Source: a virus (taxonomy: Duplodnaviria; Heunggongvirae; Uroviricota; Caudoviricetes). From it: DNA of 30,859 nucleotides. The notes beneath the pieces are model-generated. The model was not told where the DNA came from, did not search any database, and saw only the letters and a list, made by a program, of their open reading frames with translations. Numbering within the stretch: the first letter of the stretch is position 1; every line of letters starts with the position of its first letter. The stretch lies in IMG/VR virus record IMGVR_UViG_2740892488_000014; one strand, 5' to 3'. A program made the position numbers and the translations under genes. Positions 1 through 30,859 of this stretch are shown here, one piece after another.

Positions 1-513
<513 letters not shown>

Positions 514-516
514 CTC

Positions 517-543
517 GGTGGCCAGTTTTTGTTGACCACTTCA
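517..543. repeat. Right terminal inverted repeat of the IS911-like element
   Basis: A 27-nt sequence that ends in ...CACTTCA directly after the transposase stop. It matches my recollection of the IS911 IRR. Confidence 0.7.
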
Positions 544-1110
544 ATCACAGCCTGTAAGGGCAATGGCGAGTAAGAGTACTGAGTATTTTAATCTCATGAA
601 TTCCCTTTAGAGTAAGGATTGGTTTTTAAGACGCGGTCTGTAATCAGTCCCGAGAGCTACAGTAAACAACGCTGAGCACTGAACGCATCACAGGTAAGGT
701 AAAAGGTGATATCGGCAAAGGCTGTGAAACCTTTAATTCAACAGATGGGAACGGTATGCGCAGGATCCTGTAACGACGCTCCCAAAACCGGAAACCTGTA
801 AGGCATGTTTTCGCTGCTGAACTTAATATACGAACCTGCACTATCATGAACATATTTTATATCGTTATACCCCGAGTGATTGTGCCCGGCAATGGATAGT
901 GTCCTGGAGGAACTATTTCTACTGTAAAAGGTAGATATTTAATTTCAGTTTTGAATTATTCCCTGCTGTTAATAACAATGGCTGTATATGGCACCGAGTA
1001 GGCATTTTTTCGCTTACTGAAGGGCAGCTGTGAGCGAGGAACAGACTTTCCCTACTTCGTTGAGAGTACACCTAGTACAATCAAGGCTAAATGATAAAAA
1101 TATACAAAAT

Positions 1111-1140
1111 ATCATATTTATGATATATATAATGGCATTA
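1111..1140 (+). promoter_or_regulatory. Copy A of a duplicated palindrome/promoter block (ATCATA-TT-TATGAT, TATAAT, ATGGCATTA)
   Basis: Palindrome at 1111-1124, TATAAT at 1128-1133, ATGGCATTA at 1132-1140. The same two blocks recur at 1697-1735, upstream of the next ORF. Confidence 0.4.
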
Positions 1141-1203
1141 ATCTTATTCTTGGATTACGTTGAAAGGGTAATATTATATTTGTGTAACATAGTTTAGATA
1201 ACA

Positions 1204-1629
1204 ATGCCGTTATGGGGGGGGAAAGACATTTCAACATATTAGCTTTGTATCTAACGCTCATGTAGATCTCGATTTTGAACTTAAAGAACAATTATTTTTT
1301 AGAGAGCAAGGTATTTTTGGGGAACAAAAACATAAAGTAATGGAGAGAGGAGAATGTATCAAAAAATCATCGATTTAATTTAGATTGTCCGTATAGTTGG
1401 GGGTAAGTCGAATCGCTGGGCTACATGGAATATTGTGTCAAGTAAAAATATATTTCAATCTTGCAATAACCGATTGTTGAAAATAATGTCAAATCTTAAT
1501 GGTGAATGGGGAGAATATAATAAACATGAGTCGATATTATGCAAATGGATTTAAATATTTTATACCCGAAGACATAGGGTTTCGAGAGTTCGATGAGACT
1601 ACTTTGAATGCTTTCGAATTTGCTGGCTA
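1204..1629 (+). pseudogene. Hypothetical ~140-aa ORF, readable only after about four single-base corrections (G8, A6, G5, G4 runs)
   Basis: ATG at 1204 is followed by G8 (1214-1221). Coding-looking segments sit in successive +1 frames: KTFQHISFVSNAHVDLDFELKEQLFFREQGIFGEQKHKVMERGECIK; HRFNLDCPYSWG; KSNRWATWNIVSSKNIFQSCNNRLLKIMSNLNGEW; NIINMSRYYANGFKYFIPEDIGFREFDETTLNAFEFAG. There is no Shine-Dalgarno and I recognise no family. Confidence 0.25.
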
Positions 1630-1696
1630 AAACATATAGGTTATATCTTACATCTGTTTGTAATGGAGCGTAGATGCGACAAGCTACACCATAATA

Positions 1697-1735
1697 ATCA
1701 TATTATGATATATTGTTAAGTTGTTATGGCATTAA
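1697..1735 (+). promoter_or_regulatory. Copy B of the duplicated palindrome/promoter block (ATCATA-T-TATGAT ... ATGGCATTA)
   Basis: Palindrome at 1697-1709 and ATGGCATTA at 1727-1735, about 50 nt upstream of the ATG at 1785. It is a near-repeat of 1111-1140 with a 12-nt spacer insertion. Confidence 0.4.
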
Positions 1736-1784
1736 ATAAAATTATGTCATTTTGTTAACCAAGCAAGAATCAAAGGACTTTTAG

Positions 1785-2488
1785 ATGGGTACGGCATTAA
1801 TTTCAAGCTTTATTAGTGGTGCAATAGCTATAATCTCTATTGCTATATCTACTTATAATCAGAATAGAATAAACAAGCTCAATGAATCACTGGATGTAAG
1901 GAGAAAACATCAGTACTATATTGAACCGTTAATTCGCTCAGCTTCAGACTTACAAAGCCGTATTTATAATATATTAGAATTGGGGTTCATTGAAGAGTTT
2001 TATCATAATGGGAATAAGCGCCAACAAGATTATGTTATCAACAATACTGTTTTTTCTTTTTTTCCCAGTTTTTTGCATGGACAGAAGCTGCCCGCATAGA
2101 CATTCAATACCTTAGCCTAGAAAAAAAATAAAAAAAATGAGGGAGTTTATTAGATTACAGAACAATATTAACTCATTAATCCAAACAGACGTCTTTGGTC
2201 AGTATTTTATGTTTTTCATAGGAGAGCAGAGAGCTATTGCAGAAAAGATGCTGATATCAACAGATACTGGATTTGATTGCATAGGTTACGGCAGTTTCAC
2301 AAAGGAAAATTGCTTTATCAATGAGCCATTTTTTTTTAGATTTAAACAATGAAGTGATAAATATGACAAGAGATATCGGAATTTATAAAGAAAGGCTAAT
2401 CAGAATACAGCACGCGTTAATCGATTTAATTAATTTTCTTGATCCTGGCATGATTCGATTTGACGGAAAAAAATATGGAAAAATATAA
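1785..2488 (+). CDS. Hypothetical ~233-aa protein with one N-terminal transmembrane helix; interrupted as sequenced at five homopolymer tracts
   Basis: AAGGA Shine-Dalgarno lies 7 nt before the ATG at 1785. The N-terminus GTALISSFISGAIAIISIAIS is hydrophobic. Track ORFs 1785-2099 and 2137-2352 plus the tail to 2488 join when one base is removed from each of two of the T6/T7/T6 runs (2050-2074), from A8 2121-2128, from A8 2130-2137 and from T9 2329-2337. The joined product reads ...NNTVF..FAWTEAARIDIQYLSLEK.KKMREFIRLQ...GEQRAIAEKM...INEPFFLDLNNEVINMTRDIGIYKERLIRIQHALIDLINFLDPGMIRFDGKKYGKI. Confidence 0.55.
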
Positions 2489-2673
2489 CCCAGATGATTC
2501 GTATCAAGGTAAGTTGCTATATGTATCAATTTAATTATGGTTGGGTGAAATTTATGTTAATAGTAGCGGAGGGTTAGTTAAAATATGCTCTCAGTGATTT
2601 TTGGATAGTTCTTTTATTTATCATTGAAAGTAAATATGTATAGCTTCAAGATTTACAAGTGAATCTGTTTATT

Positions 2674-2705
2674 GACAGTCCGCTTATGGCACAGAGCGGA
2701 CTGTC
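2674..2705. terminator. Perfect 11-bp stem-loop (GACAGTCCGCT / AGCGGACTGTC, 10-nt loop) downstream of the AT-rich cassette
   Basis: Inverted repeat read directly from the sequence. It is flanked by T/A-rich sequence (TGTTTATT before, ATATTAAATTT after) with no clean U-tract. Confidence 0.4.
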
Positions 2706-2904
2706 ATATTAAATTTGGCTCCACGCCATAGATGTGTCAGCTCATATCTTATCTAATACACACAATAACTTTCTCATTCTTGGAGAATTATTTTTTTAAG
2801 GGTAGGTGTTGACGTTAGAGCAAAAGAATGGTGATTTTTTTGATGTGTATTACGTTGGAACTGATGGGAATAACTATCTGTTTTCAACGCACTGCTAATT
2901 TATC

Positions 2905-2926
2905 AAGGCCCTTTGATCAGGGCCTT
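2905..2926 (-). terminator. Stem-loop terminator candidate for the ImmA/membrane-protein operon
   Basis: AAGGCCCT-ttgatc-AGGGCCTT (8-bp stem) lies 25 nt beyond the stop of the minus-strand gene that ends at 2951. Confidence 0.5.
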
Positions 2927-2950
2927 CGAAAGACTGTTGGACCGAGAGAG

Positions 2951-3557
2951 TTACTTGCGTTTAAAAAGGTATTTTGTCACGACCAGCACGAGGCCGAATA
3001 CCTCTGTCAAAGTACCGCCCATGTACAACTGTAGTGTTAAATCCTCAAATTCCAGCTTACCTGCGCCGTCGGCAATAAATACACCATTCATTATCAGAAG
3101 TTGGAAAGCAAGGATAATCAGGAACCATTTCCCGTATCGTTTTTTTAGAGCGATTTCTGCTTCAAAATCTTTGTTGTTGAGTTGTTTGCGCTCATGCTCG
3201 GTATCAAGTGAATTCACCTGTTTCACAGATGTGAACTCGGTCAAGATTTTACTCTCAGTACGGGTGACTTGTTGAGAGGGTGTAGCAGTTGGAATTCTTT
3301 TGCTAGACGCAGCTACAGCCATTTTGCGAGCTTCGGCAGCTCTTTTTCTGGCTATTCCGCGAATACGGACAGCCGTTTTTTTTGGGGGCGTGCGAAACCT
3401 TTGGCTGAGGTGAAGCTTCGTCAGGAGACTGAACCGGAGTTTCATCGTCCTCCGGCTCAACCTCTTCTGCTAACTGACGGTGTAGGTTGAGGGAATCCTT
3501 CAGTCTGCGTGCTACTTCCTGTTTGAAACGGCTGTTAAAATCGTCATCCGATGGCAT
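2951..3557 (-). CDS. Hypothetical ~201-aa protein: charged/disordered N-terminal half and a C-terminal two-TM domain; frameshifted as sequenced
   Basis: Track ORFs 3303-3557 and 2951-3460 overlap. They join (..SHAPKK|TAVRIRGIARK..) if one base is removed from the T8 run at 3376-3383. The C-terminus has two hydrophobic helices, WFLIILAFQLLIMNGVFIA and GGTLTEVFGLVLVVTKYLF. The gene starts 9 nt after the ImmA-like stop. Confidence 0.6.
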
Positions 3558-3566
3558 TTTAAAGCG

Positions 3567-4056
3567 TTACCCCAACCTCAAGTTCTTTAAACGATAAGTC
3601 ATCGCATCGTCAGATACGCCAAAATAATGCGCCATTATATAACTTGGTTGACCGTCAGCGTGCAGTTTTCTGACCTCATCTACCGGCATCAGAAGTTCTG
3701 CTGCGAACTTGTTTGCAAAAATTTCATCAGGATGCGTTCCGGCGCTTGCGGTTTCGCCACGTAAATCAACGTACTCATATTCATCGCTATGCGATGCTTG
3801 CCGGGCGATGTAATGCCCCAACTCATGCCCACATGAAAAAACGTTGACGAACTTTGTTGTCATCACTGTTTAGAAAGATCGCTGGATCTTGATCTTTTTG
3901 TTTAATCAGTGCGCCAGAAACTTTCCCAGGAAGATCGGTAATAAAAACATCTAATCCCATGTCGTGAGCAATTTTCGCTGGATCAACAGGGAAACCACGC
4001 CCGCACCAGAACGTGTCCAGCACTCGCCGGGCGTGCTCTCTTGGGTTGGTAGCCAT
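3567..4056 (-). CDS. ImmA/IrrE-family (COG2856, DUF955) zinc metallopeptidase; frameshifted as sequenced
   Basis: Strong GGAGGAG Shine-Dalgarno. The HExxH motif in ...RQRF|SCGHELGHYIARQ... and the downstream FANKFAAELLMP are typical of the family. Track ORFs 3823-4056 and 3567-3866 join when one base is removed from the A6 run at 3836-3841. Confidence 0.8.
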
Positions 4057-4128
4057 AGCTCCTCCAGTTACTGCATTACGATTATTGGTTGAAATATAGA
4101 CAGCATGTTCCGTACCACATTCCTGTAA

Positions 4129-4147
4129 AAGTGCAAATTCTGCACTT
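4129..4147. promoter_or_regulatory. Palindromic operator candidate AAGTGCA-aattc-TGCACTT upstream of the ImmA-like operon
   Basis: A 7-bp inverted repeat sits 70-90 nt upstream of the minus-strand ATG at 4056. It is nested in the outer GTACCA...TGGTAC repeat (4112-4154). It shares GTGCAAAT with 4897-4911. Confidence 0.4.
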
Positions 4148-4432
4148 CTGGTACGATATTAACTGTTAGTAGTAAAGTCTTCCAGATAAATCACTTTAAA
4201 ATCTTGTGAATTGCTTGCTTTTTACGCTGTATTGTGGATGGTTCAATGTTTCCAGTAAAAACATACATGATAATCATGAGTTTAGTGTTTTTTTAGGCGT
4301 CTATATGTTTCTGGAAAATACAGGTCTAACCTGATCTTATCGTTGAGATTTTTTGTACTCAGTATGCGTGAACGATTCGACCAGGTGACTGTGTACGTGA
4401 AGAAGACCGCCCTTAATATTTTAAATGTGCAA

Positions 4433-4448
4433 CCCCTCAGAAGAGGGG
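4433..4448 (-). terminator. Intrinsic terminator candidate after the 77-aa gene
   Basis: CCCCTC-agaa-GAGGGG hairpin 7 nt beyond the stop at 4455. On the minus strand it is followed by TTGCACATTTAAAATATT. Confidence 0.6.
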
Positions 4449-4454
4449 CTACTC

Positions 4455-4688
4455 TCACTTCTGCAGTATCTCGCCAATACCTGCCAGATTCTCGTCCATC
4501 TTGTCACCGTTTTCGATAAGGATGGAGTTGAGCCGATTCAGTTGCATAGCAATTTCAAGTTTGATTAAGGTATCCACCGATACACCAGTTTCTTTTGCTA
4601 ACTTAGTAAGAGCCGCAGCTCGATTGGCTAAATTAAAATCATCGAACTCATAACGACTTCTGCACGGCTGGTTGCCTAACGTACCCAT
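4455..4688 (-). CDS. Hypothetical 77-aa protein with a helix-turn-helix-like segment (possible small DNA-binding regulator)
   Basis: GAGGAA Shine-Dalgarno 7 nt before the ATG. The segment AAALTKLAKETGVSVDTLIKLE looks like an Xre/Cro-type HTH. The ORF is intact and has its own terminator. Confidence 0.6.
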   Translation of the reverse strand: MGTLGNQPCRSRYEFDDFNLANRAAALTKLAKETGVSVDTLIKLEIAMQLNRLNSILIENGDKMDENLAGIGEILQK

Positions 4689-4884
4689 AGTGATTCCTCA
4701 TGATATAAAGACCCAACAATATAAATTACCAGGCACATCATAAGATAGGGTTCCAGCCCATATTTTCAAATATTTGCAAGTATCACCGTTCAGTCTAAAA
4801 AGTTGGATGATGATTTAACGAGCCATAACAAAACCCTGCCTCGGAGGTTTTTTTCTTTTTTATAGAACTCAGCGGCGTGAAAAC

Positions 4885-4923
4885 GAATAATAAATTGTGC
4901 AAATAGTGCAGTTTTTATTATTC
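4885..4923. promoter_or_regulatory. 10-bp perfect inverted repeat (GAATAATAAA / TTTATTATTC) around a GTGCAAATAGTGCAG core, just upstream of the 213-aa gene
   Basis: Read directly from the sequence. It ends 9 nt before the ATG at 4933 and overlaps the region just 5' of the GAGG Shine-Dalgarno. The core resembles GTGCAAATTCTGCAC at 4131-4145. Confidence 0.4.
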
Positions 4924-4932
4924 GAGGTAATT

Positions 4933-5574
4933 ATGAAAACCTTCTATGAGGACTGGCCTGAAACTTTCGTTAGCCGGTTAGATATGTTACGGGCGTTGGA
5001 TGATCGCGGTTCGACCCGGAGGCTCTATCTTGAACGGACCGGGGCAATATTTGACGCTCTGGCAGAAGAGATACGTACAGTCGTTGCCGGGCATCCTGAA
5101 ATCGACGTGAGTGAACTTGATATCGGGCCGCTGTATCGCTATTACAAACGTGGAGAAAAGGGGAATCCGCTGGCTGACTTACTTATTGAGTTGGCTCCAC
5201 CAACTTGTGAACGGGTTCGTATATCTCCTGAAGTGTACATAATCCCGTATCTGTTTTTTGCACTGTTGATAGCGCAAGGCGCTGACAACGATGCCCGCGA
5301 TTTTTTCAATATGATGATGCGACCGTTAATCATCGCCTACCGTTTCAAACAACTGGCGCGATACCTGGGAACAAAGGGCGGAGGACGACCACAGCACAGA
5401 TTAAAAAGCGAAGCCATTGAACTGGCTGATCGTTTTTTTACTGAAAACCCGACAGCGCCATTATCGCGTGGCGTGCAATACATATCCGGTATTTTTGTGG
5501 CGAAATACTCTGACCCACCTGCAGCGTCGACGATTAGAAAATGGTTAATTCCAATTTACAGGAGTGATAAATAA
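4933..5574 (+). CDS. Hypothetical 213-aa protein; the C-terminal ~50 aa look like a DNA-binding HTH
   Basis: I prefer the ATG at 4933 (MKTFYEDW), which has GAGG 6 nt upstream, over the track's GTG at 4897. The C-terminus GGRPQHRLKSEAIELADRFF...PPAASTIRKWL resembles resolvase/terminase-type HTH tails. I recognise no family. Confidence 0.6.
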   Translation: MKTFYEDWPETFVSRLDMLRALDDRGSTRRLYLERTGAIFDALAEEIRTVVAGHPEIDVSELDIGPLYRYYKRGEKGNPLADLLIELAPPTCERVRISPEVYIIPYLFFALLIAQGADNDARDFFNMMMRPLIIAYRFKQLARYLGTKGGGRPQHRLKSEAIELADRFFTENPTAPLSRGVQYISGIFVAKYSDPPAASTIRKWLIPIYRSDK

Positions 5575-5580
5575 TGACCA

Positions 5581-5611
5581 TAAACGGTTTAATCCCCTAT
5601 AAAACCGTTTA
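5581..5611 (+). terminator. Stem-loop after the 213-aa gene (TAAACGGTTT / AAACCGTTTA, 10-bp stem)
   Basis: Perfect 10-bp inverted repeat starting 7 nt after the stop. It is followed by ATAAAATT, which is not a clean U-tract. Confidence 0.4.
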
Positions 5612-5673
5612 ATAAAATTCACGACGTGAATATAATTGTTCATTATTCCCTCATTGTATTTGGCGTTATGACA

Positions 5674-5722
5674 AATGCCATAAAATACTGTATAAATATG
5701 GGTCTTCCCCGATCATGGTGGG
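5674..5722. repeat. Left (transposase-distal) terminal inverted repeat of the ISL3-family unit
   Basis: AATGCCAtaaaataCTGTATAaaTATGGGTCTTCCCCgatcaTGGTGGG. It overlaps a hairpin, GTCTTCCC (5702-5709) / GGGAAGAC (5720-5727), just past the transposase stop. Confidence 0.6.
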
Positions 5723-5727
5723 AAGAC

Positions 5728-6948
5728 TCAGTACGCCATATTCAGTTTCCCATAGTGGAACATAACTCCCAGTTTAAAGCGTTCCCGGTTTCGGTATCCC
5801 CTGGCCTTTATCCTCAGCAGTCTGATCTTGCTGTTCAGCGCCTCCGCATTTCCATTCGAGACGCGATGACGCATTGCATTCAGTATTCCGTATAACCGTT
5901 TTTTAATGGTTTTCGCTGCGTTTTTCATCATCGGCACATCACATTCAGACGCCAGCGATATCCACTGCAACCAGTCATTCCTGCGTTCTGTGCTCCAGGG
6001 GCGATCCCAGATATTTTTTGCCAGCTCTTTCAGTGTCCAGCACTGGCTTGTCTGTTGCATCTGTTCCCGCAACCACATCAGCTTTTCCTGCCGGGACTCA
6101 GTCATCCATTTGTCGCTGTACTGCCACAGGAAGCGGGTACCTTTGGCCTGACGACGACTTTCAACAGGGAGGTGCGGATGTTCATTCTGGCGGGTTTTAT
6201 CAACCACTTCGCCCAGTTGCTTCGCCACATGGAAGCGATCGAAGGCGATTTTCTCGACCGCATTGGGTAAATGGATACGCGCTGCTCTTATATAGCCCGC
6301 ATTCATGTCCATCGACAGTGTTTTGATGGCCAACAACTGACTGTCAGTAAGCGAACGGAGATAGCTGGCAAGACTCTCTGTGCCACGATCATCGGTTAAT
6401 GCCAGTGCCCGCCCGTCGCGATCAGATACCACGGTTATATACCTATGCCCTTTTTTAAAGGCGACTTCGTCTACATTCATATGACGCACTGATAAAGGCT
6501 TTTTAATCCGCGACAGGCCTCGCTTAACCGCGCGGGTCATGATGCCGTCAACGGCATTCCAGCTAAGTTTAAGTTGTTTTCTGACCGCATCAACGGTGCT
6601 GATTTTAAGCCATGAGAGCACGAACGATTCGAACAGCAGAGTGTACCGACTGCCGGAACCTGCCCACGGTACAGGCAGAGTCTGGCAGCCATGCTCCGGG
6701 CACATAACGCGGGGAACATCGGCTTCTACTAATGTCATGAACTGGCAGGTATCAAGGTGGCGCCATTTACGATGTCGGTGATCGTGAACAGAACAGGATT
6801 TCCTGCAGGTCGGACAGGTTAACTGAGTATTTTCAGCAATTCCGACTGTAACAGTAACGGAACCTGCATTTTCATCGAGGGTAAGGGATTTAACCTGCCA
6901 TGGTGCAGTCAGGTTAAGGATATGGGCATAGAGGGATTTTTCGTCCAT
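5728..6948 (-). CDS. ISL3-family transposase (N-terminal zinc-finger region plus DDE domain)
   Basis: Intact 406-aa ORF. CPTC...H..HR and CPEHGC zinc-binding motifs, then ...VDEVAFKKGHRYITVV...MDMNAGYI...NGNAEALNSKIRLLRIKARGYRNRERF, which is typical of ISL3 transposases. Confidence 0.9.
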   Translation of the reverse strand: MDEKSLYAHILNLTAPWQVKSLTLDENAGSVTVTVGIAENTQLTCPTCRKSCSVHDHRHRKWRHLDTCQFMTLVEADVPRVMCPEHGCQTLPVPWAGSGSRYTLLFESFVLSWLKISTVDAVRKQLKLSWNAVDGIMTRAVKRGLSRIKKPLSVRHMNVDEVAFKKGHRYITVVSDRDGRALALTDDRGTESLASYLRSLTDSQLLAIKTLSMDMNAGYIRAARIHLPNAVEKIAFDRFHVAKQLGEVVDKTRQNEHPHLPVESRRQAKGTRFLWQYSDKWMTESRQEKLMWLREQMQQTSQCWTLKELAKNIWDRPWSTERRNDWLQWISLASECDVPMMKNAAKTIKKRLYGILNAMRHRVSNGNAEALNSKIRLLRIKARGYRNRERFKLGVMFHYGKLNMAY

Positions 6949-6966
6949 ATAATTTCATTCTGAAGC

Positions 6967-7485
6967 TTACTTTAAACTGATATTATTATTTTTTGCCCAC
7001 TTTCTTAATCTTCCATTAGCGTTGGCGTAAGGCGAAGATGTGTTAAATGAGATCATTCTCCCCATCGTCCATTTTGTGTACCATGGTCTTCCATACAAAA
7101 TATCATCGGTACGATCATTAATAAGGTTCACAATCTCATTTTTTACAGTCTGAAGTTCAGCTACTAACAACTCATAACTTAACTCACTGTAATCTGAGTA
7201 AAATTTTTGAGCAAGAAGGCCAAGCTGATTCCATTTATAGCCAGTTTCCGGAAAATCGACAGGCAGACCTTTAGCATCAGAAGCGATCCACTTTACAACA
7301 AGAGCATTCCATCCAAGCAGATACGAAACGAGATCACGAACACTCATCTCCGTTCCTTTGGCGTGTCCGTCCATTGATTTATCTGAAGTAATTTCTGGTG
7401 GGATTGTGTTGAGGTAACTAATTAATTTACTAAAATTTTTATCAATAGCTAAAAGCAGTTCAGCTTTTGTTTGCGGCACACTCAT
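6967..7485 (-). CDS. ClbS/DfsB-family four-helix-bundle protein (DUF1706; colibactin self-protection homologue)
   Basis: 172 aa, GAGGG Shine-Dalgarno. From memory it aligns end to end with pks-island ClbS. Shared blocks are GHAKGT, LVSYLxGW (Tyr at position 55), FPExGxKWNxLGxLAQKFYxDY and LYGxPWYxKWTxGRMIxFNTxSPYxNAxGRL. Confidence 0.85.
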   Translation of the reverse strand: MSVPQTKAELLLAIDKNFSKLISYLNTIPPEITSDKSMDGHAKGTEMSVRDLVSYLLGWNALVVKWIASDAKGLPVDFPETGYKWNQLGLLAQKFYSDYSELSYELLVAELQTVKNEIVNLINDRTDDILYGRPWYTKWTMGRMISFNTSSPYANANGRLRKWAKNNNISLK

Positions 7486-7513
7486 AAGAATTCCCTCTCA
7501 TGTAAAAAGAGAC

Positions 7514-7541
7514 ACCATAAAGGTACTGTGTGGTGTTTGAA
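7514..7541 (-). promoter_or_regulatory. Candidate sigma70 promoter for the clbS-like/transposase transcript, just inside the right IR
   Basis: On the minus strand, TTCAAA (7541-7536), a 16-nt spacer and TATGGT (7519-7514), about 30 nt upstream of the ATG at 7485. Confidence 0.3.
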
Positions 7542-7561
7542 AATCGCTCAATTATGTACCA

Positions 7562-7607
7562 CCCACCACAACAGGGGAAGACCCATAAATATACAGGTTG
7601 TGGCATT
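7562..7607. repeat. Right terminal inverted repeat of the ISL3-family unit
   Basis: The reverse complement reads AATGCCAcaacCTGTATAttTATGGGTCTTCCCCtgttgTGGTGGG, which matches 5674-5722. Confidence 0.6.
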
Positions 7608-7618
7608 GGGGGGAAGAC

Positions 7619-7798
7619 ATGAATATTCAAGAATCTATAGGCGAACTACCGGAAACATGCCGGGCTGTTATCAAGCGTAAGGACGGACACATCGTTGGTG
7701 TGCGTGTTCTGACCGATGATGAGCGGATTGCCAGCCTGATGGCGTTTCTCGAGTTGGCAGAAATAGCTGGATATACTATTACACCCCCTGACGCGTAA
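7619..7798 (+). CDS. Small hypothetical nin-region protein (59 aa)
   Basis: I prefer the ATG at 7619 (MNIQESIG) with the GGGGGGAAG Shine-Dalgarno. The track start at 7598 would lie inside the IS inverted repeat. Confidence 0.5.
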   Translation: MNIQESIGELPETCRAVIKRKDGHIVGVRVLTDDERIASLMAFLELAEIAGYTITPPDA

Positions 7799-7875
7799 AA
7801 CACGGTATAATATCGGTGCTGGATTGAACACCCGGCATCATTTTCTGAACACTGCCGCGCCACCTGGAGTTAACC

Positions 7876-8472
7876 ATGGCGCAGCATTCATTTATCAGGG
7901 TATCCGGCGGTTCGCTAATACCCGCGACACCAGACACGCAACGCTGGTTGACTGAACGAGTCAAACCAGGTGCTGTTGTGTATGCAGATTTCAAACAGGC
8001 GCGTAATCCCGCGTTTCATCGTAAATTTTTCTCACTTCTCAACCTGGGCTTTGATTACTGGCATCCGTCCGGAGGGGCTATTTCTCCTGCGGAGCGCGAA
8101 CTGGTTCACGGCTACGTTAAGTTACTGGCGTATTACGGTGGACACGGTGATGTCATGGCAGAGCTGGCTGATCAGTATCTTCTCGATGAGTCGGAAAAGC
8201 GCGCGGGGAGTATCAGTGCGGTGAAGTCGTTCGAGGCGTTTCGCGCATGGGCGATTATGGAAGCTGGGTTTTATGACGTTCATCAGATGCCAGACGGCAG
8301 TTTGATGCGCGTACCTCGTTCAATCTCGTTTGCAGCGATGGACGATCTTGAGTTCGGTCAACTGTATTCAGCCGTTTTAGATGTGCTGTGGAATTATATT
8401 TTGTTCCGCACATTTGCCTCTCAGGAGGCCGCTGAAAATGCCGCCGCGCAGCTGCTGGATTACACATCATGA
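7876..8472 (+). CDS. Lambdoid nin-region protein, DUF1367-like (198 aa)
   Basis: GGAG Shine-Dalgarno. The size and position (immediately upstream of ybcO-like and Q) and my recollection of the roughly 200-aa DUF1367 phage family support the call. The 4-nt overlap with the next gene suggests translational coupling. Confidence 0.6.
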   Translation: MAQHSFIRVSGGSLIPATPDTQRWLTERVKPGAVVYADFKQARNPAFHRKFFSLLNLGFDYWHPSGGAISPAERELVHGYVKLLAYYGGHGDVMAELADQYLLDESEKRAGSISAVKSFEAFRAWAIMEAGFYDVHQMPDGSLMRVPRSISFAAMDDLEFGQLYSAVLDVLWNYILFRTFASQEAAENAAAQLLDYTS

Positions 8473-8762
8473 AAAAAATCGACCTGAGAAAAGCTGCACG
8501 CAGTCGCGCTTGTACTGTGCGTATCCCCGGTGTGTGCAATCACAATCCTGAAACCAGCGTACTGGCTCATTATCGTCTCGCCGGAACGTGCGGCACAGCC
8601 ATCAAACCTCACGATATGCAGGGCGCTATCGCCTGCAGTGCGTGTCACGATGCCATCGACGGACGTACAAAAACGGATTACGAGCACGACTCATTGTTGT
8701 TGATGCACGCTGAGGGAGTTTTCAGAACACTGGCTATCTGGCGCGATGAGGAGTTTATCTGA
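8469..8762 (+). CDS. ybcO: YbcO-like nin-region putative nuclease (DUF1364)
   Basis: 97 aa. LRKAARSRACTVRIPGVCNHNPETSVLAHYRL...ACSACHDAIDGRT closely parallels DLP12 YbcO as I remember it (LRKAARGRECQVRIPGVCNGNPETSVLAH...ACSACHDEID). Confidence 0.8.
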   Translation: MKKIDLRKAARSRACTVRIPGVCNHNPETSVLAHYRLAGTCGTAIKPHDMQGAIACSACHDAIDGRTKTDYEHDSLLLMHAEGVFRTLAIWRDEEFI

Positions 8763-9433
8763 TGAGTAACGAGTATTTATTGGAATATACCCGCATAAAA
8801 CTGCGCGCTGCATTGCGGGATTTGTCTGGTGGTTCTAAGGGGCAACTGGAAGCATTGTGTGAGCACCCACCGGCAGACAAAAACGCATACCCACGCAAAC
8901 ATATTCACCGTGTGCAGCTGGAGGACCGGACCGTTGATGCTCTGGTTACGCCAGTTTACGCTCTGGAAAGTTTCAGCAGACGTCGCCCCGCGCCGCCGAT
9001 GAGTGATTTTGAATTTGCTGATTCATCCTGGCGGCGTTCTGTGAACTCGCTGGATGCAAGTCAGCAAGCGTGGTTGCGTTATTGCTACGGTGGTAACCTG
9101 GCATTCAAACACCAAACAGCTATTTGTGAGGCTGTCTGGAGTCGCTATAAAGGAAACATCCCCGCGTCAACTCAGAGAAAAGTAGTTAAGCGCCTGCTTT
9201 CGTTGGTGTGGTTGTCCGTGCAGGCGGTCGCAGCAGCAAATAAACGCGAGGATTTTAAGGAGATGGCCGGATCTACCCTAGCAGGAATGCTGTCGGTTTC
9301 TCGTTCCACCTGGTGCGAAACATACTCCCTGCACTGGGTAGGAATGAAAGAGGCGGTGAGAGCACTTGATGAAGTGGCACTTCTTGCAACTTTGCATCAT
9401 TATCAGAACCATTTAGACGACGTTTGCGTATAA
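8762..9433 (+). CDS. Late-gene antitermination protein Q (about 25-kDa Q family)
   Basis: 223 aa, the last gene before the late promoter and lysis cassette. It has the AWLRYCYG motif that I associate with the Pfam Phage_antitermQ family. Its ATG overlaps the ybcO-like stop (ATGA). Confidence 0.75.
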   Translation: MSNEYLLEYTRIKLRAALRDLSGGSKGQLEALCEHPPADKNAYPRKHIHRVQLEDRTVDALVTPVYALESFSRRRPAPPMSDFEFADSSWRRSVNSLDASQQAWLRYCYGGNLAFKHQTAICEAVWSRYKGNIPASTQRKVVKRLLSLVWLSVQAVAAANKREDFKEMAGSTLAGMLSVSRSTWCETYSLHWVGMKEAVRALDEVALLATLHHYQNHLDDVCV

Positions 9434-9436
9434 TGC

Positions 9437-9493
9437 TTGCAAAAACGAACAAAATAGGCCATATTTGACGCTAATTTGGTATGTTGCCAAATT
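9437..9493 (+). promoter_or_regulatory. Late promoter (PR'-like) candidates
   Basis: There are two overlapping sigma70-like arrangements. One is TTGCAA (9437-9442), 17 nt, CATATT (9460-9465). The other is TTGACG (9465-9470), 17 nt, CAAATT (9488-9493). A -10-like TATGTT at 9479-9484 could act as a pause element for the first. Confidence 0.35.
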
Positions 9494-9501
9494 TCTAAGA
9501 A

Positions 9502-9521
9502 CCTCGCCACGGCGGGGTTTT
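9502..9521 (+). terminator. Intrinsic terminator between the late promoter and the lysis genes (tR'-like target of Q)
   Basis: CCTCGCC-ac-GGCGGGG hairpin (9502-9517) followed by TTTTGTCGTTT. Confidence 0.55.
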
Positions 9522-9545
9522 GTCGTTTCTGAATCAGGAAAAATC

Positions 9546-9929
9546 ATGTCTGAACCTCTAACCGCTGGCGTTGCTGCTGGCTCGGCGGGGGTGACGTTTG
9601 CTGCGTTATTTCCTGAGGCAACACCTGCAGTGATGATCTGTGCGCTGGCAGGCGCAGCTCTCTATGTGTTGTCGTCCGGGCAGCATCGATTCTGGAAGCA
9701 GGTTATTTTCGCACTCATTTCGTTTGTTGGCGGTGTGTATTGCGCTGAGACAGCGTCAGCCATCATTACCGGTATTCTGAACGCGGTGCTGAGTCACCTG
9801 AACCCTCCCGTAACAGTAAAAGTCTCTCCCGCCATTGGTGCACTGGTTGCATCAGTAATCAGCGTTACATCACTGTTGCGGATCATGTCACAAGCTCGTT
9901 TATGGAAATCAGATAAGGGGATGAAATAA
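9546..9929 (+). CDS. Holin candidate (127 aa, multi-TM)
   Basis: ATG at 9546 with AGGAAAAA upstream. The track start at 9465 lies in the promoter. There are three to four hydrophobic segments (VTFAALFPEATPAVMICALAGAALYVL; VIFALISFVGGVYCA; PAIGALVASVISV) and a charged C-terminus. It is the first gene after the late promoter. Confidence 0.7.
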   Translation: MSEPLTAGVAAGSAGVTFAALFPEATPAVMICALAGAALYVLSSGQHRFWKQVIFALISFVGGVYCAETASAIITGILNAVLSHLNPPVTVKVSPAIGALVASVISVTSLLRIMSQARLWKSDKGMK

Positions 9930-10203
9930 TGACCCTGCACTCTGTCCTCATCAATGCCAATGCAATTATTTGTCTGATGTTGGCACTACGGTTGATGTTT
10001 TTTCAAAAAACAGGCCGCTATCGTTTTTTTCATCTCACTAACTGCTTACCTCGCGATTCTGTCTGCTGCGTGGATAGCCCTACGAATTTTTTTACGGGAA
10101 ATATACGCAGGTTGATCCCGCAGAGTTCTTTCTCAACCTCACCATCTGTATTGCTGTCTGGCGGGCACGAGGGAATATTTCAAAAATAACAGGAGACAGG
10201 TAA
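9929..10203 (+). CDS. Second small lysis-cassette membrane protein (holin/antiholin-like, ~90 aa); frameshifted twice as sequenced
   Basis: Removing one T from each of the T7 runs at 10024-10030 and 10087-10093 gives MTLHSVLINANAIICLMLALRLMFFQKTGRYRFFISLTAYLAILSAAWIALRIFYGKYTQVDPAEFFLNLTICIAVWRARGNISKITGDR. Its stop overlaps the endolysin start (TAATG at 10201-10205). Confidence 0.6.
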
Positions 10204-10682
10204 TGACGGATCCTAAATGGCTAATCGAGGCTCGAAAAAACCTCGGCATTCGGGAAATGAAAGGGAAGCAACATGCTGCAGAAATTGTGCAGTACTGGAA
10301 AGATATCAAACGCGGCGGCATTAAGGATGACGAAACACCGTGGTGCGCTGCTTTCACCGGGGCAATGCTGGAACGTGCGGGTATTCGCTCAACGCGTTTT
10401 GAGTCTGCGAATTCTTATCTCGATTGGGGTAATGAACTGAAGGAACCCGCCTATGGATGCATTGCTATTCTGTCTCGGTCTGGCGGTGGTCACGTCGGCT
10501 TTGTTGTCGGGAAAAATGCCGCCGGGGATTTAATGATTTTGGGGGGCAACCAGGCAGATGAAGTAAATATCAAAGCTTTTCCTCGTTCCCGCGTAACAGG
10601 CTACCGCTGGCCAGCAGGTCAAACGGATGTTCCACAATCACTTCCATTGGTGAATGCTGAGAAATCTATCTCAGAAGCGTAG
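10203..10682 (+). CDS. Endolysin, CHAP/NlpC-P60-like cysteine peptidase fold (TIGR02594-type)
   Basis: 159 aa. Catalytic-type motifs TPWCAAF (Cys) and GGGHVGFVVG (His). It sits directly after the holin genes. Confidence 0.75.
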   Translation: MTDPKWLIEARKNLGIREMKGKQHAAEIVQYWKDIKRGGIKDDETPWCAAFTGAMLERAGIRSTRFESANSYLDWGNELKEPAYGCIAILSRSGGGHVGFVVGKNAAGDLMILGGNQADEVNIKAFPRSRVTGYRWPAGQTDVPQSLPLVNAEKSISEA

Positions 10683-10689
10683 GTAAAAC

Positions 10690-10884
10690 GTGAAAAAACT
10701 TCTCTTAGCTGTCGCGTTCTTCACGCTGGCAGGCTGCACACATTCGACATACACCGAAGCGACTCGCGCTGACGGCAGCAGTATTAAACACGTGATGATC
10801 GCGCCGGGTACGAAGATTACTACTGCGAACGGTGGTTGTATTGATTCAACCGGGGCAGAGGCTTCATGCCTTGGTGGAAAATAG
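10690..10884 (+). CDS. Small lipoprotein (o-spanin or other lysis/exclusion lipoprotein)
   Basis: GTG start. Signal peptide MKKLLLAVAFFTLAG|C with an LAGC lipobox. The mature part is 49 aa with three Cys and has no C-terminal TM segment. Confidence 0.6.
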   Translation: MKKLLLAVAFFTLAGCTHSTYTEATRADGSSIKHVMIAPGTKITTANGGCIDSTGAEASCLGGK

Positions 10885-10905
10885 GGTAATTTACTTTAAC
10901 GAGAG

Positions 10906-10929
10906 GCCGCCTTTTTGTTTTAAGGCGGC
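10906..10929. terminator. Stem-loop between the convergent lysis cassette and the minus-strand moron
   Basis: GCCGCCTT-tttgtttt-AAGGCGGC (8-bp stem). There is no clean U-tract after it on either strand. Confidence 0.35.
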
Positions 10930-10943
10930 ACACATTCAACAGA

Positions 10944-11204
10944 TTAAGGTAACTGATTTGACCATTTTGTTGCGCGCCAGTTGTTCTGAACCATAATCTT
11001 CTGAAGTATCTCATCTGAAGGCTCTGCTTCGCCGCTTAGCCATTCTCTTAAAGTTGAACAATTTAGATAAGAGGAGTTCGCACGATAAAAAGATACGATG
11101 GCGTCCTCTGATAACTTCTCAGGAAACTTTTTTGGGTCAGCTTCTTTTAATATTACGCTCATTAAGGCTTCAATTTTTTCTCTGTTCATTTTTTGCGTTC
11201 TCAT
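10944..11204 (-). CDS. Hypothetical 81-86-aa protein on the opposite strand (moron at the lambda bor position), HTH-like C-terminal half
   Basis: Intact ORF. The start is ambiguous (ATG at 11204 or 11189). The segment STLREWLSGEAEPSDEILQKI resembles an Xre-type HTH. It is AT-rich relative to its neighbours. Confidence 0.5.
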   Translation of the reverse strand: MRTQKMNREKIEALMSVILKEADPKKFPEKLSEDAIVSFYRANSSYLNCSTLREWLSGEAEPSDEILQKIMVQNNWRATKWSNQLP

Positions 11205-11429
11205 GGTTGTTGTTTTTCTGTAATGATATCAATAAGTTCAAGATATATACATATATGGAAAACTTGTTCGGTAGTCTATCGATACAGCACAAAAGGATGG
11301 CTCGCTGCCAAAGTGAAAGCTTACGCTGATAATCAGATACACAAAGCTGATGTATGCAAACAAGTACGCCGCGAGGCTACAGTTGAGTTTGATGAACCTG
11401 ATGCGAGCCCCTAATTCCTGTCCTGAAAG

Positions 11430-11557
11430 GGAGATAGCCCCCTGGTCGCGGGTCCTTTCCGAAATCCAAAACACCGAGGGTCGGTAGACGCGCAAAAACT
11501 CGCTCGTTTTTAGTATTTTTTCATTTTGGGTATTTCCGGTTCCGGTGAGGATTTTTA
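11430..11557 (+). other. cos-like packaging site region (cosN/cosB candidate)
   Basis: It lies immediately upstream of the Nu1-like gene. GGTCGCGGGTCCTTTCC (11444-11460) resembles lambda GACCTCGCGGGTTTTCGC at the cohesive end. TTTTCATTTTGGGTATTTCCGGTTCCGGT (11518-11546) resembles lambda TTTATGAAAATTTTCCGGTTTAAGG. The TTCCG motif occurs three times. Confidence 0.4.
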
Positions 11558-12124
11558 ATGGCAAGTCAGGCTGAGGTTGCAGCACATTTACTGCTATCTG
11601 ATCGTCGTCTGCGCGATCTCGCAAAACTTCCGGGAGCACCAGTCCCACAAGGACGTGGTGATTGGGAGCTAGACGCATGGCGCCATTTTTATATTCGTTA
11701 TCTCCGGAGCAATAGACGCGACACAACTAGTAATGACGAACCGGAAGCGGGGGACAATTCTCCCGAAAAAAATCGCGAGCAGTGGCTGAAAAATGAGGAA
11801 CGACAGGAGCGAATCCTGATGGCACGAGTAAAACGCCGCATTCTCGCTAAACGCTACGCGCCAATTGAATTAATTAGCGTCGCTGTATCTCGCGTCGCCG
11901 TTGAATTACGTACCCGCGTCGAGTCGTGGCCACCACGCCTGAAAAAGGTCTGGCCGGAGATGCCGCAAGAGGCGAGCAGTGTATTACGAGAGGAGCTGGC
12001 GATAGCCTTAAATGAGTTGTCAGACATACGAATCGACTTCAGCGATTACGATGTCAGCGATATCGAACGCGATCTCGACAGGGTTGAATCCCTTGCGCGT
12101 GACGATACCGATGACGGGTGTTGA
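11558..12124 (+). CDS. Terminase small subunit (lambda Nu1-like)
   Basis: 188 aa. The N-terminal winged-HTH-like segment QAEVAAHLLLSDRRLRDLAKLPGAPVPQGRG...DAWRHFYIRYLR parallels lambda Nu1 (KKQLADIFGASIRTIQNWQEQGMPVLRGGGKG...AVIKWYAER). It overlaps the start of the large subunit. Confidence 0.75.
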   Translation: MASQAEVAAHLLLSDRRLRDLAKLPGAPVPQGRGDWELDAWRHFYIRYLRSNRRDTTSNDEPEAGDNSPEKNREQWLKNEERQERILMARVKRRILAKRYAPIELISVAVSRVAVELRTRVESWPPRLKKVWPEMPQEASSVLREELAIALNELSDIRIDFSDYDVSDIERDLDRVESLARDDTDDGC

Positions 12125-13974
12125 GTGGGCTGATAAATATTTTTATCTCCCTGAGGGCTCCAGCCACATCGCTGGGCACTGGACGACTCAGCCGGTCCAG
12201 GTAGTGATGCTCAATATGATGACGAACGACGCGATAAAAATCGTGTCTGTTCGCAAATCAGCTCGTCTCGGTTATACAAAAATACTCGTCGCGGCGCTGC
12301 TCTATTTCGCTGAGCACAAAAAACGTAGTGCCGTGGTCTATCAGCCTATCGATGACGAATCGGATGGATTTGTCGCCGACGAGGTTGACCCCGCTATCGC
12401 CGAAATGCCAGTGATTCAGAAAATTTTCCCCGACTGGGATAAAAGCAACGAGCGTAACAATCTCCAGCGTAAAGAAATGAGCGGCGCGATTCTTGATTTT
12501 CGCGGCGCGAGTGCACCAGGAAATTTCCGGCGACTAACGAAACAGGTTGTCGAGGGTGACGAAGTTGACGGCTGGCCGCTGGAAGTTGCCAAAAAAGGCA
12601 AAGGCGAGGGCTCGCCCATCGAACTGGCGCTCGTTCGAATTAAAGGGGCAGCGTACCCGAAGGCGATTTTTGGTTCGACGCCGACCGTTACCGGCAAAAG
12701 TCATATCGAAATGCTCGAAGACGCTGCCGATCTGACGTTTCGTTTTTACCTGACATGTCCGCATTGTGGCGAGGAGCAGGTCCTGGTATTTGGTTTCGAC
12801 GGTATCGAATACGGCCTCAAATGGGATAACAGCCTGCAGACCAATGAGGCGAAATCGTCGTCCGCGTATTACCAGTGCTGCCACTGCCCGGAACATTTTT
12901 TACTATCGCGATCTCGAAAAAATGGAGTTCGGGGGGCGCTGGATAGCCGAGGACTGCACCTGGACCCGAGACGGCATTCATTTTTTTGATCATGACGGTG
13001 GCGTCGTTCGCGCGCCGAAACACGCTGCGATCGTGATAAACGCCCTGTATTCACTAAACCTCGATGGATGGGGCGAGATTGTCAGCGAGTGGCTGAAAGC
13101 GAAAGGCGACCCGCTCAAGGAAAAGACGTTTCATAACACGACGCTCGGCGAACTCTGGAGCGACGTGGCCAGCGAGCAGCTGGAGCACGATATTCTGGTT
13201 AATCGCCGGGAAAAATACGCCAGCCAGGTTCCTGACGGTGTTGTTTATATAACCGGCGGCATCGACTCTCAGACGTCCGGGCGCTACGAGTGTTATGTGT
13301 GGGGCTGGGGAGCCGAGGAGGAGTGCTGGCTGATTGATAAAACAATCGTCCTCGGTCGCTACGACGAGGAGGACACGCTGCAGCGCGTCGACGGAGTGAT
13401 TCGCAAACAATACCGGCGCAGCGACGGGACCACAATCGGCGTCAGTCGCTGGGCGTGGGATACCGGTGGTATAGATGCGCAGGTCGTTTATAACCGCTCG
13501 CTGAAACTCGGTCCGCTGTGGGTCATTCCAATCAAGGGCGCGAGCTCATACGGCCAGCCGGTCGTAAATATGCCTCGTACCCGTAACGCGAATAAAGTGT
13601 ATTTGTCGTTGATTGGGACAGATACAGCGAAAGACCTGCTCGCAATGCGCCTGCAGCTGGAACCCGACTCCAAATCGGCGACACCAGGTGCGATTCATTT
13701 TCCCAACGACGACGAAATATTCAGCACGACAGAGGCAAAACAGCTCGTCTCCGAGGTTCTGATCCCGAAACTCATTAACGGTCGCGTCGTTTATCGTTGG
13801 GACAACCAGGGCCGGCGAAATGAGGCGCTCGACTGCTGGGTGTACGGACTGGCAGCGCTGCGTATCAGTAAAATTCGTTTCCAGCTCAATCTCGAGACGC
13901 TCGCTGAGCAACGGAAAAAATCACAAAACAAACTGTCTCTCGAGGAGATGGCCAGAATGCTCGGAGGGAGCTAA
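12111..13974 (+). CDS. Terminase large subunit (lambda gpA-like); frameshifted as sequenced
   Basis: Start MTGVEWADKYFYLPEGSS (compare lambda gpA VEWADANYYLP). Track ORFs 12012-12989 and 12766-13974 join (..CCHCPEH|FYYRDLEKMEFGGRWIAEDC..) when one T is removed from the T6 run at 12896-12901. Confidence 0.9.
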
Positions 13975-14207
13975 TGACGTCGCGCGAGGTTTTAACAGAA
14001 CGACTGCTGGAAGCGGAAATCGCTCTGCACAAATTATTAACGGGTAAATCGACCGTGTCGCTGTCTCACGGCGATTCAGCAGGAAATAACCGGAGCTATC
14101 AATACTCGCAGGCGAGTATTGAGCAGCTCCGAACGTACATTATCGAGCTGAAATCACAGCTCGGTCTGAGTACGGGACGCCGTCGGCCCGTGGGAGTTCG
14201 ATTATGA
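13974..14207 (+). CDS. Head-tail joining protein (lambda gpW-like)
   Basis: 77 aa. LEAEIALHKLLTGKS...SIEQLRTYIIELKSQLG..GRRRP parallels lambda gpW (ARAALHDLMTGKR...SVSDLKKYIAELEVQTG..RRRGP). Confidence 0.85.
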   Translation: MTSREVLTERLLEAEIALHKLLTGKSTVSLSHGDSAGNNRSYQYSQASIEQLRTYIIELKSQLGLSTGRRRPVGVRL

Positions 14208-15778
14208 CTGCTCCGCAGCAGCTGCTCGGGCCTGACGGTAAAACGCCACTACGCCGTTACGCGGGGTATAACGGCGGCGGTCCCGGTTTCGGTGGCCAGC
14301 TGATTGACTGGAACGCACCACAGCAGAGCGCCGACGCAGCACTGTTGCCGAATTTTTATCGCGGTAACGCGCGAGCAGACGATCTCGTTCGCAATAACGG
14401 CGTCGCGTCGAACGCCGTGCAGCTGCACCAGGATCATATCGTCGGCAATCTGTTTAAGTTGAGTTATCGCCCTAACTGGCGTTACCTCGGCATATCTCGC
14501 GAGGACGCCAGGGCGCTGGCGCGTGACGTCGAGGTAGCGTGGACTGAATACGCCGAGGACCCTCACTGCACGATTGATATCGAGCGGAAACGGACGTTCA
14601 CAATGATGATCCGCGAGGGCGTGGCTACTCACGCTTTCAACGGTGAAACCTGCGTACAACCAGTCTGGGAGAGTAGTGCCGGCAGCGTTTTTCGGACGCG
14701 ATTCAAAATGGTCTCACCGAAACGGATTCGAAATCCGGGTTACGCAGCTGACACTCAATTTCGCCGCGCCGGTGTTGATATCGATAAAAACGGGGCCGCG
14801 GTCGGGTACTGGATAGCCGAGGATACTTACCCTCTCGGCGGAGTCGGTAAATGCCGGCGTATCCCAGCACAGCTCAGCAGCGGCAGACACGCATTCATCC
14901 ACATATTCGAGCCGCTCGAGGACGGACAGACCCGCGGGGACAATATTTTTTACAGCGTCATGGAGCGCCTGAAAATGCTCGACACACTGCAGCAAACACA
15001 ACTGCAGAGCGCCATTGTGAAGGCGATGTATGCCGCGACAATCGAATCAGAGCTCGACAGCCAGCAGGCGTTTGAATATATCGCCGGCGCGGGTACTGAT
15101 ATCGACTCGAACCCGCTGAATTCGTTTATTCAGAGTTACGTGACGTACTACAACGGCGCAAATATCAAGCTCGGTGGTGTGAAAGTTCCCCACCTGCATC
15201 CCGGCGACAAACTCAGTTTACAGACCGCTCAGAATGCTGATGCTGGTTTTAGTTCACTGGAAAAATCACTCCTGCGTTACGTTGCAGCTGGCGTTGGCGC
15301 GTCATACGAAGAACTTAGCCGGGACTACAGCCAGGTCAGTTACTCCAGCGCCCGGGCCAGTGCTAACGTCAGCTGGCGATTTTTCATGGGGCGTCGACGT
15401 TTTATCGCCGCGCGACAGGCGTCGCTGATGTTCTGCTGCTGGTTTGAAGAGGCGCTGGCACGCGGAATTATCACCCTGCCACGCTCAGCTGTCCGGTCGT
15501 TTTATGAGGCGCGGAACTCCTGGACGAACGCGCTCTGGATCGGCGCTGGTCGCATGGCGATTGATGGGCTGAAAGAGGTTCAGGAGAGCGCCATGCGCAT
15601 CACAACTGGCCTCAGCACGTATCAGAACGAACTGGCGCTGCAGGGACAGGATTACGAGGAGGTTATGGAGCAGCAGGAATACGAAATTCAGCGCCGGCGT
15701 GAAATGGGGCTGAGCGAACCGTCATGGTCTGTATCTCACCCCTCAAATACCAACGATAACGGCTGGGGAGGTAACTGA
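14204..15778 (+). CDS. Portal protein (lambda gpB family)
   Basis: Intact 524-aa ORF between the gpW-like and gpC-like genes. Size and order match the lambda portal. Confidence 0.9.
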   Translation: MTAPQQLLGPDGKTPLRRYAGYNGGGPGFGGQLIDWNAPQQSADAALLPNFYRGNARADDLVRNNGVASNAVQLHQDHIVGNLFKLSYRPNWRYLGISREDARALARDVEVAWTEYAEDPHCTIDIERKRTFTMMIREGVATHAFNGETCVQPVWESSAGSVFRTRFKMVSPKRIRNPGYAADTQFRRAGVDIDKNGAAVGYWIAEDTYPLGGVGKCRRIPAQLSSGRHAFIHIFEPLEDGQTRGDNIFYSVMERLKMLDTLQQTQLQSAIVKAMYAATIESELDSQQAFEYIAGAGTDIDSNPLNSFIQSYVTYYNGANIKLGGVKVPHLHPGDKLSLQTAQNADAGFSSLEKSLLRYVAAGVGASYEELSRDYSQVSYSSARASANVSWRFFMGRRRFIAARQASLMFCCWFEEALARGIITLPRSAVRSFYEARNSWTNALWIGAGRMAIDGLKEVQESAMRITTGLSTYQNELALQGQDYEEVMEQQEYEIQRRREMGLSEPSWSVSHPSNTNDNGWGGN

Positions 15779-17086
15779 TGCCGTGGAACAATTTTCCGCA
15801 CCTCGCCGCCAGGGCGTTCAATCAACCGCTTTTGCTGGAGCCCACCTACGCGCGGGTATTTTTTTTCGGCGCTGAGCGACCGGTTCGGTACCGGGCGACT
15901 GATTGATACAGCGTCTGGAGAGGTAATGAACAGCGACGAAATGAACGCGCTCGCGATGGGGTGGGACAGCAGCGAGCGAACACGCCAGAAATCGTATCGC
16001 GTGGAGCGTGGTATAGCCGTTCTGCCGGTTACCGGGACGCTGGTTCATAAATTGGGTTATATCAACCCAGTTAGCGGGATGAGCGGTTACAACGGAATCG
16101 CAAAACGCCTGCAGCAGGCGATTTCTGATCCCGATGTAAGAGGGGTCCTGCTTGATATTGACTCCCCTGGCGGTGAAGTCGCCGGCGCGTTTGATACTGC
16201 TGATTTAATCGCCCGGGCGCGAGAGCAAAAACCTGTGTGGGCGCTGGCCAGCGATACGGCCTGCAGCGCTGCCTATTTGCTGGCGTCAGCGTGTTCGCGC
16301 CGGCTGATAACGCAGACAGGCACAGTTGGTTCAATCGGTGTCCTGATGGCTCACCGCTGCGTCGAAAAAGCGCTGGAGATTGCTGGCGTCGACGTGACGC
16401 TGATTTACGCCGGCGCGCACAAAGTTGACGGGAACCCGTATTCCCAGCTGCCAGGCGACGTTCGCGACGAATTCCAGCTGAGTATTAACAGCACGCGCGA
16501 GCAGTTCGCGCAAAAAGTCTCGGATTATACCGGGCTGAAAAAATCCAGGGTGCTGGCCACGGAAGCTGCAGTATTTATCGGCGCGGACGCGATTAAATCT
16601 GGTCTCGCTGATCAACTCGTTAATTACGCGGACGCTATCGCAGTGATGGCCGACGCACTGAAACCAAAAATGGAGCGCTTTATGTCTGGTACAGAAACCA
16701 CGGCGGAGACCACGACCACAGAACAAACCGCGACCACGACTACTGTCGCGCAGGTTGAGTTTAACACGGAGCAGATTCGCGCGGACGCCGCATCAAGCGA
16801 ACTGGCGCGTGTGATGGCCATCATCAATTGTCCCGAAGCTGTTGGGCGCGAGGCGCAGGCAAAAGCGCTCGCTGGCGTCCCCGGGATGACGGTCGGGCAG
16901 GCGCAGGTAGTCCTCGCTGCAGCACCTAAAACGGCGCAGGCGCGGACAGAAACGGCGCTCGATACACTAATGAGCACTGAATCACCAGCGACTATTCAGG
17001 ATGCTGGCAGTACTACGGCAACAGGAACAACCGCAAACGTCTCGATGCTGGTTGCTGCAGGGCGTTCAATTTTAGGGGATGAATAA
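15778..17086 (+). CDS. Head maturation protease/scaffold (lambda gpC-like, S49/ClpP-type peptidase); frameshifted as sequenced
   Basis: The ATG at 15778 overlaps the portal stop (TGATG). MPWNNFPHLAARAFNQPLLLEPTYARVFF parallels lambda gpC NLPHIASMAFNEPLMLEPAYARVFF. It joins the 15926-17086 ORF (..SYRVERGIAVLPVTGTLV..PVWALASD..) when one T is removed from the T8 run at 15859-15866. Confidence 0.9.
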
Positions 17087-17415
17087 TGACTACAGAAACG
17101 TATAGCCCGGACGATTTTATTCTTGGGCCTGACCTTGTTGTCACGACCGTCGGTCATTTTCAGGGCGGGATCAACGTACCCCGGCTGACACCGATTATGC
17201 TCGACGCTACTGTCGGGACGTTTAAGGTTTGGGACGGCTCAGTCGGTAAAGCTATTGGCCTCACTGCCACCGCAGTTAATACTGGCTCCAGTTCTGCAGA
17301 CTGCTCGTACTATAAATCAGGCTCGTTCCGTTACACGGCGATTAACTGGGGTACGGTTACCGACGTAGCTAAACGCAAATCAGCATTTGCGGGTACGCCG
17401 ATCAGCGTCGGCTGA
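17086..17415 (+). CDS. Head decoration protein (lambda gpD-like)
   Basis: 109 aa. LTPIMLDA...KVWDG...YYKSGSFRY...KRKSAFAGTPISV parallels lambda gpD (MTPLMLDT...VAWDG...FYKSGTFRY...KRTAFAGTAISI). Confidence 0.9.
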   Translation: MTTETYSPDDFILGPDLVVTTVGHFQGGINVPRLTPIMLDATVGTFKVWDGSVGKAIGLTATAVNTGSSSADCSYYKSGSFRYTAINWGTVTDVAKRKSAFAGTPISVG

Positions 17416-17434
17416 TAGCAAAAAACTCAAAACA

Positions 17435-17457
17435 AGCCGCCTCCGGGCGGTTTTTTT
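17435..17457 (+). terminator. Intrinsic terminator between the decoration and major capsid genes
   Basis: CCGCC-tccg-GGCGG hairpin extended by A-U/G-U pairs, followed by T7 (17451-17457) and preceded by an A-rich stretch. Confidence 0.7.
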
Positions 17458-17473
17458 ATAACAGGATATATAA

Positions 17474-18509
17474 ATGAGCGATTCGTTTACTACGTCAGAA
17501 CTGATTACCGCGACACAGCAGGTATTTAAGTTCAATCCGTTGTTTTTAAAGCTGTTTTTCCGTGAGACCTACACGTTTACGAGCGAAGAGGTTTTTCTGG
17601 ATAAAATCCCGGGAAAAGTGAACATGGCCGTGTACTGCGCGCCGATGATCACCGGCAAAGTTGACCGCACTCGCGGCTATTCAACGAACCATTTCAAACC
17701 GGGTTACACGAAACCCAAGCACACGATCAATCCGAATATGAGCATCAAGCGCGCAGCCGGTGAGCAGATTGGCCAGCCGGAAACGCCGGTCGAACGTCGT
17801 GCAAAAATCATCATGCAGAACCTGCTTGATGAGGAACTGAGCATCAGCCAGCTCGAAGAGTTCCAGGCGGTACAGGCTGTTCTGTACGGTAAATACACTG
17901 TTTCCGGCAGCAATATCGAGACCTATGAGATCGACATGAGCCGCAGCGCGACGAATAACGTCACTCAGTCCGGTTCGACAGCCTGGTCGACTCAGGACGC
18001 GGAAACGTATGACCCGAGCGACGATATTGAATCCTACGCGGACCTCGCCTCCGGTGCGGTTAACGTGATCATCATGGATGGTAAAGCCTGGAAGCAGTTG
18101 AAGCGTTTTAAAAAATTCTGGACGGCACTGGATACGCGCCGTGGCTCAAACAGCCAGCTCGAGGTCGCGCTGAAAAACCTGGGCGACGTTGTCAGCTTTA
18201 AAGGCTACTACGGCGACACTGCGCTGTTTGTCTACAAAGGGCAATACCTCGACCCGGTAACAGACACTGAAACGCGTTATATGCCGGATAACACGATGAT
18301 CCTTGGCAACACAAAAAAACCGCGGGCTCCGCACTTATGGCGCAATTCAGGACGAAGACGCGCTGAAAGAGGGTATTTCCGAAGCGACGCGCTATCCAAA
18401 AGTCTGGACCACTACCGGTGATCCGGCAGTGACGCAAACAATGACGCAATCCGCGCCAGCAATGGTCCTCACGGACGCCGACGCGTTCGTTGTCGTAAAA
18501 ATCGCGTAA
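17474..18509 (+). CDS. Major capsid protein (lambda gpE family); frameshifted as sequenced
   Basis: There is strong similarity to lambda gpE throughout (FKFNPLFLKLFFRETYTFTSEEVFLDKIPG..; TRRGSNSQLEVALKNLG; RGLRTYGAIQDEDA..RYPKVWTTTGDPA). Track ORFs 17474-18421 and 18303-18509 join at the A7 run at 18313-18319. Confidence 0.92.
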
Positions 18510-18529
18510 GAGTCGAAAGGCTCTTTTTT
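18510..18529 (+). terminator. Intrinsic terminator after the major capsid gene
   Basis: GAGTC-gaaa-GGCTC hairpin (GNRA-type loop) followed by T6 (18524-18529). Confidence 0.65.
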
Positions 18530-18543
18530 GTTAAGGAATCAAC

Positions 18544-18963
18544 ATGAGCACAAAAACAGAATTGCTGGCGCGTATTGACGATCTGAGCGCTCAGCTCGGT
18601 CGCGAATTACCGCGCAGCGGGACTATTGCGGAACTGGAATCAATCGTTGCCGGCGCTGAGTCAGAGCTCGATATTCTGAACGAGCAATCCGGTGACGCGG
18701 GAGGCATCGAGATTACAGTGAATACTGCGTCCGGGACCGATAATGAACTCGCTCAATCAATCGCGAGCGCTATCGTTTCACAGTCACAAGAGCAGGAGCT
18801 CGCACCGGCTACGCGCCGCGTCAAGTTGCGTAACACGCTGGACGTTTATCACTACGTGAACGGGCGTCGCGTTCGCGAGATTGTTGCCGCAGGCCGTGAA
18901 ATTGTTGTTGATTCACCGGAGGTCGCAGACCTTATCGCAGCTGATCACGTTTACGCTCTATGA
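18544..18963 (+). CDS. DNA-packaging/head accessory protein (lambda Fi-like)
   Basis: 139 aa. MSTKTELLARIDDLSAQLGRELPRSGTIAELESIVAGAESEL parallels lambda Fi MTKDELIARLRSLGEQLNRDVSLTGTKEELALRVAELKEEL. It occupies the same position after the capsid gene. Confidence 0.65.
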   Translation: MSTKTELLARIDDLSAQLGRELPRSGTIAELESIVAGAESELDILNEQSGDAGGIEITVNTASGTDNELAQSIASAIVSQSQEQELAPATRRVKLRNTLDVYHYVNGRRVREIVAAGREIVVDSPEVADLIAADHVYAL

Positions 18964-19341
18964 GCTACTACGATGACCTCCGGGCCGGCGACGAGGAGAT
19001 GATCCGTGAGTGGGGACGGCCCGTTAAATTACGCGGTAAAACCGACCCCATTATCGCTATTTTCAACGAGCCTTACGCGCGCGTTGACGTTCCTCACGCT
19101 GGTTTTATTACCGGTACAGTAACGAGCCTGACGGCGCTCTCGGACGACGTCGCTGGCGTTGTTGCGCGTGACGTCGTCCAGGTTCCAAAGCAGCGCAGCA
19201 TCGAACCTGACGGCTCTGTTACCTGGTCTGGCTGGACCGATTACGTGGTTAAAGAGCCTCAACCTGATGGCACAGGGCTCACGAATATTTTTTTTAGAGC
19301 CTCACACGTCCAGCGAAAACAGCGAGTATTCAAAATACTAA
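18960..19341 (+). CDS. Head-tail connector (lambda FII-like position); frameshifted as sequenced
   Basis: The 18960 frame joins the 19159-19341 frame (..TNIF|LEPHTSSENSEYSKY*) when one T is removed from the T8 run at 19288-19295. The corrected stop at 19339-19341 sits exactly at the foot of the 19340-19361 stem-loop and before the next gene's Shine-Dalgarno. The functional call rests on position only. Confidence 0.5.
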
Positions 19342-19361
19342 GTGGGACCTCGGTCCCACTT
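19340..19361 (+). other. Intercistronic 9-bp stem-loop (AAGTGGGAC-ctcg-GTCCCACTT) without a U-tract
   Basis: Perfect inverted repeat read from the sequence. It is followed directly by the AAGGGGGAA Shine-Dalgarno and the GTG start at 19373. Confidence 0.5.
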
Positions 19362-19372
19362 AAGGGGGAACC

Positions 19373-20053
19373 GTGGCCGATTTACGTAGTAACGCGCAGA
19401 TGTTCGATATCGATGTTTCGGCGCTGGAGCAGCTCAGAGTCGAAATCAGCGCGACGCAACATCAAATGTTAATGGTATACAACAGGGCGCTGAACCGAAC
19501 TGCAAAACATATGCACCGAATTTCAGCAGGAATGATTTTGACTGCACTGGCAGCTAAAAATCATAAGGCCGTAGATAAACGAATCAAGCCGTTCATTAAG
19601 CGCCGTAATTTTACAAAAGAAGGGGCAGGAGACCTGAGCAGCGCCAAGCTCTGGTACGGTCTGAATGATTTCCGGGTATCTGAGCTAAAGGGGCGATTAC
19701 AAAATCCACGGAGGCAAAAACAGCCTCGCGATCTTGAGACCGGCCTGTTTTTGAAAACCAAAAAAGGCGCTAGAGGGGCAACTTTTACACCCAAAAGTGC
19801 AGGGCTGGCGATGATGAGTTGGCCCGATTCATTCGTAGCGAAACGCTACGGTGCGAAAAGTGTCTGGATTCGACTGGATCGCGGAGGAATCGAAGAGGCT
19901 CGCGTACCTGTGCACGACGCGCTGGAGGATGCTATCGATGATTATATTTTTGAAAACATTGGCCCTGTTTTTATGGGCTTTTTTGAGAAAGATTTGCGCG
20001 GTCGCGTGAAAGGTAATGTCCACGTAGACCCAAAAACAGGTAAACGATTATGA
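19373..20053 (+). CDS. Virion neck/tail-completion protein (function inferred from position only)
   Basis: Intact 226-aa ORF with a GTG start after a strong Shine-Dalgarno. It is translationally coupled to the next gene (ATGA) and lies between the head-joining and baseplate genes. Confidence 0.45.
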   Translation: MADLRSNAQMFDIDVSALEQLRVEISATQHQMLMVYNRALNRTAKHMHRISAGMILTALAAKNHKAVDKRIKPFIKRRNFTKEGAGDLSSAKLWYGLNDFRVSELKGRLQNPRRQKQPRDLETGLFLKTKKGARGATFTPKSAGLAMMSWPDSFVAKRYGAKSVWIRLDRGGIEEARVPVHDALEDAIDDYIFENIGPVFMGFFEKDLRGRVKGNVHVDPKTGKRL

Positions 20054-20586
20054 GCGGACTGGATGCATTTGACGAATATCTTGATCGCGTTAAAGGCGCG
20101 GTTTTACAAATACCGTTCATCAAAACATTCGGAATTTATCCGGAAATTCCGGCTGGATTTGAAACGCCAGCTCTGTTCCTGGAAATCAGCAACTGGTCAC
20201 AGAGTGACGAATCGGTTCCAGGCTCAATTCAGTCAGTCGAGCTGTCGTGTAATTTGTATTTGCTGCGTGAATTTGCAGCTGATCAGTACGGACTGAAATC
20301 GCAGAATGCAGCGCTCTATATGACGAGCTGGATCAATGGGCGAATGTTCGGTCCCGGAACTAAACCGGCAAAATTCAGCGACGCGGAACCGTGCGACTGG
20401 ATTAAAAACGGGCAGTCAGTCGGTTCGCATTCAGTTCAGTGCGTGTCGTTCACGCAGGTTGTAGGCGTTGGTCCAGATATTTTCGATTATCCCTCACAGG
20501 GGACCCTGAAAAATATATACGTCGGAATAGCACCAGATATCGGCGCAGAACATGAGGGCGACTATTATGGCCCAATCGGACGATGA
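20050..20586 (+). CDS. Virion neck/tail-completion protein (function inferred from position only)
   Basis: Intact 178-aa ORF that overlaps both of its neighbours. I recognise no motif. Confidence 0.45.
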   Translation: MSGLDAFDEYLDRVKGAVLQIPFIKTFGIYPEIPAGFETPALFLEISNWSQSDESVPGSIQSVELSCNLYLLREFAADQYGLKSQNAALYMTSWINGRMFGPGTKPAKFSDAEPCDWIKNGQSVGSHSVQCVSFTQVVGVGPDIFDYPSQGTLKNIYVGIAPDIGAEHEGDYYGPIGR

Positions 20587-21469
20587 ATATGCTGCAGCGG
20601 AGAACGCGCGCAGGCTGCGTGACGCAGTTAAACGCGGCACGATAGCTGCAGTTAAAATGAATCCTCCACGCTGCCGAGTCTCATTTGGTGGCGAACACCA
20701 GTCAGGCTGGCTGCAGTGGTTTACTCACGCCACCTCAGAACGCGTCGACTGGAGCGCACCATCAGTGGGCGATCCCGTTACTGTTGTTTCTGAGGGTGGG
20801 GATACGCGGAACGGTGTAGTTATGCTCGGGCTGCACATTGACGACAAAGCTCCGCCAAGCAATGACCCCCATGATCATGTCACTGCATACTGTGACGGGG
20901 CTACGATGACGTATAACACAAAAAATCACACTCTGACATGGCAGGGCGTACCGGACGGCGTGGTAAAAATACTCGGTGAGTCTGAAATAGAAATATTTGG
21001 ACGCGCAGATGTTACTATTAATAGCGAAAATGTAGTTAATATCCATGGTGGGAAATTAATTAACGCAGACGCTGATATTATTAATGTCACAGCGACAGAT
21101 ACAATTAACGCACATGCTGATTTAGTGAACGTTATAGCAACGAGTTCTGTTAGTGTTACTGCTGCGAACAGAATATCGCTGACAGCTCAAACAATCAGCG
21201 CGTGGGCTCCGGGTGGTATAACACTAGCTGGTCCAACGCATATTACCGAGACATTAGTAGTAGATAAATTAGCGACATTCCGTAACGATATTTCTGTCAC
21301 TGGAGATAACGGTGGAACAGGTAATATCACAACTCGCGGTAGTGTGTTAGCAGGGCAAGAGGTGCAGGACCGACAAGGCACAATAACTGAAGTCCGCACA
21401 ACGTATAACGGACACACTCATATATGTCCGGACGGGGAAACTCAACAACCGAACCAACCAATGGCGTAA
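20567..21469 (+). CDS. Baseplate hub/spike protein (P2 gpV-like) with an extended beta-helix-like C-terminal region
   Basis: ATG at 20567 with GAGGG 8 nt upstream. RGTIAAVKMNPPRCRVSFGGEHQSGWLQWF...WSAPSVGDPV parallels P2 gpV (RTGIIVETDLNAGRCRVQTGGMCTDWLQWL...WWAPSVGEQV). The C-terminal HTHICPDGET parallels P2 HTHKHPGDSG. Confidence 0.85.
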   Translation: MAQSDDEYAAAENARRLRDAVKRGTIAAVKMNPPRCRVSFGGEHQSGWLQWFTHATSERVDWSAPSVGDPVTVVSEGGDTRNGVVMLGLHIDDKAPPSNDPHDHVTAYCDGATMTYNTKNHTLTWQGVPDGVVKILGESEIEIFGRADVTINSENVVNIHGGKLINADADIINVTATDTINAHADLVNVIATSSVSVTAANRISLTAQTISAWAPGGITLAGPTHITETLVVDKLATFRNDISVTGDNGGTGNITTRGSVLAGQEVQDRQGTITEVRTTYNGHTHICPDGETQQPNQPMA

Positions 21470-21471
21470 AG

Positions 21472-21813
21472 ATGCTTGGAATGGACCGTAACACCGGTAA
21501 ACTTTTATCGGGGACTGATCACATTCGTCAGTCTATCGTTGATATTTTAACGACCCCGCTGGGGACGCGTGTAATGCTGCCGGAATATGGCAGCAAATTA
21601 TTTGATCTTGTTGATAATCCCACAGATCCGTCGCTTGCTATGCGAATAATCATGGAAAGCGCTGGCGCAATAGCACGATGGGAACCACGCGTCAGAATTG
21701 ACAGAATAAATGTGTTAGCAGTGGATATCGGGAAAATAACAATATTAATTATCGCAACAGATATCGAAACACAACAGCGATTAGAGTTTAATAATATGGA
21801 GCTGATATTTTGA
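21472..21813 (+). CDS. Baseplate wedge protein (P2 gpW / GPW_gp25 family)
   Basis: MLGMDRNTGKLLSGTDHIRQSIVDILTTPLGTRVMLPEYGS parallels P2 gpW (YLGMNRSDGLTVTDLEHISQSIGDILRTPVGSRVMRRDYGS). Confidence 0.88.
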   Translation: MLGMDRNTGKLLSGTDHIRQSIVDILTTPLGTRVMLPEYGSKLFDLVDNPTDPSLAMRIIMESAGAIARWEPRVRIDRINVLAVDIGKITILIIATDIETQQRLEFNNMELIF

Positions 21814-22730
21814 TAACATCAACAGTTCAGAATTCGATAGTGAAAACTATTGATATGAGTCTGCTGCCGCCGCCAGCATTCGTTAAAACCCCGTTATTTT
21901 CAGATGTTAAATCTAATCTACTGTCAGAGCTGCAGATATTATATCCACAATTTAACGCACTCCTGGAGTCAGACCCGGCCGTTAAACTGCTGGAAATAGT
22001 TGCATACAGAGAAATCATTATTACAGCTCGGGTAAATCAGGGGATGCTCGCTGTATTGCTCGCGTTTGCAAAGGGGAGTGACCTCGACCAGATTGGCGCT
22101 AATTTTGACTGCCTGCGGCTGTTGATAACGCCAGCTAATCCCGATGTAATTCCCCCGACTGAGGCTGTTTACGAGAGTGACGACGAGTATCGACACCGAA
22201 TACAGCTATCATGGTATGCGCGGAATACTGCCGGCAGTACGAACGCCTATAACTATTTCGCGCTGTCGAGTGATCCCGACGTTCTGTCAGCTCAGGCGTA
22301 CGGCCCGCCGGTGACCCAGCCTGGATACGTCGATATGTATGTCTTGTCGCGAACCGGCGACGGCACTCCGCCTCAATCACTACTGAATACAGTGAATGCG
22401 GCCCTGTCTCCTGACGATACTCGACCGCTGACTGATTTCGTGACTGTAAAACCTGCGTCGAACCTGAATTACCGGGTTGAGGCCGTTATCGTAGCCGGGC
22501 TCGGACCCGACCAGAACGTTTTGCTTAACGGTGCTCAGAGCGATTTGGCGATATATGTGGATACGCAACATAAAATCGGAGCGACGGCAGCTCTGTCAGG
22601 AATTTACGACGCGATACATCGTGACGGCACTGAACGTGTGATTCTGATATCGCCAACAGAGGATGTGATCGCTGGCGTCGGGCAGGCTCCGTACTGCACA
22701 GAAATCAAACTCAGCGTGCAAATGGGGTAG
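21810..22730 (+). CDS. Baseplate wedge protein (P2 gpJ-like)
   Basis: 306 aa, with a TTG start overlapping the gpW stop. Blocks such as DPAVKLLEIVAYREI and DDEYRHRIQLS parallel P2 gpJ (EPLVKLLEENAYRELI, DTDYRLRIQQA). Confidence 0.88.
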   Translation: MITSTVQNSIVKTIDMSLLPPPAFVKTPLFSDVKSNLLSELQILYPQFNALLESDPAVKLLEIVAYREIIITARVNQGMLAVLLAFAKGSDLDQIGANFDCLRLLITPANPDVIPPTEAVYESDDEYRHRIQLSWYARNTAGSTNAYNYFALSSDPDVLSAQAYGPPVTQPGYVDMYVLSRTGDGTPPQSLLNTVNAALSPDDTRPLTDFVTVKPASNLNYRVEAVIVAGLGPDQNVLLNGAQSDLAIYVDTQHKIGATAALSGIYDAIHRDGTERVILISPTEDVIAGVGQAPYCTEIKLSVQMG

Positions 22731-22732
22731 CC

Positions 22733-23359
22733 ATGACAAGTCAAAGCGTACTGCCTCCGAACGCAATAACCCCTGAGAGGGCGCTTGAGGTTGTTTTATC
22801 TCACGTCGGCGATCTGCCTGGCGATATTCGAATTATTAAAAATCCCGATTTGTGCCCTGCAAATCTGTTGCCGTGGCTGGCGTGGGAGTACGCGGTCACC
22901 TACTGGAACCCCGACTGGAGTGAGCAGCAAAAACGCGAAATTATTAAAGCAGCTGCGTGGCAGAATAAGCACCGCGGAACGCGTGGAGCTGTTGAACGAG
23001 CGTTATTAACTGTTGGCTTTGAGAGCAAAATGAGAGAGTGGTTTGAAGCCACGCCCAGGGACGACCCGTATACATTCGCAATTAAAATATATCTGCTAAA
23101 AAGCATGGGGTTAGATTTAGAACTATTGAATACATTTATTGCACAAATATTTGATGCAAAAAATTGTCGTTCCTTATTAAAAGAAATAAATTTCGAAACG
23201 GGTGTCGATGGTGAGTTTTTTATAGCCGGTACACCTTACGCGAAAATAGGCGTAAACGTCCCAGCAGACGGCGACGGCGGTGTAAAAATTAACGGCGGGC
23301 TATATATATCGGGCTCACCAATTGTTAGTTTAAATGTGGAGATAGGGCCAAATGGCTGA
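22733..23359 (+). CDS. Baseplate/tail-fibre attachment protein (P2 gpI-like)
   Basis: NPDLCPANLLPWLAWEYAV...W matches P2 gpI NPDTCPANLLPWLAWAFSVDRW. Confidence 0.88.
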   Translation: MTSQSVLPPNAITPERALEVVLSHVGDLPGDIRIIKNPDLCPANLLPWLAWEYAVTYWNPDWSEQQKREIIKAAAWQNKHRGTRGAVERALLTVGFESKMREWFEATPRDDPYTFAIKIYLLKSMGLDLELLNTFIAQIFDAKNCRSLLKEINFETGVDGEFFIAGTPYAKIGVNVPADGDGGVKINGGLYISGSPIVSLNVEIGPNG

Positions 23360-24536
23360 AAATAAAATTTACGCAGTACTGACAGACCGTGGCGCACAAC
23401 TTGAAGCCGCTGCGCTGGCATCGGGTGTACCCGTGGTGCTGAATAAATTCGTTATTGGCGACGCAAACGGAAACGACGACGTAACACCGGACCCGGCACG
23501 AACTGCATTAATTCACGAGACGTATCGTGGGGATATTAAATCCGCAGAAAATAGCGGTAACCAGGTTATCTTTACACTTTACGTACCGCCAGACACTGGG
23601 GGCTATACTATCCGTGAGGTGGGGATATTAACAGATAAAGGCGAGCTGTACTCTGTGGCGCGCTCGCCGGACATTTTAAAACCTACGGACAGCAACGGTG
23701 CGCTGATTTCAATCACGTATAAATACACACTCGCGGTGTCCAGCACATCTACGGTTAATGTTGTAGTATATGACAACTACGTAACTCCCGAGGAAGCTGA
23801 CAAAAAATATTTGCAGATAAGTAAAAACTTATCTGAAATTCCCGCAAATGGTGAAACTGCTCAGCAGGCTGCGCGGAAAAATATTGGTATAGATGGGGAC
23901 GTTGCATATAGAGATAAGGGTAATGCATTTACTCATCCAAATACTTTTAAAGATGATGTGATTTTTGAAGACGTTTTATCCTCTAAAAAACAAATAAATA
24001 TAAACAAACCGGGCACTGATTTGACGTTGTTTTCATTTGCTGGTTTATCAGATGTGTCGGGCGATTATTTAGATTTTTCGACCCGTGGAGAAAACAATCA
24101 GAAGGTTTTTTATAGATTACGCGGAGTTCACTATGATGGCCTGGTGTTACTGTGCGGCGGGCAGACGTATAAATACTGGAATGAGGCTAATCTTAAACCG
24201 GTTAAAACGATTAACGGGGAGTCGCCGGATGAAAATGGCAACATAGATATAAGTCTTTCACCGGACCCATCACCGGAAATAGGTGTTGTTGGCGCGGTTG
24301 GTACTTATGCGCTTGTCGCTATTAATCATGCACCACAAATACTCCCGGGCTCCATATGGGCTGGAGGGGATTTATATTACGCTAGTATAAATAATACCGG
24401 TTCATATAACACGGATATTGCCACAAAACCATTTTATGACACACCACTTATTGGCTCATGGCGAGCCATGGCGTATTCACCCGGTGGAGTCGGTGATATT
24501 GGGACTGCCTGTTTTTTAGCTATTAGGATTGCGTAA
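23352..24536 (+). CDS. Tail fibre protein (P2 gpH-type N-terminus, DUF3751; divergent low-GC distal part)
   Basis: The N-terminus YAVLTDRGAQLEAAALASG..VLNKFVIGDANG...IREVGILTDKGELYSVAR is typical of the conserved fibre shoulder. YLQISKNLSEI...AARKNIGI is the usual junction motif. The C-terminal receptor-binding part is unrelated and AT-rich. Confidence 0.85.
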   Translation: MAENKIYAVLTDRGAQLEAAALASGVPVVLNKFVIGDANGNDDVTPDPARTALIHETYRGDIKSAENSGNQVIFTLYVPPDTGGYTIREVGILTDKGELYSVARSPDILKPTDSNGALISITYKYTLAVSSTSTVNVVVYDNYVTPEEADKKYLQISKNLSEIPANGETAQQAARKNIGIDGDVAYRDKGNAFTHPNTFKDDVIFEDVLSSKKQININKPGTDLTLFSFAGLSDVSGDYLDFSTRGENNQKVFYRLRGVHYDGLVLLCGGQTYKYWNEANLKPVKTINGESPDENGNIDISLSPDPSPEIGVVGAVGTYALVAINHAPQILPGSIWAGGDLYYASINNTGSYNTDIATKPFYDTPLIGSWRAMAYSPGGVGDIGTACFLAIRIA

Positions 24537-24925
24537 TGATAAGCGTTGATTCATTTAGAAAAATAACAAACCCTGTTTTTAATGACGAGCATGGGTTATC
24601 TATAAATATTATTTGCGATATTGACGGGATTGGAAACGACATTCCATTCACCGCAATGAAAAATGATTGCGAGGAACACGGTAGGGTTTTATATGAAAGA
24701 GCGCTGAGCGGGGATTATGGGAGCATTTCTAAATTTGTAAAAAAAGAGCAGACGCAAAAACTCCAGACTACATTACGGACTGTTGGCGATCTGTCAATTG
24801 AGGCATTCTCAATTCAGTGTGCAGTAGATGCCGGAACCGCATCTGACGCGCAAATCGAAAATTTGGCCGAGCTTAAAGAAGCAATAGCGACGCGAATTGG
24901 TGAAAATAGAGAAGGAATAAAATGA
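24536..24925 (+). CDS. Tail fibre assembly chaperone candidate (gpG/Tfa position)
   Basis: 129-aa ORF overlapping the fibre stop (TAATG). It has the usual position and size, is low in GC like the fibre tip, and shows weak motif support only. Confidence 0.5.
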   Translation: MISVDSFRKITNPVFNDEHGLSINIICDIDGIGNDIPFTAMKNDCEEHGRVLYERALSGDYGSISKFVKKEQTQKLQTTLRTVGDLSIEAFSIQCAVDAGTASDAQIENLAELKEAIATRIGENREGIK

Positions 24926-26425
24926 GCGTAACTAATTTTTTACACGGTATTCGCACGCTCGAATACGACGACGGCACAAAAGAGATCAACACAGTAGATA
25001 TTTCCGTGATTGGGATTGTTGGTACTGCTCCCGATTCCAGCTACCCAACTTGTGCATCACTATTATGGGGATCAGAGCTCGCAGACAATCTTGTTGAGTT
25101 TTCGACTGTCATGCCAGGGGCCGACGGAAACAACTGGATTGTTGAAATTGTTGATTTGGGAATTAACGGGAATGTAGCAACTCCAGGATACAGCACACTG
25201 CCCGACGGTTCGAGAAAATTAACAATGATCACGGACGGTGCCATGACCCCGTCAAAAATGTACGATCAGAACCAGCAGTATAAAGAAGGACTCCAGATTG
25301 GAGAATATATTAACGTCACATTCGGTGGTGATCACGCAGGAACGGGGACTGTATTCGCGCTCCCCCCAACAAATTTATCCGGTGGTAAAGACGAATCGTT
25401 CAAATATAATGTTCCGACGTTAATTGCAGGCAGTCAAAAAAAAAGCTGGATTGCTCGGTGGGTCTGGAACCCTTCCTCCCGCTGTATCTGAAATACTAAA
25501 TCAGGAGGATGCCATTATTGTTGTTGTCCGCGTCGAAGAGGACAGCGACGAAACAAAAATGCGGCAGAACGTCGTTAACGGGATTAACGCATTGTTGACG
25601 TCTGCGCAAATAAATCAAGTAACGCCGAGAATTTTAATCGCTCCAGATTATAGTGCTAACGATTATATTGCAGAACAACTTGAAGTGGTGACAAATAAAT
25701 TACGAGGCGTTGGATATATCGATTCACCGCGAGGCGCTACGCCTGCTGACGTTGTAAATCGTCGTCAGAGGTACGGCGGCAGAATGGAAATTCTGCGCCC
25801 TCGTGTTTATTCTACGAGTGATGTTAGTGGTTTATCTCGTCCGTATTCAGCTATCGCTGCTGGTTTACGAGCCAGAATTGATAACGAAAAAGGGTTTTGG
25901 TGGAGCAAATCGAATCAAAATATCTACGGAATTACAGGACTCGAACAAGTCGATGATTTTATAATCGGTGAAACGAACTGCACAGCAAATCTGCTGAACG
26001 CCAGCCAGGTCAGCACAATTATTCGCTATGATGGATTCAGACACTGGGGTAACTATCTGTGTAGCCTCAGTCCCCAATGGTCCTTTGAATGCGTTCGTCG
26101 GACAGCTGACGTAATTGAGGATTCAATAGCCCGGGCAATGATGACCGATTTTATTGATCGCCCGATAGACCTGCACCTCGGAACAGACGTTGTAGAGTCG
26201 ATAAACGCGTATCTGCATAAATTAGAGGAGCAGGGCGCGATTAACGGAGGACGGGCGTGGTTAGATGAAGAGTTAAATACAAAAGAAAGTCTGGCCGCTG
26301 GTAATCTTTATATTAATGTTGACTTTGGACCGAAATCCCCGGCACAAACAATTACGTTAATGTACCGCATTAATAATGATTACACAGTTGAAGCTCTGGC
26401 CTCTCTTTTTAAAGAAACAGTCTAA
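24922..26425 (+). CDS. Contractile tail sheath protein (P2 FI-like); frameshifted as sequenced
   Basis: The N-terminus FLHGIRTLEYDDGTKEINTVDISVIGIVGTAP parallels P2 FI [30 protein letters not shown]. The later block LLNASQVSTIIRYDGFRHWGN parallels LLNESGVTTLIRRDGFRFWGN. Track ORFs 24922-25491 and 25424-26425 join at the A9 run at 25436-25444. Confidence 0.92.
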
Positions 26426-26442
26426 TAATCTGGAGAATTGAT

Positions 26443-26955
26443 ATGGCAGATAGTAACACCTATCGTGCATTTGCGTTGTTCGTCCAGGGAGAACGAGTTT
26501 TAAATTGCACTGAATACACTCCCGTCGATATGAAAATAATCGAAGATGATTTTAAGACGGGCGCTATGGATACAGCTATCACTCTGGACGGGGGAATGGA
26601 GAAAATGTCAGCCAGTTTTAAAGTCTCTGGCTCCGATTCTGGTGTGATGGGGTATTTGGGATTAATACCAGGTGCTAAAACAAGGTTCGAAATTCGAAGT
26701 GCATATACTGACAATTACGGTGTCAATTTTGAACGTATTGATACATATGAGGGGCTTATTACGGCGATTACTGATGACGCGCAGGGGACTGATTCAAAAT
26801 CAGCAGTTGGGCAATCAGTAACGATTGCGCCGAGCTATTATAAACGAGTTCAAAATGGAAAAATTATTTACGAGATTCATCCTGCAAAAATGAAACGAGT
26901 AATTAATGGTGTTGACGTTCTTGCGGGCGTTGCTCGTATTCTCCATGTATATTAA
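26443..26955 (+). CDS. Tail tube protein (P2 FII-like)
   Basis: 170-aa ORF directly after the sheath gene. Its size and position are typical of the family. Confidence 0.8.
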   Translation: MADSNTYRAFALFVQGERVLNCTEYTPVDMKIIEDDFKTGAMDTAITLDGGMEKMSASFKVSGSDSGVMGYLGLIPGAKTRFEIRSAYTDNYGVNFERIDTYEGLITAITDDAQGTDSKSAVGQSVTIAPSYYKRVQNGKIIYEIHPAKMKRVINGVDVLAGVARILHVY

Positions 26956-26967
26956 AAGGCAAATAAA

Positions 26968-27249
26968 ATGGAATCATTATTAGACAGTATGACTATTACG
27001 CTCTCTCGCCCGTTTATTATTAAGGGGGAGAGCCGCGATACAATTACTATTCGCGAACCAAAATTACGCGACCGCATTATGTTCAGTAACGATAAAAGTG
27101 GTCTTGAAGAGCGGACAGCGACAATGCTGGCGCGCCTGGCAAATCTGGAGCGTGAGGATTTATATGCACTGCCTGCGTGCGATTACGATCAAATGGAGGC
27201 CGCATTTAACGAACTGGTAAAGCCTCCGAAAGACCGACATCAGATATAG
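26968..27249 (+). CDS. Tail assembly chaperone gpE-like
   Basis: 93-aa ORF between the tube and tape-measure genes. Confidence 0.75.
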   Translation: MESLLDSMTITLSRPFIIKGESRDTITIREPKLRDRIMFSNDKSGLEERTATMLARLANLEREDLYALPACDYDQMEAAFNELVKPPKDRHQI

Positions 27250-27380
27250 TTATTCTGATTCCGTTTATTGCGAAAAAACTTGCCATCCCGCCCGATACGC
27301 AAATGGACCTGCCGTACCGGGTTTTTAATTTCTATGTAAACGAGGTCATGAAAATCGATGGCTATTTCTCAAAACTTTAA
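26968..27380 (+). CDS. Tail assembly chaperone E+E'-like fusion made by programmed -1 frameshifting
   Basis: The -1 frame is open from 27210 to the TAA at 27378-27380 (..IVILIPFIAKKLAIPPDTQMDLPYRVFNFYVNEVMKIDGYFSKL) and overlaps the tape-measure start. The candidate slip site is GGTAAAG at 27216-27222, which is non-canonical. Confidence 0.5.
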
Positions 27381-28997
27381 AACGCAGGTTGTATTCGGTG
27401 GGCGAATAGACCCGTCGTTTCGTCGCGGTACAACAGAACTCAATGATGCGATTCGGCAGACGTCGTCTACTGTCGGGAAATTAACGAAAAGTCAGGATAA
27501 ATTAAAAGACAAAATCGCAGCAATGAAACTGGCAGGTAAAGACGTTTCTGATTTATCTGCTCAGTATCAAAAGCTGGACCGTCGAATAAAAGCGACAACG
27601 CAGGACCAGGAGGCGCTGAATACTCAACTTGCTAAAAAACAGCGGCTGGAGAAGTGGACGGGTCGCGCAAAAGGAGCTGCAAAATGGGGCGGACGAGCCG
27701 CCGCAGGTGCGGTGAGGGCTACGGGGCGGGGTATCAAATGGGGGACACTTGGCGCGGCAGGGCTCATTGGCGGTGCTGCAGCTGGTGCGCTGGCAATGAA
27801 TGCAGAGACGTCAGAAAAACTCGGTCTGGCGAAGTCCTACGGCGTTGGCGTCGAAAAATACGCTGCGTGGGAAAATATTGGTAAAGCCGCGGGCCTGAAC
27901 GGCGAAAATATCGGGGATTTGTCTGAAGAACTTACAAATAAAATCGGCGAAATCGGAAACGAAAAAAGCCTGAATCCCATGTTATTTCAAATTGGCCTGA
28001 CGAAAAAACGAATGGCTGGCTGGGATCGGGAAAAACAGTTTAATGAGGTTATGCGTCGCATCTCTGAAATGAAAGATGAGAAGCAAGCGGCGAGCCTCGC
28101 TGACCAGCTCATGGGGGGCGAGGCTAATAAGATCATGACGTATATGAAGGCGACGGGTAAAAGCTGGGAACAGACAATGTCTGACGCGCAAAAGTCGAAT
28201 TTGTTAACAAAAGAGGGTGCGGAAGGGGCGGCGCGTGCGCATGTATCAGTGACAAATCTGTGGGGCTCTATTACGTCGGGACTTGCAGATACACTCGGTA
28301 AAATCGGGGGGGAACTCGCGCCGACGTTTGACTCAGTACGTGAAACATTTACATCCTGGTTTAAGGATAATCAGGGTGGTTTTGTCAGCACAATTACTGA
28401 GTGGGTAAAACCAGAAAATATGAAAAAATGTGGGATGGCATCGTCAATTTTGGAGAAGGTTGCGTCAAATTCGGGAAGATTATATGGGCTGTCGTAAAGA
28501 AACTGGAGTGGCTTATTCCGGATGAAAAATCAGATGAAGAACAGAAAACTTATAATGACGAATATAATCGGGCATATCAAGAGTTTATGGATTCGGGAGG
28601 TAAATATTCACCGAACGCTGGATTGACTGCTGATAATATTGCGAAGGCAAAAGCCGAAGAGGCTGTCGAAAATATGCGGCATCCAGAACGGCAAGAACAG
28701 GCAAAATCTCAGGCAGAATCAATGCTCGCGTTTGTTAATCCATTATCCGGGATGGTAAATAAAAATACCGCGCCTGCAGCACTGGATTCGTCGACGTTAA
28801 ATATTGATACGTTGAAGCAGGCAGTCTCGACACCTGCGCCGGAGCAAAACAATAAAATCGAAATCAATATTGTCGGTGCGACAGATCCGCAGTCAATACA
28901 ACAATCTGCAGCGTCGGGGGTGCTCGATGGACTGAGACAGGCTGCGAGTTCGTACAATCGTGGCGCGATGTTTGATAAACCAGCTGCGGCGGGGTGA
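27358..28997 (+). CDS. Tail tape measure protein (P2 gpT-like); frameshifted as sequenced
   Basis: It is coiled-coil and Gly/Ala-rich with a hydrophobic WGTLGAAGLIGGAAAGALA segment. Track ORFs 27358-28497 and 28401-28997 join (..ENMKK|MWDGIVNFGEG..) if one A is added to the A6 run at 28423-28428. Confidence 0.85.
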
Positions 28998-29422
28998 CAA
29001 TGAGTGATGCAATAAACGGTGCTGAGGATATCATGCTCGGCCTGGGTGATTTCATTTTTGCTATATCAACAGTAGCGTACAACAAACTGCAACGTAGTGA
29101 CGCCTGGCGCTGGGCTCAGCAAACACGATTCGGGAAAAACGACGCGTTGCAGATAACCGGACGACCGAACCCCACAATTACTATCGATGGAAAGATAAAC
29201 GCTTTATTTCTTGACGGGTGCGGCGTCGGCCTGTTGACAGATTTGCGAGCGCTCGGGAACACGGGAGAACCCCAGCAGCTAGTGCTGGGGACCGGGGAGG
29301 TGAAAGGGTACTGGGTGCTGCGAGAACTAACTGAAACGCAAAACAGCTTTTTGATGGGCGGAACACCTAAATCGCAGGACTTTTCACTCACGCTCGAATA
29401 TTATGGAGCTTCGCTAGATTAA
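28994..29422 (+). CDS. Tail protein gpU-like
   Basis: 142-aa ORF overlapping the tape-measure stop, in the conserved T-U-X-D order seen in P2-type tails and R-type pyocins. Confidence 0.75.
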   Translation: MTMSDAINGAEDIMLGLGDFIFAISTVAYNKLQRSDAWRWAQQTRFGKNDALQITGRPNPTITIDGKINALFLDGCGVGLLTDLRALGNTGEPQQLVLGTGEVKGYWVLRELTETQNSFLMGGTPKSQDFSLTLEYYGASLD

Positions 29423-29597
29423 TACAAAATCAAGCGCTACCAGAGCACTTAACAAGTATAAAAATAATAAAAAAAAACTACGAACATAAATGTAAAACAA
29501 CCTGATGGTATTTTTTTTTGACGCCGAAATACTAATACCTCTCCGACTACTAAAATTAATTCTCATTATGAAATCCTTTTAATTAATGGGGCCCCAA

Positions 29598-29811
29598 ATG
29601 ATTACATACACTACACGGGACGGTGACCGTCTCGATCAGATCTGCCTTGCGGTCTACGGGAGAGCGTCAAAAACGACAGAGACTGTTTTATATCAGGTTT
29701 CGAATTACGGCGTAACGGATATGTGTGCCGTGTTTCGTGCTGGAGAAAAAAATTGTTTTACCAGATATCGAACCAGAGCCGGTTAAAAAAGAAACGCAAT
29801 TATGGGATTGA
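29598..29811 (+). CDS. Tail protein gpX-like (LysM-like); frameshifted as sequenced
   Basis: MITYTTRDGDRLDQICLAVYGR...TVLYQ parallels P2 gpX (MKTFALQGDTLDAICVRYYGR..ETVLAAN). Removing one A from the A7 run at 29746-29752 restores ..AGEKIVLPDIEPEPVKKETQLWD*, ending 3 nt before the gpD-like ATG. Confidence 0.8.
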
Positions 29812-29814
29812 TGA

Positions 29815-30859
29815 ATGAGTGATTACGTAAATACTGGCGTGGAGGCGTGGAAACCTAATTTTTATATATCTGCTGATAATAAAAACATCACGGATAAAAT
29901 AAGAAAAGGTTTGATCAATATCACGCTGACAGATTACGGCGGCTCCAGTAAACAGACAGACGAACTCCGCGTAGCAATAGTTTCTGAAACTCTGAAAATT
30001 CCGGCCCGCGGAGTAAAAATCAGTATTGGGCTCGGTTTCGGTAATCAGATAATTGATAAAGGGATATACATCGTTGACGGTGCTAGCAGTGGCGGTGAAC
30101 CCCGGGTAGTTGATTTCACAGCAAAAGCGGCTCCGATGAACGCAGCAAAAGGATCTCCGACAGTTCAGAGCAAAAAGACTCGTTCCTGGAGCGACGTCAC
30201 TGTCAGCGATATCGTTGCGACAATAGCGAGCGATAATGGGCTAAAACCACGCGTATCAAAGCGGTTTGCAGACAATGTTATCACGCAACTCGATCAGGTC
30301 GGCGAGTCAGATATGCACCTGATGTCGCGGCTCGCAACGAGATTCGATGCGGTGAGTAAACCCGCGGGCGGGTACTGGATATTCCTGCCGCGCGGCGCGG
30401 GCGAATCTGTTAGCGGTGCTCCGCTCCAGCACTACACGCTAACTCGTCGTGATAACTCCAGCTGGGGCTATTCGAGAAATGGACAAAGTGGCGATAGTGG
30501 TAGCGGTGGCGAAAATCCGGAACCGACGTATCTGATTAAATATCACGACACAGCAACTGGGCAGATCAAAGAATTGCGGACAAGGTAGTGGCGGCGATCC
30601 TGTCATTGAATGGCCGGCAGTTGAGCCGTCGCTCGACGCAGCGAAAGAAGCTGCACCAGGGCTCAAGGGCGGTGCAGCTAAAAAAGAGTTCTCTATGACG
30701 TACACGACGCCAGCGACGCTCGATTTAGTGTCGCTGACAGCAGAATGCAAAGTCACAACTCAAGGTTTCGGGACCGAGGAGGACCGGGACTGGACTATCA
30801 ACACACTGAGTCTGACGCTCGCTGAAAACGGTTTTTCGGTTCGGCTGTCTCTGGAGTAA
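29815..30859 (+). CDS. Tail late-control/baseplate hub protein gpD-like; frameshifted as sequenced
   Basis: The N-terminal part is the 29815-30588 ORF. The C-terminal part is in the next frame (..GSGGDPVIEWPAVEPSLDAAKEA...EEDRDWTINTLSLTLAENGFSVRLSLE*) and parallels the P2 gpD C-terminus (..IDEQDWTITKVTHFLNNSGFTTSLELE). The junction is near 30580-30585 (ACAAGG), with no long homopolymer. Confidence 0.85.

Follow-up and report, generated by a model that had tools for sequence, protein, structure and literature searches.

Homopolymer indels that fragment genes are a known dominant error in long-read assemblies (PMC12007338), and Kastor and Homopolish are tools that correct such indels (PMC12007338; PMC8011154). 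In the ST131 clone of E. coli, comparison of the 454 draft of strain EC958 with its PacBio sequence showed single-nucleotide indels in homopolymer tracts of at least 5 bases, the majority of them A or T (PMC4134206, Table 2). In mutation-accumulation lines of mismatch-repair-defective E. coli, 6.02 substitutions were observed per coding sequence versus 0.85 indels (PMC8510543).

The window, a 30,859-nt stretch of viral DNA analysed here as a whole, contains prophage and IS DNA only. The prophage, of which the window is one copy, is common among E. coli of the ST131 type. It combines lambda-like head genes with P2-like contractile tail genes and is located at the leuZ tRNA cluster, with pgsA on one side and yecA on the other; uvrC, tyrP, ftnA and araFGH are further core genes in the vicinity. 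A sequence-only reading of the window had proposed that its many interrupted genes reflect single-base errors in homopolymers introduced during assembly, and had suggested comparison with close relatives as a check. We carried out this comparison, and it bore the proposal out: ~440 complete E. coli genomes hold the prophage with intact versions of the 11 genes concerned. All 11 are intact in the PGAP annotation of the relatives inspected, and the protein accessions recur across them.

Results

Single-base changes confined to A/T homopolymers

Our main reference was E. coli S65EC, whose copy of the prophage has the ISEc53 insertion in common with the window. Positions 544-30859 formed a single colinear alignment with S65EC, with 0 substitutions and 19 single-base indels in 30.3 kb, a density of ~0.63 indels per kb. 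Every change was exactly one base in size. Eighteen were insertions (10 in T runs and 8 in A runs) and one was a deletion (in the tape measure gene, where A7 has become A6), a direction bias that is unlikely to arise by chance (binomial P = 8e-5). Strain 4/4 differed from the window by the same indels and, in addition, at one SNP and in the length of one G tract; S65EC has the window's version in both cases. The changed tracts are as follows, each with its length in the window and in relatives.

2050-2055, T6, relatives T5 (+1), hypothetical gene (232 aa, 1785-2488)
2057-2063, T7, relatives T6 (+1), same hypothetical gene
2121-2128, A8, relatives A7 (+1), same hypothetical gene
2130-2137, A8, relatives A7 (+1), same hypothetical gene
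2329-2337, T9, relatives T8 (+1), same hypothetical gene
3376-3383, T8, relatives T7 (+1), hypothetical gene (201 aa, 2951-3557, minus strand)
3836-3841, A6, relatives A5 (+1), ImmA/IrrE metallopeptidase gene (3567-4056, minus strand)
4848-4854, T7, relatives T6 (+1), intergenic
10024-10030, T7, relatives T6 (+1), holin-family gene (9929-10203)
10087-10093, T7, relatives T6 (+1), second indel in the same holin-family gene
12896-12901, T6, relatives T5 (+1), TerL, terminase large subunit (12111-13974), product reduced from 620 to 292 aa
15859-15866, T8, relatives T7 (+1), S49 prohead protease, gpC-like (15778-17086), product reduced from 435 to 42 aa
18313-18319, A7, relatives A6 (+1), major capsid gene (17474-18509)
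19288-19295, T8, relatives T7 (+1), head-tail joining gene, FII-like (18960-19341)
25436-25444, A9, relatives A8 (+1), tail sheath gene (24922-26425), product reduced from 500 to 189 aa
28423-28428, A6, relatives A7 (-1, the sole deletion), tape measure gene (27358-28997)
29469-29477, A9, relatives A8 (+1), intergenic
29511-29519, T9, relatives T8 (+1), intergenic
29746-29752, A7, relatives A6 (+1), tail protein X gene (29598-29811)

Sixteen of the indels interrupt 11 genes. All eleven homopolymer junctions that the sequence-only reading had named proved to lie where it had placed them, each exactly one base off intact relatives. It had expected two of the three T runs at 2050-2074 to be altered, and those at 2050-2055 and 2057-2063 are, while the T6 at 2069-2074 has the same length as in relatives; it had also singled out the tape measure gene, rightly, as the exception needing an added A. 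Its tally of 13 or more frameshifted genes was too high, the count being 12 (the 11 with changes private to the window plus the gpD-like gene discussed below). The three intergenic sites at 4848-4854, 29469-29477 and 29511-29519 had been overlooked.

All 19 indels fell inside A/T runs of at least 5 bases, which make up 3.3% of the sequence; the chance of this distribution is ~8e-29. The fraction of A/T runs changed rose with their reference length, from 0/889 (0%) for runs of up to 4 bases to 3/109 (2.8%) for 5, 6/52 (11.5%) for 6, 6/17 (35%) for 7 and 4/4 (100%) for 8. None of the 21 G/C runs of at least 5 bases had changed, versus ~2.3 expected at the A/T rates (P ~0.05), and the process is therefore A/T-specific. 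Intergenic runs were also changed (3 of 19); the distribution tracks homopolymer content, not gene function.

A G8 tract at 1214 was considered as a twentieth artefact and ruled out, as G8 is also present in S65EC and in 184 further genomes. Programmed ribosomal frameshifting was likewise ruled out for the 11 genes, each of which relatives encode in a single frame.

These data bear directly on whether the indels are real mutations, that is, heavy pseudogenisation by replication slippage, for example following mismatch-repair loss or under a slippage-prone polymerase. Slippage in mismatch-repair-defective E. coli also grows with run length and has A/T runs as hot spots (PMC8510543); the prophage lineage does gather real lesions (the gpD-like frameshift and two IS insertions), and an intergenic G8/G9 tract is truly variable among assemblies. 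However, a mutator spectrum consists of substitutions, mainly transitions, outnumbering indels by ~7:1, and would predict ~135 substitutions beside the 19 indels, where the alignment with S65EC has none. Although every one of the four 8-base runs was changed, as were 35% of the 7-base runs, no run gained or lost more than one base, and the direction was the same in 18 of 19 changes. Together with the absence of inheritance described below, these observations make real mutation a very unlikely source of the indels.

The indels are private to the window

Among the ~440 carrier genomes, only one has any checked indel in common with the window, and it has just one. Over 11500-30859, the best of 442 genomes has 1 of 11 indels and the next-best among the matches listed have none. 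Over 2020-2360, none of 413 genomes has at least three of the five insertions, and the best matches have none. The one indel seen elsewhere is the protease T8 at 15859-15866, which occurs in 1 of 441 genomes (strain 21221, where PGAP flags the gene 'frameshifted'); 438 of the 441 match at 98.5%, with the single difference expected of the T7 form. Tracts other than that of the protease have the reference length in the best-matching genomes. Exact scans of viral, genome and metagenome collections gave no match to the double A8 junction, and exact-product look-ups gave none to two frameshift-specific truncated proteins.

GenBank phage records vB_EcoM-705R4, 720R5, 569R10 and 783R5 match the late region at 99.8-100%. 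The full-length match among them carries the reference length, so these records are not the source of the window. A literature search on the vB_EcoM record name returned one paper, on CRISPR spacers, which does not mention induction.

The recurrence of the protease T8 in a second, independent assembly is an observation that counts against a purely artefactual origin. It could indicate that at some tracts the length truly varies, through phase variation or heterogeneity in the population, so that the assembly would show a genuine minority or majority length there, with the remaining indels being errors, and the G tract at 1214-1221, which is G8 in 185 genomes and different in 224, might be taken in the same sense. 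That tract, however, is not among the 19 indels, and the near-uniform T7 form of the protease tract does not fit a switch. A sister assembly in the same series as the other T8 genome, strain 23366, is also flagged 'frameshifted', on ISEc52, and no regulatory purpose is apparent for frameshifting an essential head protease. Tract length did not vary among close strains as it would at a phase-variable contingency locus, the protease tract being the only one tested singly. We therefore consider phase variation at some of these tracts extremely unlikely. Equally unlikely is the proposal that all the tract lengths are real, the source strain having undergone an unusual kind of mutation by which A/T runs gain one base and no substitutions arise; its weaker version would treat only the protease T7/T8 and intergenic G8/G9 tracts as slippage switches.

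Three lesions are common to other genomes

Lesions of a different kind were found at three positions.

29815-30859, plus strand, gpD-like tail hub gene, real frameshift with an extra A at 30582/3, not within a run
1-543, ISEc52 insertion in an accessory gene, real and common to other genomes
5700-7584, ISEc53 insertion upstream of the late regulatory region, real and common to other genomes

At the gpD-like junction, GGACAGG has become GGACAAGG, creating AGG-TAG. This splits the gene: its N-terminal portion becomes an ORF of 257 aa (29815-30588), and its C-terminal remainder lies in the next frame and extends to 30859. The junction was located with the gpD homologue of Hafnia phage yong2 (372 aa), which aligns over both frames in tblastn; Pfam on the gpD fragments gave no more than a sub-threshold Phage_GPD match. 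The same 1045-nt sequence is found in most relatives, and AR_0089 holds an intact 1044-nt, 347-aa allele. S65EC and 4/4 are among the strains with the frameshifted form.

The sequence-only reading had noted this frameshift near 30580, without a long run, and had grouped it with the others. Both its existence and the lack of a run hold; its assignment to the artefacts does not, and we ruled that out, as 364 of 435 complete genomes carry exactly the same junction and the intact 347-aa allele is present in a minority. The gpD-like frameshift is a genuine lineage mutation. It is inherited by related strains, as are ISEc53 and ISEc52. In contrast, none of the closely related strains with the same ISEc53 insertion has inherited any of the 19 homopolymer indels. 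Most carriers thus have a genuinely broken gpD-like gene and a minority an intact one, a difference that predicts which strains could still make tails.

Discussion

The 19 indels are very probably systematic homopolymer-length miscalls in one assembly, not decay; we infer a sequencing or assembly cause from the pattern of the changes. This reading follows from the lack of substitutions, the steep dependence on run length, the near-uniform direction, and the restriction of the changes to the window among ~440 genomes. It agrees with what is expected of such artefacts: single-base indels were confined to homopolymers, the rate climbed with run length, and the changes, apart from the protease T8 in one genome, were absent from the independently sequenced, near-identical genomes checked. 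The assembly artefact put forward in the sequence-only reading is thus strongly supported, with 19 of 19 changes in A/T runs, 18 of them +1, and no substitution.

In such a scenario, the source assembly would have miscounted long A/T homopolymers, nearly always adding one base. The single-base indels would be consensus or base-calling errors whose chance climbs steeply with run length, and the breaks they put into 11 intact genes would exist only on paper. Underlying them are the three real lesions found in other strains, namely the gpD-like +1 frameshift, ISEc53 and ISEc52. Because these three remain after correction, the further statement that the element is not a dead prophage is not established and exceeds the evidence.

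We conclude that the finding is a quality warning, not new biology. Automated annotation of the window would give 11 false pseudogenes, among them the terminase, protease, capsid, sheath and tape measure genes, in a prophage that is intact at these genes in hundreds of ST131-type genomes. It would be wrong to infer a dead prophage or novel short ORFs from the window. With indels at ~0.6 per kb, polishing is probably required for the remainder of the source assembly before gene content or pseudogenes are analysed.

The closest known parallel is homopolymer error in long-read and flow-based sequencing, which is likewise single-base, homopolymer-confined and commoner where runs are longer or consist of A/T, and which likewise yields apparent frameshifts and split genes that are exposed by comparison with close relatives (PMC12007338). 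In the nanopore assemblies of that study deletions exceed insertions, whereas in the window insertions exceed deletions 18:1 and G/C runs are untouched. The insertion excess is therefore less typical of those assemblies and counts against the artefact reading, as does the A/T specificity. The 454 draft of EC958 comes from the same clone and shows the same error class (PMC4134206), but with 15 sites in 5.1 Mb, compared with 19 in 30 kb in the window, roughly 200 times denser. For NA114, an error-prone ST131 genome, the literature describes misassembled islands, not homopolymer errors, and nothing ties NA114 to the window. Decayed cryptic prophages of E. coli resemble the underlying element in its inherited gpD-like frameshift, ISEc53 and ISEc52. 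Their decay, however, is common to related strains through descent, and substitutions, deletions and IS insertions occur in it side by side, whereas the 19 indels are private to the window, uniform and unaccompanied by substitutions.

Prophage identity and gene content

By BLAST, the late region (11500-30859) is present at a coverage of at least 80% in 442 complete E. coli genomes, almost always with an identity of 99% or higher, and named O25b:H4-ST131 isolates are among the matching strains. The locus, between pgsA and yecA, is annotated by PGAP as a full prophage containing the following genes:

integrase, adjoining a tRNA-Leu/Cys/Gly cluster, in one group with regulators and a replicative helicase
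antiterminator Q, holins, endolysin
lambda-like head genes: terminase, gpW, portal, S49 protease, decoration protein, major capsid, FI, head-tail joining protein
P2-like tail genes: baseplate V/W/J/I, fibre, sheath, tube, chaperone, tape measure, U, X, D

Positions 1000-3000 form an accessory region of low GC (32-34%) within the prophage. This region contains a 232-aa hypothetical gene, termed 'lysogenic protein' in one genome's annotation, whose neighbours on the opposite strand are a 201-aa hypothetical gene and an ImmA/IrrE peptidase gene.

Single-base indels in homopolymers

In the alignment to strain 4/4, a 1,885-bp insertion in the window divides the match into two colinear blocks, and the two sequences differ by one substitution and 20 single-base indels. 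Strain S65EC also has this insertion; against it, window 544-30859 forms one alignment with 0 substitutions and 19 single-base indels. In 18 of these the window has an added base (10 in T runs, 8 in A runs), and the remaining one is a lost A (A7 to A6 at 28423). Sixteen lie within 11 annotated genes and three are intergenic (4848, 29469 and 29511). The sequence-only reading had described genes frameshifted by single-base homopolymer changes. This observation is confirmed by the 19 indels affecting 11 genes, and alignment to S65EC bears out all of its homopolymer coordinates, although it overlooked the three intergenic sites and counted 13 or more interrupted genes where there are 12. Since the DNA is otherwise identical to S65EC, correcting the indels restores intact PGAP-annotated proteins, whose accessions recur across the relatives inspected.

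A/T runs of at least 5 bases account for 3.3% of the aligned sequence and contain all 19 indels (chance P ~8e-29), and the 18:1 excess of insertions over deletions has a binomial P of 8e-5. We binned the altered A/T runs by reference run length:

Altered A/T runs by reference run length
4 bases or fewer: 0/889
5 bases: 3/109
6 bases: 6/52
7 bases: 6/17
8 bases: 4/4

All 21 G/C runs of at least 5 bases were unaltered, where ~2.3 changes were expected at A/T rates (P ~0.05).

Artefact versus mutation

Four lines of result favour an artefact. Mismatch-repair-defective E. coli mutation-accumulation lines acquire, per coding sequence, 6.02 substitutions versus 0.85 small indels (PMC8510543), a ratio that predicts ~135 substitutions alongside 19 real slippage indels; we observed 0, which argues for artefact. 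Near-saturation slippage would also produce changes in both directions and of multiple steps. The four 8-base runs were all altered, as were one in three 7-base runs, always by a single base and nearly always in one direction, and such single-step, nearly one-way change in near-saturated tracts again points to artefact.

The indels are furthermore private to the window, as an artefact would be. Across 11500-30859, the best of the 442 genomes has 1 of the window's 11 indels, and the next-best among the matches listed have none. The T8 tract of the protease gene was found in 1 of 441 genomes, while 438 match at 98.5%, the value expected of T7. Of the five insertions at 2020-2360, at least three occur together in 0 of 413 genomes, and the best matches have none. 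S65EC, Ec55, S103EC and AREA_487 carry the window's ISEc53 insertion, yet lack the early-region indels; S65EC has none of the 19. Indifference to function points the same way: intergenic runs are altered as well as genic ones, and the 32% GC accessory gene has five indels because it is run-rich.

Taken together, these comparisons strongly support the view that the 19 indels affecting 11 genes are very probably artefactual, in a test covering prophage and IS DNA, the window having no core chromosomal DNA. This is a data-quality finding, and its biological novelty is low.

Two tracts show variation in other assemblies. In strain 21221 (NZ_CM190152.1, 16778-18086), whose assembly is independent of the window, the S49 prohead protease gene shows the T7 to T8 change seen at window 15859-15866, and PGAP flags the gene as 'frameshifted'. 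In strain 23366, a sister assembly in the same series, the ISEc52 transposase is 'frameshifted'. This suggests a recurrent error at the protease tract rather than shared ancestry. The intergenic G tract at 1214-1221 is G8 in the window, as in 185 complete genomes, and a further 224 are one position different, strains 4/4 and 23366 having G9. Its length varies within one isolate series (G9 in 4/4; G8 in 4/0, 4/1-1 and 2/0); either the tract is genuinely prone to slippage or its assembly is repeatedly ambiguous.

An inherited frameshift and two insertion sequences

The gpD-like tail hub gene (29815-30859) is interrupted differently. Residues 3-255 of Hafnia phage yong2 gpD (372 aa) align in one frame until a stop at 30588, and residues 259-343 in the next, reaching the window end. 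Comparison with strain AR_0089, whose gene is intact (1,044 nt, 347 aa), locates the lesion to one extra A at 30582/3, outside any run, which converts GGACAGG to GGACAAGG and produces AGG-TAG. The exact junction is present in 364 of 435 complete genomes (69 differ), so the frameshift is true and inherited in most carriers; the intact 347-aa allele occurs in a minority, such as AR_0089. We therefore separate this junction from the artefacts with which it had been grouped. Genome comparison identifies it as a real +1 mutation that most carriers have in the tail hub gene, and it is probably the true defect that most ST131-type strains carry in this prophage.

The ISEc53 and ISEc52 insertions are likewise real:

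5700-7584: ISEc53 (ISL3-like), 1,885 bp; terminal inverted repeats GGGTCTTCCCC; target duplication of 8 bp, ATAAATAT
5728-6948, minus strand: ISEc53 transposase
6967-7485, minus strand: ISEc53 passenger ORF, ClbS/DfsB family
1-543: end of ISEc52 (IS3-like), inserted in the prophage LprI-family (lysozyme inhibitor) accessory gene

The ISEc53 copy separates two early genes and is located upstream of the genes for DUF1367, DUF1364 and antiterminator Q; several genomes, a subset, also carry it. Strain 23366 has the same ISEc52 junction in the LprI-family gene. The window starts inside this ISEc52 copy, and the prophage is seen here without its left part. Given a real frameshift in the gpD-like gene and two real IS insertions, the earlier proposal that this is not a dead prophage is not established; the gpD-like gene is still broken after the artefacts are removed.

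Comparison with known systems

An open -1 frame runs past the stop of the gpE-like tail assembly chaperone gene towards the tape measure gene (26968-27358), the layout expected of the P2-type E/E' programmed frameshift. Inspection by eye revealed no canonical slippery heptamer in this interval, which is free of all 19 indels.

Long-read assemblies are known to err mainly through homopolymer indels that fragment genes (PMC12007338), and the 454 draft of ST131 strain EC958 had the same error class (PMC4134206). That draft had 15 sites in 5.1 Mb, whereas indel density in the window is 0.63 per kb. The nanopore assemblies of PMC12007338 are deletion-biased; in contrast, the window is insertion-biased and A/T-specific.

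Follow-up and report, generated by a model that had tools for sequence, protein, structure and literature searches.

A prophage-borne zinc peptidase and two-helix membrane protein of Escherichia coli as a probable RosmerTA-type toxin–antitoxin module

Introduction

What is the function of a stand-alone ImmA/IrrE-type peptidase gene in a temperate phage, when it is followed closely by a gene for a small membrane protein? The pair in question lies in a 30,859-nucleotide stretch of tailed-phage DNA (IMG/VR record IMGVR_UViG_2740892488_000014), which as a whole is referred to here as the window, and was singled out in an initial annotation, made from the sequence alone, as a peptidase-gated toxin or exclusion candidate at the 'rex position'. 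The evidence assembled below indicates that it is probably a prophage-borne toxin–antitoxin (TA) or defence module of the RosmerTA type, belonging to the RmrA(D25)/RmrT(D5) subtype. Canonical RosmerTA, said to have been described by Millman et al. in 2022, is likewise a two-gene TA/defence module, in which a Zn-peptidase serves as antitoxin and the toxin, of unknown function, varies, and the E. coli pair has this two-gene arrangement of Zn-peptidase and toxin.

The gene pair and its reading frames

Both genes are read from the minus strand, and the locus comprises the following features.

3567–4056, minus strand: M78 peptidase gene, ATG 4056–4054, TAA 3569–3567; 162 aa once one extra T is removed
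2951–3557, minus strand: gene for the two-TM toxin-like protein, ATG 3557–3555, TAA 2953–2951; 201 aa once one extra A is removed
4061–4065, minus strand: GGAGG Shine-Dalgarno sequence, 4 nt 5' of the peptidase ATG, read off the sequence
3836–3841, minus strand: T6 homopolymer (reference: T5) breaking the peptidase reading frame; read error
3376–3383, minus strand: A8 homopolymer (reference: A7) breaking the toxin reading frame; read error

The second ATG follows 9 nt after the peptidase stop on the same strand, and the strong Shine-Dalgarno sequence reported earlier is indeed present (GGAGG at 4065–4061). In the window as given, both genes are broken, the peptidase gene into two open reading frames at 3823–4056 and 3567–3866 and the membrane-protein gene into two at 3303–3557 and 2951–3460, as would be expected if both frameshifts were genuine and the module dead in this strain. 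Such a reading is very improbable, as alignment of 5,156 bp with E. coli SK1144 (L001) reveals no substitutions and nine differences, every one of them a single-base change in homopolymer length, and these changes disrupt neighbouring genes in the same way. This pattern is the signature of long-read error, and the frameshifts are therefore regarded as read errors. The corrected products are identical to WP_000224749.1 (162 aa) and WP_001138663.1 (201 aa), both annotated as intact. A search of the complete E. coli genomes (5,426 in all) found at least 80% of the pair-bearing stretch in 431; more than 430 have both genes intact, which again identifies the frameshifts as errors of reading. About 8% of complete E. 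coli genomes thus carry the pair, including at least one titled O25b:H4-ST131.

A minimal M78 peptidase

The first product matches the Pfam family Peptidase_M78 (PF06114) over residues 32–157 with a score of 64.9 bits (cut-off 22), and no HTH domain was found in it by the Pfam search, so that its description as a stand-alone ImmA/IrrE peptidase with a HELGH motif holds. The motif comprises H77, E78 and H81, and the downstream glutamate zinc ligand is present as E111. Across 23 diverse peptidase homologues neither H77 nor H81 varies and E78 is kept in 22, while E111 is invariant among 52 closer sequences; this near-invariance of the catalytic motif argues for the importance of catalysis.

Other M78 peptidases offer an obvious comparison. 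The AF2 model of the peptidase (pLDDT 90.6) has structural matches to CapP (7t5t, E 8.9e-7) and IrrE, with coverage of 7t5t at a TMt of only 0.41, and CapP also gives the best PADLOC match (2.4e-25, profile positions 3–151 of 242). The M78 fold is thus shared with the CapP/CapH and IrrE/DdrO systems, of which CapP is the best match by both profile and structure, but the E. coli pair has neither the GAF domain, nor the cysteine-switch loop, nor the HTH repressor partner of these systems. CapP/IrrE peptidases sense ssDNA by means of a groove between peptidase and GAF domain (PMC13228613). In the 162-aa protein no GAF domain or cysteine-switch loop is present, inspection of the sequence revealed no cysteine between H81 and E111, and a peptidase-GAF groove of the CapP/IrrE type is impossible in a protein of this size. 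The PADLOC RmrA models match with E values down to 5.8e-12 through the peptidase domain only (model positions ~145–294), and the pair differs from canonical RosmerTA in that these models extend over 357–400 positions, of which only the peptidase part is matched here.

The membrane protein and its helical hairpin

The 201-aa partner had been described as a protein with a charged N-terminal half and a C-terminal pair of TM helices, and both the corrected frame and the AF2 model agree with this. The N-terminal half is charged and disordered; the model places a helix at residues 4–32, disorder at 33–119 and two further helices at 120–164 and 172–199, from which the TM segments were delimited.

3062–3130, minus strand: toxin TM helix 1, about residues 143–165, taken from the AF2 helix 120–164; polar residues Q152 and N157 conserved
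2960–3043, minus strand: toxin TM helix 2, about residues 172–199, near-invariant (LTLQLYMGGTLTEVFGLVLVVTKYLF); taken from AF2 and the alignment

In the alignment of toxin homologues N157 is invariant, Q152 is found in at least 90% of sequences and an intramembrane glutamate, E185 of TM2, in all 25. The N-terminal helix (residues ~10–33) is conserved in enterobacterial toxins and is not kept outside Enterobacterales.

Little of this protein is captured by existing resources. It matches phrog_5346, a group of unknown function, and belongs to a family none of whose members has a name, with 85 clusters when grouped at 90% identity and 703 representatives when grouped at 50%, while searches of Pfam and NCBIfam returned no family. 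A Foldseek search of the model, which is mostly helical hairpin and disorder, gave nothing with E below 1 in BFVD. Nor did tblastn of the toxin yield a hit in the phage collection, in which the sole phage record with the locus stops within the peptidase gene. The PADLOC RmrT models gave no match at E values up to 1, a further difference from canonical RosmerTA, and PADLOC 2.0.0 consequently misses the pair as RosmerTA, there being no RmrT match and the peptidase being assigned best to CapP.

Kinship to a tested toxin–antitoxin pair

The E. coli pair is related to a module already tested, that of Gordonia phage Kita, and therefore belongs to a known kind. The peptidase shares 43% identity over 157 aa (E 8e-42) with Kita gp32, which was identified by accession look-up as YP_009301393.1, that is, RmrA_D25. 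The toxin matches Kita gp33 (RmrT_D5, YP_009301394.1) by BLASTP with 30% identity over 63 aa (E 4e-7) and by hhalign with a probability of 87.5% (E 3.6e-6) over 74 columns across both TM helices. Both proteins accordingly resemble validated RosmerTA components; the RmrT match is weak and limited to hydrophobic helices, whose composition raises alignment scores, so that homology of the toxins is suggested by the alignment partly with the help of synteny. The gene order is the same in Kita, where the two genes overlap by 4 nt. Taken together with the linkage described below, these matches bear out the earlier proposal that a peptidase of RosmerTA type is paired here with an effector acting at the membrane.

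The likeness extends to architecture. In Kita, too, the peptidase is a stand-alone M78 protein without a fused HTH (178 aa, compared with 162 aa here), a small protein is encoded directly after it, the C-terminal two-TM hairpin aligns with that of the E. coli toxin, intramembrane glutamate included, and the pair is carried by a temperate phage. RmrA-node proteins often possess an N-terminal HTH (Ernits et al., PMC10440598), and its absence from the Kita RmrA as well indicates that a fused HTH is common, not obligatory, in RosmerTA. The two modules differ in the phylum of the host and in the toxin, RmrT(D5) being 119 aa long and 82 residues shorter at the N-terminus, whereas the E. coli toxin adds the conserved helix and a disordered low-complexity linker of ~85 residues. 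As the Kita toxin has neither helix nor linker, regulation may differ between the two.

Other candidates for comparison were set aside. Kita gp44/gp45, a HETFH mini-protein and an 'immunity repressor', were considered as the published pair and found no support in PADLOC or Pfam, the ORF scan and the accessions leading to gp32/gp33 instead. The E101 prophage TA system (Rousset et al.) consists of different proteins, and GndRX was judged irrelevant as a related system; a preprint on component modularity and a paper on the P2/P4 hotspot likewise had no bearing on the pair.

For the Kita pair, functional data are available from Ernits et al. 2023 (PMC10440598). The RosmerTA toxin of Kita abolishes translation, transcription and replication, and its expression in E. 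coli causes fast depolarisation and permeabilisation of the membrane together with immediate growth arrest. It is toxic alone and is neutralised only partly by the peptidase antitoxin, and the pair confers narrow defence, against a few BASEL myoviruses. An AlphaFold prediction of the complex by the same authors failed (pDockQ 0.05). By analogy, the E. coli pair may act as the Kita pair does.

Linkage, co-diversification and spread

A survey of the linkage between the two genes had been proposed. In all 30 inspected loci, which span Proteobacteria, a Desulfuromonas MAG, Firmicutes-type phage and genome contexts and one actinophage, the M78 gene lies directly 5' of the 2TM gene. The arrangement holds for the genome loci (9/9), the full-length viral loci (13/13), the loci reached from the peptidase side (3/3) and the remote family members (5/5), as well as for Kita, and the distance between the two genes, measured for 25 pairs, ranges from -23 to +12 nt. 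This pairing is far above chance. Pairwise identities among the peptidases and among the toxins rise and fall together (matrix correlation r = 0.82), a correlation reached in none of 5,000 permutations, and the two genes are thus both strictly paired and co-diversifying. The D25/D5 subtype can be regarded as one coherent family with strict pairing, comprising ~700 representatives at 50% identity and distributed over Proteobacteria, Firmicutes-type phage contexts and actinophages, with a toxin core defined by the invariant intramembrane Glu and the conserved Gln and Asn.

The surroundings of the module vary between prophage cargo regions, P4-like or integrase islands, positions beside lysis cassettes and isolated positions between housekeeping genes, and one remote homologous pair is found directly 3' of holin and endolysin genes. 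Relics of the 3' end of the toxin gene mark sites of cassette replacement. The module behaves as mobile cargo. Alternative cargo at the same site was not visible at the sensitivity used, the upstream flank being present in 449 genomes and the module in 453, essentially the same genomes.

Position in the prophage and flanking elements

The initial annotation had placed the pair at the position at which lambdoid phages keep rexAB, and of this the orientation stands and the adjacency does not. The immunity region lies outside the window, but in the reference prophage, which is collinear, the module occupies L001 12245–13348 and the cI-like gene 22788–23180, about 9.4 kb away, with replication and nin-like genes in between. 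The module is thus surrounded by cargo genes, with the nin-like/ORF6N region on one side and Q on the other, and is neither next to the repressor nor co-transcribed with it; it points in the same direction as cI and opposite to the late genes. With lambda RexAB it shares carriage by a prophage, an orientation like that of cI and, as is expected for the E. coli pair, membrane depolarisation leading to abortive infection. It differs in having no sequence relationship to Rex (no Rex model was among the PADLOC matches), in lying ~9.4 kb from cI between the nin-like region and Q, and in having a peptidase as its cytoplasmic partner instead of a RexA-like sensor.

An ORF6N-domain protein, a candidate antirepressor, is encoded elsewhere in the prophage. 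With just 130 aa, the cI-like repressor encoded by the reference prophage probably lacks a self-cleavage domain. This is compatible with a role of the peptidase as an anti-repressor of the ImmA type, cleaving the prophage's cI-like repressor to bring about induction, with the membrane protein serving to sequester or regulate the enzyme, and ImmA/ImmR, IrrE/DdrO and CapP/CapH do operate by repressor cleavage. ImmA of ICEBs1 and prophages is a member of the same peptidase family with the same HExxH...E motif, but the constant neighbour of the E. coli peptidase is a membrane protein rather than an HTH repressor, and the module has no tie to the immunity region. No HTH gene adjoins the module in the window or in the 30 homologous loci, in which the 2TM gene is the invariant neighbour. 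As, moreover, many of the loci are not prophages, the repressor is ~9.4 kb distant, the prophage has a separate antirepressor candidate and the Kita homologue acts as a TA/defence pair, we consider repressor cleavage highly unlikely as the function of the peptidase.

A lysis-timing device of the holin/antiholin kind is also brought to mind by the N-in/C-in two-TM hairpin, which resembles class II holins, and by the remote pair that follows holin and endolysin. In E. coli, however, the module runs counter to the late and lysis genes, with holin and endolysin of the reference prophage encoded ~4–5 kb off on the other strand; the module is also found in non-phage loci, Pfam yields no holin family match and a peptidase is always coupled to the membrane protein, all of which makes this explanation extremely improbable.

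Two elements flanking the pair were noted previously as an upstream palindrome and a downstream hairpin.

4127–4149, minus strand: imperfect palindrome AGAAGTGCA-GAATT-TGCACTTTT, ~70–90 nt 5' of the peptidase start; possible operator
2905–2926, minus strand: hairpin, 25 nt past the toxin stop; 7–8 G+C-rich pairs, no U-tract

Both exist. The palindrome is present in the window and in L002 and missing upstream of the other 16 homologous modules, so that it is confined to the Escherichia lineage; no operator or LexA box is shared by the upstream regions of the 18 homologous modules, and a promoter scan 5' of the peptidase found no consensus sigma-70 site. The hairpin, with an MFE of -15.5 kcal/mol over a 61-nt stretch, is not unusual relative to shuffled sequences (z = -1.24) and was not called by the terminator scan. 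Given an ordinary hairpin that lacks a U-tract and goes uncalled, the view of the pair as a self-contained transcription unit is plausible.

Proposed mode of action

In the reading preferred here, that of a RosmerTA-type module, the second gene would encode a small inner-membrane protein that forms an N-in/C-in helical hairpin and has conserved polar residues in its TM helices, Q152 and N157 in TM1 and T182 and the invariant E185 in TM2. This toxin probably oligomerises into a pore that would depolarise and permeabilise the membrane, upon which transcription, translation and replication would stop and phage growth would be aborted. The upstream, translationally coupled gene would supply the minimal M78 zinc peptidase, devoid of GAF and fused HTH, which may restrain the toxin in uninfected lysogens until certain phage infections break its control.

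The term 'peptidase-gated' is ambiguous: in the Kita system the toxin is toxic alone and partly neutralised by the peptidase (PMC10440598), which gives the peptidase the role of antitoxin and not that of activator. An activating role was nonetheless weighed, in which a phage cue would lead the peptidase to cut off the N-terminal helix and linker and so free an autoinhibited pore-former, comparable to protease-activated bacterial gasdermins or to the signal-cleaving peptidases ImmA, CapP and IrrE. The conserved N-terminal helix and long disordered linker of the enterobacterial toxins, missing from the Kita toxin, would make an ideal protease substrate, the catalytic motif is conserved and related peptidases are activated by signals (PMC13228613). 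We regard activation as unlikely, however, as toxicity in the Kita system is lowered by the peptidase (PMC10440598), the N-terminal helix is unconserved outside Enterobacterales and the peptidase is devoid of a GAF domain and a cysteine-switch loop, through which ssDNA is sensed in CapP/IrrE.

Distinctly improbable, too, is superinfection exclusion of a non-abortive kind, in which the membrane protein would stop DNA entry or a membrane step in the manner of Sie or Imm proteins, with no killing, and the peptidase would merely tune its level. A small inner-membrane protein of a temperate phage, encoded in opposition to the late genes, fits this description, as does the narrow spectrum of defence by the Kita pair. 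Expression of the Kita toxin nevertheless leads to immediate growth arrest and pore formation, Sie proteins have no obligatory peptidase, and the pair is also found outside prophages, beside housekeeping genes.

Within the RosmerTA reading, in which the peptidase is the antitoxin, neutralisation might occur through proteolysis of the cytoplasmic N-terminal or juxtamembrane region of the toxin, rather than through mere binding; the conserved segment QVxxLDPERxxLNNxDFEAEIxLKK of its cytoplasmic part (residues 1–142) would be the candidate region for such cleavage. A more specific version, which we hold to be possible and rather doubtful, is that the peptidase is an enzymatic antitoxin acting by site-specific proteolysis of the pore-former's cytoplasmic tail, that the fast-evolving linker serves as decoy or sensor, and that phage products block cleavage and thereby free the pore. 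To our knowledge, control of a toxin by such proteolysis has been demonstrated for no TA class. The conserved residues of both proteins provide concrete handles on how an M78 peptidase may control a membrane pore in RosmerTA, and the E. coli pair can serve as a model in its native host, in place of the heterologously tested Gordonia pair. Where this arrangement carries only the annotations 'ImmA/IrrE family metallo-endopeptidase' and 'hypothetical protein', it can accordingly be read as a probable RosmerTA defence module. In five genomes IS1 is inserted within the toxin gene, an observation consistent either with a costly toxin or with a dispensable gene.

Gene organisation and conservation of the pair

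The pair at window 2951-4056 (minus strand), an M78 (ImmA/IrrE) peptidase gene followed by a gene for a protein with two transmembrane helices (2TM), is an enterobacterial representative of RosmerTA, a known kind of toxin-antitoxin defence system, in its D25/D5 subtype, and not a new system. Its features in the window sequence are as follows, the two homopolymers being located by alignment to the collinear reference prophage of E. coli SK1144.

Features of the module
4056 (ATG) to 3569-3567 (TAA), minus: peptidase gene
Four bases 5' of the ATG at 4056, minus: GGAGG
3557 to 2953-2951, minus: second (2TM) gene, nine bases after the peptidase gene
3836-3841: T6 homopolymer, frameshift in the peptidase gene
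3376-3383: A8 homopolymer, frameshift in the toxin gene

Both genes are split into two ORFs each in the window as given, and the initial annotation had allowed that they might be frameshifted. Alignment of window 544-5699 with the SK1144 prophage gives, over 5,156 bp, no substitutions and nine single-base differences, the T6 and A8 runs among them, all of them changes in homopolymer length, which is the signature of long-read error and not of decay. That the frameshifts are real and the module pseudogenised in this strain is, given this error pattern, unlikely; both genes are annotated intact in SK1144, the corrected products being WP_000224749.1 (162 aa, 'ImmA/IrrE family metallo-endopeptidase') and WP_001138663.1 (201 aa, 'hypothetical protein'). 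The nine differences span window 1222-4854, the reference being otherwise identical, and indicate unpolished long-read sequence across the window; a neighbouring 232-aa hypothetical gene is likewise fragmented (ORFs 1785-2099, 2137-2352 and 2321-2488). The matched 1.5-kb stretch occurs in 453 of 5,426 complete E. coli genomes, every time on the chromosome, and is at least 99% identical in 419 of these carriers. IS1 interrupts it in five complete genomes; in AR_451 (NZ_CP030337.1 1672417-1675291), the one of the five in which its position was inspected, IS1 lies inside the toxin gene, close to the boundary between TM1 and TM2, with the peptidase gene intact, which fits occasional selection against the toxin.

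For each full-length 2TM member that could be placed on DNA, the gene immediately upstream, in the same orientation, encodes an M78 peptidase, and the consistent adjacency to ImmA-like genes on which the initial annotation had made its reading depend is thus found.

2TM members with an upstream M78 gene
Species-representative genomes (including Escherichia, Leclercia, Buttiauxella, Gallibacterium, Thalassotalea, Microbulbifer and a Desulfuromonas MAG): 9/9
Full-length viral contigs: 13/13
Loci approached from the peptidase side: 3/3
Remote family members (two in Firmicutes-type contexts): 5/5

The gap between the two genes is -23 to +12 nt (25 pairs measured), and pairwise identities among the peptidases track those among the toxin cores (correlation of the two matrices, r = 0.82, a value reached by none of 5,000 permutations). 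The flanks vary from locus to locus, including prophage cargo regions, P4-like or integrase islands, a lysis cassette and housekeeping genes, so that the conserved unit is the two genes alone. An ImmA-type role of the peptidase as an anti-repressor is unlikely, since at none of the loci does a repressor gene stand beside the pair, and many of them lie outside prophages.

Relation to the RosmerTA pair of phage Kita

In the validated RosmerTA pair of Gordonia phage Kita, the Zn-peptidase antitoxin RmrA (D25) is YP_009301393.1, annotated Peptidase_M78, and the toxin RmrT (D5) is YP_009301394.1, annotated 'Transmembrane' (Ernits et al., PNAS 2023, PMC10440598). The Kita genome (KU963257) encodes them as an overlapping pair of a peptidase, gp32 (178 aa; YP_009301393.1 by exact-sequence look-up), and a protein with C-terminal TM helices, gp33 (119 aa). 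The window peptidase shares 43% identity with gp32 over 157 residues (E 8e-42). The similarity of the toxin to gp33 is thin by itself, with 30% identity over 63 residues by BLASTP (E 4e-7), both TM helices aligned, and a probability of 87.5% for the family profile by hhalign (E 3.6e-6, 74 columns), the alignment taking in the conserved Glu. Combined with peptidases that are clearly orthologous and genes that are arranged identically, it leads us to regard the E. coli and Kita pairs as homologous, in keeping with the main idea of the initial annotation, a RosmerTA-type peptidase with a membrane effector. Compared with Kita RmrT, the N-terminal helix and long linker are additions of the enterobacterial toxins.

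The Kita toxin halts translation, transcription and replication, depolarises and permeabilises the membrane within minutes, and is only partially neutralised by its peptidase, the complex of the two having failed to be modelled by AlphaFold (pDockQ 0.05); the pair protects E. coli from a few BASEL myoviruses, given as Bas54 and Bas59 in the text and as Bas54 and Bas60 in the figure legend (PMC10440598). A common E. coli prophage pair, which the PADLOC 2.0.0 models fail to recognise as RosmerTA, is hereby re-annotated, a strictly paired family and its invariant residues are defined, and the E. coli pair offers a native-host system in which to study how an M78 peptidase would control a membrane pore. 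Kita also has a second HExxH mini-protein that is unrelated, gp44 (138 aa, HETFH), its gene lying immediately downstream of that for gp45, a 315-aa HTH 'immunity repressor' (L046 12741-14167); the two look to be arranged as ImmA/ImmR, within the phage that carries the RosmerTA pair.

The two proteins and a proposed mechanism

The sole domain found in the peptidase is Pfam Peptidase_M78 (64.9 bits, cut-off 22), with the expected zinc site H77-E-L-G-H81 plus E111. Its AlphaFold2 model, built from a 52-sequence alignment (mean pLDDT 90.6), has CapP (7t5t, E 8.9e-7) and IrrE/PprI as best solved structural neighbours and extends over no more than their N-terminal peptidase and helical part. Whereas CapP has an ssDNA-sensing groove and a cysteine switch (PMC13228613), the window peptidase can have neither, as the GAF domain is absent and the H81-E111 loop holds no cysteine. 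HExxH is retained in 22 of 23 diverse homologues, and this conservation suggests that proteolysis, beyond mere binding, would be part of toxin control. A remote homologue, still 2TM-paired, has HMISH in its place and has lost the catalytic Glu (L045 608-1120), suggesting that neutralisation of the toxin may be non-catalytic in at least some members.

The 2TM protein matches no Pfam or NCBIfam family and falls in phrog_5346, of unknown function. Its predicted model comprises a helix (4-32), a disordered stretch (33-119), a long helix (120-164) and a further helix (172-199). Lys/Arg clusters before TM1 and after TM2, together with an acidic short inter-helix loop, point to an N-in/C-in hairpin whose long N-terminal part would be cytoplasmic. 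A search of 5.8 billion proteins gave 85 clusters at 90% identity, and at 50% identity the family has 703 representatives (E up to 1e-3; 185 at E up to 1e-10), all unnamed and small, roughly 50-240 aa. Members from Enterobacterales share a conserved N-terminal helix and a conserved C-terminal stretch of 90 residues, with a linker highly variable in length and sequence; across phyla, conservation is limited to the C-terminal core, where N157, T182, E185, G188 and an LF motif never vary and Q152 almost never does. The intramembrane Glu is kept in 25/25 sequences of the wider alignment.

By homology, the 201-aa protein would be a pore-forming inner-membrane toxin, the conserved polar face of Q152, N157, T182 and E185 probably lining an oligomeric channel. 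Pure exclusion or a holin-like role would be compatible with the 2TM topology, but neither fits the obligatory peptidase or the phenotype of the homologue. As judged from that homologue, the co-translated peptidase would hold the pore-forming toxin in check until some phage-dependent event lifts the restraint and infection is aborted. The obvious candidate substrate is the cytoplasmic tail of the toxin, above all its conserved juxtamembrane segment, and the N-terminal helix and linker might add autoinhibition or sensing. The disordered linker makes a gasdermin-like scheme, with the peptidase as activator, attractive, but this is contradicted by the homologous toxin being toxic by itself.

Position in the prophage and regulatory signals

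Gene order in the reference prophage
cI-like repressor, cro-like gene, YdaT-family gene, replication genes
nin-like small genes, ORF6N-domain gene, LprI-family gene, hypothetical gene
peptidase-toxin pair, then a 77-aa gene and another two hypothetical genes
DUF1367 and DUF1364 genes, Q, lysis and head genes

In orientation the pair agrees with cI and is opposite to the late genes, as the initial annotation had stated; the rex position it had assigned does not hold, the pair lying ~9.4 kb from cI in the reference, and the module is not a rex analogue by position. Window 1-543 is an IS3-type transposase fragment (rve domains) at which the prophage sequence ends, the breakpoint matching the position at which the LprI-family gene begins in SK1144, and through this truncation the immunity and replication regions are absent from the window. 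Of the signals proposed for a self-contained transcription unit, the hairpin at 2905-2926 exists, lacks a U-tract and does not stand out from shuffled sequences; the upstream palindrome (4127-4149) is present, is shared with Escherichia whittamii only and is absent from other homologous modules. A promoter scan found no consensus promoter for the module. The 77-aa gene (phrog_5550, function unknown; window 4455-4688, minus), ~400 bp upstream of the peptidase gene and followed by a terminator-like hairpin (4321-4333), was rejected as part of the system, not being conserved beside homologous modules.

Toxin-gene relics and prophage surroundings

Remnants of the 2TM toxin gene, covering its last ~25 codons (~90% DNA identity), occur just downstream of other genes in the SK1144 prophage (L001 16690-16767) and in viral loci L024-L032 (e.g. 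L024 6001-6084), with in-frame stops upstream of or inside them. An LprI-family gene directly precedes the relic in L001 and six viral loci (L026-L029, L031, L032). These relics have the look of scars left where one cassette replaced another at a cargo hotspot; in the reference prophage, scar and intact module occur together, and the window lacks the scar because of the IS truncation.

Relative to SK1144, window 5700-7584 is an insertion, flanked by the 225-aa hypothetical gene of the prophage and by the DUF1367 gene, and may be an IS with a passenger gene.

Genes within the insertion
5728-6948, minus: ISL3-family transposase
6967-7485, minus: DUF1706 (ClbS/DfsB-like) gene

The prophage is a mosaic of lambdoid early, Q and lysis genes, a lambda-like head and a P2-like contractile tail (window 7585-30859, L001 and a further locus, L037); in SK1144 its cI-like repressor has just 130 aa, and an ORF6N-domain protein, a possible antirepressor, is present. 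A 34-nt stretch at window ~5298-5331 perfectly matches an annotated CRISPR array of E. coli LI60C3 (NZ_CP136900.1 3686431-3686464), and a native E. coli spacer appears to target the 225-aa hypothetical gene.

Follow-up and report, generated by a model that had tools for sequence, protein, structure and literature searches.

The prophage DNA analysed here (the window, 30,859 nt; IMG/VR record IMGVR_UViG_2740892488_000014) is interrupted by a transposon of the ISL3 family carrying a ClbS-like gene, which raises the question of where this transposon ends and what determined the choice of its insertion site. The element itself is already catalogued, and the novelty that the initial annotation attached to it did not hold: it is named ISEc53 in RefSeq, and the same pair of genes was reported as a unit from fimB of ST131 as early as 2011 (PMC3203889). 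The best overall explanation, which we consider highly probable, is that the window contains a copy of ISEc53 inserted into a LexA operator and that the same target rule applies to the whole clade of related elements. The features on which this explanation is built are listed in Table 1.

Table 1. Features of the ISEc53 copy, its target and the adjoining phage DNA, in order of position in the window
Feature	Position	Strand	Remarks
Putative phage promoter	5668..5696	+	ATGACA, 17 nt, TATAAA; -10 overlaps the LexA box; pattern reading only
AATGCCA, outer arm of phage palindrome	5674..5680		Outside the element; in the uninterrupted site of >400 genomes
CTGT, left half of split LexA operator	5688..5691		Host/phage DNA
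Target-site duplication, left copy	5692..5699		ATAAATAT, 8 bp; N8 spacer of the LexA box
ISEc53, complete element	5700..7584	-	1885 bp; both genes on the minus strand; named ISEc53 in RefSeq
Terminal inverted repeat, 3' end of transposase gene	5700..5722		GGGTCTTCCCCGATCATGGTGGG; 19/23 = reverse complement of 7562-7584
ISL3-family DDE transposase	5728..6948	-	406 aa; Pfam and NCBIfam matches
ClbS-like (DUF1706) passenger gene	6967..7485	-	172 aa; Pfam DUF1706
Terminal inverted repeat, passenger end	7562..7584		Reverse complement GGGTCTTCCCCTGTTGTGGTGGG; 23 bp
Target-site duplication, right copy	7585..7592		ATAAATAT, 8 bp
ACAG, right half of split LexA operator	7593..7596		Host/phage DNA
TGGCATT, other arm of phage palindrome	7601..7607		Outside the element; in the uninterrupted site of >400 genomes
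First phage gene downstream of operator	7619..7798	+	59 aa, PHROG 340, function unknown

Sequence comparison revealed the unit GGGTCTTCCCC...GGGGAAGACCC in six other E. coli contexts. The further copies flanked by 8-bp direct repeats, for which a search had been proposed, were indeed found: in seven independent E. coli copies exactly 1885 bp are common, the sequence outside differs, and an 8-bp direct repeat flanks each copy. All copies at least 99% identical, whether on chromosomes, plasmids or in prophages, represent this same 1885-bp two-gene unit, which bears out the initial description of an ISL3-family element with inverted repeats around a ClbS/DUF1706 passenger located upstream of a co-oriented transposase gene. 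The extent of 1.93 kb given there is reduced to 1885 bp, since the other copies match 5700-7584 only. Members of the ISL3 family have terminal inverted repeats that measure about 15-40 bp and begin GG(C/G)TCTT, and they generate an 8-bp target duplication; the repeats of ISEc53 are 23 bp long, identical at 19 of 23 positions and start with GGGTCTTCCCC, the target duplication is 8 bp, and comparison of the ends showed that the repeats are kept throughout the clade.

The longest inverted repeat returned by a repeat search within 5000-8500 has arms at 5688-5722 and 7562-7596 (35 nt, 83% complementary). It is a composite to which the element contributes only the inner 23 nt (5700-5722 and 7562-7584). 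All of the blocks of the previously proposed 46-49-bp repeat are present, but beyond these 23 nt they consist of target and of a phage palindrome. The outer repeat also contains the split LexA operator, which had been overlooked. The recurrent short motif GGGAAGAC/GTCTTCCC was correctly located at 5702, 5720, 7575 and 7611. A hairpin formed by GTCTTCCC and GGGAAGAC at 5702-5727 (about -19 kcal/mol) was interpreted as arising incidentally from the repeat and the gene end, as the pair is unconserved in the clade and is followed by no T-run; the occurrence of GGGAAGAC at 7611 is a coincidence, lying within the phage ribosome-binding region and already present in the empty site.

A target-site duplication, reported as missing by the initial annotation, is formed by the 8-bp ATAAATAT on both sides of the element, so that CTGT+ATAAATAT at 5688-5699 and ATAAATAT+ACAG at 7585-7596 together represent the duplicated target. 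The reconstructed empty site, TACTGTATAAATATACAGGT, contains ATAAATAT once and is the sole CTGT-N8-ACAG sequence across the 30.8-kb window. In Gamma- and Betaproteobacteria, the LexA (SOS) operator is a palindrome of this form whose spacer is AT-rich. Removal of 5700-7592 leaves 798 nt that are 100% identical in more than 400 E. coli genomes, including EC958 and JJ1886, while the filled site was found in about 13 genomes. The suggestion that the element borders a deletion is contradicted by this empty site: the genomes that carry it equally have no replication genes here, and therefore no deletion was made by the element.

The pair at 5668-5696 was not listed by the promoter scan, which accepts a -10 hexamer only if its sixth position is T. 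With the element in place, this putative promoter faces the transposase gene and would enter it from its 3' end. The 59-aa gene beyond the element is followed by genes for a NinB-like/DUF1367 protein, a DUF1364 protein and the antiterminator Q, and from its position only, the phage operator is predicted to provide a putative SOS control of this 59-aa/NinB-like/DUF1364/Q operon.

For ISEc53, ISKox3 and their relatives, 102 complete, distinct copies were compared with respect to target, and a perfect 8-bp duplication flanks 57 of them. The duplicated N8 is the spacer of a perfect CTGT-N8-ACAG in 48 of the 57 copies, with one mismatch in eight and two mismatches in the remaining one; 37 distinct N8 sequences are represented, and the spacers are 88% A+T. 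The background frequency of intact CTGT-N8-ACAG is about 1 per 56 kb in the sequences examined. On the side of the element where the transposase gene ends, ACAG occupies positions +9 to +12 in 101 of 130 unique flanks, and the consensus derived from the flanks, ATATATAT-ACAG-TA, matches the E. coli LexA consensus. About 30 more prophage copies display the same pattern. A matching duplication is missing in nearly half of the complete copies, which may be products of recombination between copies.

Insertion sites lie directly upstream of sbmC, dinD, dinG, umuDC, and a dinI-like gene that itself precedes umuDC. Other sites precede genes for UmuD-like S24 peptidases, DinI, YdjM and a pore-forming colicin, or prophage genes, and the Marinobacter site is located upstream of yebG. 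The sbmC box has received insertions in both orientations (L006 versus L079-81 and L206), and no orientation bias relative to the SOS gene was apparent among the annotated cases (about 5 sense and 6 antisense). The more distant relatives sampled come from Gamma- or Betaproteobacteria or are of unknown origin. Those with 45-46% amino acid identity (Achromobacter, Marinobacter) target CTGG/CTGT-N8-xCAG, and in a 38% relative the only end that could be read carries N8-ACAG, while a 41% relative in GC-rich DNA (L250) occupies an ordinary non-LexA target. The specificity is not absolute, as the fimB copy and a few copies of Ca. Symbiopectobacterium lie in unrelated sequence. Judged from these sequences, ISEc53 and its relatives appear to insert almost only at LexA (SOS) operator sites, the surveyed sites being survivors in sequenced genomes, in which selection against coding insertions must inflate the share of intergenic operators. 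No description of a LexA/SOS-operator target for ISEc53, ISKox3 or ISL3 elements was found in the open-access full-text literature.

In the favoured explanation, the element moved recently, within the ST131 lineage, into TACTGT-ATAAATAT-ACAG, which overlaps the putative promoter of the prophage operon. Staggered cuts fell exactly at both borders of the 8-bp spacer, so that the spacer is duplicated and a half-operator is left on each side. The choice is not peculiar to this copy but typical of the clade: ISEc53, ISKox3 and the relatives with GGGTCTTCCC ends target CTGT-N8-ACAG of SOS genes in either orientation, and the same target is seen in the sampled relatives at about 45% identity, plus the one at 38%. 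The insertion would destroy the operator, and the downstream SOS gene would be either cut from its promoter or placed under read-through from the element; in the present prophage, the Q/late operon would be uncoupled from DNA damage.

Direct reading of the two CTG/CAG half-sites by a transposase dimer is the preferred account of this recognition, and we give it about an even chance. It is pointed to by the use of the fimB site GTGT-ATATATAT-CCAT, despite its being a poor LexA box, and of a site with a GC-rich spacer, CTGT-CCTTCGGA-ACAG (L053). A possible but less probable account is that the LexA protein guides the targeting, either by recruiting the transposase to bound (bent) operators or by blocking the sites until SOS cleavage. 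Such guidance would agree with a flank consensus in which, beyond CTGT/ACAG, the rest of the LexA motif is also found, with its alternating AT spacer and its outer T-A, with the use of well-known and strong SOS operators such as those of umuDC, sbmC and dinD, and with the retention of the trait down to about 38-46% transposase identity, easily explained by a conserved protein partner. However, neither the fimB site (GTGT..CCAT) nor the GC-rich-spacer site resembles a good LexA site, and a domain search against Pfam and NCBIfam detected nothing in the transposase besides the three standard ISL3 domains. The full-motif consensus would also be expected if only the half-sites were needed, as most tolerated sites are natural operators. 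The same LexA motif is found in all sampled hosts, and thus direct readout and LexA guidance are not separable here. An extension of LexA guidance that we regard as tentative and rather unlikely couples insertion to the SOS response: LexA would recruit the transposase or, on leaving after damage, open the operators, SOS genes would be rewired one per insertion and prophage lytic genes disconnected, and ISEc53 would also bring in a gene against colibactin, a genotoxin that triggers such damage.

It is very improbable that the pattern reflects general insertion into AT-rich DNA, with the copies in SOS operators as the only ones to persist or attract attention. The ISL3 family is credited with a preference for AT-rich 8-bp targets, in line with the composition of the N8 spacers, and purifying selection is certainly at work on the copies, but the register of insertion cannot come from selection: of the 57 copies with an intact duplication, 56 have CTGT/ACAG flanks with no more than one mismatch, both orientations and many genera being represented, where the chance of the tetramer is 1/256 per flank, and in Ca. 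Symbiopectobacterium, although its genome is decaying, CTGx or ACAG is still kept at most flanks. The sequence comparisons refute a 1.93-kb transposon (5674-7607) with 46-49-bp repeats and no duplication, possibly bordering a deletion of replication genes, for although the extended 35-nt repeat and the outer AATGCCA/TGGCATT blocks exist, the other copies are followed by unrelated sequence beyond the LexA-box bases, the outer blocks, one ATAAATAT and CTGT/ACAG all belong to the site as it stands, uninterrupted, in more than 400 genomes, and in these genomes, EC958 among them, the replication genes are equally lacking.

If the target rule is true, LexA operators serve as the integration sites of an ISL3 subfamily to which ISEc53, ISKox3, ISSoEn4-like elements and relatives with as little as about 40% identity belong in Beta- and Gammaproteobacteria, and target-specific transposition would gain a new class, an IS family homing to SOS operators. 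The rule would explain the position of ISKox3 beside umuD on IncX3 NDM plasmids, which have spread globally, and the recurrence of ISEc53 at sbmC, dinD and dinI-umuDC and twice at one fimB position. Natural E. coli isolates would vary in SOS regulation at single genes; the dacD-sbmC region is split in up to about 5% of complete genomes. LexA boxes on plasmids and in colicin operons and prophages would offer many landing sites on transferable DNA, and insertions into prophage operators should alter inducibility. As a compact transposase made of a single protein, with a palindromic target of 16 bp, the enzyme could serve for targeted insertion, and the ClbS-like cargo would provide a link to gut colibactin ecology.

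In the ISL3 family, a zinc ribbon and a helix-turn-helix domain precede the DDE catalytic domain of the transposase. The transposase of ISEc53 matches the Pfam models DDE_Tnp_ISL3 (1.3e-58), HTH_Tnp_ISL3 (2.9e-12) and Zn_ribbon_ISL3 (3.3e-10), and scores 328 bits against NCBIfam transpos_ISL3 (cut-off 180). The passenger protein matches DUF1706 (PF08020; E = 3e-54) over model residues 1-165 of 166, is identical to the protein of the solved structure PDB 5COF, and is homologous over its full length to ClbS (PDB 6ANR; E = 1e-55), the colibactin self-resistance cyclopropane hydrolase, with which it has the DUF1706 four-helix-bundle family in common. Unlike ClbS, the passenger is encoded outside any pks island and is borne by an IS. 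Tyr55 is the catalytic residue of ClbS, and the residue aligned to it in the passenger is also Tyr, within LVSYLLGW. The ClbS-like protein is probably protective against colibactin-type cyclopropane genotoxins. Among orphan ClbS-like proteins with 25-80% identity, every one assayed gave colibactin protection (Silpe et al. 2022, PMC8907063).

The two genes, as originally described, have the same orientation with a gap of 18 nt and are very probably co-transcribed; the passenger gene is also the more AT-rich, with a GC content of 37.6% versus 50.4% in the transposase gene. A promoter scan of the minus strand at 7486-7584 gave no match, and hand inspection of the element ends revealed no convincing -35/-10 pair, either pointing outward or hybrid. 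The promoter-like pair of the ISKox3 type (TTGTTG, 16 nt, GATAAT) is not kept in ISEc53, because the cassette starts directly after the repeat. Control of the element genes by LexA was considered and dropped, as the junctions read CTGT-N8-GGGT and no CTGT-N8-ACAG is present inside 5700-7584.

E. coli ST131 and Nissle 1917 have in fimB an 'ISL3-like insertion' that is the same element (99.5-100% identity over the 1885 bp); it contains two ORFs, and its 23-bp inverted repeats are imperfect. It was published as a 1,895-bp insertion with 5-bp direct repeats and no target motif named (Totsika et al. 2011, PMC3203889), whereas the present analysis arrives at a length of 1885 bp, an 8-bp duplication and a LexA operator as the target, the fimB site being a degenerate version of it, GTGT-(AT)4-CCAT. 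ISKox3, an ISL3-family element of 1316 bp, has about 85% nucleotide identity to ISEc53 over the transposase gene and shares its terminal repeats, 8-bp duplication and LexA-box target; its sites are chromosomal umuDC and an IncX3 plasmid operon with an S24-peptidase gene. It is common on IncX3 blaNDM plasmids, where it adjoins umuD. ISKox3 carries no passenger, whereas in ISEc53 an AT-rich ClbS-like cassette of 0.57 kb separates the repeat from the transposase gene. The homology of the two elements ends exactly at the transposase start codon, and the passenger is therefore an acquired cassette.

Other insertion sequences with comparable habits are known. IS1397 and ISKpn1 of the IS3 family and ISPpu9, ISPpu10 and ISPa11 of the IS110 family target REP/PU sequences and, like ISEc53, choose a short palindrome present in many intergenic copies per genome. 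ISEc53 differs from them in that its target is the operator of a stress-regulon transcription factor, its transposase is an ISL3 DDE enzyme, the 8-bp spacer is duplicated and the regulatory site is lost. ISPpu12, an ISL3 'transporter IS' with passenger genes, resembles ISEc53 in having an ISL3 transposase and extra genes inside its repeats, with a different cargo; to our knowledge, no target specificity has been reported for it. The cargo of the clade relatives of ISEc53 includes a GNAT acetyltransferase, a glyoxalase-superfamily (possibly FosA-like) protein, a Peptidase_M91 effector and an SH3 protein.

In a megablast search of 5,426 complete E. coli genomes, window 5600-7700 matched over its whole length in 13 genomes and by its inner part alone in hundreds more, on both chromosomes and plasmids. 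In all six other contexts retrieved, the common unit is exactly 1885 bp, running from GGGTCTTCCCC to GGGGAAGACCC and corresponding to window 5700-7584, rather than the 1.93-kb extent (5674-7607) proposed in the initial annotation. This unit, which RefSeq names ISEc53, is an ISL3-family insertion sequence already known together with both genes and repeats; an IS with a passenger gene, as had been described, is likewise not new. The two open reading frames are indeed separated by 18 nt on the same strand, and the passenger gene is AT-rich (37.6% GC, against 50.4% in the transposase gene). The long inverted repeat is real: of all inverted pairs found here by inverted-repeat search, 5688-5722 with 7562-7596 (35 nt, 83%) is the longest. 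Only 23 bp of it, 19/23 identical, belong to the element, which fits the '23 bp imperfect inverted repeats' that PMC3203889 gives for this insertion in ST131 fimB. An 8-bp direct repeat borders every compared copy and varies in sequence between copies; in the window it is ATAAATAT, where no target-site duplication had been recognised. The terminal repeat and the final transposase codons together form a hairpin at window 5702-5727, GTCTTCCC-N10-GGGAAGAC, with a folding energy of about -19 kcal/mol for both strands; not every relative conserves this pairing, and the hairpin is not followed by a T-run.

Genes of ISEc53 in the window, related elements and insertion sites (L-numbers denote individual loci or contigs)
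Feature	Location	Strand	Remarks
ISL3-family transposase, 406 aa	5728-6948	minus	three ISL3 transposase domains; NCBIfam transpos_ISL3
DUF1706 protein, 172 aa	6967-7485	minus	domain match
Relative with other cargo or form	L024 2102-4701		
Relative with other cargo or form	L026 2937-4697		
Relative with other cargo or form	L056 2936-4683		
Relative with other cargo or form	L028 1419-3482		
Relative with other cargo or form	L052/L068 2034-4248		
Relative with other cargo or form	L025 1-1689		
Relative with other cargo or form	L208-L210 1431-3245		
Copies in Ca. Symbiopectobacterium endolongispinus	L033-L051, L057, L059, L061, L062, L067, L071		
45-46% identity relative, Achromobacter			site CTGG-GTCAGTTT-TCAG
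45-46% identity relative, Achromobacter, second site			site CTGT-ATGGATTT-CCAG
45-46% identity relative, Marinobacter			site CTGG-TCAAACGT-ACAG
45-46% identity relative, unassigned contig	L212		right end followed by ATAAAAAC-ACAG

The empty site was rebuilt by deleting 5700-7592, which takes out the element plus a single copy of ATAAATAT. Once joined, the 798 nt of flanking sequence gave a one-piece 100% match in more than 400 E. coli genomes, including EC958 and JJ1886, and the uninterrupted target reads AATGCCAtaaaaTACTGTATAAATATACAGgttgTGGCATT. Since the rebuilt site is intact in other genomes, the outer blocks of the previously described repeat are phage DNA, while its middle blocks are the target and the duplication of the target; the 'long inverted repeat' is a split SOS operator. 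The gene order at the locus is identical in EC958, which likewise has no replication genes there; contrary to the suspicion raised earlier, the element brought no deletion with it. The initial annotation was partly confirmed as an observation and partly supported in its interpretation. The insertion arose recently and affects a minority of copies of a prophage widespread in ST131.

In 7/7 first-compared copies, CTGT stands before the duplicated 8 bp and ACAG after them, either exactly or in a one-mismatch variant. The interrupted sites adjoin, upstream, dinG, dinD, sbmC and a plasmid DinI-like gene followed by umuDC; the sequences interrupted at dinG, dinD and sbmC match the LexA boxes that Fernandez de Henestrosa et al. 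(2000) reportedly described for these three genes. The sample was widened by scanning viral contigs for the left end, collecting transposase relatives from one genome per species, adding further E. coli contexts (ISKox3 among them), scanning metagenomes for the conserved right end, looking up more distant homologues and running a profile-based scan of viral contigs. The pooled sample held 102 distinct complete copies with GGGTCTTCCC(C/T)...GGGGAAGACCC ends, 57 of which carry a perfect 8-bp duplication. A perfect CTGT-N8-ACAG site surrounds 48 of these 57, with one mismatch within the eight flanking bases in 8 and two in 1, and their spacers comprise 37 different sequences; the background frequency of intact CTGT-N8-ACAG is about 1 per 56 kb in all DNA collected for the analysis. 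Among 130 unique flanks at one end, ACAG occupies positions +9 to +12 in 101, and the position frequencies read ATATATAT-ACAG-TA. In other genera the first genes past the junctions encode UmuD-like S24 peptidases, DinI, YdjM and a pore-forming colicin, and in Marinobacter the neighbouring gene encodes YebG, all of them products of classical SOS genes. The target preference is strong and clade-wide.

Judged from the junction sequences, the two strands are cut 8 bp apart in DDE transposition, precisely where the operator spacer begins and ends, and the element may lie in either orientation. The symmetric register points to a transposase dimer reading two CTG/CAG half-sites, and direct reading of both by the dimer is about an even prospect; one good half-site seems to be enough, as at dinG and fimB. 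Recruitment of the transposase by operator-bound LexA is less likely, as is a scheme in which bound LexA shields the site until it is displaced in the SOS response.

Open-access full texts of papers and preprints contained no statement that ISEc53, ISKox3 or any other ISL3 element targets LexA or SOS boxes, and within this coverage of open-access full texts alone the targeting by ISEc53 and ISKox3 is probably new to the literature. The nearest concept is that of IS elements homing to REP palindromes. A clade-wide preference for SOS operators merits experiment.

The LexA box of sbmC is a hot spot (loci L006, L079-L081 and L206), where both insertion orientations were found. The 500-nt dacD-sbmC region is split in about 290 of 5,418 E. 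coli genomes, all causes together; of two examples, one is ISEc53 at the LexA box and the other an unrelated phage insertion about 45 bp upstream. The fimB site, GTGT-ATATATAT-CCAT, departs from CTGT-N8-ACAG. Its left duplication copy is 3 bp shorter in ST131, and two metagenome contigs have the left flank with the full ATATATAT. In strain KE54 (H31, NZ_CP141079.1 3864646-3867307), IS1A lies inside the clbS-like gene of the fimB copy, which is matched in two pieces, with the ClbS/DfsB protein annotated twice. In the decaying genome of Ca. Symbiopectobacterium a few copies lie in unrelated sequence. One symbiont genome, that of Ca. Symbiopectobacterium endolongispinus, holds about 30 copies of a 1315-bp member, most with non-matching flanks yet half a LexA box on each side, which suggests rearrangement through recombination between copies and implies that many SOS operators were destroyed in that genome.

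LexA-box targeting holds for every element with a transposase 60-99% identical to the ISEc53 enzyme. The relative with 85% nucleotide identity is named ISKox3 in RefSeq, and a Sodalis relative bears the source name ISSoEn4. Elements at 45-46% identity conform to the rule as well (see the table). The 38% amino acid relative L249, with canonical GGCTCTTC ends, has CTATACAT-ACAG after its one readable end, whereas the 41% relative L250, in GC-rich DNA, occupies an ordinary target, ATTA-AGAAAAGC-GGAT, with an 8-bp duplication and no likeness to a LexA box. The trait therefore belongs to an ISL3 subfamily and not to the whole family, and the limit of this subfamily is somewhere near 40% identity. 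Copies with 87-93% amino acid identity occur in assemblies labelled Chloroflexota MAG, Arthrobacter, Vagococcus and Chryseobacterium (L015, L019, L029, L060 and L066), three of them (L015, L019 and L066) on very short contigs; these look more like enterobacterial contamination or mis-binning than a genuine host range.

PDB 5COF, a structural-genomics deposit titled 'uncharacterized protein', has the same sequence as the passenger protein, which can be aligned end to end with ClbS (6ANR, E = 1e-55) and retains the tyrosine aligned to ClbS Tyr55. A solved structure thus exists for an IS-borne ClbS homologue. In PMC8907063 all orphan ClbS-like proteins assayed, at 25-80% identity, gave protection against colibactin; the passenger protein was not identified among them. 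Unlike ISEc53, ISKox3 has no passenger cassette: homology stops at the transposase ATG, and the two diverge immediately past the 23-bp repeat, which implies an ancestor with a transposase gene alone, whose short leader gave way to the AT-rich cassette. Other clade members, with the same ends and LexA-box target, carry a GNAT acetyltransferase with an unknown 128-aa protein, a glyoxalase-superfamily (possibly FosA-like) protein, a Peptidase_M91 effector-like protein, a 293-aa protein without Pfam match or an SH3-domain protein, and Achromobacter has an 1815-bp form. Members of the clade seem to acquire single-gene cassettes, which may lie to the left or right of the transposase gene.

The junctions left by insertion both have the sequence CTGT-N8-GGGT and no longer constitute a LexA box, and no such box was found inside the element (5700-7584). 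A putative phage promoter, ATGACA-17-TATAAA (5668-5696), overlaps the interrupted box; it would remain intact left of the element, now directed into the 3' end of the transposase gene, and the genes for a 59-aa protein, a NinB-like protein, a DUF1364 protein and the Q antiterminator would lie 1.9 kb from it. Given this distance, the late operon of the prophage is expected to be uncoupled from DNA damage, as judged from position only. The prophage (window 3300-5600 and 7600-9450; L205 in EC958) contains a metallopeptidase gene of the ImmA/IrrE type and small divergent genes, but replication genes could not be recognised in it. The sole LexA box of the prophage precedes the operon ending with antiterminator Q, and the late genes may be under direct LexA control rather than controlled via repressor cleavage. 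The box is nested in a longer palindrome, AATGCCA...TGGCATT.

Follow-up and report, generated by a model that had tools for sequence, protein, structure and literature searches.

A clbS-like gene lies inside a prophage in the stretch of DNA analyzed here (30,859 nt in full, "the window"), which raises the question of whose gene it is, what its product does and how it came to be at this position. The surrounding genes are those of a phage (DUF1367/NinB-like, YbcO, antiterminator Q, lysis, terminase, head and contractile tail), and the RefSeq record that matches the window at 100% identity, from E. coli S65EC, annotates phage genes and an insertion sequence (IS) only. We consider it quite probable that the gene is the ClbS-type cargo of ISEc53, that this element belongs to a clade of ISs homing to LexA operators, and that its insertion has split such an operator in this prophage.

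In the ORF translation, the coding sequence runs on the minus strand from an ATG at 7485 to a stop at 6967, giving 172 aa:

6967–7485, minus strand: clbS-like cargo gene, encoding a 172-aa DUF1706 four-helix-bundle protein (WP_000115885.1 = PDB 5COF)

All 172 residues are identical to those of PDB 5COF (172/172, 100%), a structure deposited as "uncharacterized protein", and the RefSeq name of WP_000115885.1 is "ClbS/DfsB family". The PF08020/DUF1706 profile was matched over its full length (residues 1–165, profile positions 1–166 of 166; E = 3e-54, 183.9 bits, cut-off 24.2), and this match and the identical solved structure establish family membership and the four-helix-bundle fold. No NCBIfam model matched the protein. 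An initial annotation of the sequence had proposed a full-length match to the ClbS of the pks island, with Tyr55 retained in an LVSY motif, and both proposals were confirmed by pairwise alignment. BLASTP against the ClbS sequence of PDB 6ANR gave 89 identical residues among 166 aligned (54%), 72% positives and one gap (E = 8e-66), the structure-sequence match to 6ANR reached E = 1e-55 and 191 bits, and D51-L52-V53-S54-Y55 of the window protein aligned with N51-L52-V53-S54-Y55 of ClbS. Tyr55 is reported to be critical for the hydrolase activity of ClbS, and a Y55F mutant is non-protective (10.1101/431098). The residue lies within a (S/A)Y.LGW motif that is also found in the non-ClbS members yeast IRC4, Paenibacillus DfsB and 5CQV, these being the distant DUF1706 structures compared by alignment. 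Judged from these alignments, the motif is a marker of the DUF1706 family and not of ClbS function specifically, and because it is family-wide, DfsB and IRC4 included, the conserved Tyr55 is no proof of colibactin specificity.

Compared with ClbS (PDB 6ANR, 7MTL and 7MTT), the window protein is thus alike in family, fold, identity over the full length and LVSY/Tyr55, but 46% of its residues are different, its activity is predicted from sequence, and its gene is IS-borne, outside the pks island and without a clbQ remnant. The neighbors are an ISL3 transposase gene and phage genes in place of the clbQ of the pks (clb) island. No clb biosynthesis gene occurs in the window, as the initial annotation had also stated, and the gene is therefore an orphan homologue and not the clbS of a pks island, a status that holds for the window. 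Among 5,426 complete E. coli genomes, 675 were found to carry the clbS-like gene.

The carrier, foreseen in the initial annotation as a transposon within the prophage, was identified as ISEc53:

5700–7584, minus strand: ISEc53, ISL3-family IS with one cargo gene; 1,885 bp, the same unit being found >99% identical, with varied flanks, in many records
5700–5722: terminal inverted repeat at the transposase-distal end, GGGTCTTCCCCGATCATGGTGGG (the inverted-repeat pair was trimmed after end mapping)
5728–6948, minus strand: ISL3 transposase, 406 aa, with Zn ribbon, HTH and DDE domains
7514–7541, minus strand: promoter-like element in the cargo module, TTCAAA (7541–7536), 16 bp, TATGGT (7519–7514), of putative function
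7562–7584: terminal inverted repeat at the cargo-proximal end, CCCACCACAACAGGGGAAGACCC

Both genes of the IS have RefSeq names, and the transposase and the ends are those of an ISL3 element. The protein matched PF01610 (1.3e-58), PF13542 and PF14690 in Pfam and NF033550 in NCBIfam (328 bits, cut-off 180), and combines the DDE_Tnp_ISL3 domain with an N-terminal Zn ribbon and HTH. The ends are 23-nt inverted repeats bordered by an 8-bp duplication (ATAATAT-type, ATAAATAT), of which the empty site holds one copy. Mobility of the element is evident from its 939 places in 675 genomes, with dozens of different flanks, and from the empty site in >400 genomes.

The clbS-like gene is followed after 18 nt by the transposase gene, and this short gap suggests that the two are co-transcribed. 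With a short 5′ region of its own, the single cargo gene occupies the interval from one of the terminal repeats to the transposase gene. The promoter-like element in this region overlaps a conserved inverted repeat, ACACCA-N13-TGGTGT (7512–7517 and 7531–7536), and proved conserved when 13 upstream regions, taken from copies of the IS, from relics and from homologues outside it, were aligned; in one homologue the −10 reads TATAAT. A generic promoter scan did not flag the element and found no strong sigma-70 promoter upstream of the clbS-like gene, for which reason expression of the window copy is presumptive. An outward promoter at the IS end, able to re-drive a severed gene, was found neither by eye nor in the scan. 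The gene also occurs away from intact copies of the IS: homologues with no IS end upstream are present in several Enterobacterales, and relics bearing an IS end but no transposase are present in Proteus, Providencia, Citrobacter and others. Within −400 to +700 of 23 homologues, no plausible CTGT-N8-ACAG box was found that would place the gene outside the IS under LexA control; four of the 23 had a lone, chance-like CTG-N10-CAG.

The position of the element in the prophage is defined by the following features:

5668–5696, plus strand: prophage SOS-type promoter, presumed active, with −35 ATGACA (5668–5673), 17-bp spacer and −10 TATAAA (5691–5696)
5688–5691: CTGT, left half-site of the split LexA box (target DNA, outside the IS)
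5692–5699: target-site duplication, copy 1, ATAAATAT; identical to the 8-mer at 7585–7592 and single in the empty site
7585–7592: target-site duplication, copy 2, ATAAATAT
7593–7596: ACAG, right half-site of the split LexA box (target DNA)
7619–7798, plus strand: 59-aa prophage ORF (phrog_340, 1.6e-20; RefSeq hypothetical protein WP_001025459.1)

The −10 of the prophage promoter lies within the predicted LexA box, the uninterrupted site being TACTGTATAAATATACAGGT, which has the sequence of a LexA operator, that is, an AT-rich CTGT-N8-ACAG at the promoter of a DNA-damage-inducible gene. The 59-aa ORF has a ribosome-binding site and was located 26 nt downstream of the box before insertion. The reconstructed empty site was found at 100% identity in at least 411 genomes, including EC958 and JJ1886, and holds a single CTGT-ATAAATAT-ACAG; the 8-mers between CTGT and ACAG also differ between copies of the element, and the two tetramers were accordingly rejected as the true IS termini. 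ISEc53 occupies this prophage position in 13 genomes only. With the empty site intact in so many genomes, its entry into the ST131-type prophage is recent.

ISEc53 entered the LexA box overlapping the −10, ahead of the 59-aa ORF, which is followed by the ninB-like, ybcO and Q genes. The insertion split the operator and severed the ORF from its presumed promoter. This promoter now faces the IS, in antisense orientation to both of its genes, and antisense reading from it could dampen cargo expression. The gene does not belong to the phage genome in related phages, the same prophage occurring without it in >400 genomes. As the IS cuts the prophage SOS promoter off its gene, the clbS-like gene is no phage-encoded adaptation. 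The link to prophages drawn in the initial annotation is overstated: the IS does sit in a prophage here, but the element lands in any LexA box, be it of a plasmid, a chromosome or a prophage. The 59-aa ORF was considered as a known antirepressor and this was not borne out, phrog_340 being a family of unknown function. At another occupied box (L003), the ORF has a weak antirepressor-like match.

The choice of a LexA box at this position is the rule for the element. CTGT was carried by 84 of 103 distinct flanks at one IS end and ACAG by 55 of 58 at the other, where chance would give each tetramer in 1 of 256 flanks. For 17 of the 58 end pairs no matching duplication was present; these mismatched pairs are attributed to recombination between copies or to assembly chimeras, and were left out of the target analysis. 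The remaining 41 sites have a perfect 8-bp duplication, and 39 of them read CTG-N10-CAG, 35 exactly CTGT-N8-ACAG. The position-wise consensus of the 41 rebuilt targets is TACTGTATATATATACAGTA, which is the LexA box consensus. The genes behind the occupied sites include dinD, sbmC, symE, umuDC, dinI-like and prophage genes, and in different records (L003 and L076) the IS sits in the same prophage box in opposite orientations. The SOS gene was at the cargo-proximal end (divergent) at 19 sites and at the other end (co-directional) at 9, a bias that was not significant. A minority of target sites are degenerate: GTGT-ATATATAT-CCAT in fimB, ATGT-N8-ACAG, and CTGG-AGACAAAT-ACAG inside an IS3 element. 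Box specificity is thus strong, not absolute.

The same target is used by elements related to ISEc53. ISKox3, which has no cargo, inserts at CTGT-N8-ACAG, and four relatives at 70–73% protein identity have the same target and the 8-bp duplication. In three relatives at 86–88% transposase identity (L243, L244 and L253), a simple test found no recognizable ends or LexA-type duplication. Across ~100 independent sites, ISEc53, ISKox3 and relatives down to 70% identity insert almost only at the exact center of LexA operators. This clade of ISL3 elements would integrate at the dyad of the operator (CTGT-N8-ACAG), and staggered cuts at both half-site boundaries would duplicate the central 8 bp. No connection of ISL3, ISKox3 or ISEc53 with LexA or SOS boxes was found in open-access papers and preprints, while subscription journals and ISfinder notes may hold one; on balance, we lean towards regarding sequence-directed homing to SOS boxes as not previously described. 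The initial annotation made no mention of target-site specificity, which is more unusual than the gene itself.

How the box is recognized may be explained in two ways. In the first, insertion is guided by LexA: the transposase is recruited by the operator-bound repressor, or by the bend that it induces, and cuts at the edges of the footprint, so that insertion depends on the SOS state. This fits with a target consensus that equals that of LexA over all 20 nt, flanking TA and AT-rich center included, beyond CTGT and ACAG alone, and with the fact that nearly all occupied sites are genuine operators before SOS genes, 20–50 nt upstream of the start codon. Moreover, unoccupied CTGT-N8-ACAG sequences in the same 1.7 Mb are less AT-rich at the center (0.66 vs 0.90 for occupied ones). 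Against this, LexA should bind poorly to the degenerate sites listed above (in fimB, at ATGT and in the IS3 gene) and to CTGT-ACTGAACA-ACAG, and insertions at such sites suggest direct readout of the sequence by the transposase. A preference for AT-rich 8-bp targets may furthermore be a habit of the ISL3 family. We therefore regard guidance by LexA as a rather doubtful explanation and favor the second, in which the box is probably recognized by the transposase directly.

If LexA guidance nevertheless applied, the ISKox3/ISEc53 clade might be the first transcription-factor-guided IS, with a transposase that captures LexA-bound operators, a transposition licensed by the SOS-off state and a mobile rewiring of the DNA-damage response, although we attach only a low probability to this. 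Every insertion would strip one gene of LexA control, and in one orientation an operator-less SOS promoter would drive the transposase and the genotoxin-immunity cargo of ISEc53. Conjugative plasmids and prophages, rich in SOS boxes, would be the route by which the homing element spreads, carrying protection against the DNA-damaging toxin of competitors. The system allows a direct test of repressor-guided transposition in bacteria.

Homing of the clade to the LexA dyad explains why the clbS-like gene is found by dinI/umuDC (on pUTI89-type and IncX3 plasmids), dinD, sbmC and symE and in prophages, and it predicts the next landing places of the gene. Each copy alters SOS regulation, either with an SOS gene severed from its promoter or with the IS genes placed behind an operator-less SOS promoter. 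This affects the clinical lineages ST131, ST95 and ST69, as well as carbapenemase plasmids with ISKox3. The compact, accessory-free transposase and its 16-bp palindromic target are also open to study and engineering.

The clbS-like gene alone adds little, and its mode of travel is the point of interest. The novelty that the initial annotation had implied did not hold, since the gene, its ISL3 neighbor and its presence in prophages had been described before. In the experiments of Silpe et al. 2022 (PMC8907063), SOS and prophage induction by colibactin was blocked by each of the ClbS-like proteins expressed, which share ~27–80% identity with ClbS. One of these is a DfsB-family protein of 172 aa from E. 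coli, QDM73539 ("E. coli 69"), with 52.4% identity to ClbS, and their Supplementary Table 1, a BLAST table, lists WP_000115885.1 at 53.6%. QDM73539 was not among the members listed for the cluster of the window protein (15 of 362). The proteins of that study (E. albertii WP_000115842, QDM73539, Metakosakonia, S. alvi and others) are likewise orphan homologues in pks-negative, prophage-bearing gut bacteria, and all were protective, whereas WP_000115885.1 is a table entry not stated as tested there, and IS carriage and target preference are not described. Mäklin et al. 2025 (bioRxiv 10.1101/2025.11.17.686825) reported clbS-like genes beside a single ISL3 transposase in E. coli, on pUTI89-like plasmids, on chromosomes (ST131 C1/C2, ST69 and ST95) and in prophages; according to the authors, the E. 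coli genes still await experiments. The window copy is one instance of these "clbS-like" families, whose neighbors were called "otherwise unrelated" genes, with no mention of LexA, SOS or insertion-site specificity. The clbS-like gene is thus not new: it is catalogued and widespread, its structure is solved, and its ecological story is published, though experimentally unproved.

With respect to function, the window protein most likely hydrolyzes the colibactin cyclopropane, to judge from its similarity to ClbS. As a cytoplasmic ClbS-type DUF1706 enzyme, it would attack the electrophilic cyclopropane warhead through Tyr55, and near pks+ neighbors the cell would thereby escape DNA cross-linking and the induction of SOS and of prophages; protection from colibactin by this protein is plausible. 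It was also considered that the protein has no part in colibactin immunity and is instead, in the manner of DfsB, the precursor of a peptide that kills siblings, or else serves in detoxification or DNA binding directed at another electrophile or stress. This finds some ground in the breadth of the DUF1706 family, whose Tyr motif is not ClbS-specific, and in the match of 5COF, deposited without a function, to Paenibacillus DfsB ("Sibling bacteriocin", 5CIV) at E = 8e-19. The two structures were presumably solved in the same structural study of the DfsB family. In addition, many carriers (pks+ ST95 with pUTI89, Nissle 1917) already have clbS, and a second copy seems redundant. On the other hand, the protein is far closer to ClbS (54%, 191 bits) than to DfsB or IRC4 (~71–76 bits), a Bifidobacterium homologue of 27% identity protected against colibactin (Silpe et al. 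2022, PMC8907063), and the distribution seen in Mäklin et al. 2025, with carriers among gut lineages that lack pks and compete with producers, is consistent with immunity. A role apart from colibactin is on these grounds improbable, and retargeting to another electrophile, as suggested in the initial annotation, was not supported.

Beyond a ClbS-type cargo on a box-homing IS, two further accounts of the target pattern were weighed. Many AT-rich sites might be hit, with survival and spread only of copies in dispensable SOS operators of plasmids and prophages; LexA boxes do precede genes that are dispensable and usually repressed, and such boxes are common on mobile DNA, which would favor retention and spread. 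Such selection after insertion is very improbable, because the register is exact to the base, the duplication being the N8 between CTGT and ACAG in the proportions given above, and is the same in both orientations and on unrelated replicons, and neutrality cannot set cut positions within an operator. Least credible of all is that the ClbS-like protein is a transposition accessory (e.g., a DNA-binding selector of LexA boxes) and not a cargo of benefit to the host: ClbS is cited in Silpe et al. (PMC8907063) as reported to bind DNA (Tripathi and Bruner 2021) and the gene lies directly upstream of the transposase gene in an operon-like order, but ISKox3 and the 70–73%-identical relatives keep target and duplication without it, which led us to reject a cargo protein as the choosing agent, and the homologues without an IS end and the IS end-bearing relics without transposase also speak against it.

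ISEc53 is a cargo-bearing version of ISKox3. The two ISL3 elements have the same terminal repeats, transposase genes of ~85% DNA identity, an 8-bp duplication and the same target, and ISEc53 is ~570 bp longer than the 1,316-bp ISKox3, owing to the clbS-like gene and its 5′ region, which fill the space from one terminal repeat to the start of the transposase gene. Site-selective elements are known from other families, such as IS1397 and ISKpn1 (REP/BIME palindromes), Tn7 (attTn7 via TnsD), the res-site hunters of the Tn5053 type and IS30 with its hot spots. ISEc53 shares with these the choice of a defined, recurring, often palindromic safe site that is frequent on mobile DNA. Unlike them, it encodes no accessory targeting protein and has as its target the operator of a global stress repressor, and each insertion therefore rewires one SOS-controlled gene.

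The element has been met before under another description. Totsika et al. 2011 (PMC3203889) described an "ISL3-like" insertion of 1,895 bp in fimB of ST131 and Nissle 1917, with two CDS and 23-bp inverted repeats. This is the same element as ISEc53, its "conserved hypothetical protein" is the clbS-like gene, and the published length of 1,895 bp presumably counts duplicated target bases along with the 1,885 bp of the IS. Unlike the window copy, the fimB copy lies at its degenerate site inside a coding sequence, and one of its terminal repeats lacks 3 bp in EC958.

The gene reported in the initial annotation and the transposon that carries it occupy these positions:
7485 to 6967, minus strand: clbS-like ORF, 172 aa, with a DUF1706 match from end to end
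18 nt downstream of the clbS-like gene: ISL3 transposase gene, 406 aa (Pfam DDE_Tnp_ISL3, 1.3e-58; NCBIfam ISL3, 328 bits)
5700-7584: ISEc53, the insertion sequence (IS) with both genes, 1,885 bp, ends GGGTCTTCCCC... and ...GGGGAAGACCC
5692-5699 and 7585-7592: 8-bp target duplication, ATAAATAT
5688-5691: CTGT, just outside the duplication
7593-7596: ACAG, just outside the duplication

The ClbS-like features that had been noticed are present in the sequence, far beyond chance. The DUF1706 (PF08020) profile covers the whole protein (Pfam search, E = 3e-54), and the claimed full-length match was recovered by pairwise alignment with ClbS of the pks island (54% identity, one gap, residues 1-165). 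The Tyr55 that had been pointed out in LVSY lies in DLVSY and is aligned to Tyr55 of ClbS, which has been reported to be critical for cyclopropane-hydrolase activity, the Y55F mutant being non-protective (10.1101/431098). The (S/A)Y.LGW motif with this Tyr also occurs in the distant DUF1706 structures whose alignments were inspected (yeast IRC4, Paenibacillus DfsB and 5CQV) and is characteristic of the family, not of ClbS function. The clbS-like product shares 100% sequence identity with the chain of PDB 5COF, which was deposited under the label of an uncharacterised protein. As the initial annotation had stated, no clb gene was found within the window.

ClbS-type colibactin immunity is the best-supported predicted role of the protein. 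It is favoured by the same fold, the identity to ClbS and the catalytic-type Tyr, by a score of 191 bits to ClbS vs ~71-76 to DfsB/IRC4, by the protection that every homologue tested conferred, even one with 27% identity (Silpe et al. 2022), and by the enrichment of the gene in gut lineages competing with pks+ strains (Mäklin et al. 2025). Certainty is reduced by its occurrence also in pks+ strains already equipped with clbS, and the copy studied here may be subject to antisense transcription. The protein may also have been retargeted to another electrophile.

The boundaries of ISEc53 were fixed by comparing copies with different flanks; phage genes lie around it, in agreement with the proposed transposon carriage inside a prophage. 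When the IS and one repeat copy were removed in silico, the resulting empty site was 100% identical in at least 411 complete genomes, including ST131 strains EC958 and JJ1886. The clbS-like gene is therefore not a phage gene, ISEc53 having entered this common ST131-type prophage recently. The clbS-like segment was present in 675 of 5,426 complete E. coli genomes, at 939 places (679 chromosomal, 260 plasmid). Among chromosomal copies, the one inserted in fimB of ST131 is apparently the most frequent, as it makes up most of the matches listed. Totsika et al. 2011 (PMC3203889) described this insertion, also found in Nissle 1917, as ISL3-like and as encoding ‘a conserved hypothetical protein’; in both ST131 and Nissle 1917 it is ISEc53 with the clbS-like cargo (records L006, L009, L010 (EC958, HG941718) and L193). 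In the EC958-type copy, one terminal repeat is 3 bp short, as in Totsika et al.

The rebuilt target in the window, TACTGTATAAATATACAGGT, is a near-consensus LexA box, the SOS operator CTGT-N8-ACAG, and all of the first five independent copies read had the same arrangement of CTGT, duplication and ACAG. Further copies were gathered by exact-protein look-up, from one-genome-per-species and viral collections, from annotated matches of the related ISKox3, and by scanning viral and metagenome contigs for the exact pattern of one IS end. At the transposase-distal end, CTGT was found at -12 to -9 in 84 of 103 distinct flanks (CTG in 91/103), and at the other end ACAG was found at +9 to +12 in 55 of 58 (CAG in 57/58), where chance would give either tetramer in 1/256 flanks. 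Both ends with a perfect 8-bp duplication were recovered for 41 sites, of which 39 read CTG-N10-CAG and 35 exactly CTGT-N8-ACAG. The position-wise consensus of the rebuilt targets, TACTGTATATATATACAGTA, is a textbook E. coli LexA box. Occupied boxes precede SOS genes (dinD, sbmC, symE, chromosomal and plasmid umuDC, dinI-like and small prophage genes), typically with a start codon and ribosome-binding site 20-50 nt past the box. At a single prophage box, the insertions of two records (L003, L076) face in opposite directions.

On the IncX3 plasmid pGSH8M-2-4 (L081), whose backbone is a common carrier of carbapenemase genes, ISKox3 occupies the LexA box before a umuD-like gene; elsewhere (L082, L083) it has inserted in the boxes of chromosomal dinD and of plasmid umuDC. 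Plasmid SOS/mutagenesis genes have thus lost the link to their operators repeatedly.

Neither the clbS-like gene nor its carriage by a transposon is new. Silpe et al. (PMC8907063) reported prophage induction by colibactin and protection by every orphan ClbS-like protein that they expressed; their panel contains QDM73539, an E. coli protein of 172 aa with 52.4% identity to ClbS, and WP_000115885.1, the protein studied here, is in their Supplementary Table 1 at 53.6%. Two clbS-like families were described in E. coli bloodstream isolates by Mäklin et al. (10.1101/2025.11.17.686825), who call for experimental work on them, and a genome-wide association study of ST95 detected the transposase, ClbS/DfsB gene and DinI-like gene of pUTI89 together. 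The initial finding was thus correct, yet its bioinformatic description had already been published (Silpe et al. 2022; Mäklin et al. 2025), and taken alone it is ordinary. Of wider interest is ISEc53 as a whole, a site-specific IS with a global stress operator as its target. LexA-box homing of the ISKox3/ISEc53 clade was not found in open-access papers and preprints, so an earlier report elsewhere is possible; neither LexA nor SOS is mentioned by Mäklin et al., whose paper is the single study on this transposon.

Strand transfer occurs exactly at the CTGT\|N8 and N8\|ACAG boundaries, 8 bp apart and symmetric about the operator dyad. We propose that a transposase dimer or tetramer would read both half-sites directly. 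Alternatively, LexA could guide insertion, as the target consensus matches the full 20-nt LexA consensus and the centres of occupied CTGT-N8-ACAG sites are more AT-rich (0.90) than those of unoccupied ones (0.66). This is unlikely, and direct readout is favoured over LexA tethering, because degenerate targets are also occupied: GTGT-ATATATAT-CCAT inside the fimB coding sequence, ATGT-N8-ACAG among the collected insertions, and CTGG-AGACAAAT-ACAG inside an IS3-family element (L013, OZ038663.1), where ISEc53 has a clean 8-bp duplication. The last of these is useful for telling sequence readout from LexA guidance. Selection acting after insertion, in place of target choice, cannot account for the exact register of the insertions.

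Targeting is a property of the transposase clade, as it is shared by ISKox3, which has no cargo, and by relatives with 70-73% identity. ISKox3 (1,316 bp) has the terminal repeats of ISEc53 and a transposase gene ~85% identical at the DNA level; its target behaviour is identical, and it provides 24 of the 41 clean sites. Four 1,315-bp ISL3 relatives from IMG/VR contigs (L245, L246, L247, L257), with transposases of only 70-73% identity, also have CTGT-N8 and N8-ACAG flanks. Three relatives at 86-88% identity (L243, L244, L253) had no recognisable ends by a simple test. The ClbS-like protein as chooser of the target is ruled out by the same cargo-less and distant elements.

ISEc53 corresponds to ISKox3 with an additional ~570 bp, which separate one terminal repeat from the start of the transposase gene. 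Cargo homologues with 80-90% identity in Proteus, Providencia, Citrobacter, Sodalis, Pantoea and Hafnia keep an IS end ~100 nt upstream and have lost the transposase; they are decayed ISEc53-like relics (chromosomal records L019, L055 (Providencia stuartii, Proteus mirabilis), L020, L021, L022, L025, L026, L051 and L071). Those of Proteus and Providencia retain the first ~95 nt of the transposase gene, and a CTGT-N8 half box still adjoins some relics. For the homologues of Citrobacter amalonaticus, Raoultella, Cedecea and Rahnella, similarity extends from just inside the repeat to the transposase start, and they are probably native-type genes.

Further elements concern expression at the insertion site:
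5668-5696: SOS-type promoter ATGACA-17-TATAAA in the empty-site sequence, -10 within the LexA box
7619-7798: 59-aa ORF starting 26 nt after the LexA box, phrog_340, function unknown
7541-7514, minus strand: promoter-like element TTCAAA-16-TATGGT, conserved, inside the cargo module

The first is predicted to be a good promoter. After insertion it would remain intact, minus the right half of its operator, and would face the IS, with the transposase and clbS-like genes on the opposite strand. The 59-aa ORF, followed by ninB-like, ybcO and Q genes, would be cut off from it; this gene could be an antirepressor-type induction switch under LexA. In the opposite orientation, seen at dinD, the operator-less SOS promoter would transcribe cargo and transposase. 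The clbS-like gene here would have to depend on the promoter-like element in the cargo module, which a generic promoter scan did not flag at 7541-7514. An inverted repeat, ACACCA-N13-TGGTGT, overlaps this element (7512-7541, minus strand) and is conserved upstream of clbS-like genes, both in copies of the IS and in homologues outside it (L016-L026, L071, L079); an operator and a 5'-UTR hairpin are possible roles.

Positions 5400-7900 have a 100% identical counterpart in the E. coli S65EC chromosome and in those of 12 further complete genomes. According to the RefSeq annotation, the S65EC prophage adjoins the tRNA-Gly/Cys/Leu cluster downstream of uvrC-pgsA and encodes an integrase, repressor-type genes and a replicative helicase, and it carries the IS; DUF1367/NinB-like, YbcO, antiterminator Q, lysis, lambda-type head and contractile tail genes are also present. 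In the window, 10000-30859 is a mosaic of a lambdoid Q/nin/lysis region, a lambda-type head (large terminase, gpW, portal, S49 protease, decoration and major capsid proteins) and a P2/Mu-type contractile tail (baseplate V/W/J/I, sheath, tube). Upstream of the IS, an ORF of unknown function (4897-5574, phrog_5215) is followed directly 3' of its stop by a 13-nt inverted repeat, TAAACGGTTTAAT / ATAAAACCGTTTA (5581-5611), and then by a strong promoter-like site, TTAATA-16-TATAAT (5609-5636). Together, 5581-5636 looks like a terminator/promoter boundary of the prophage early region.
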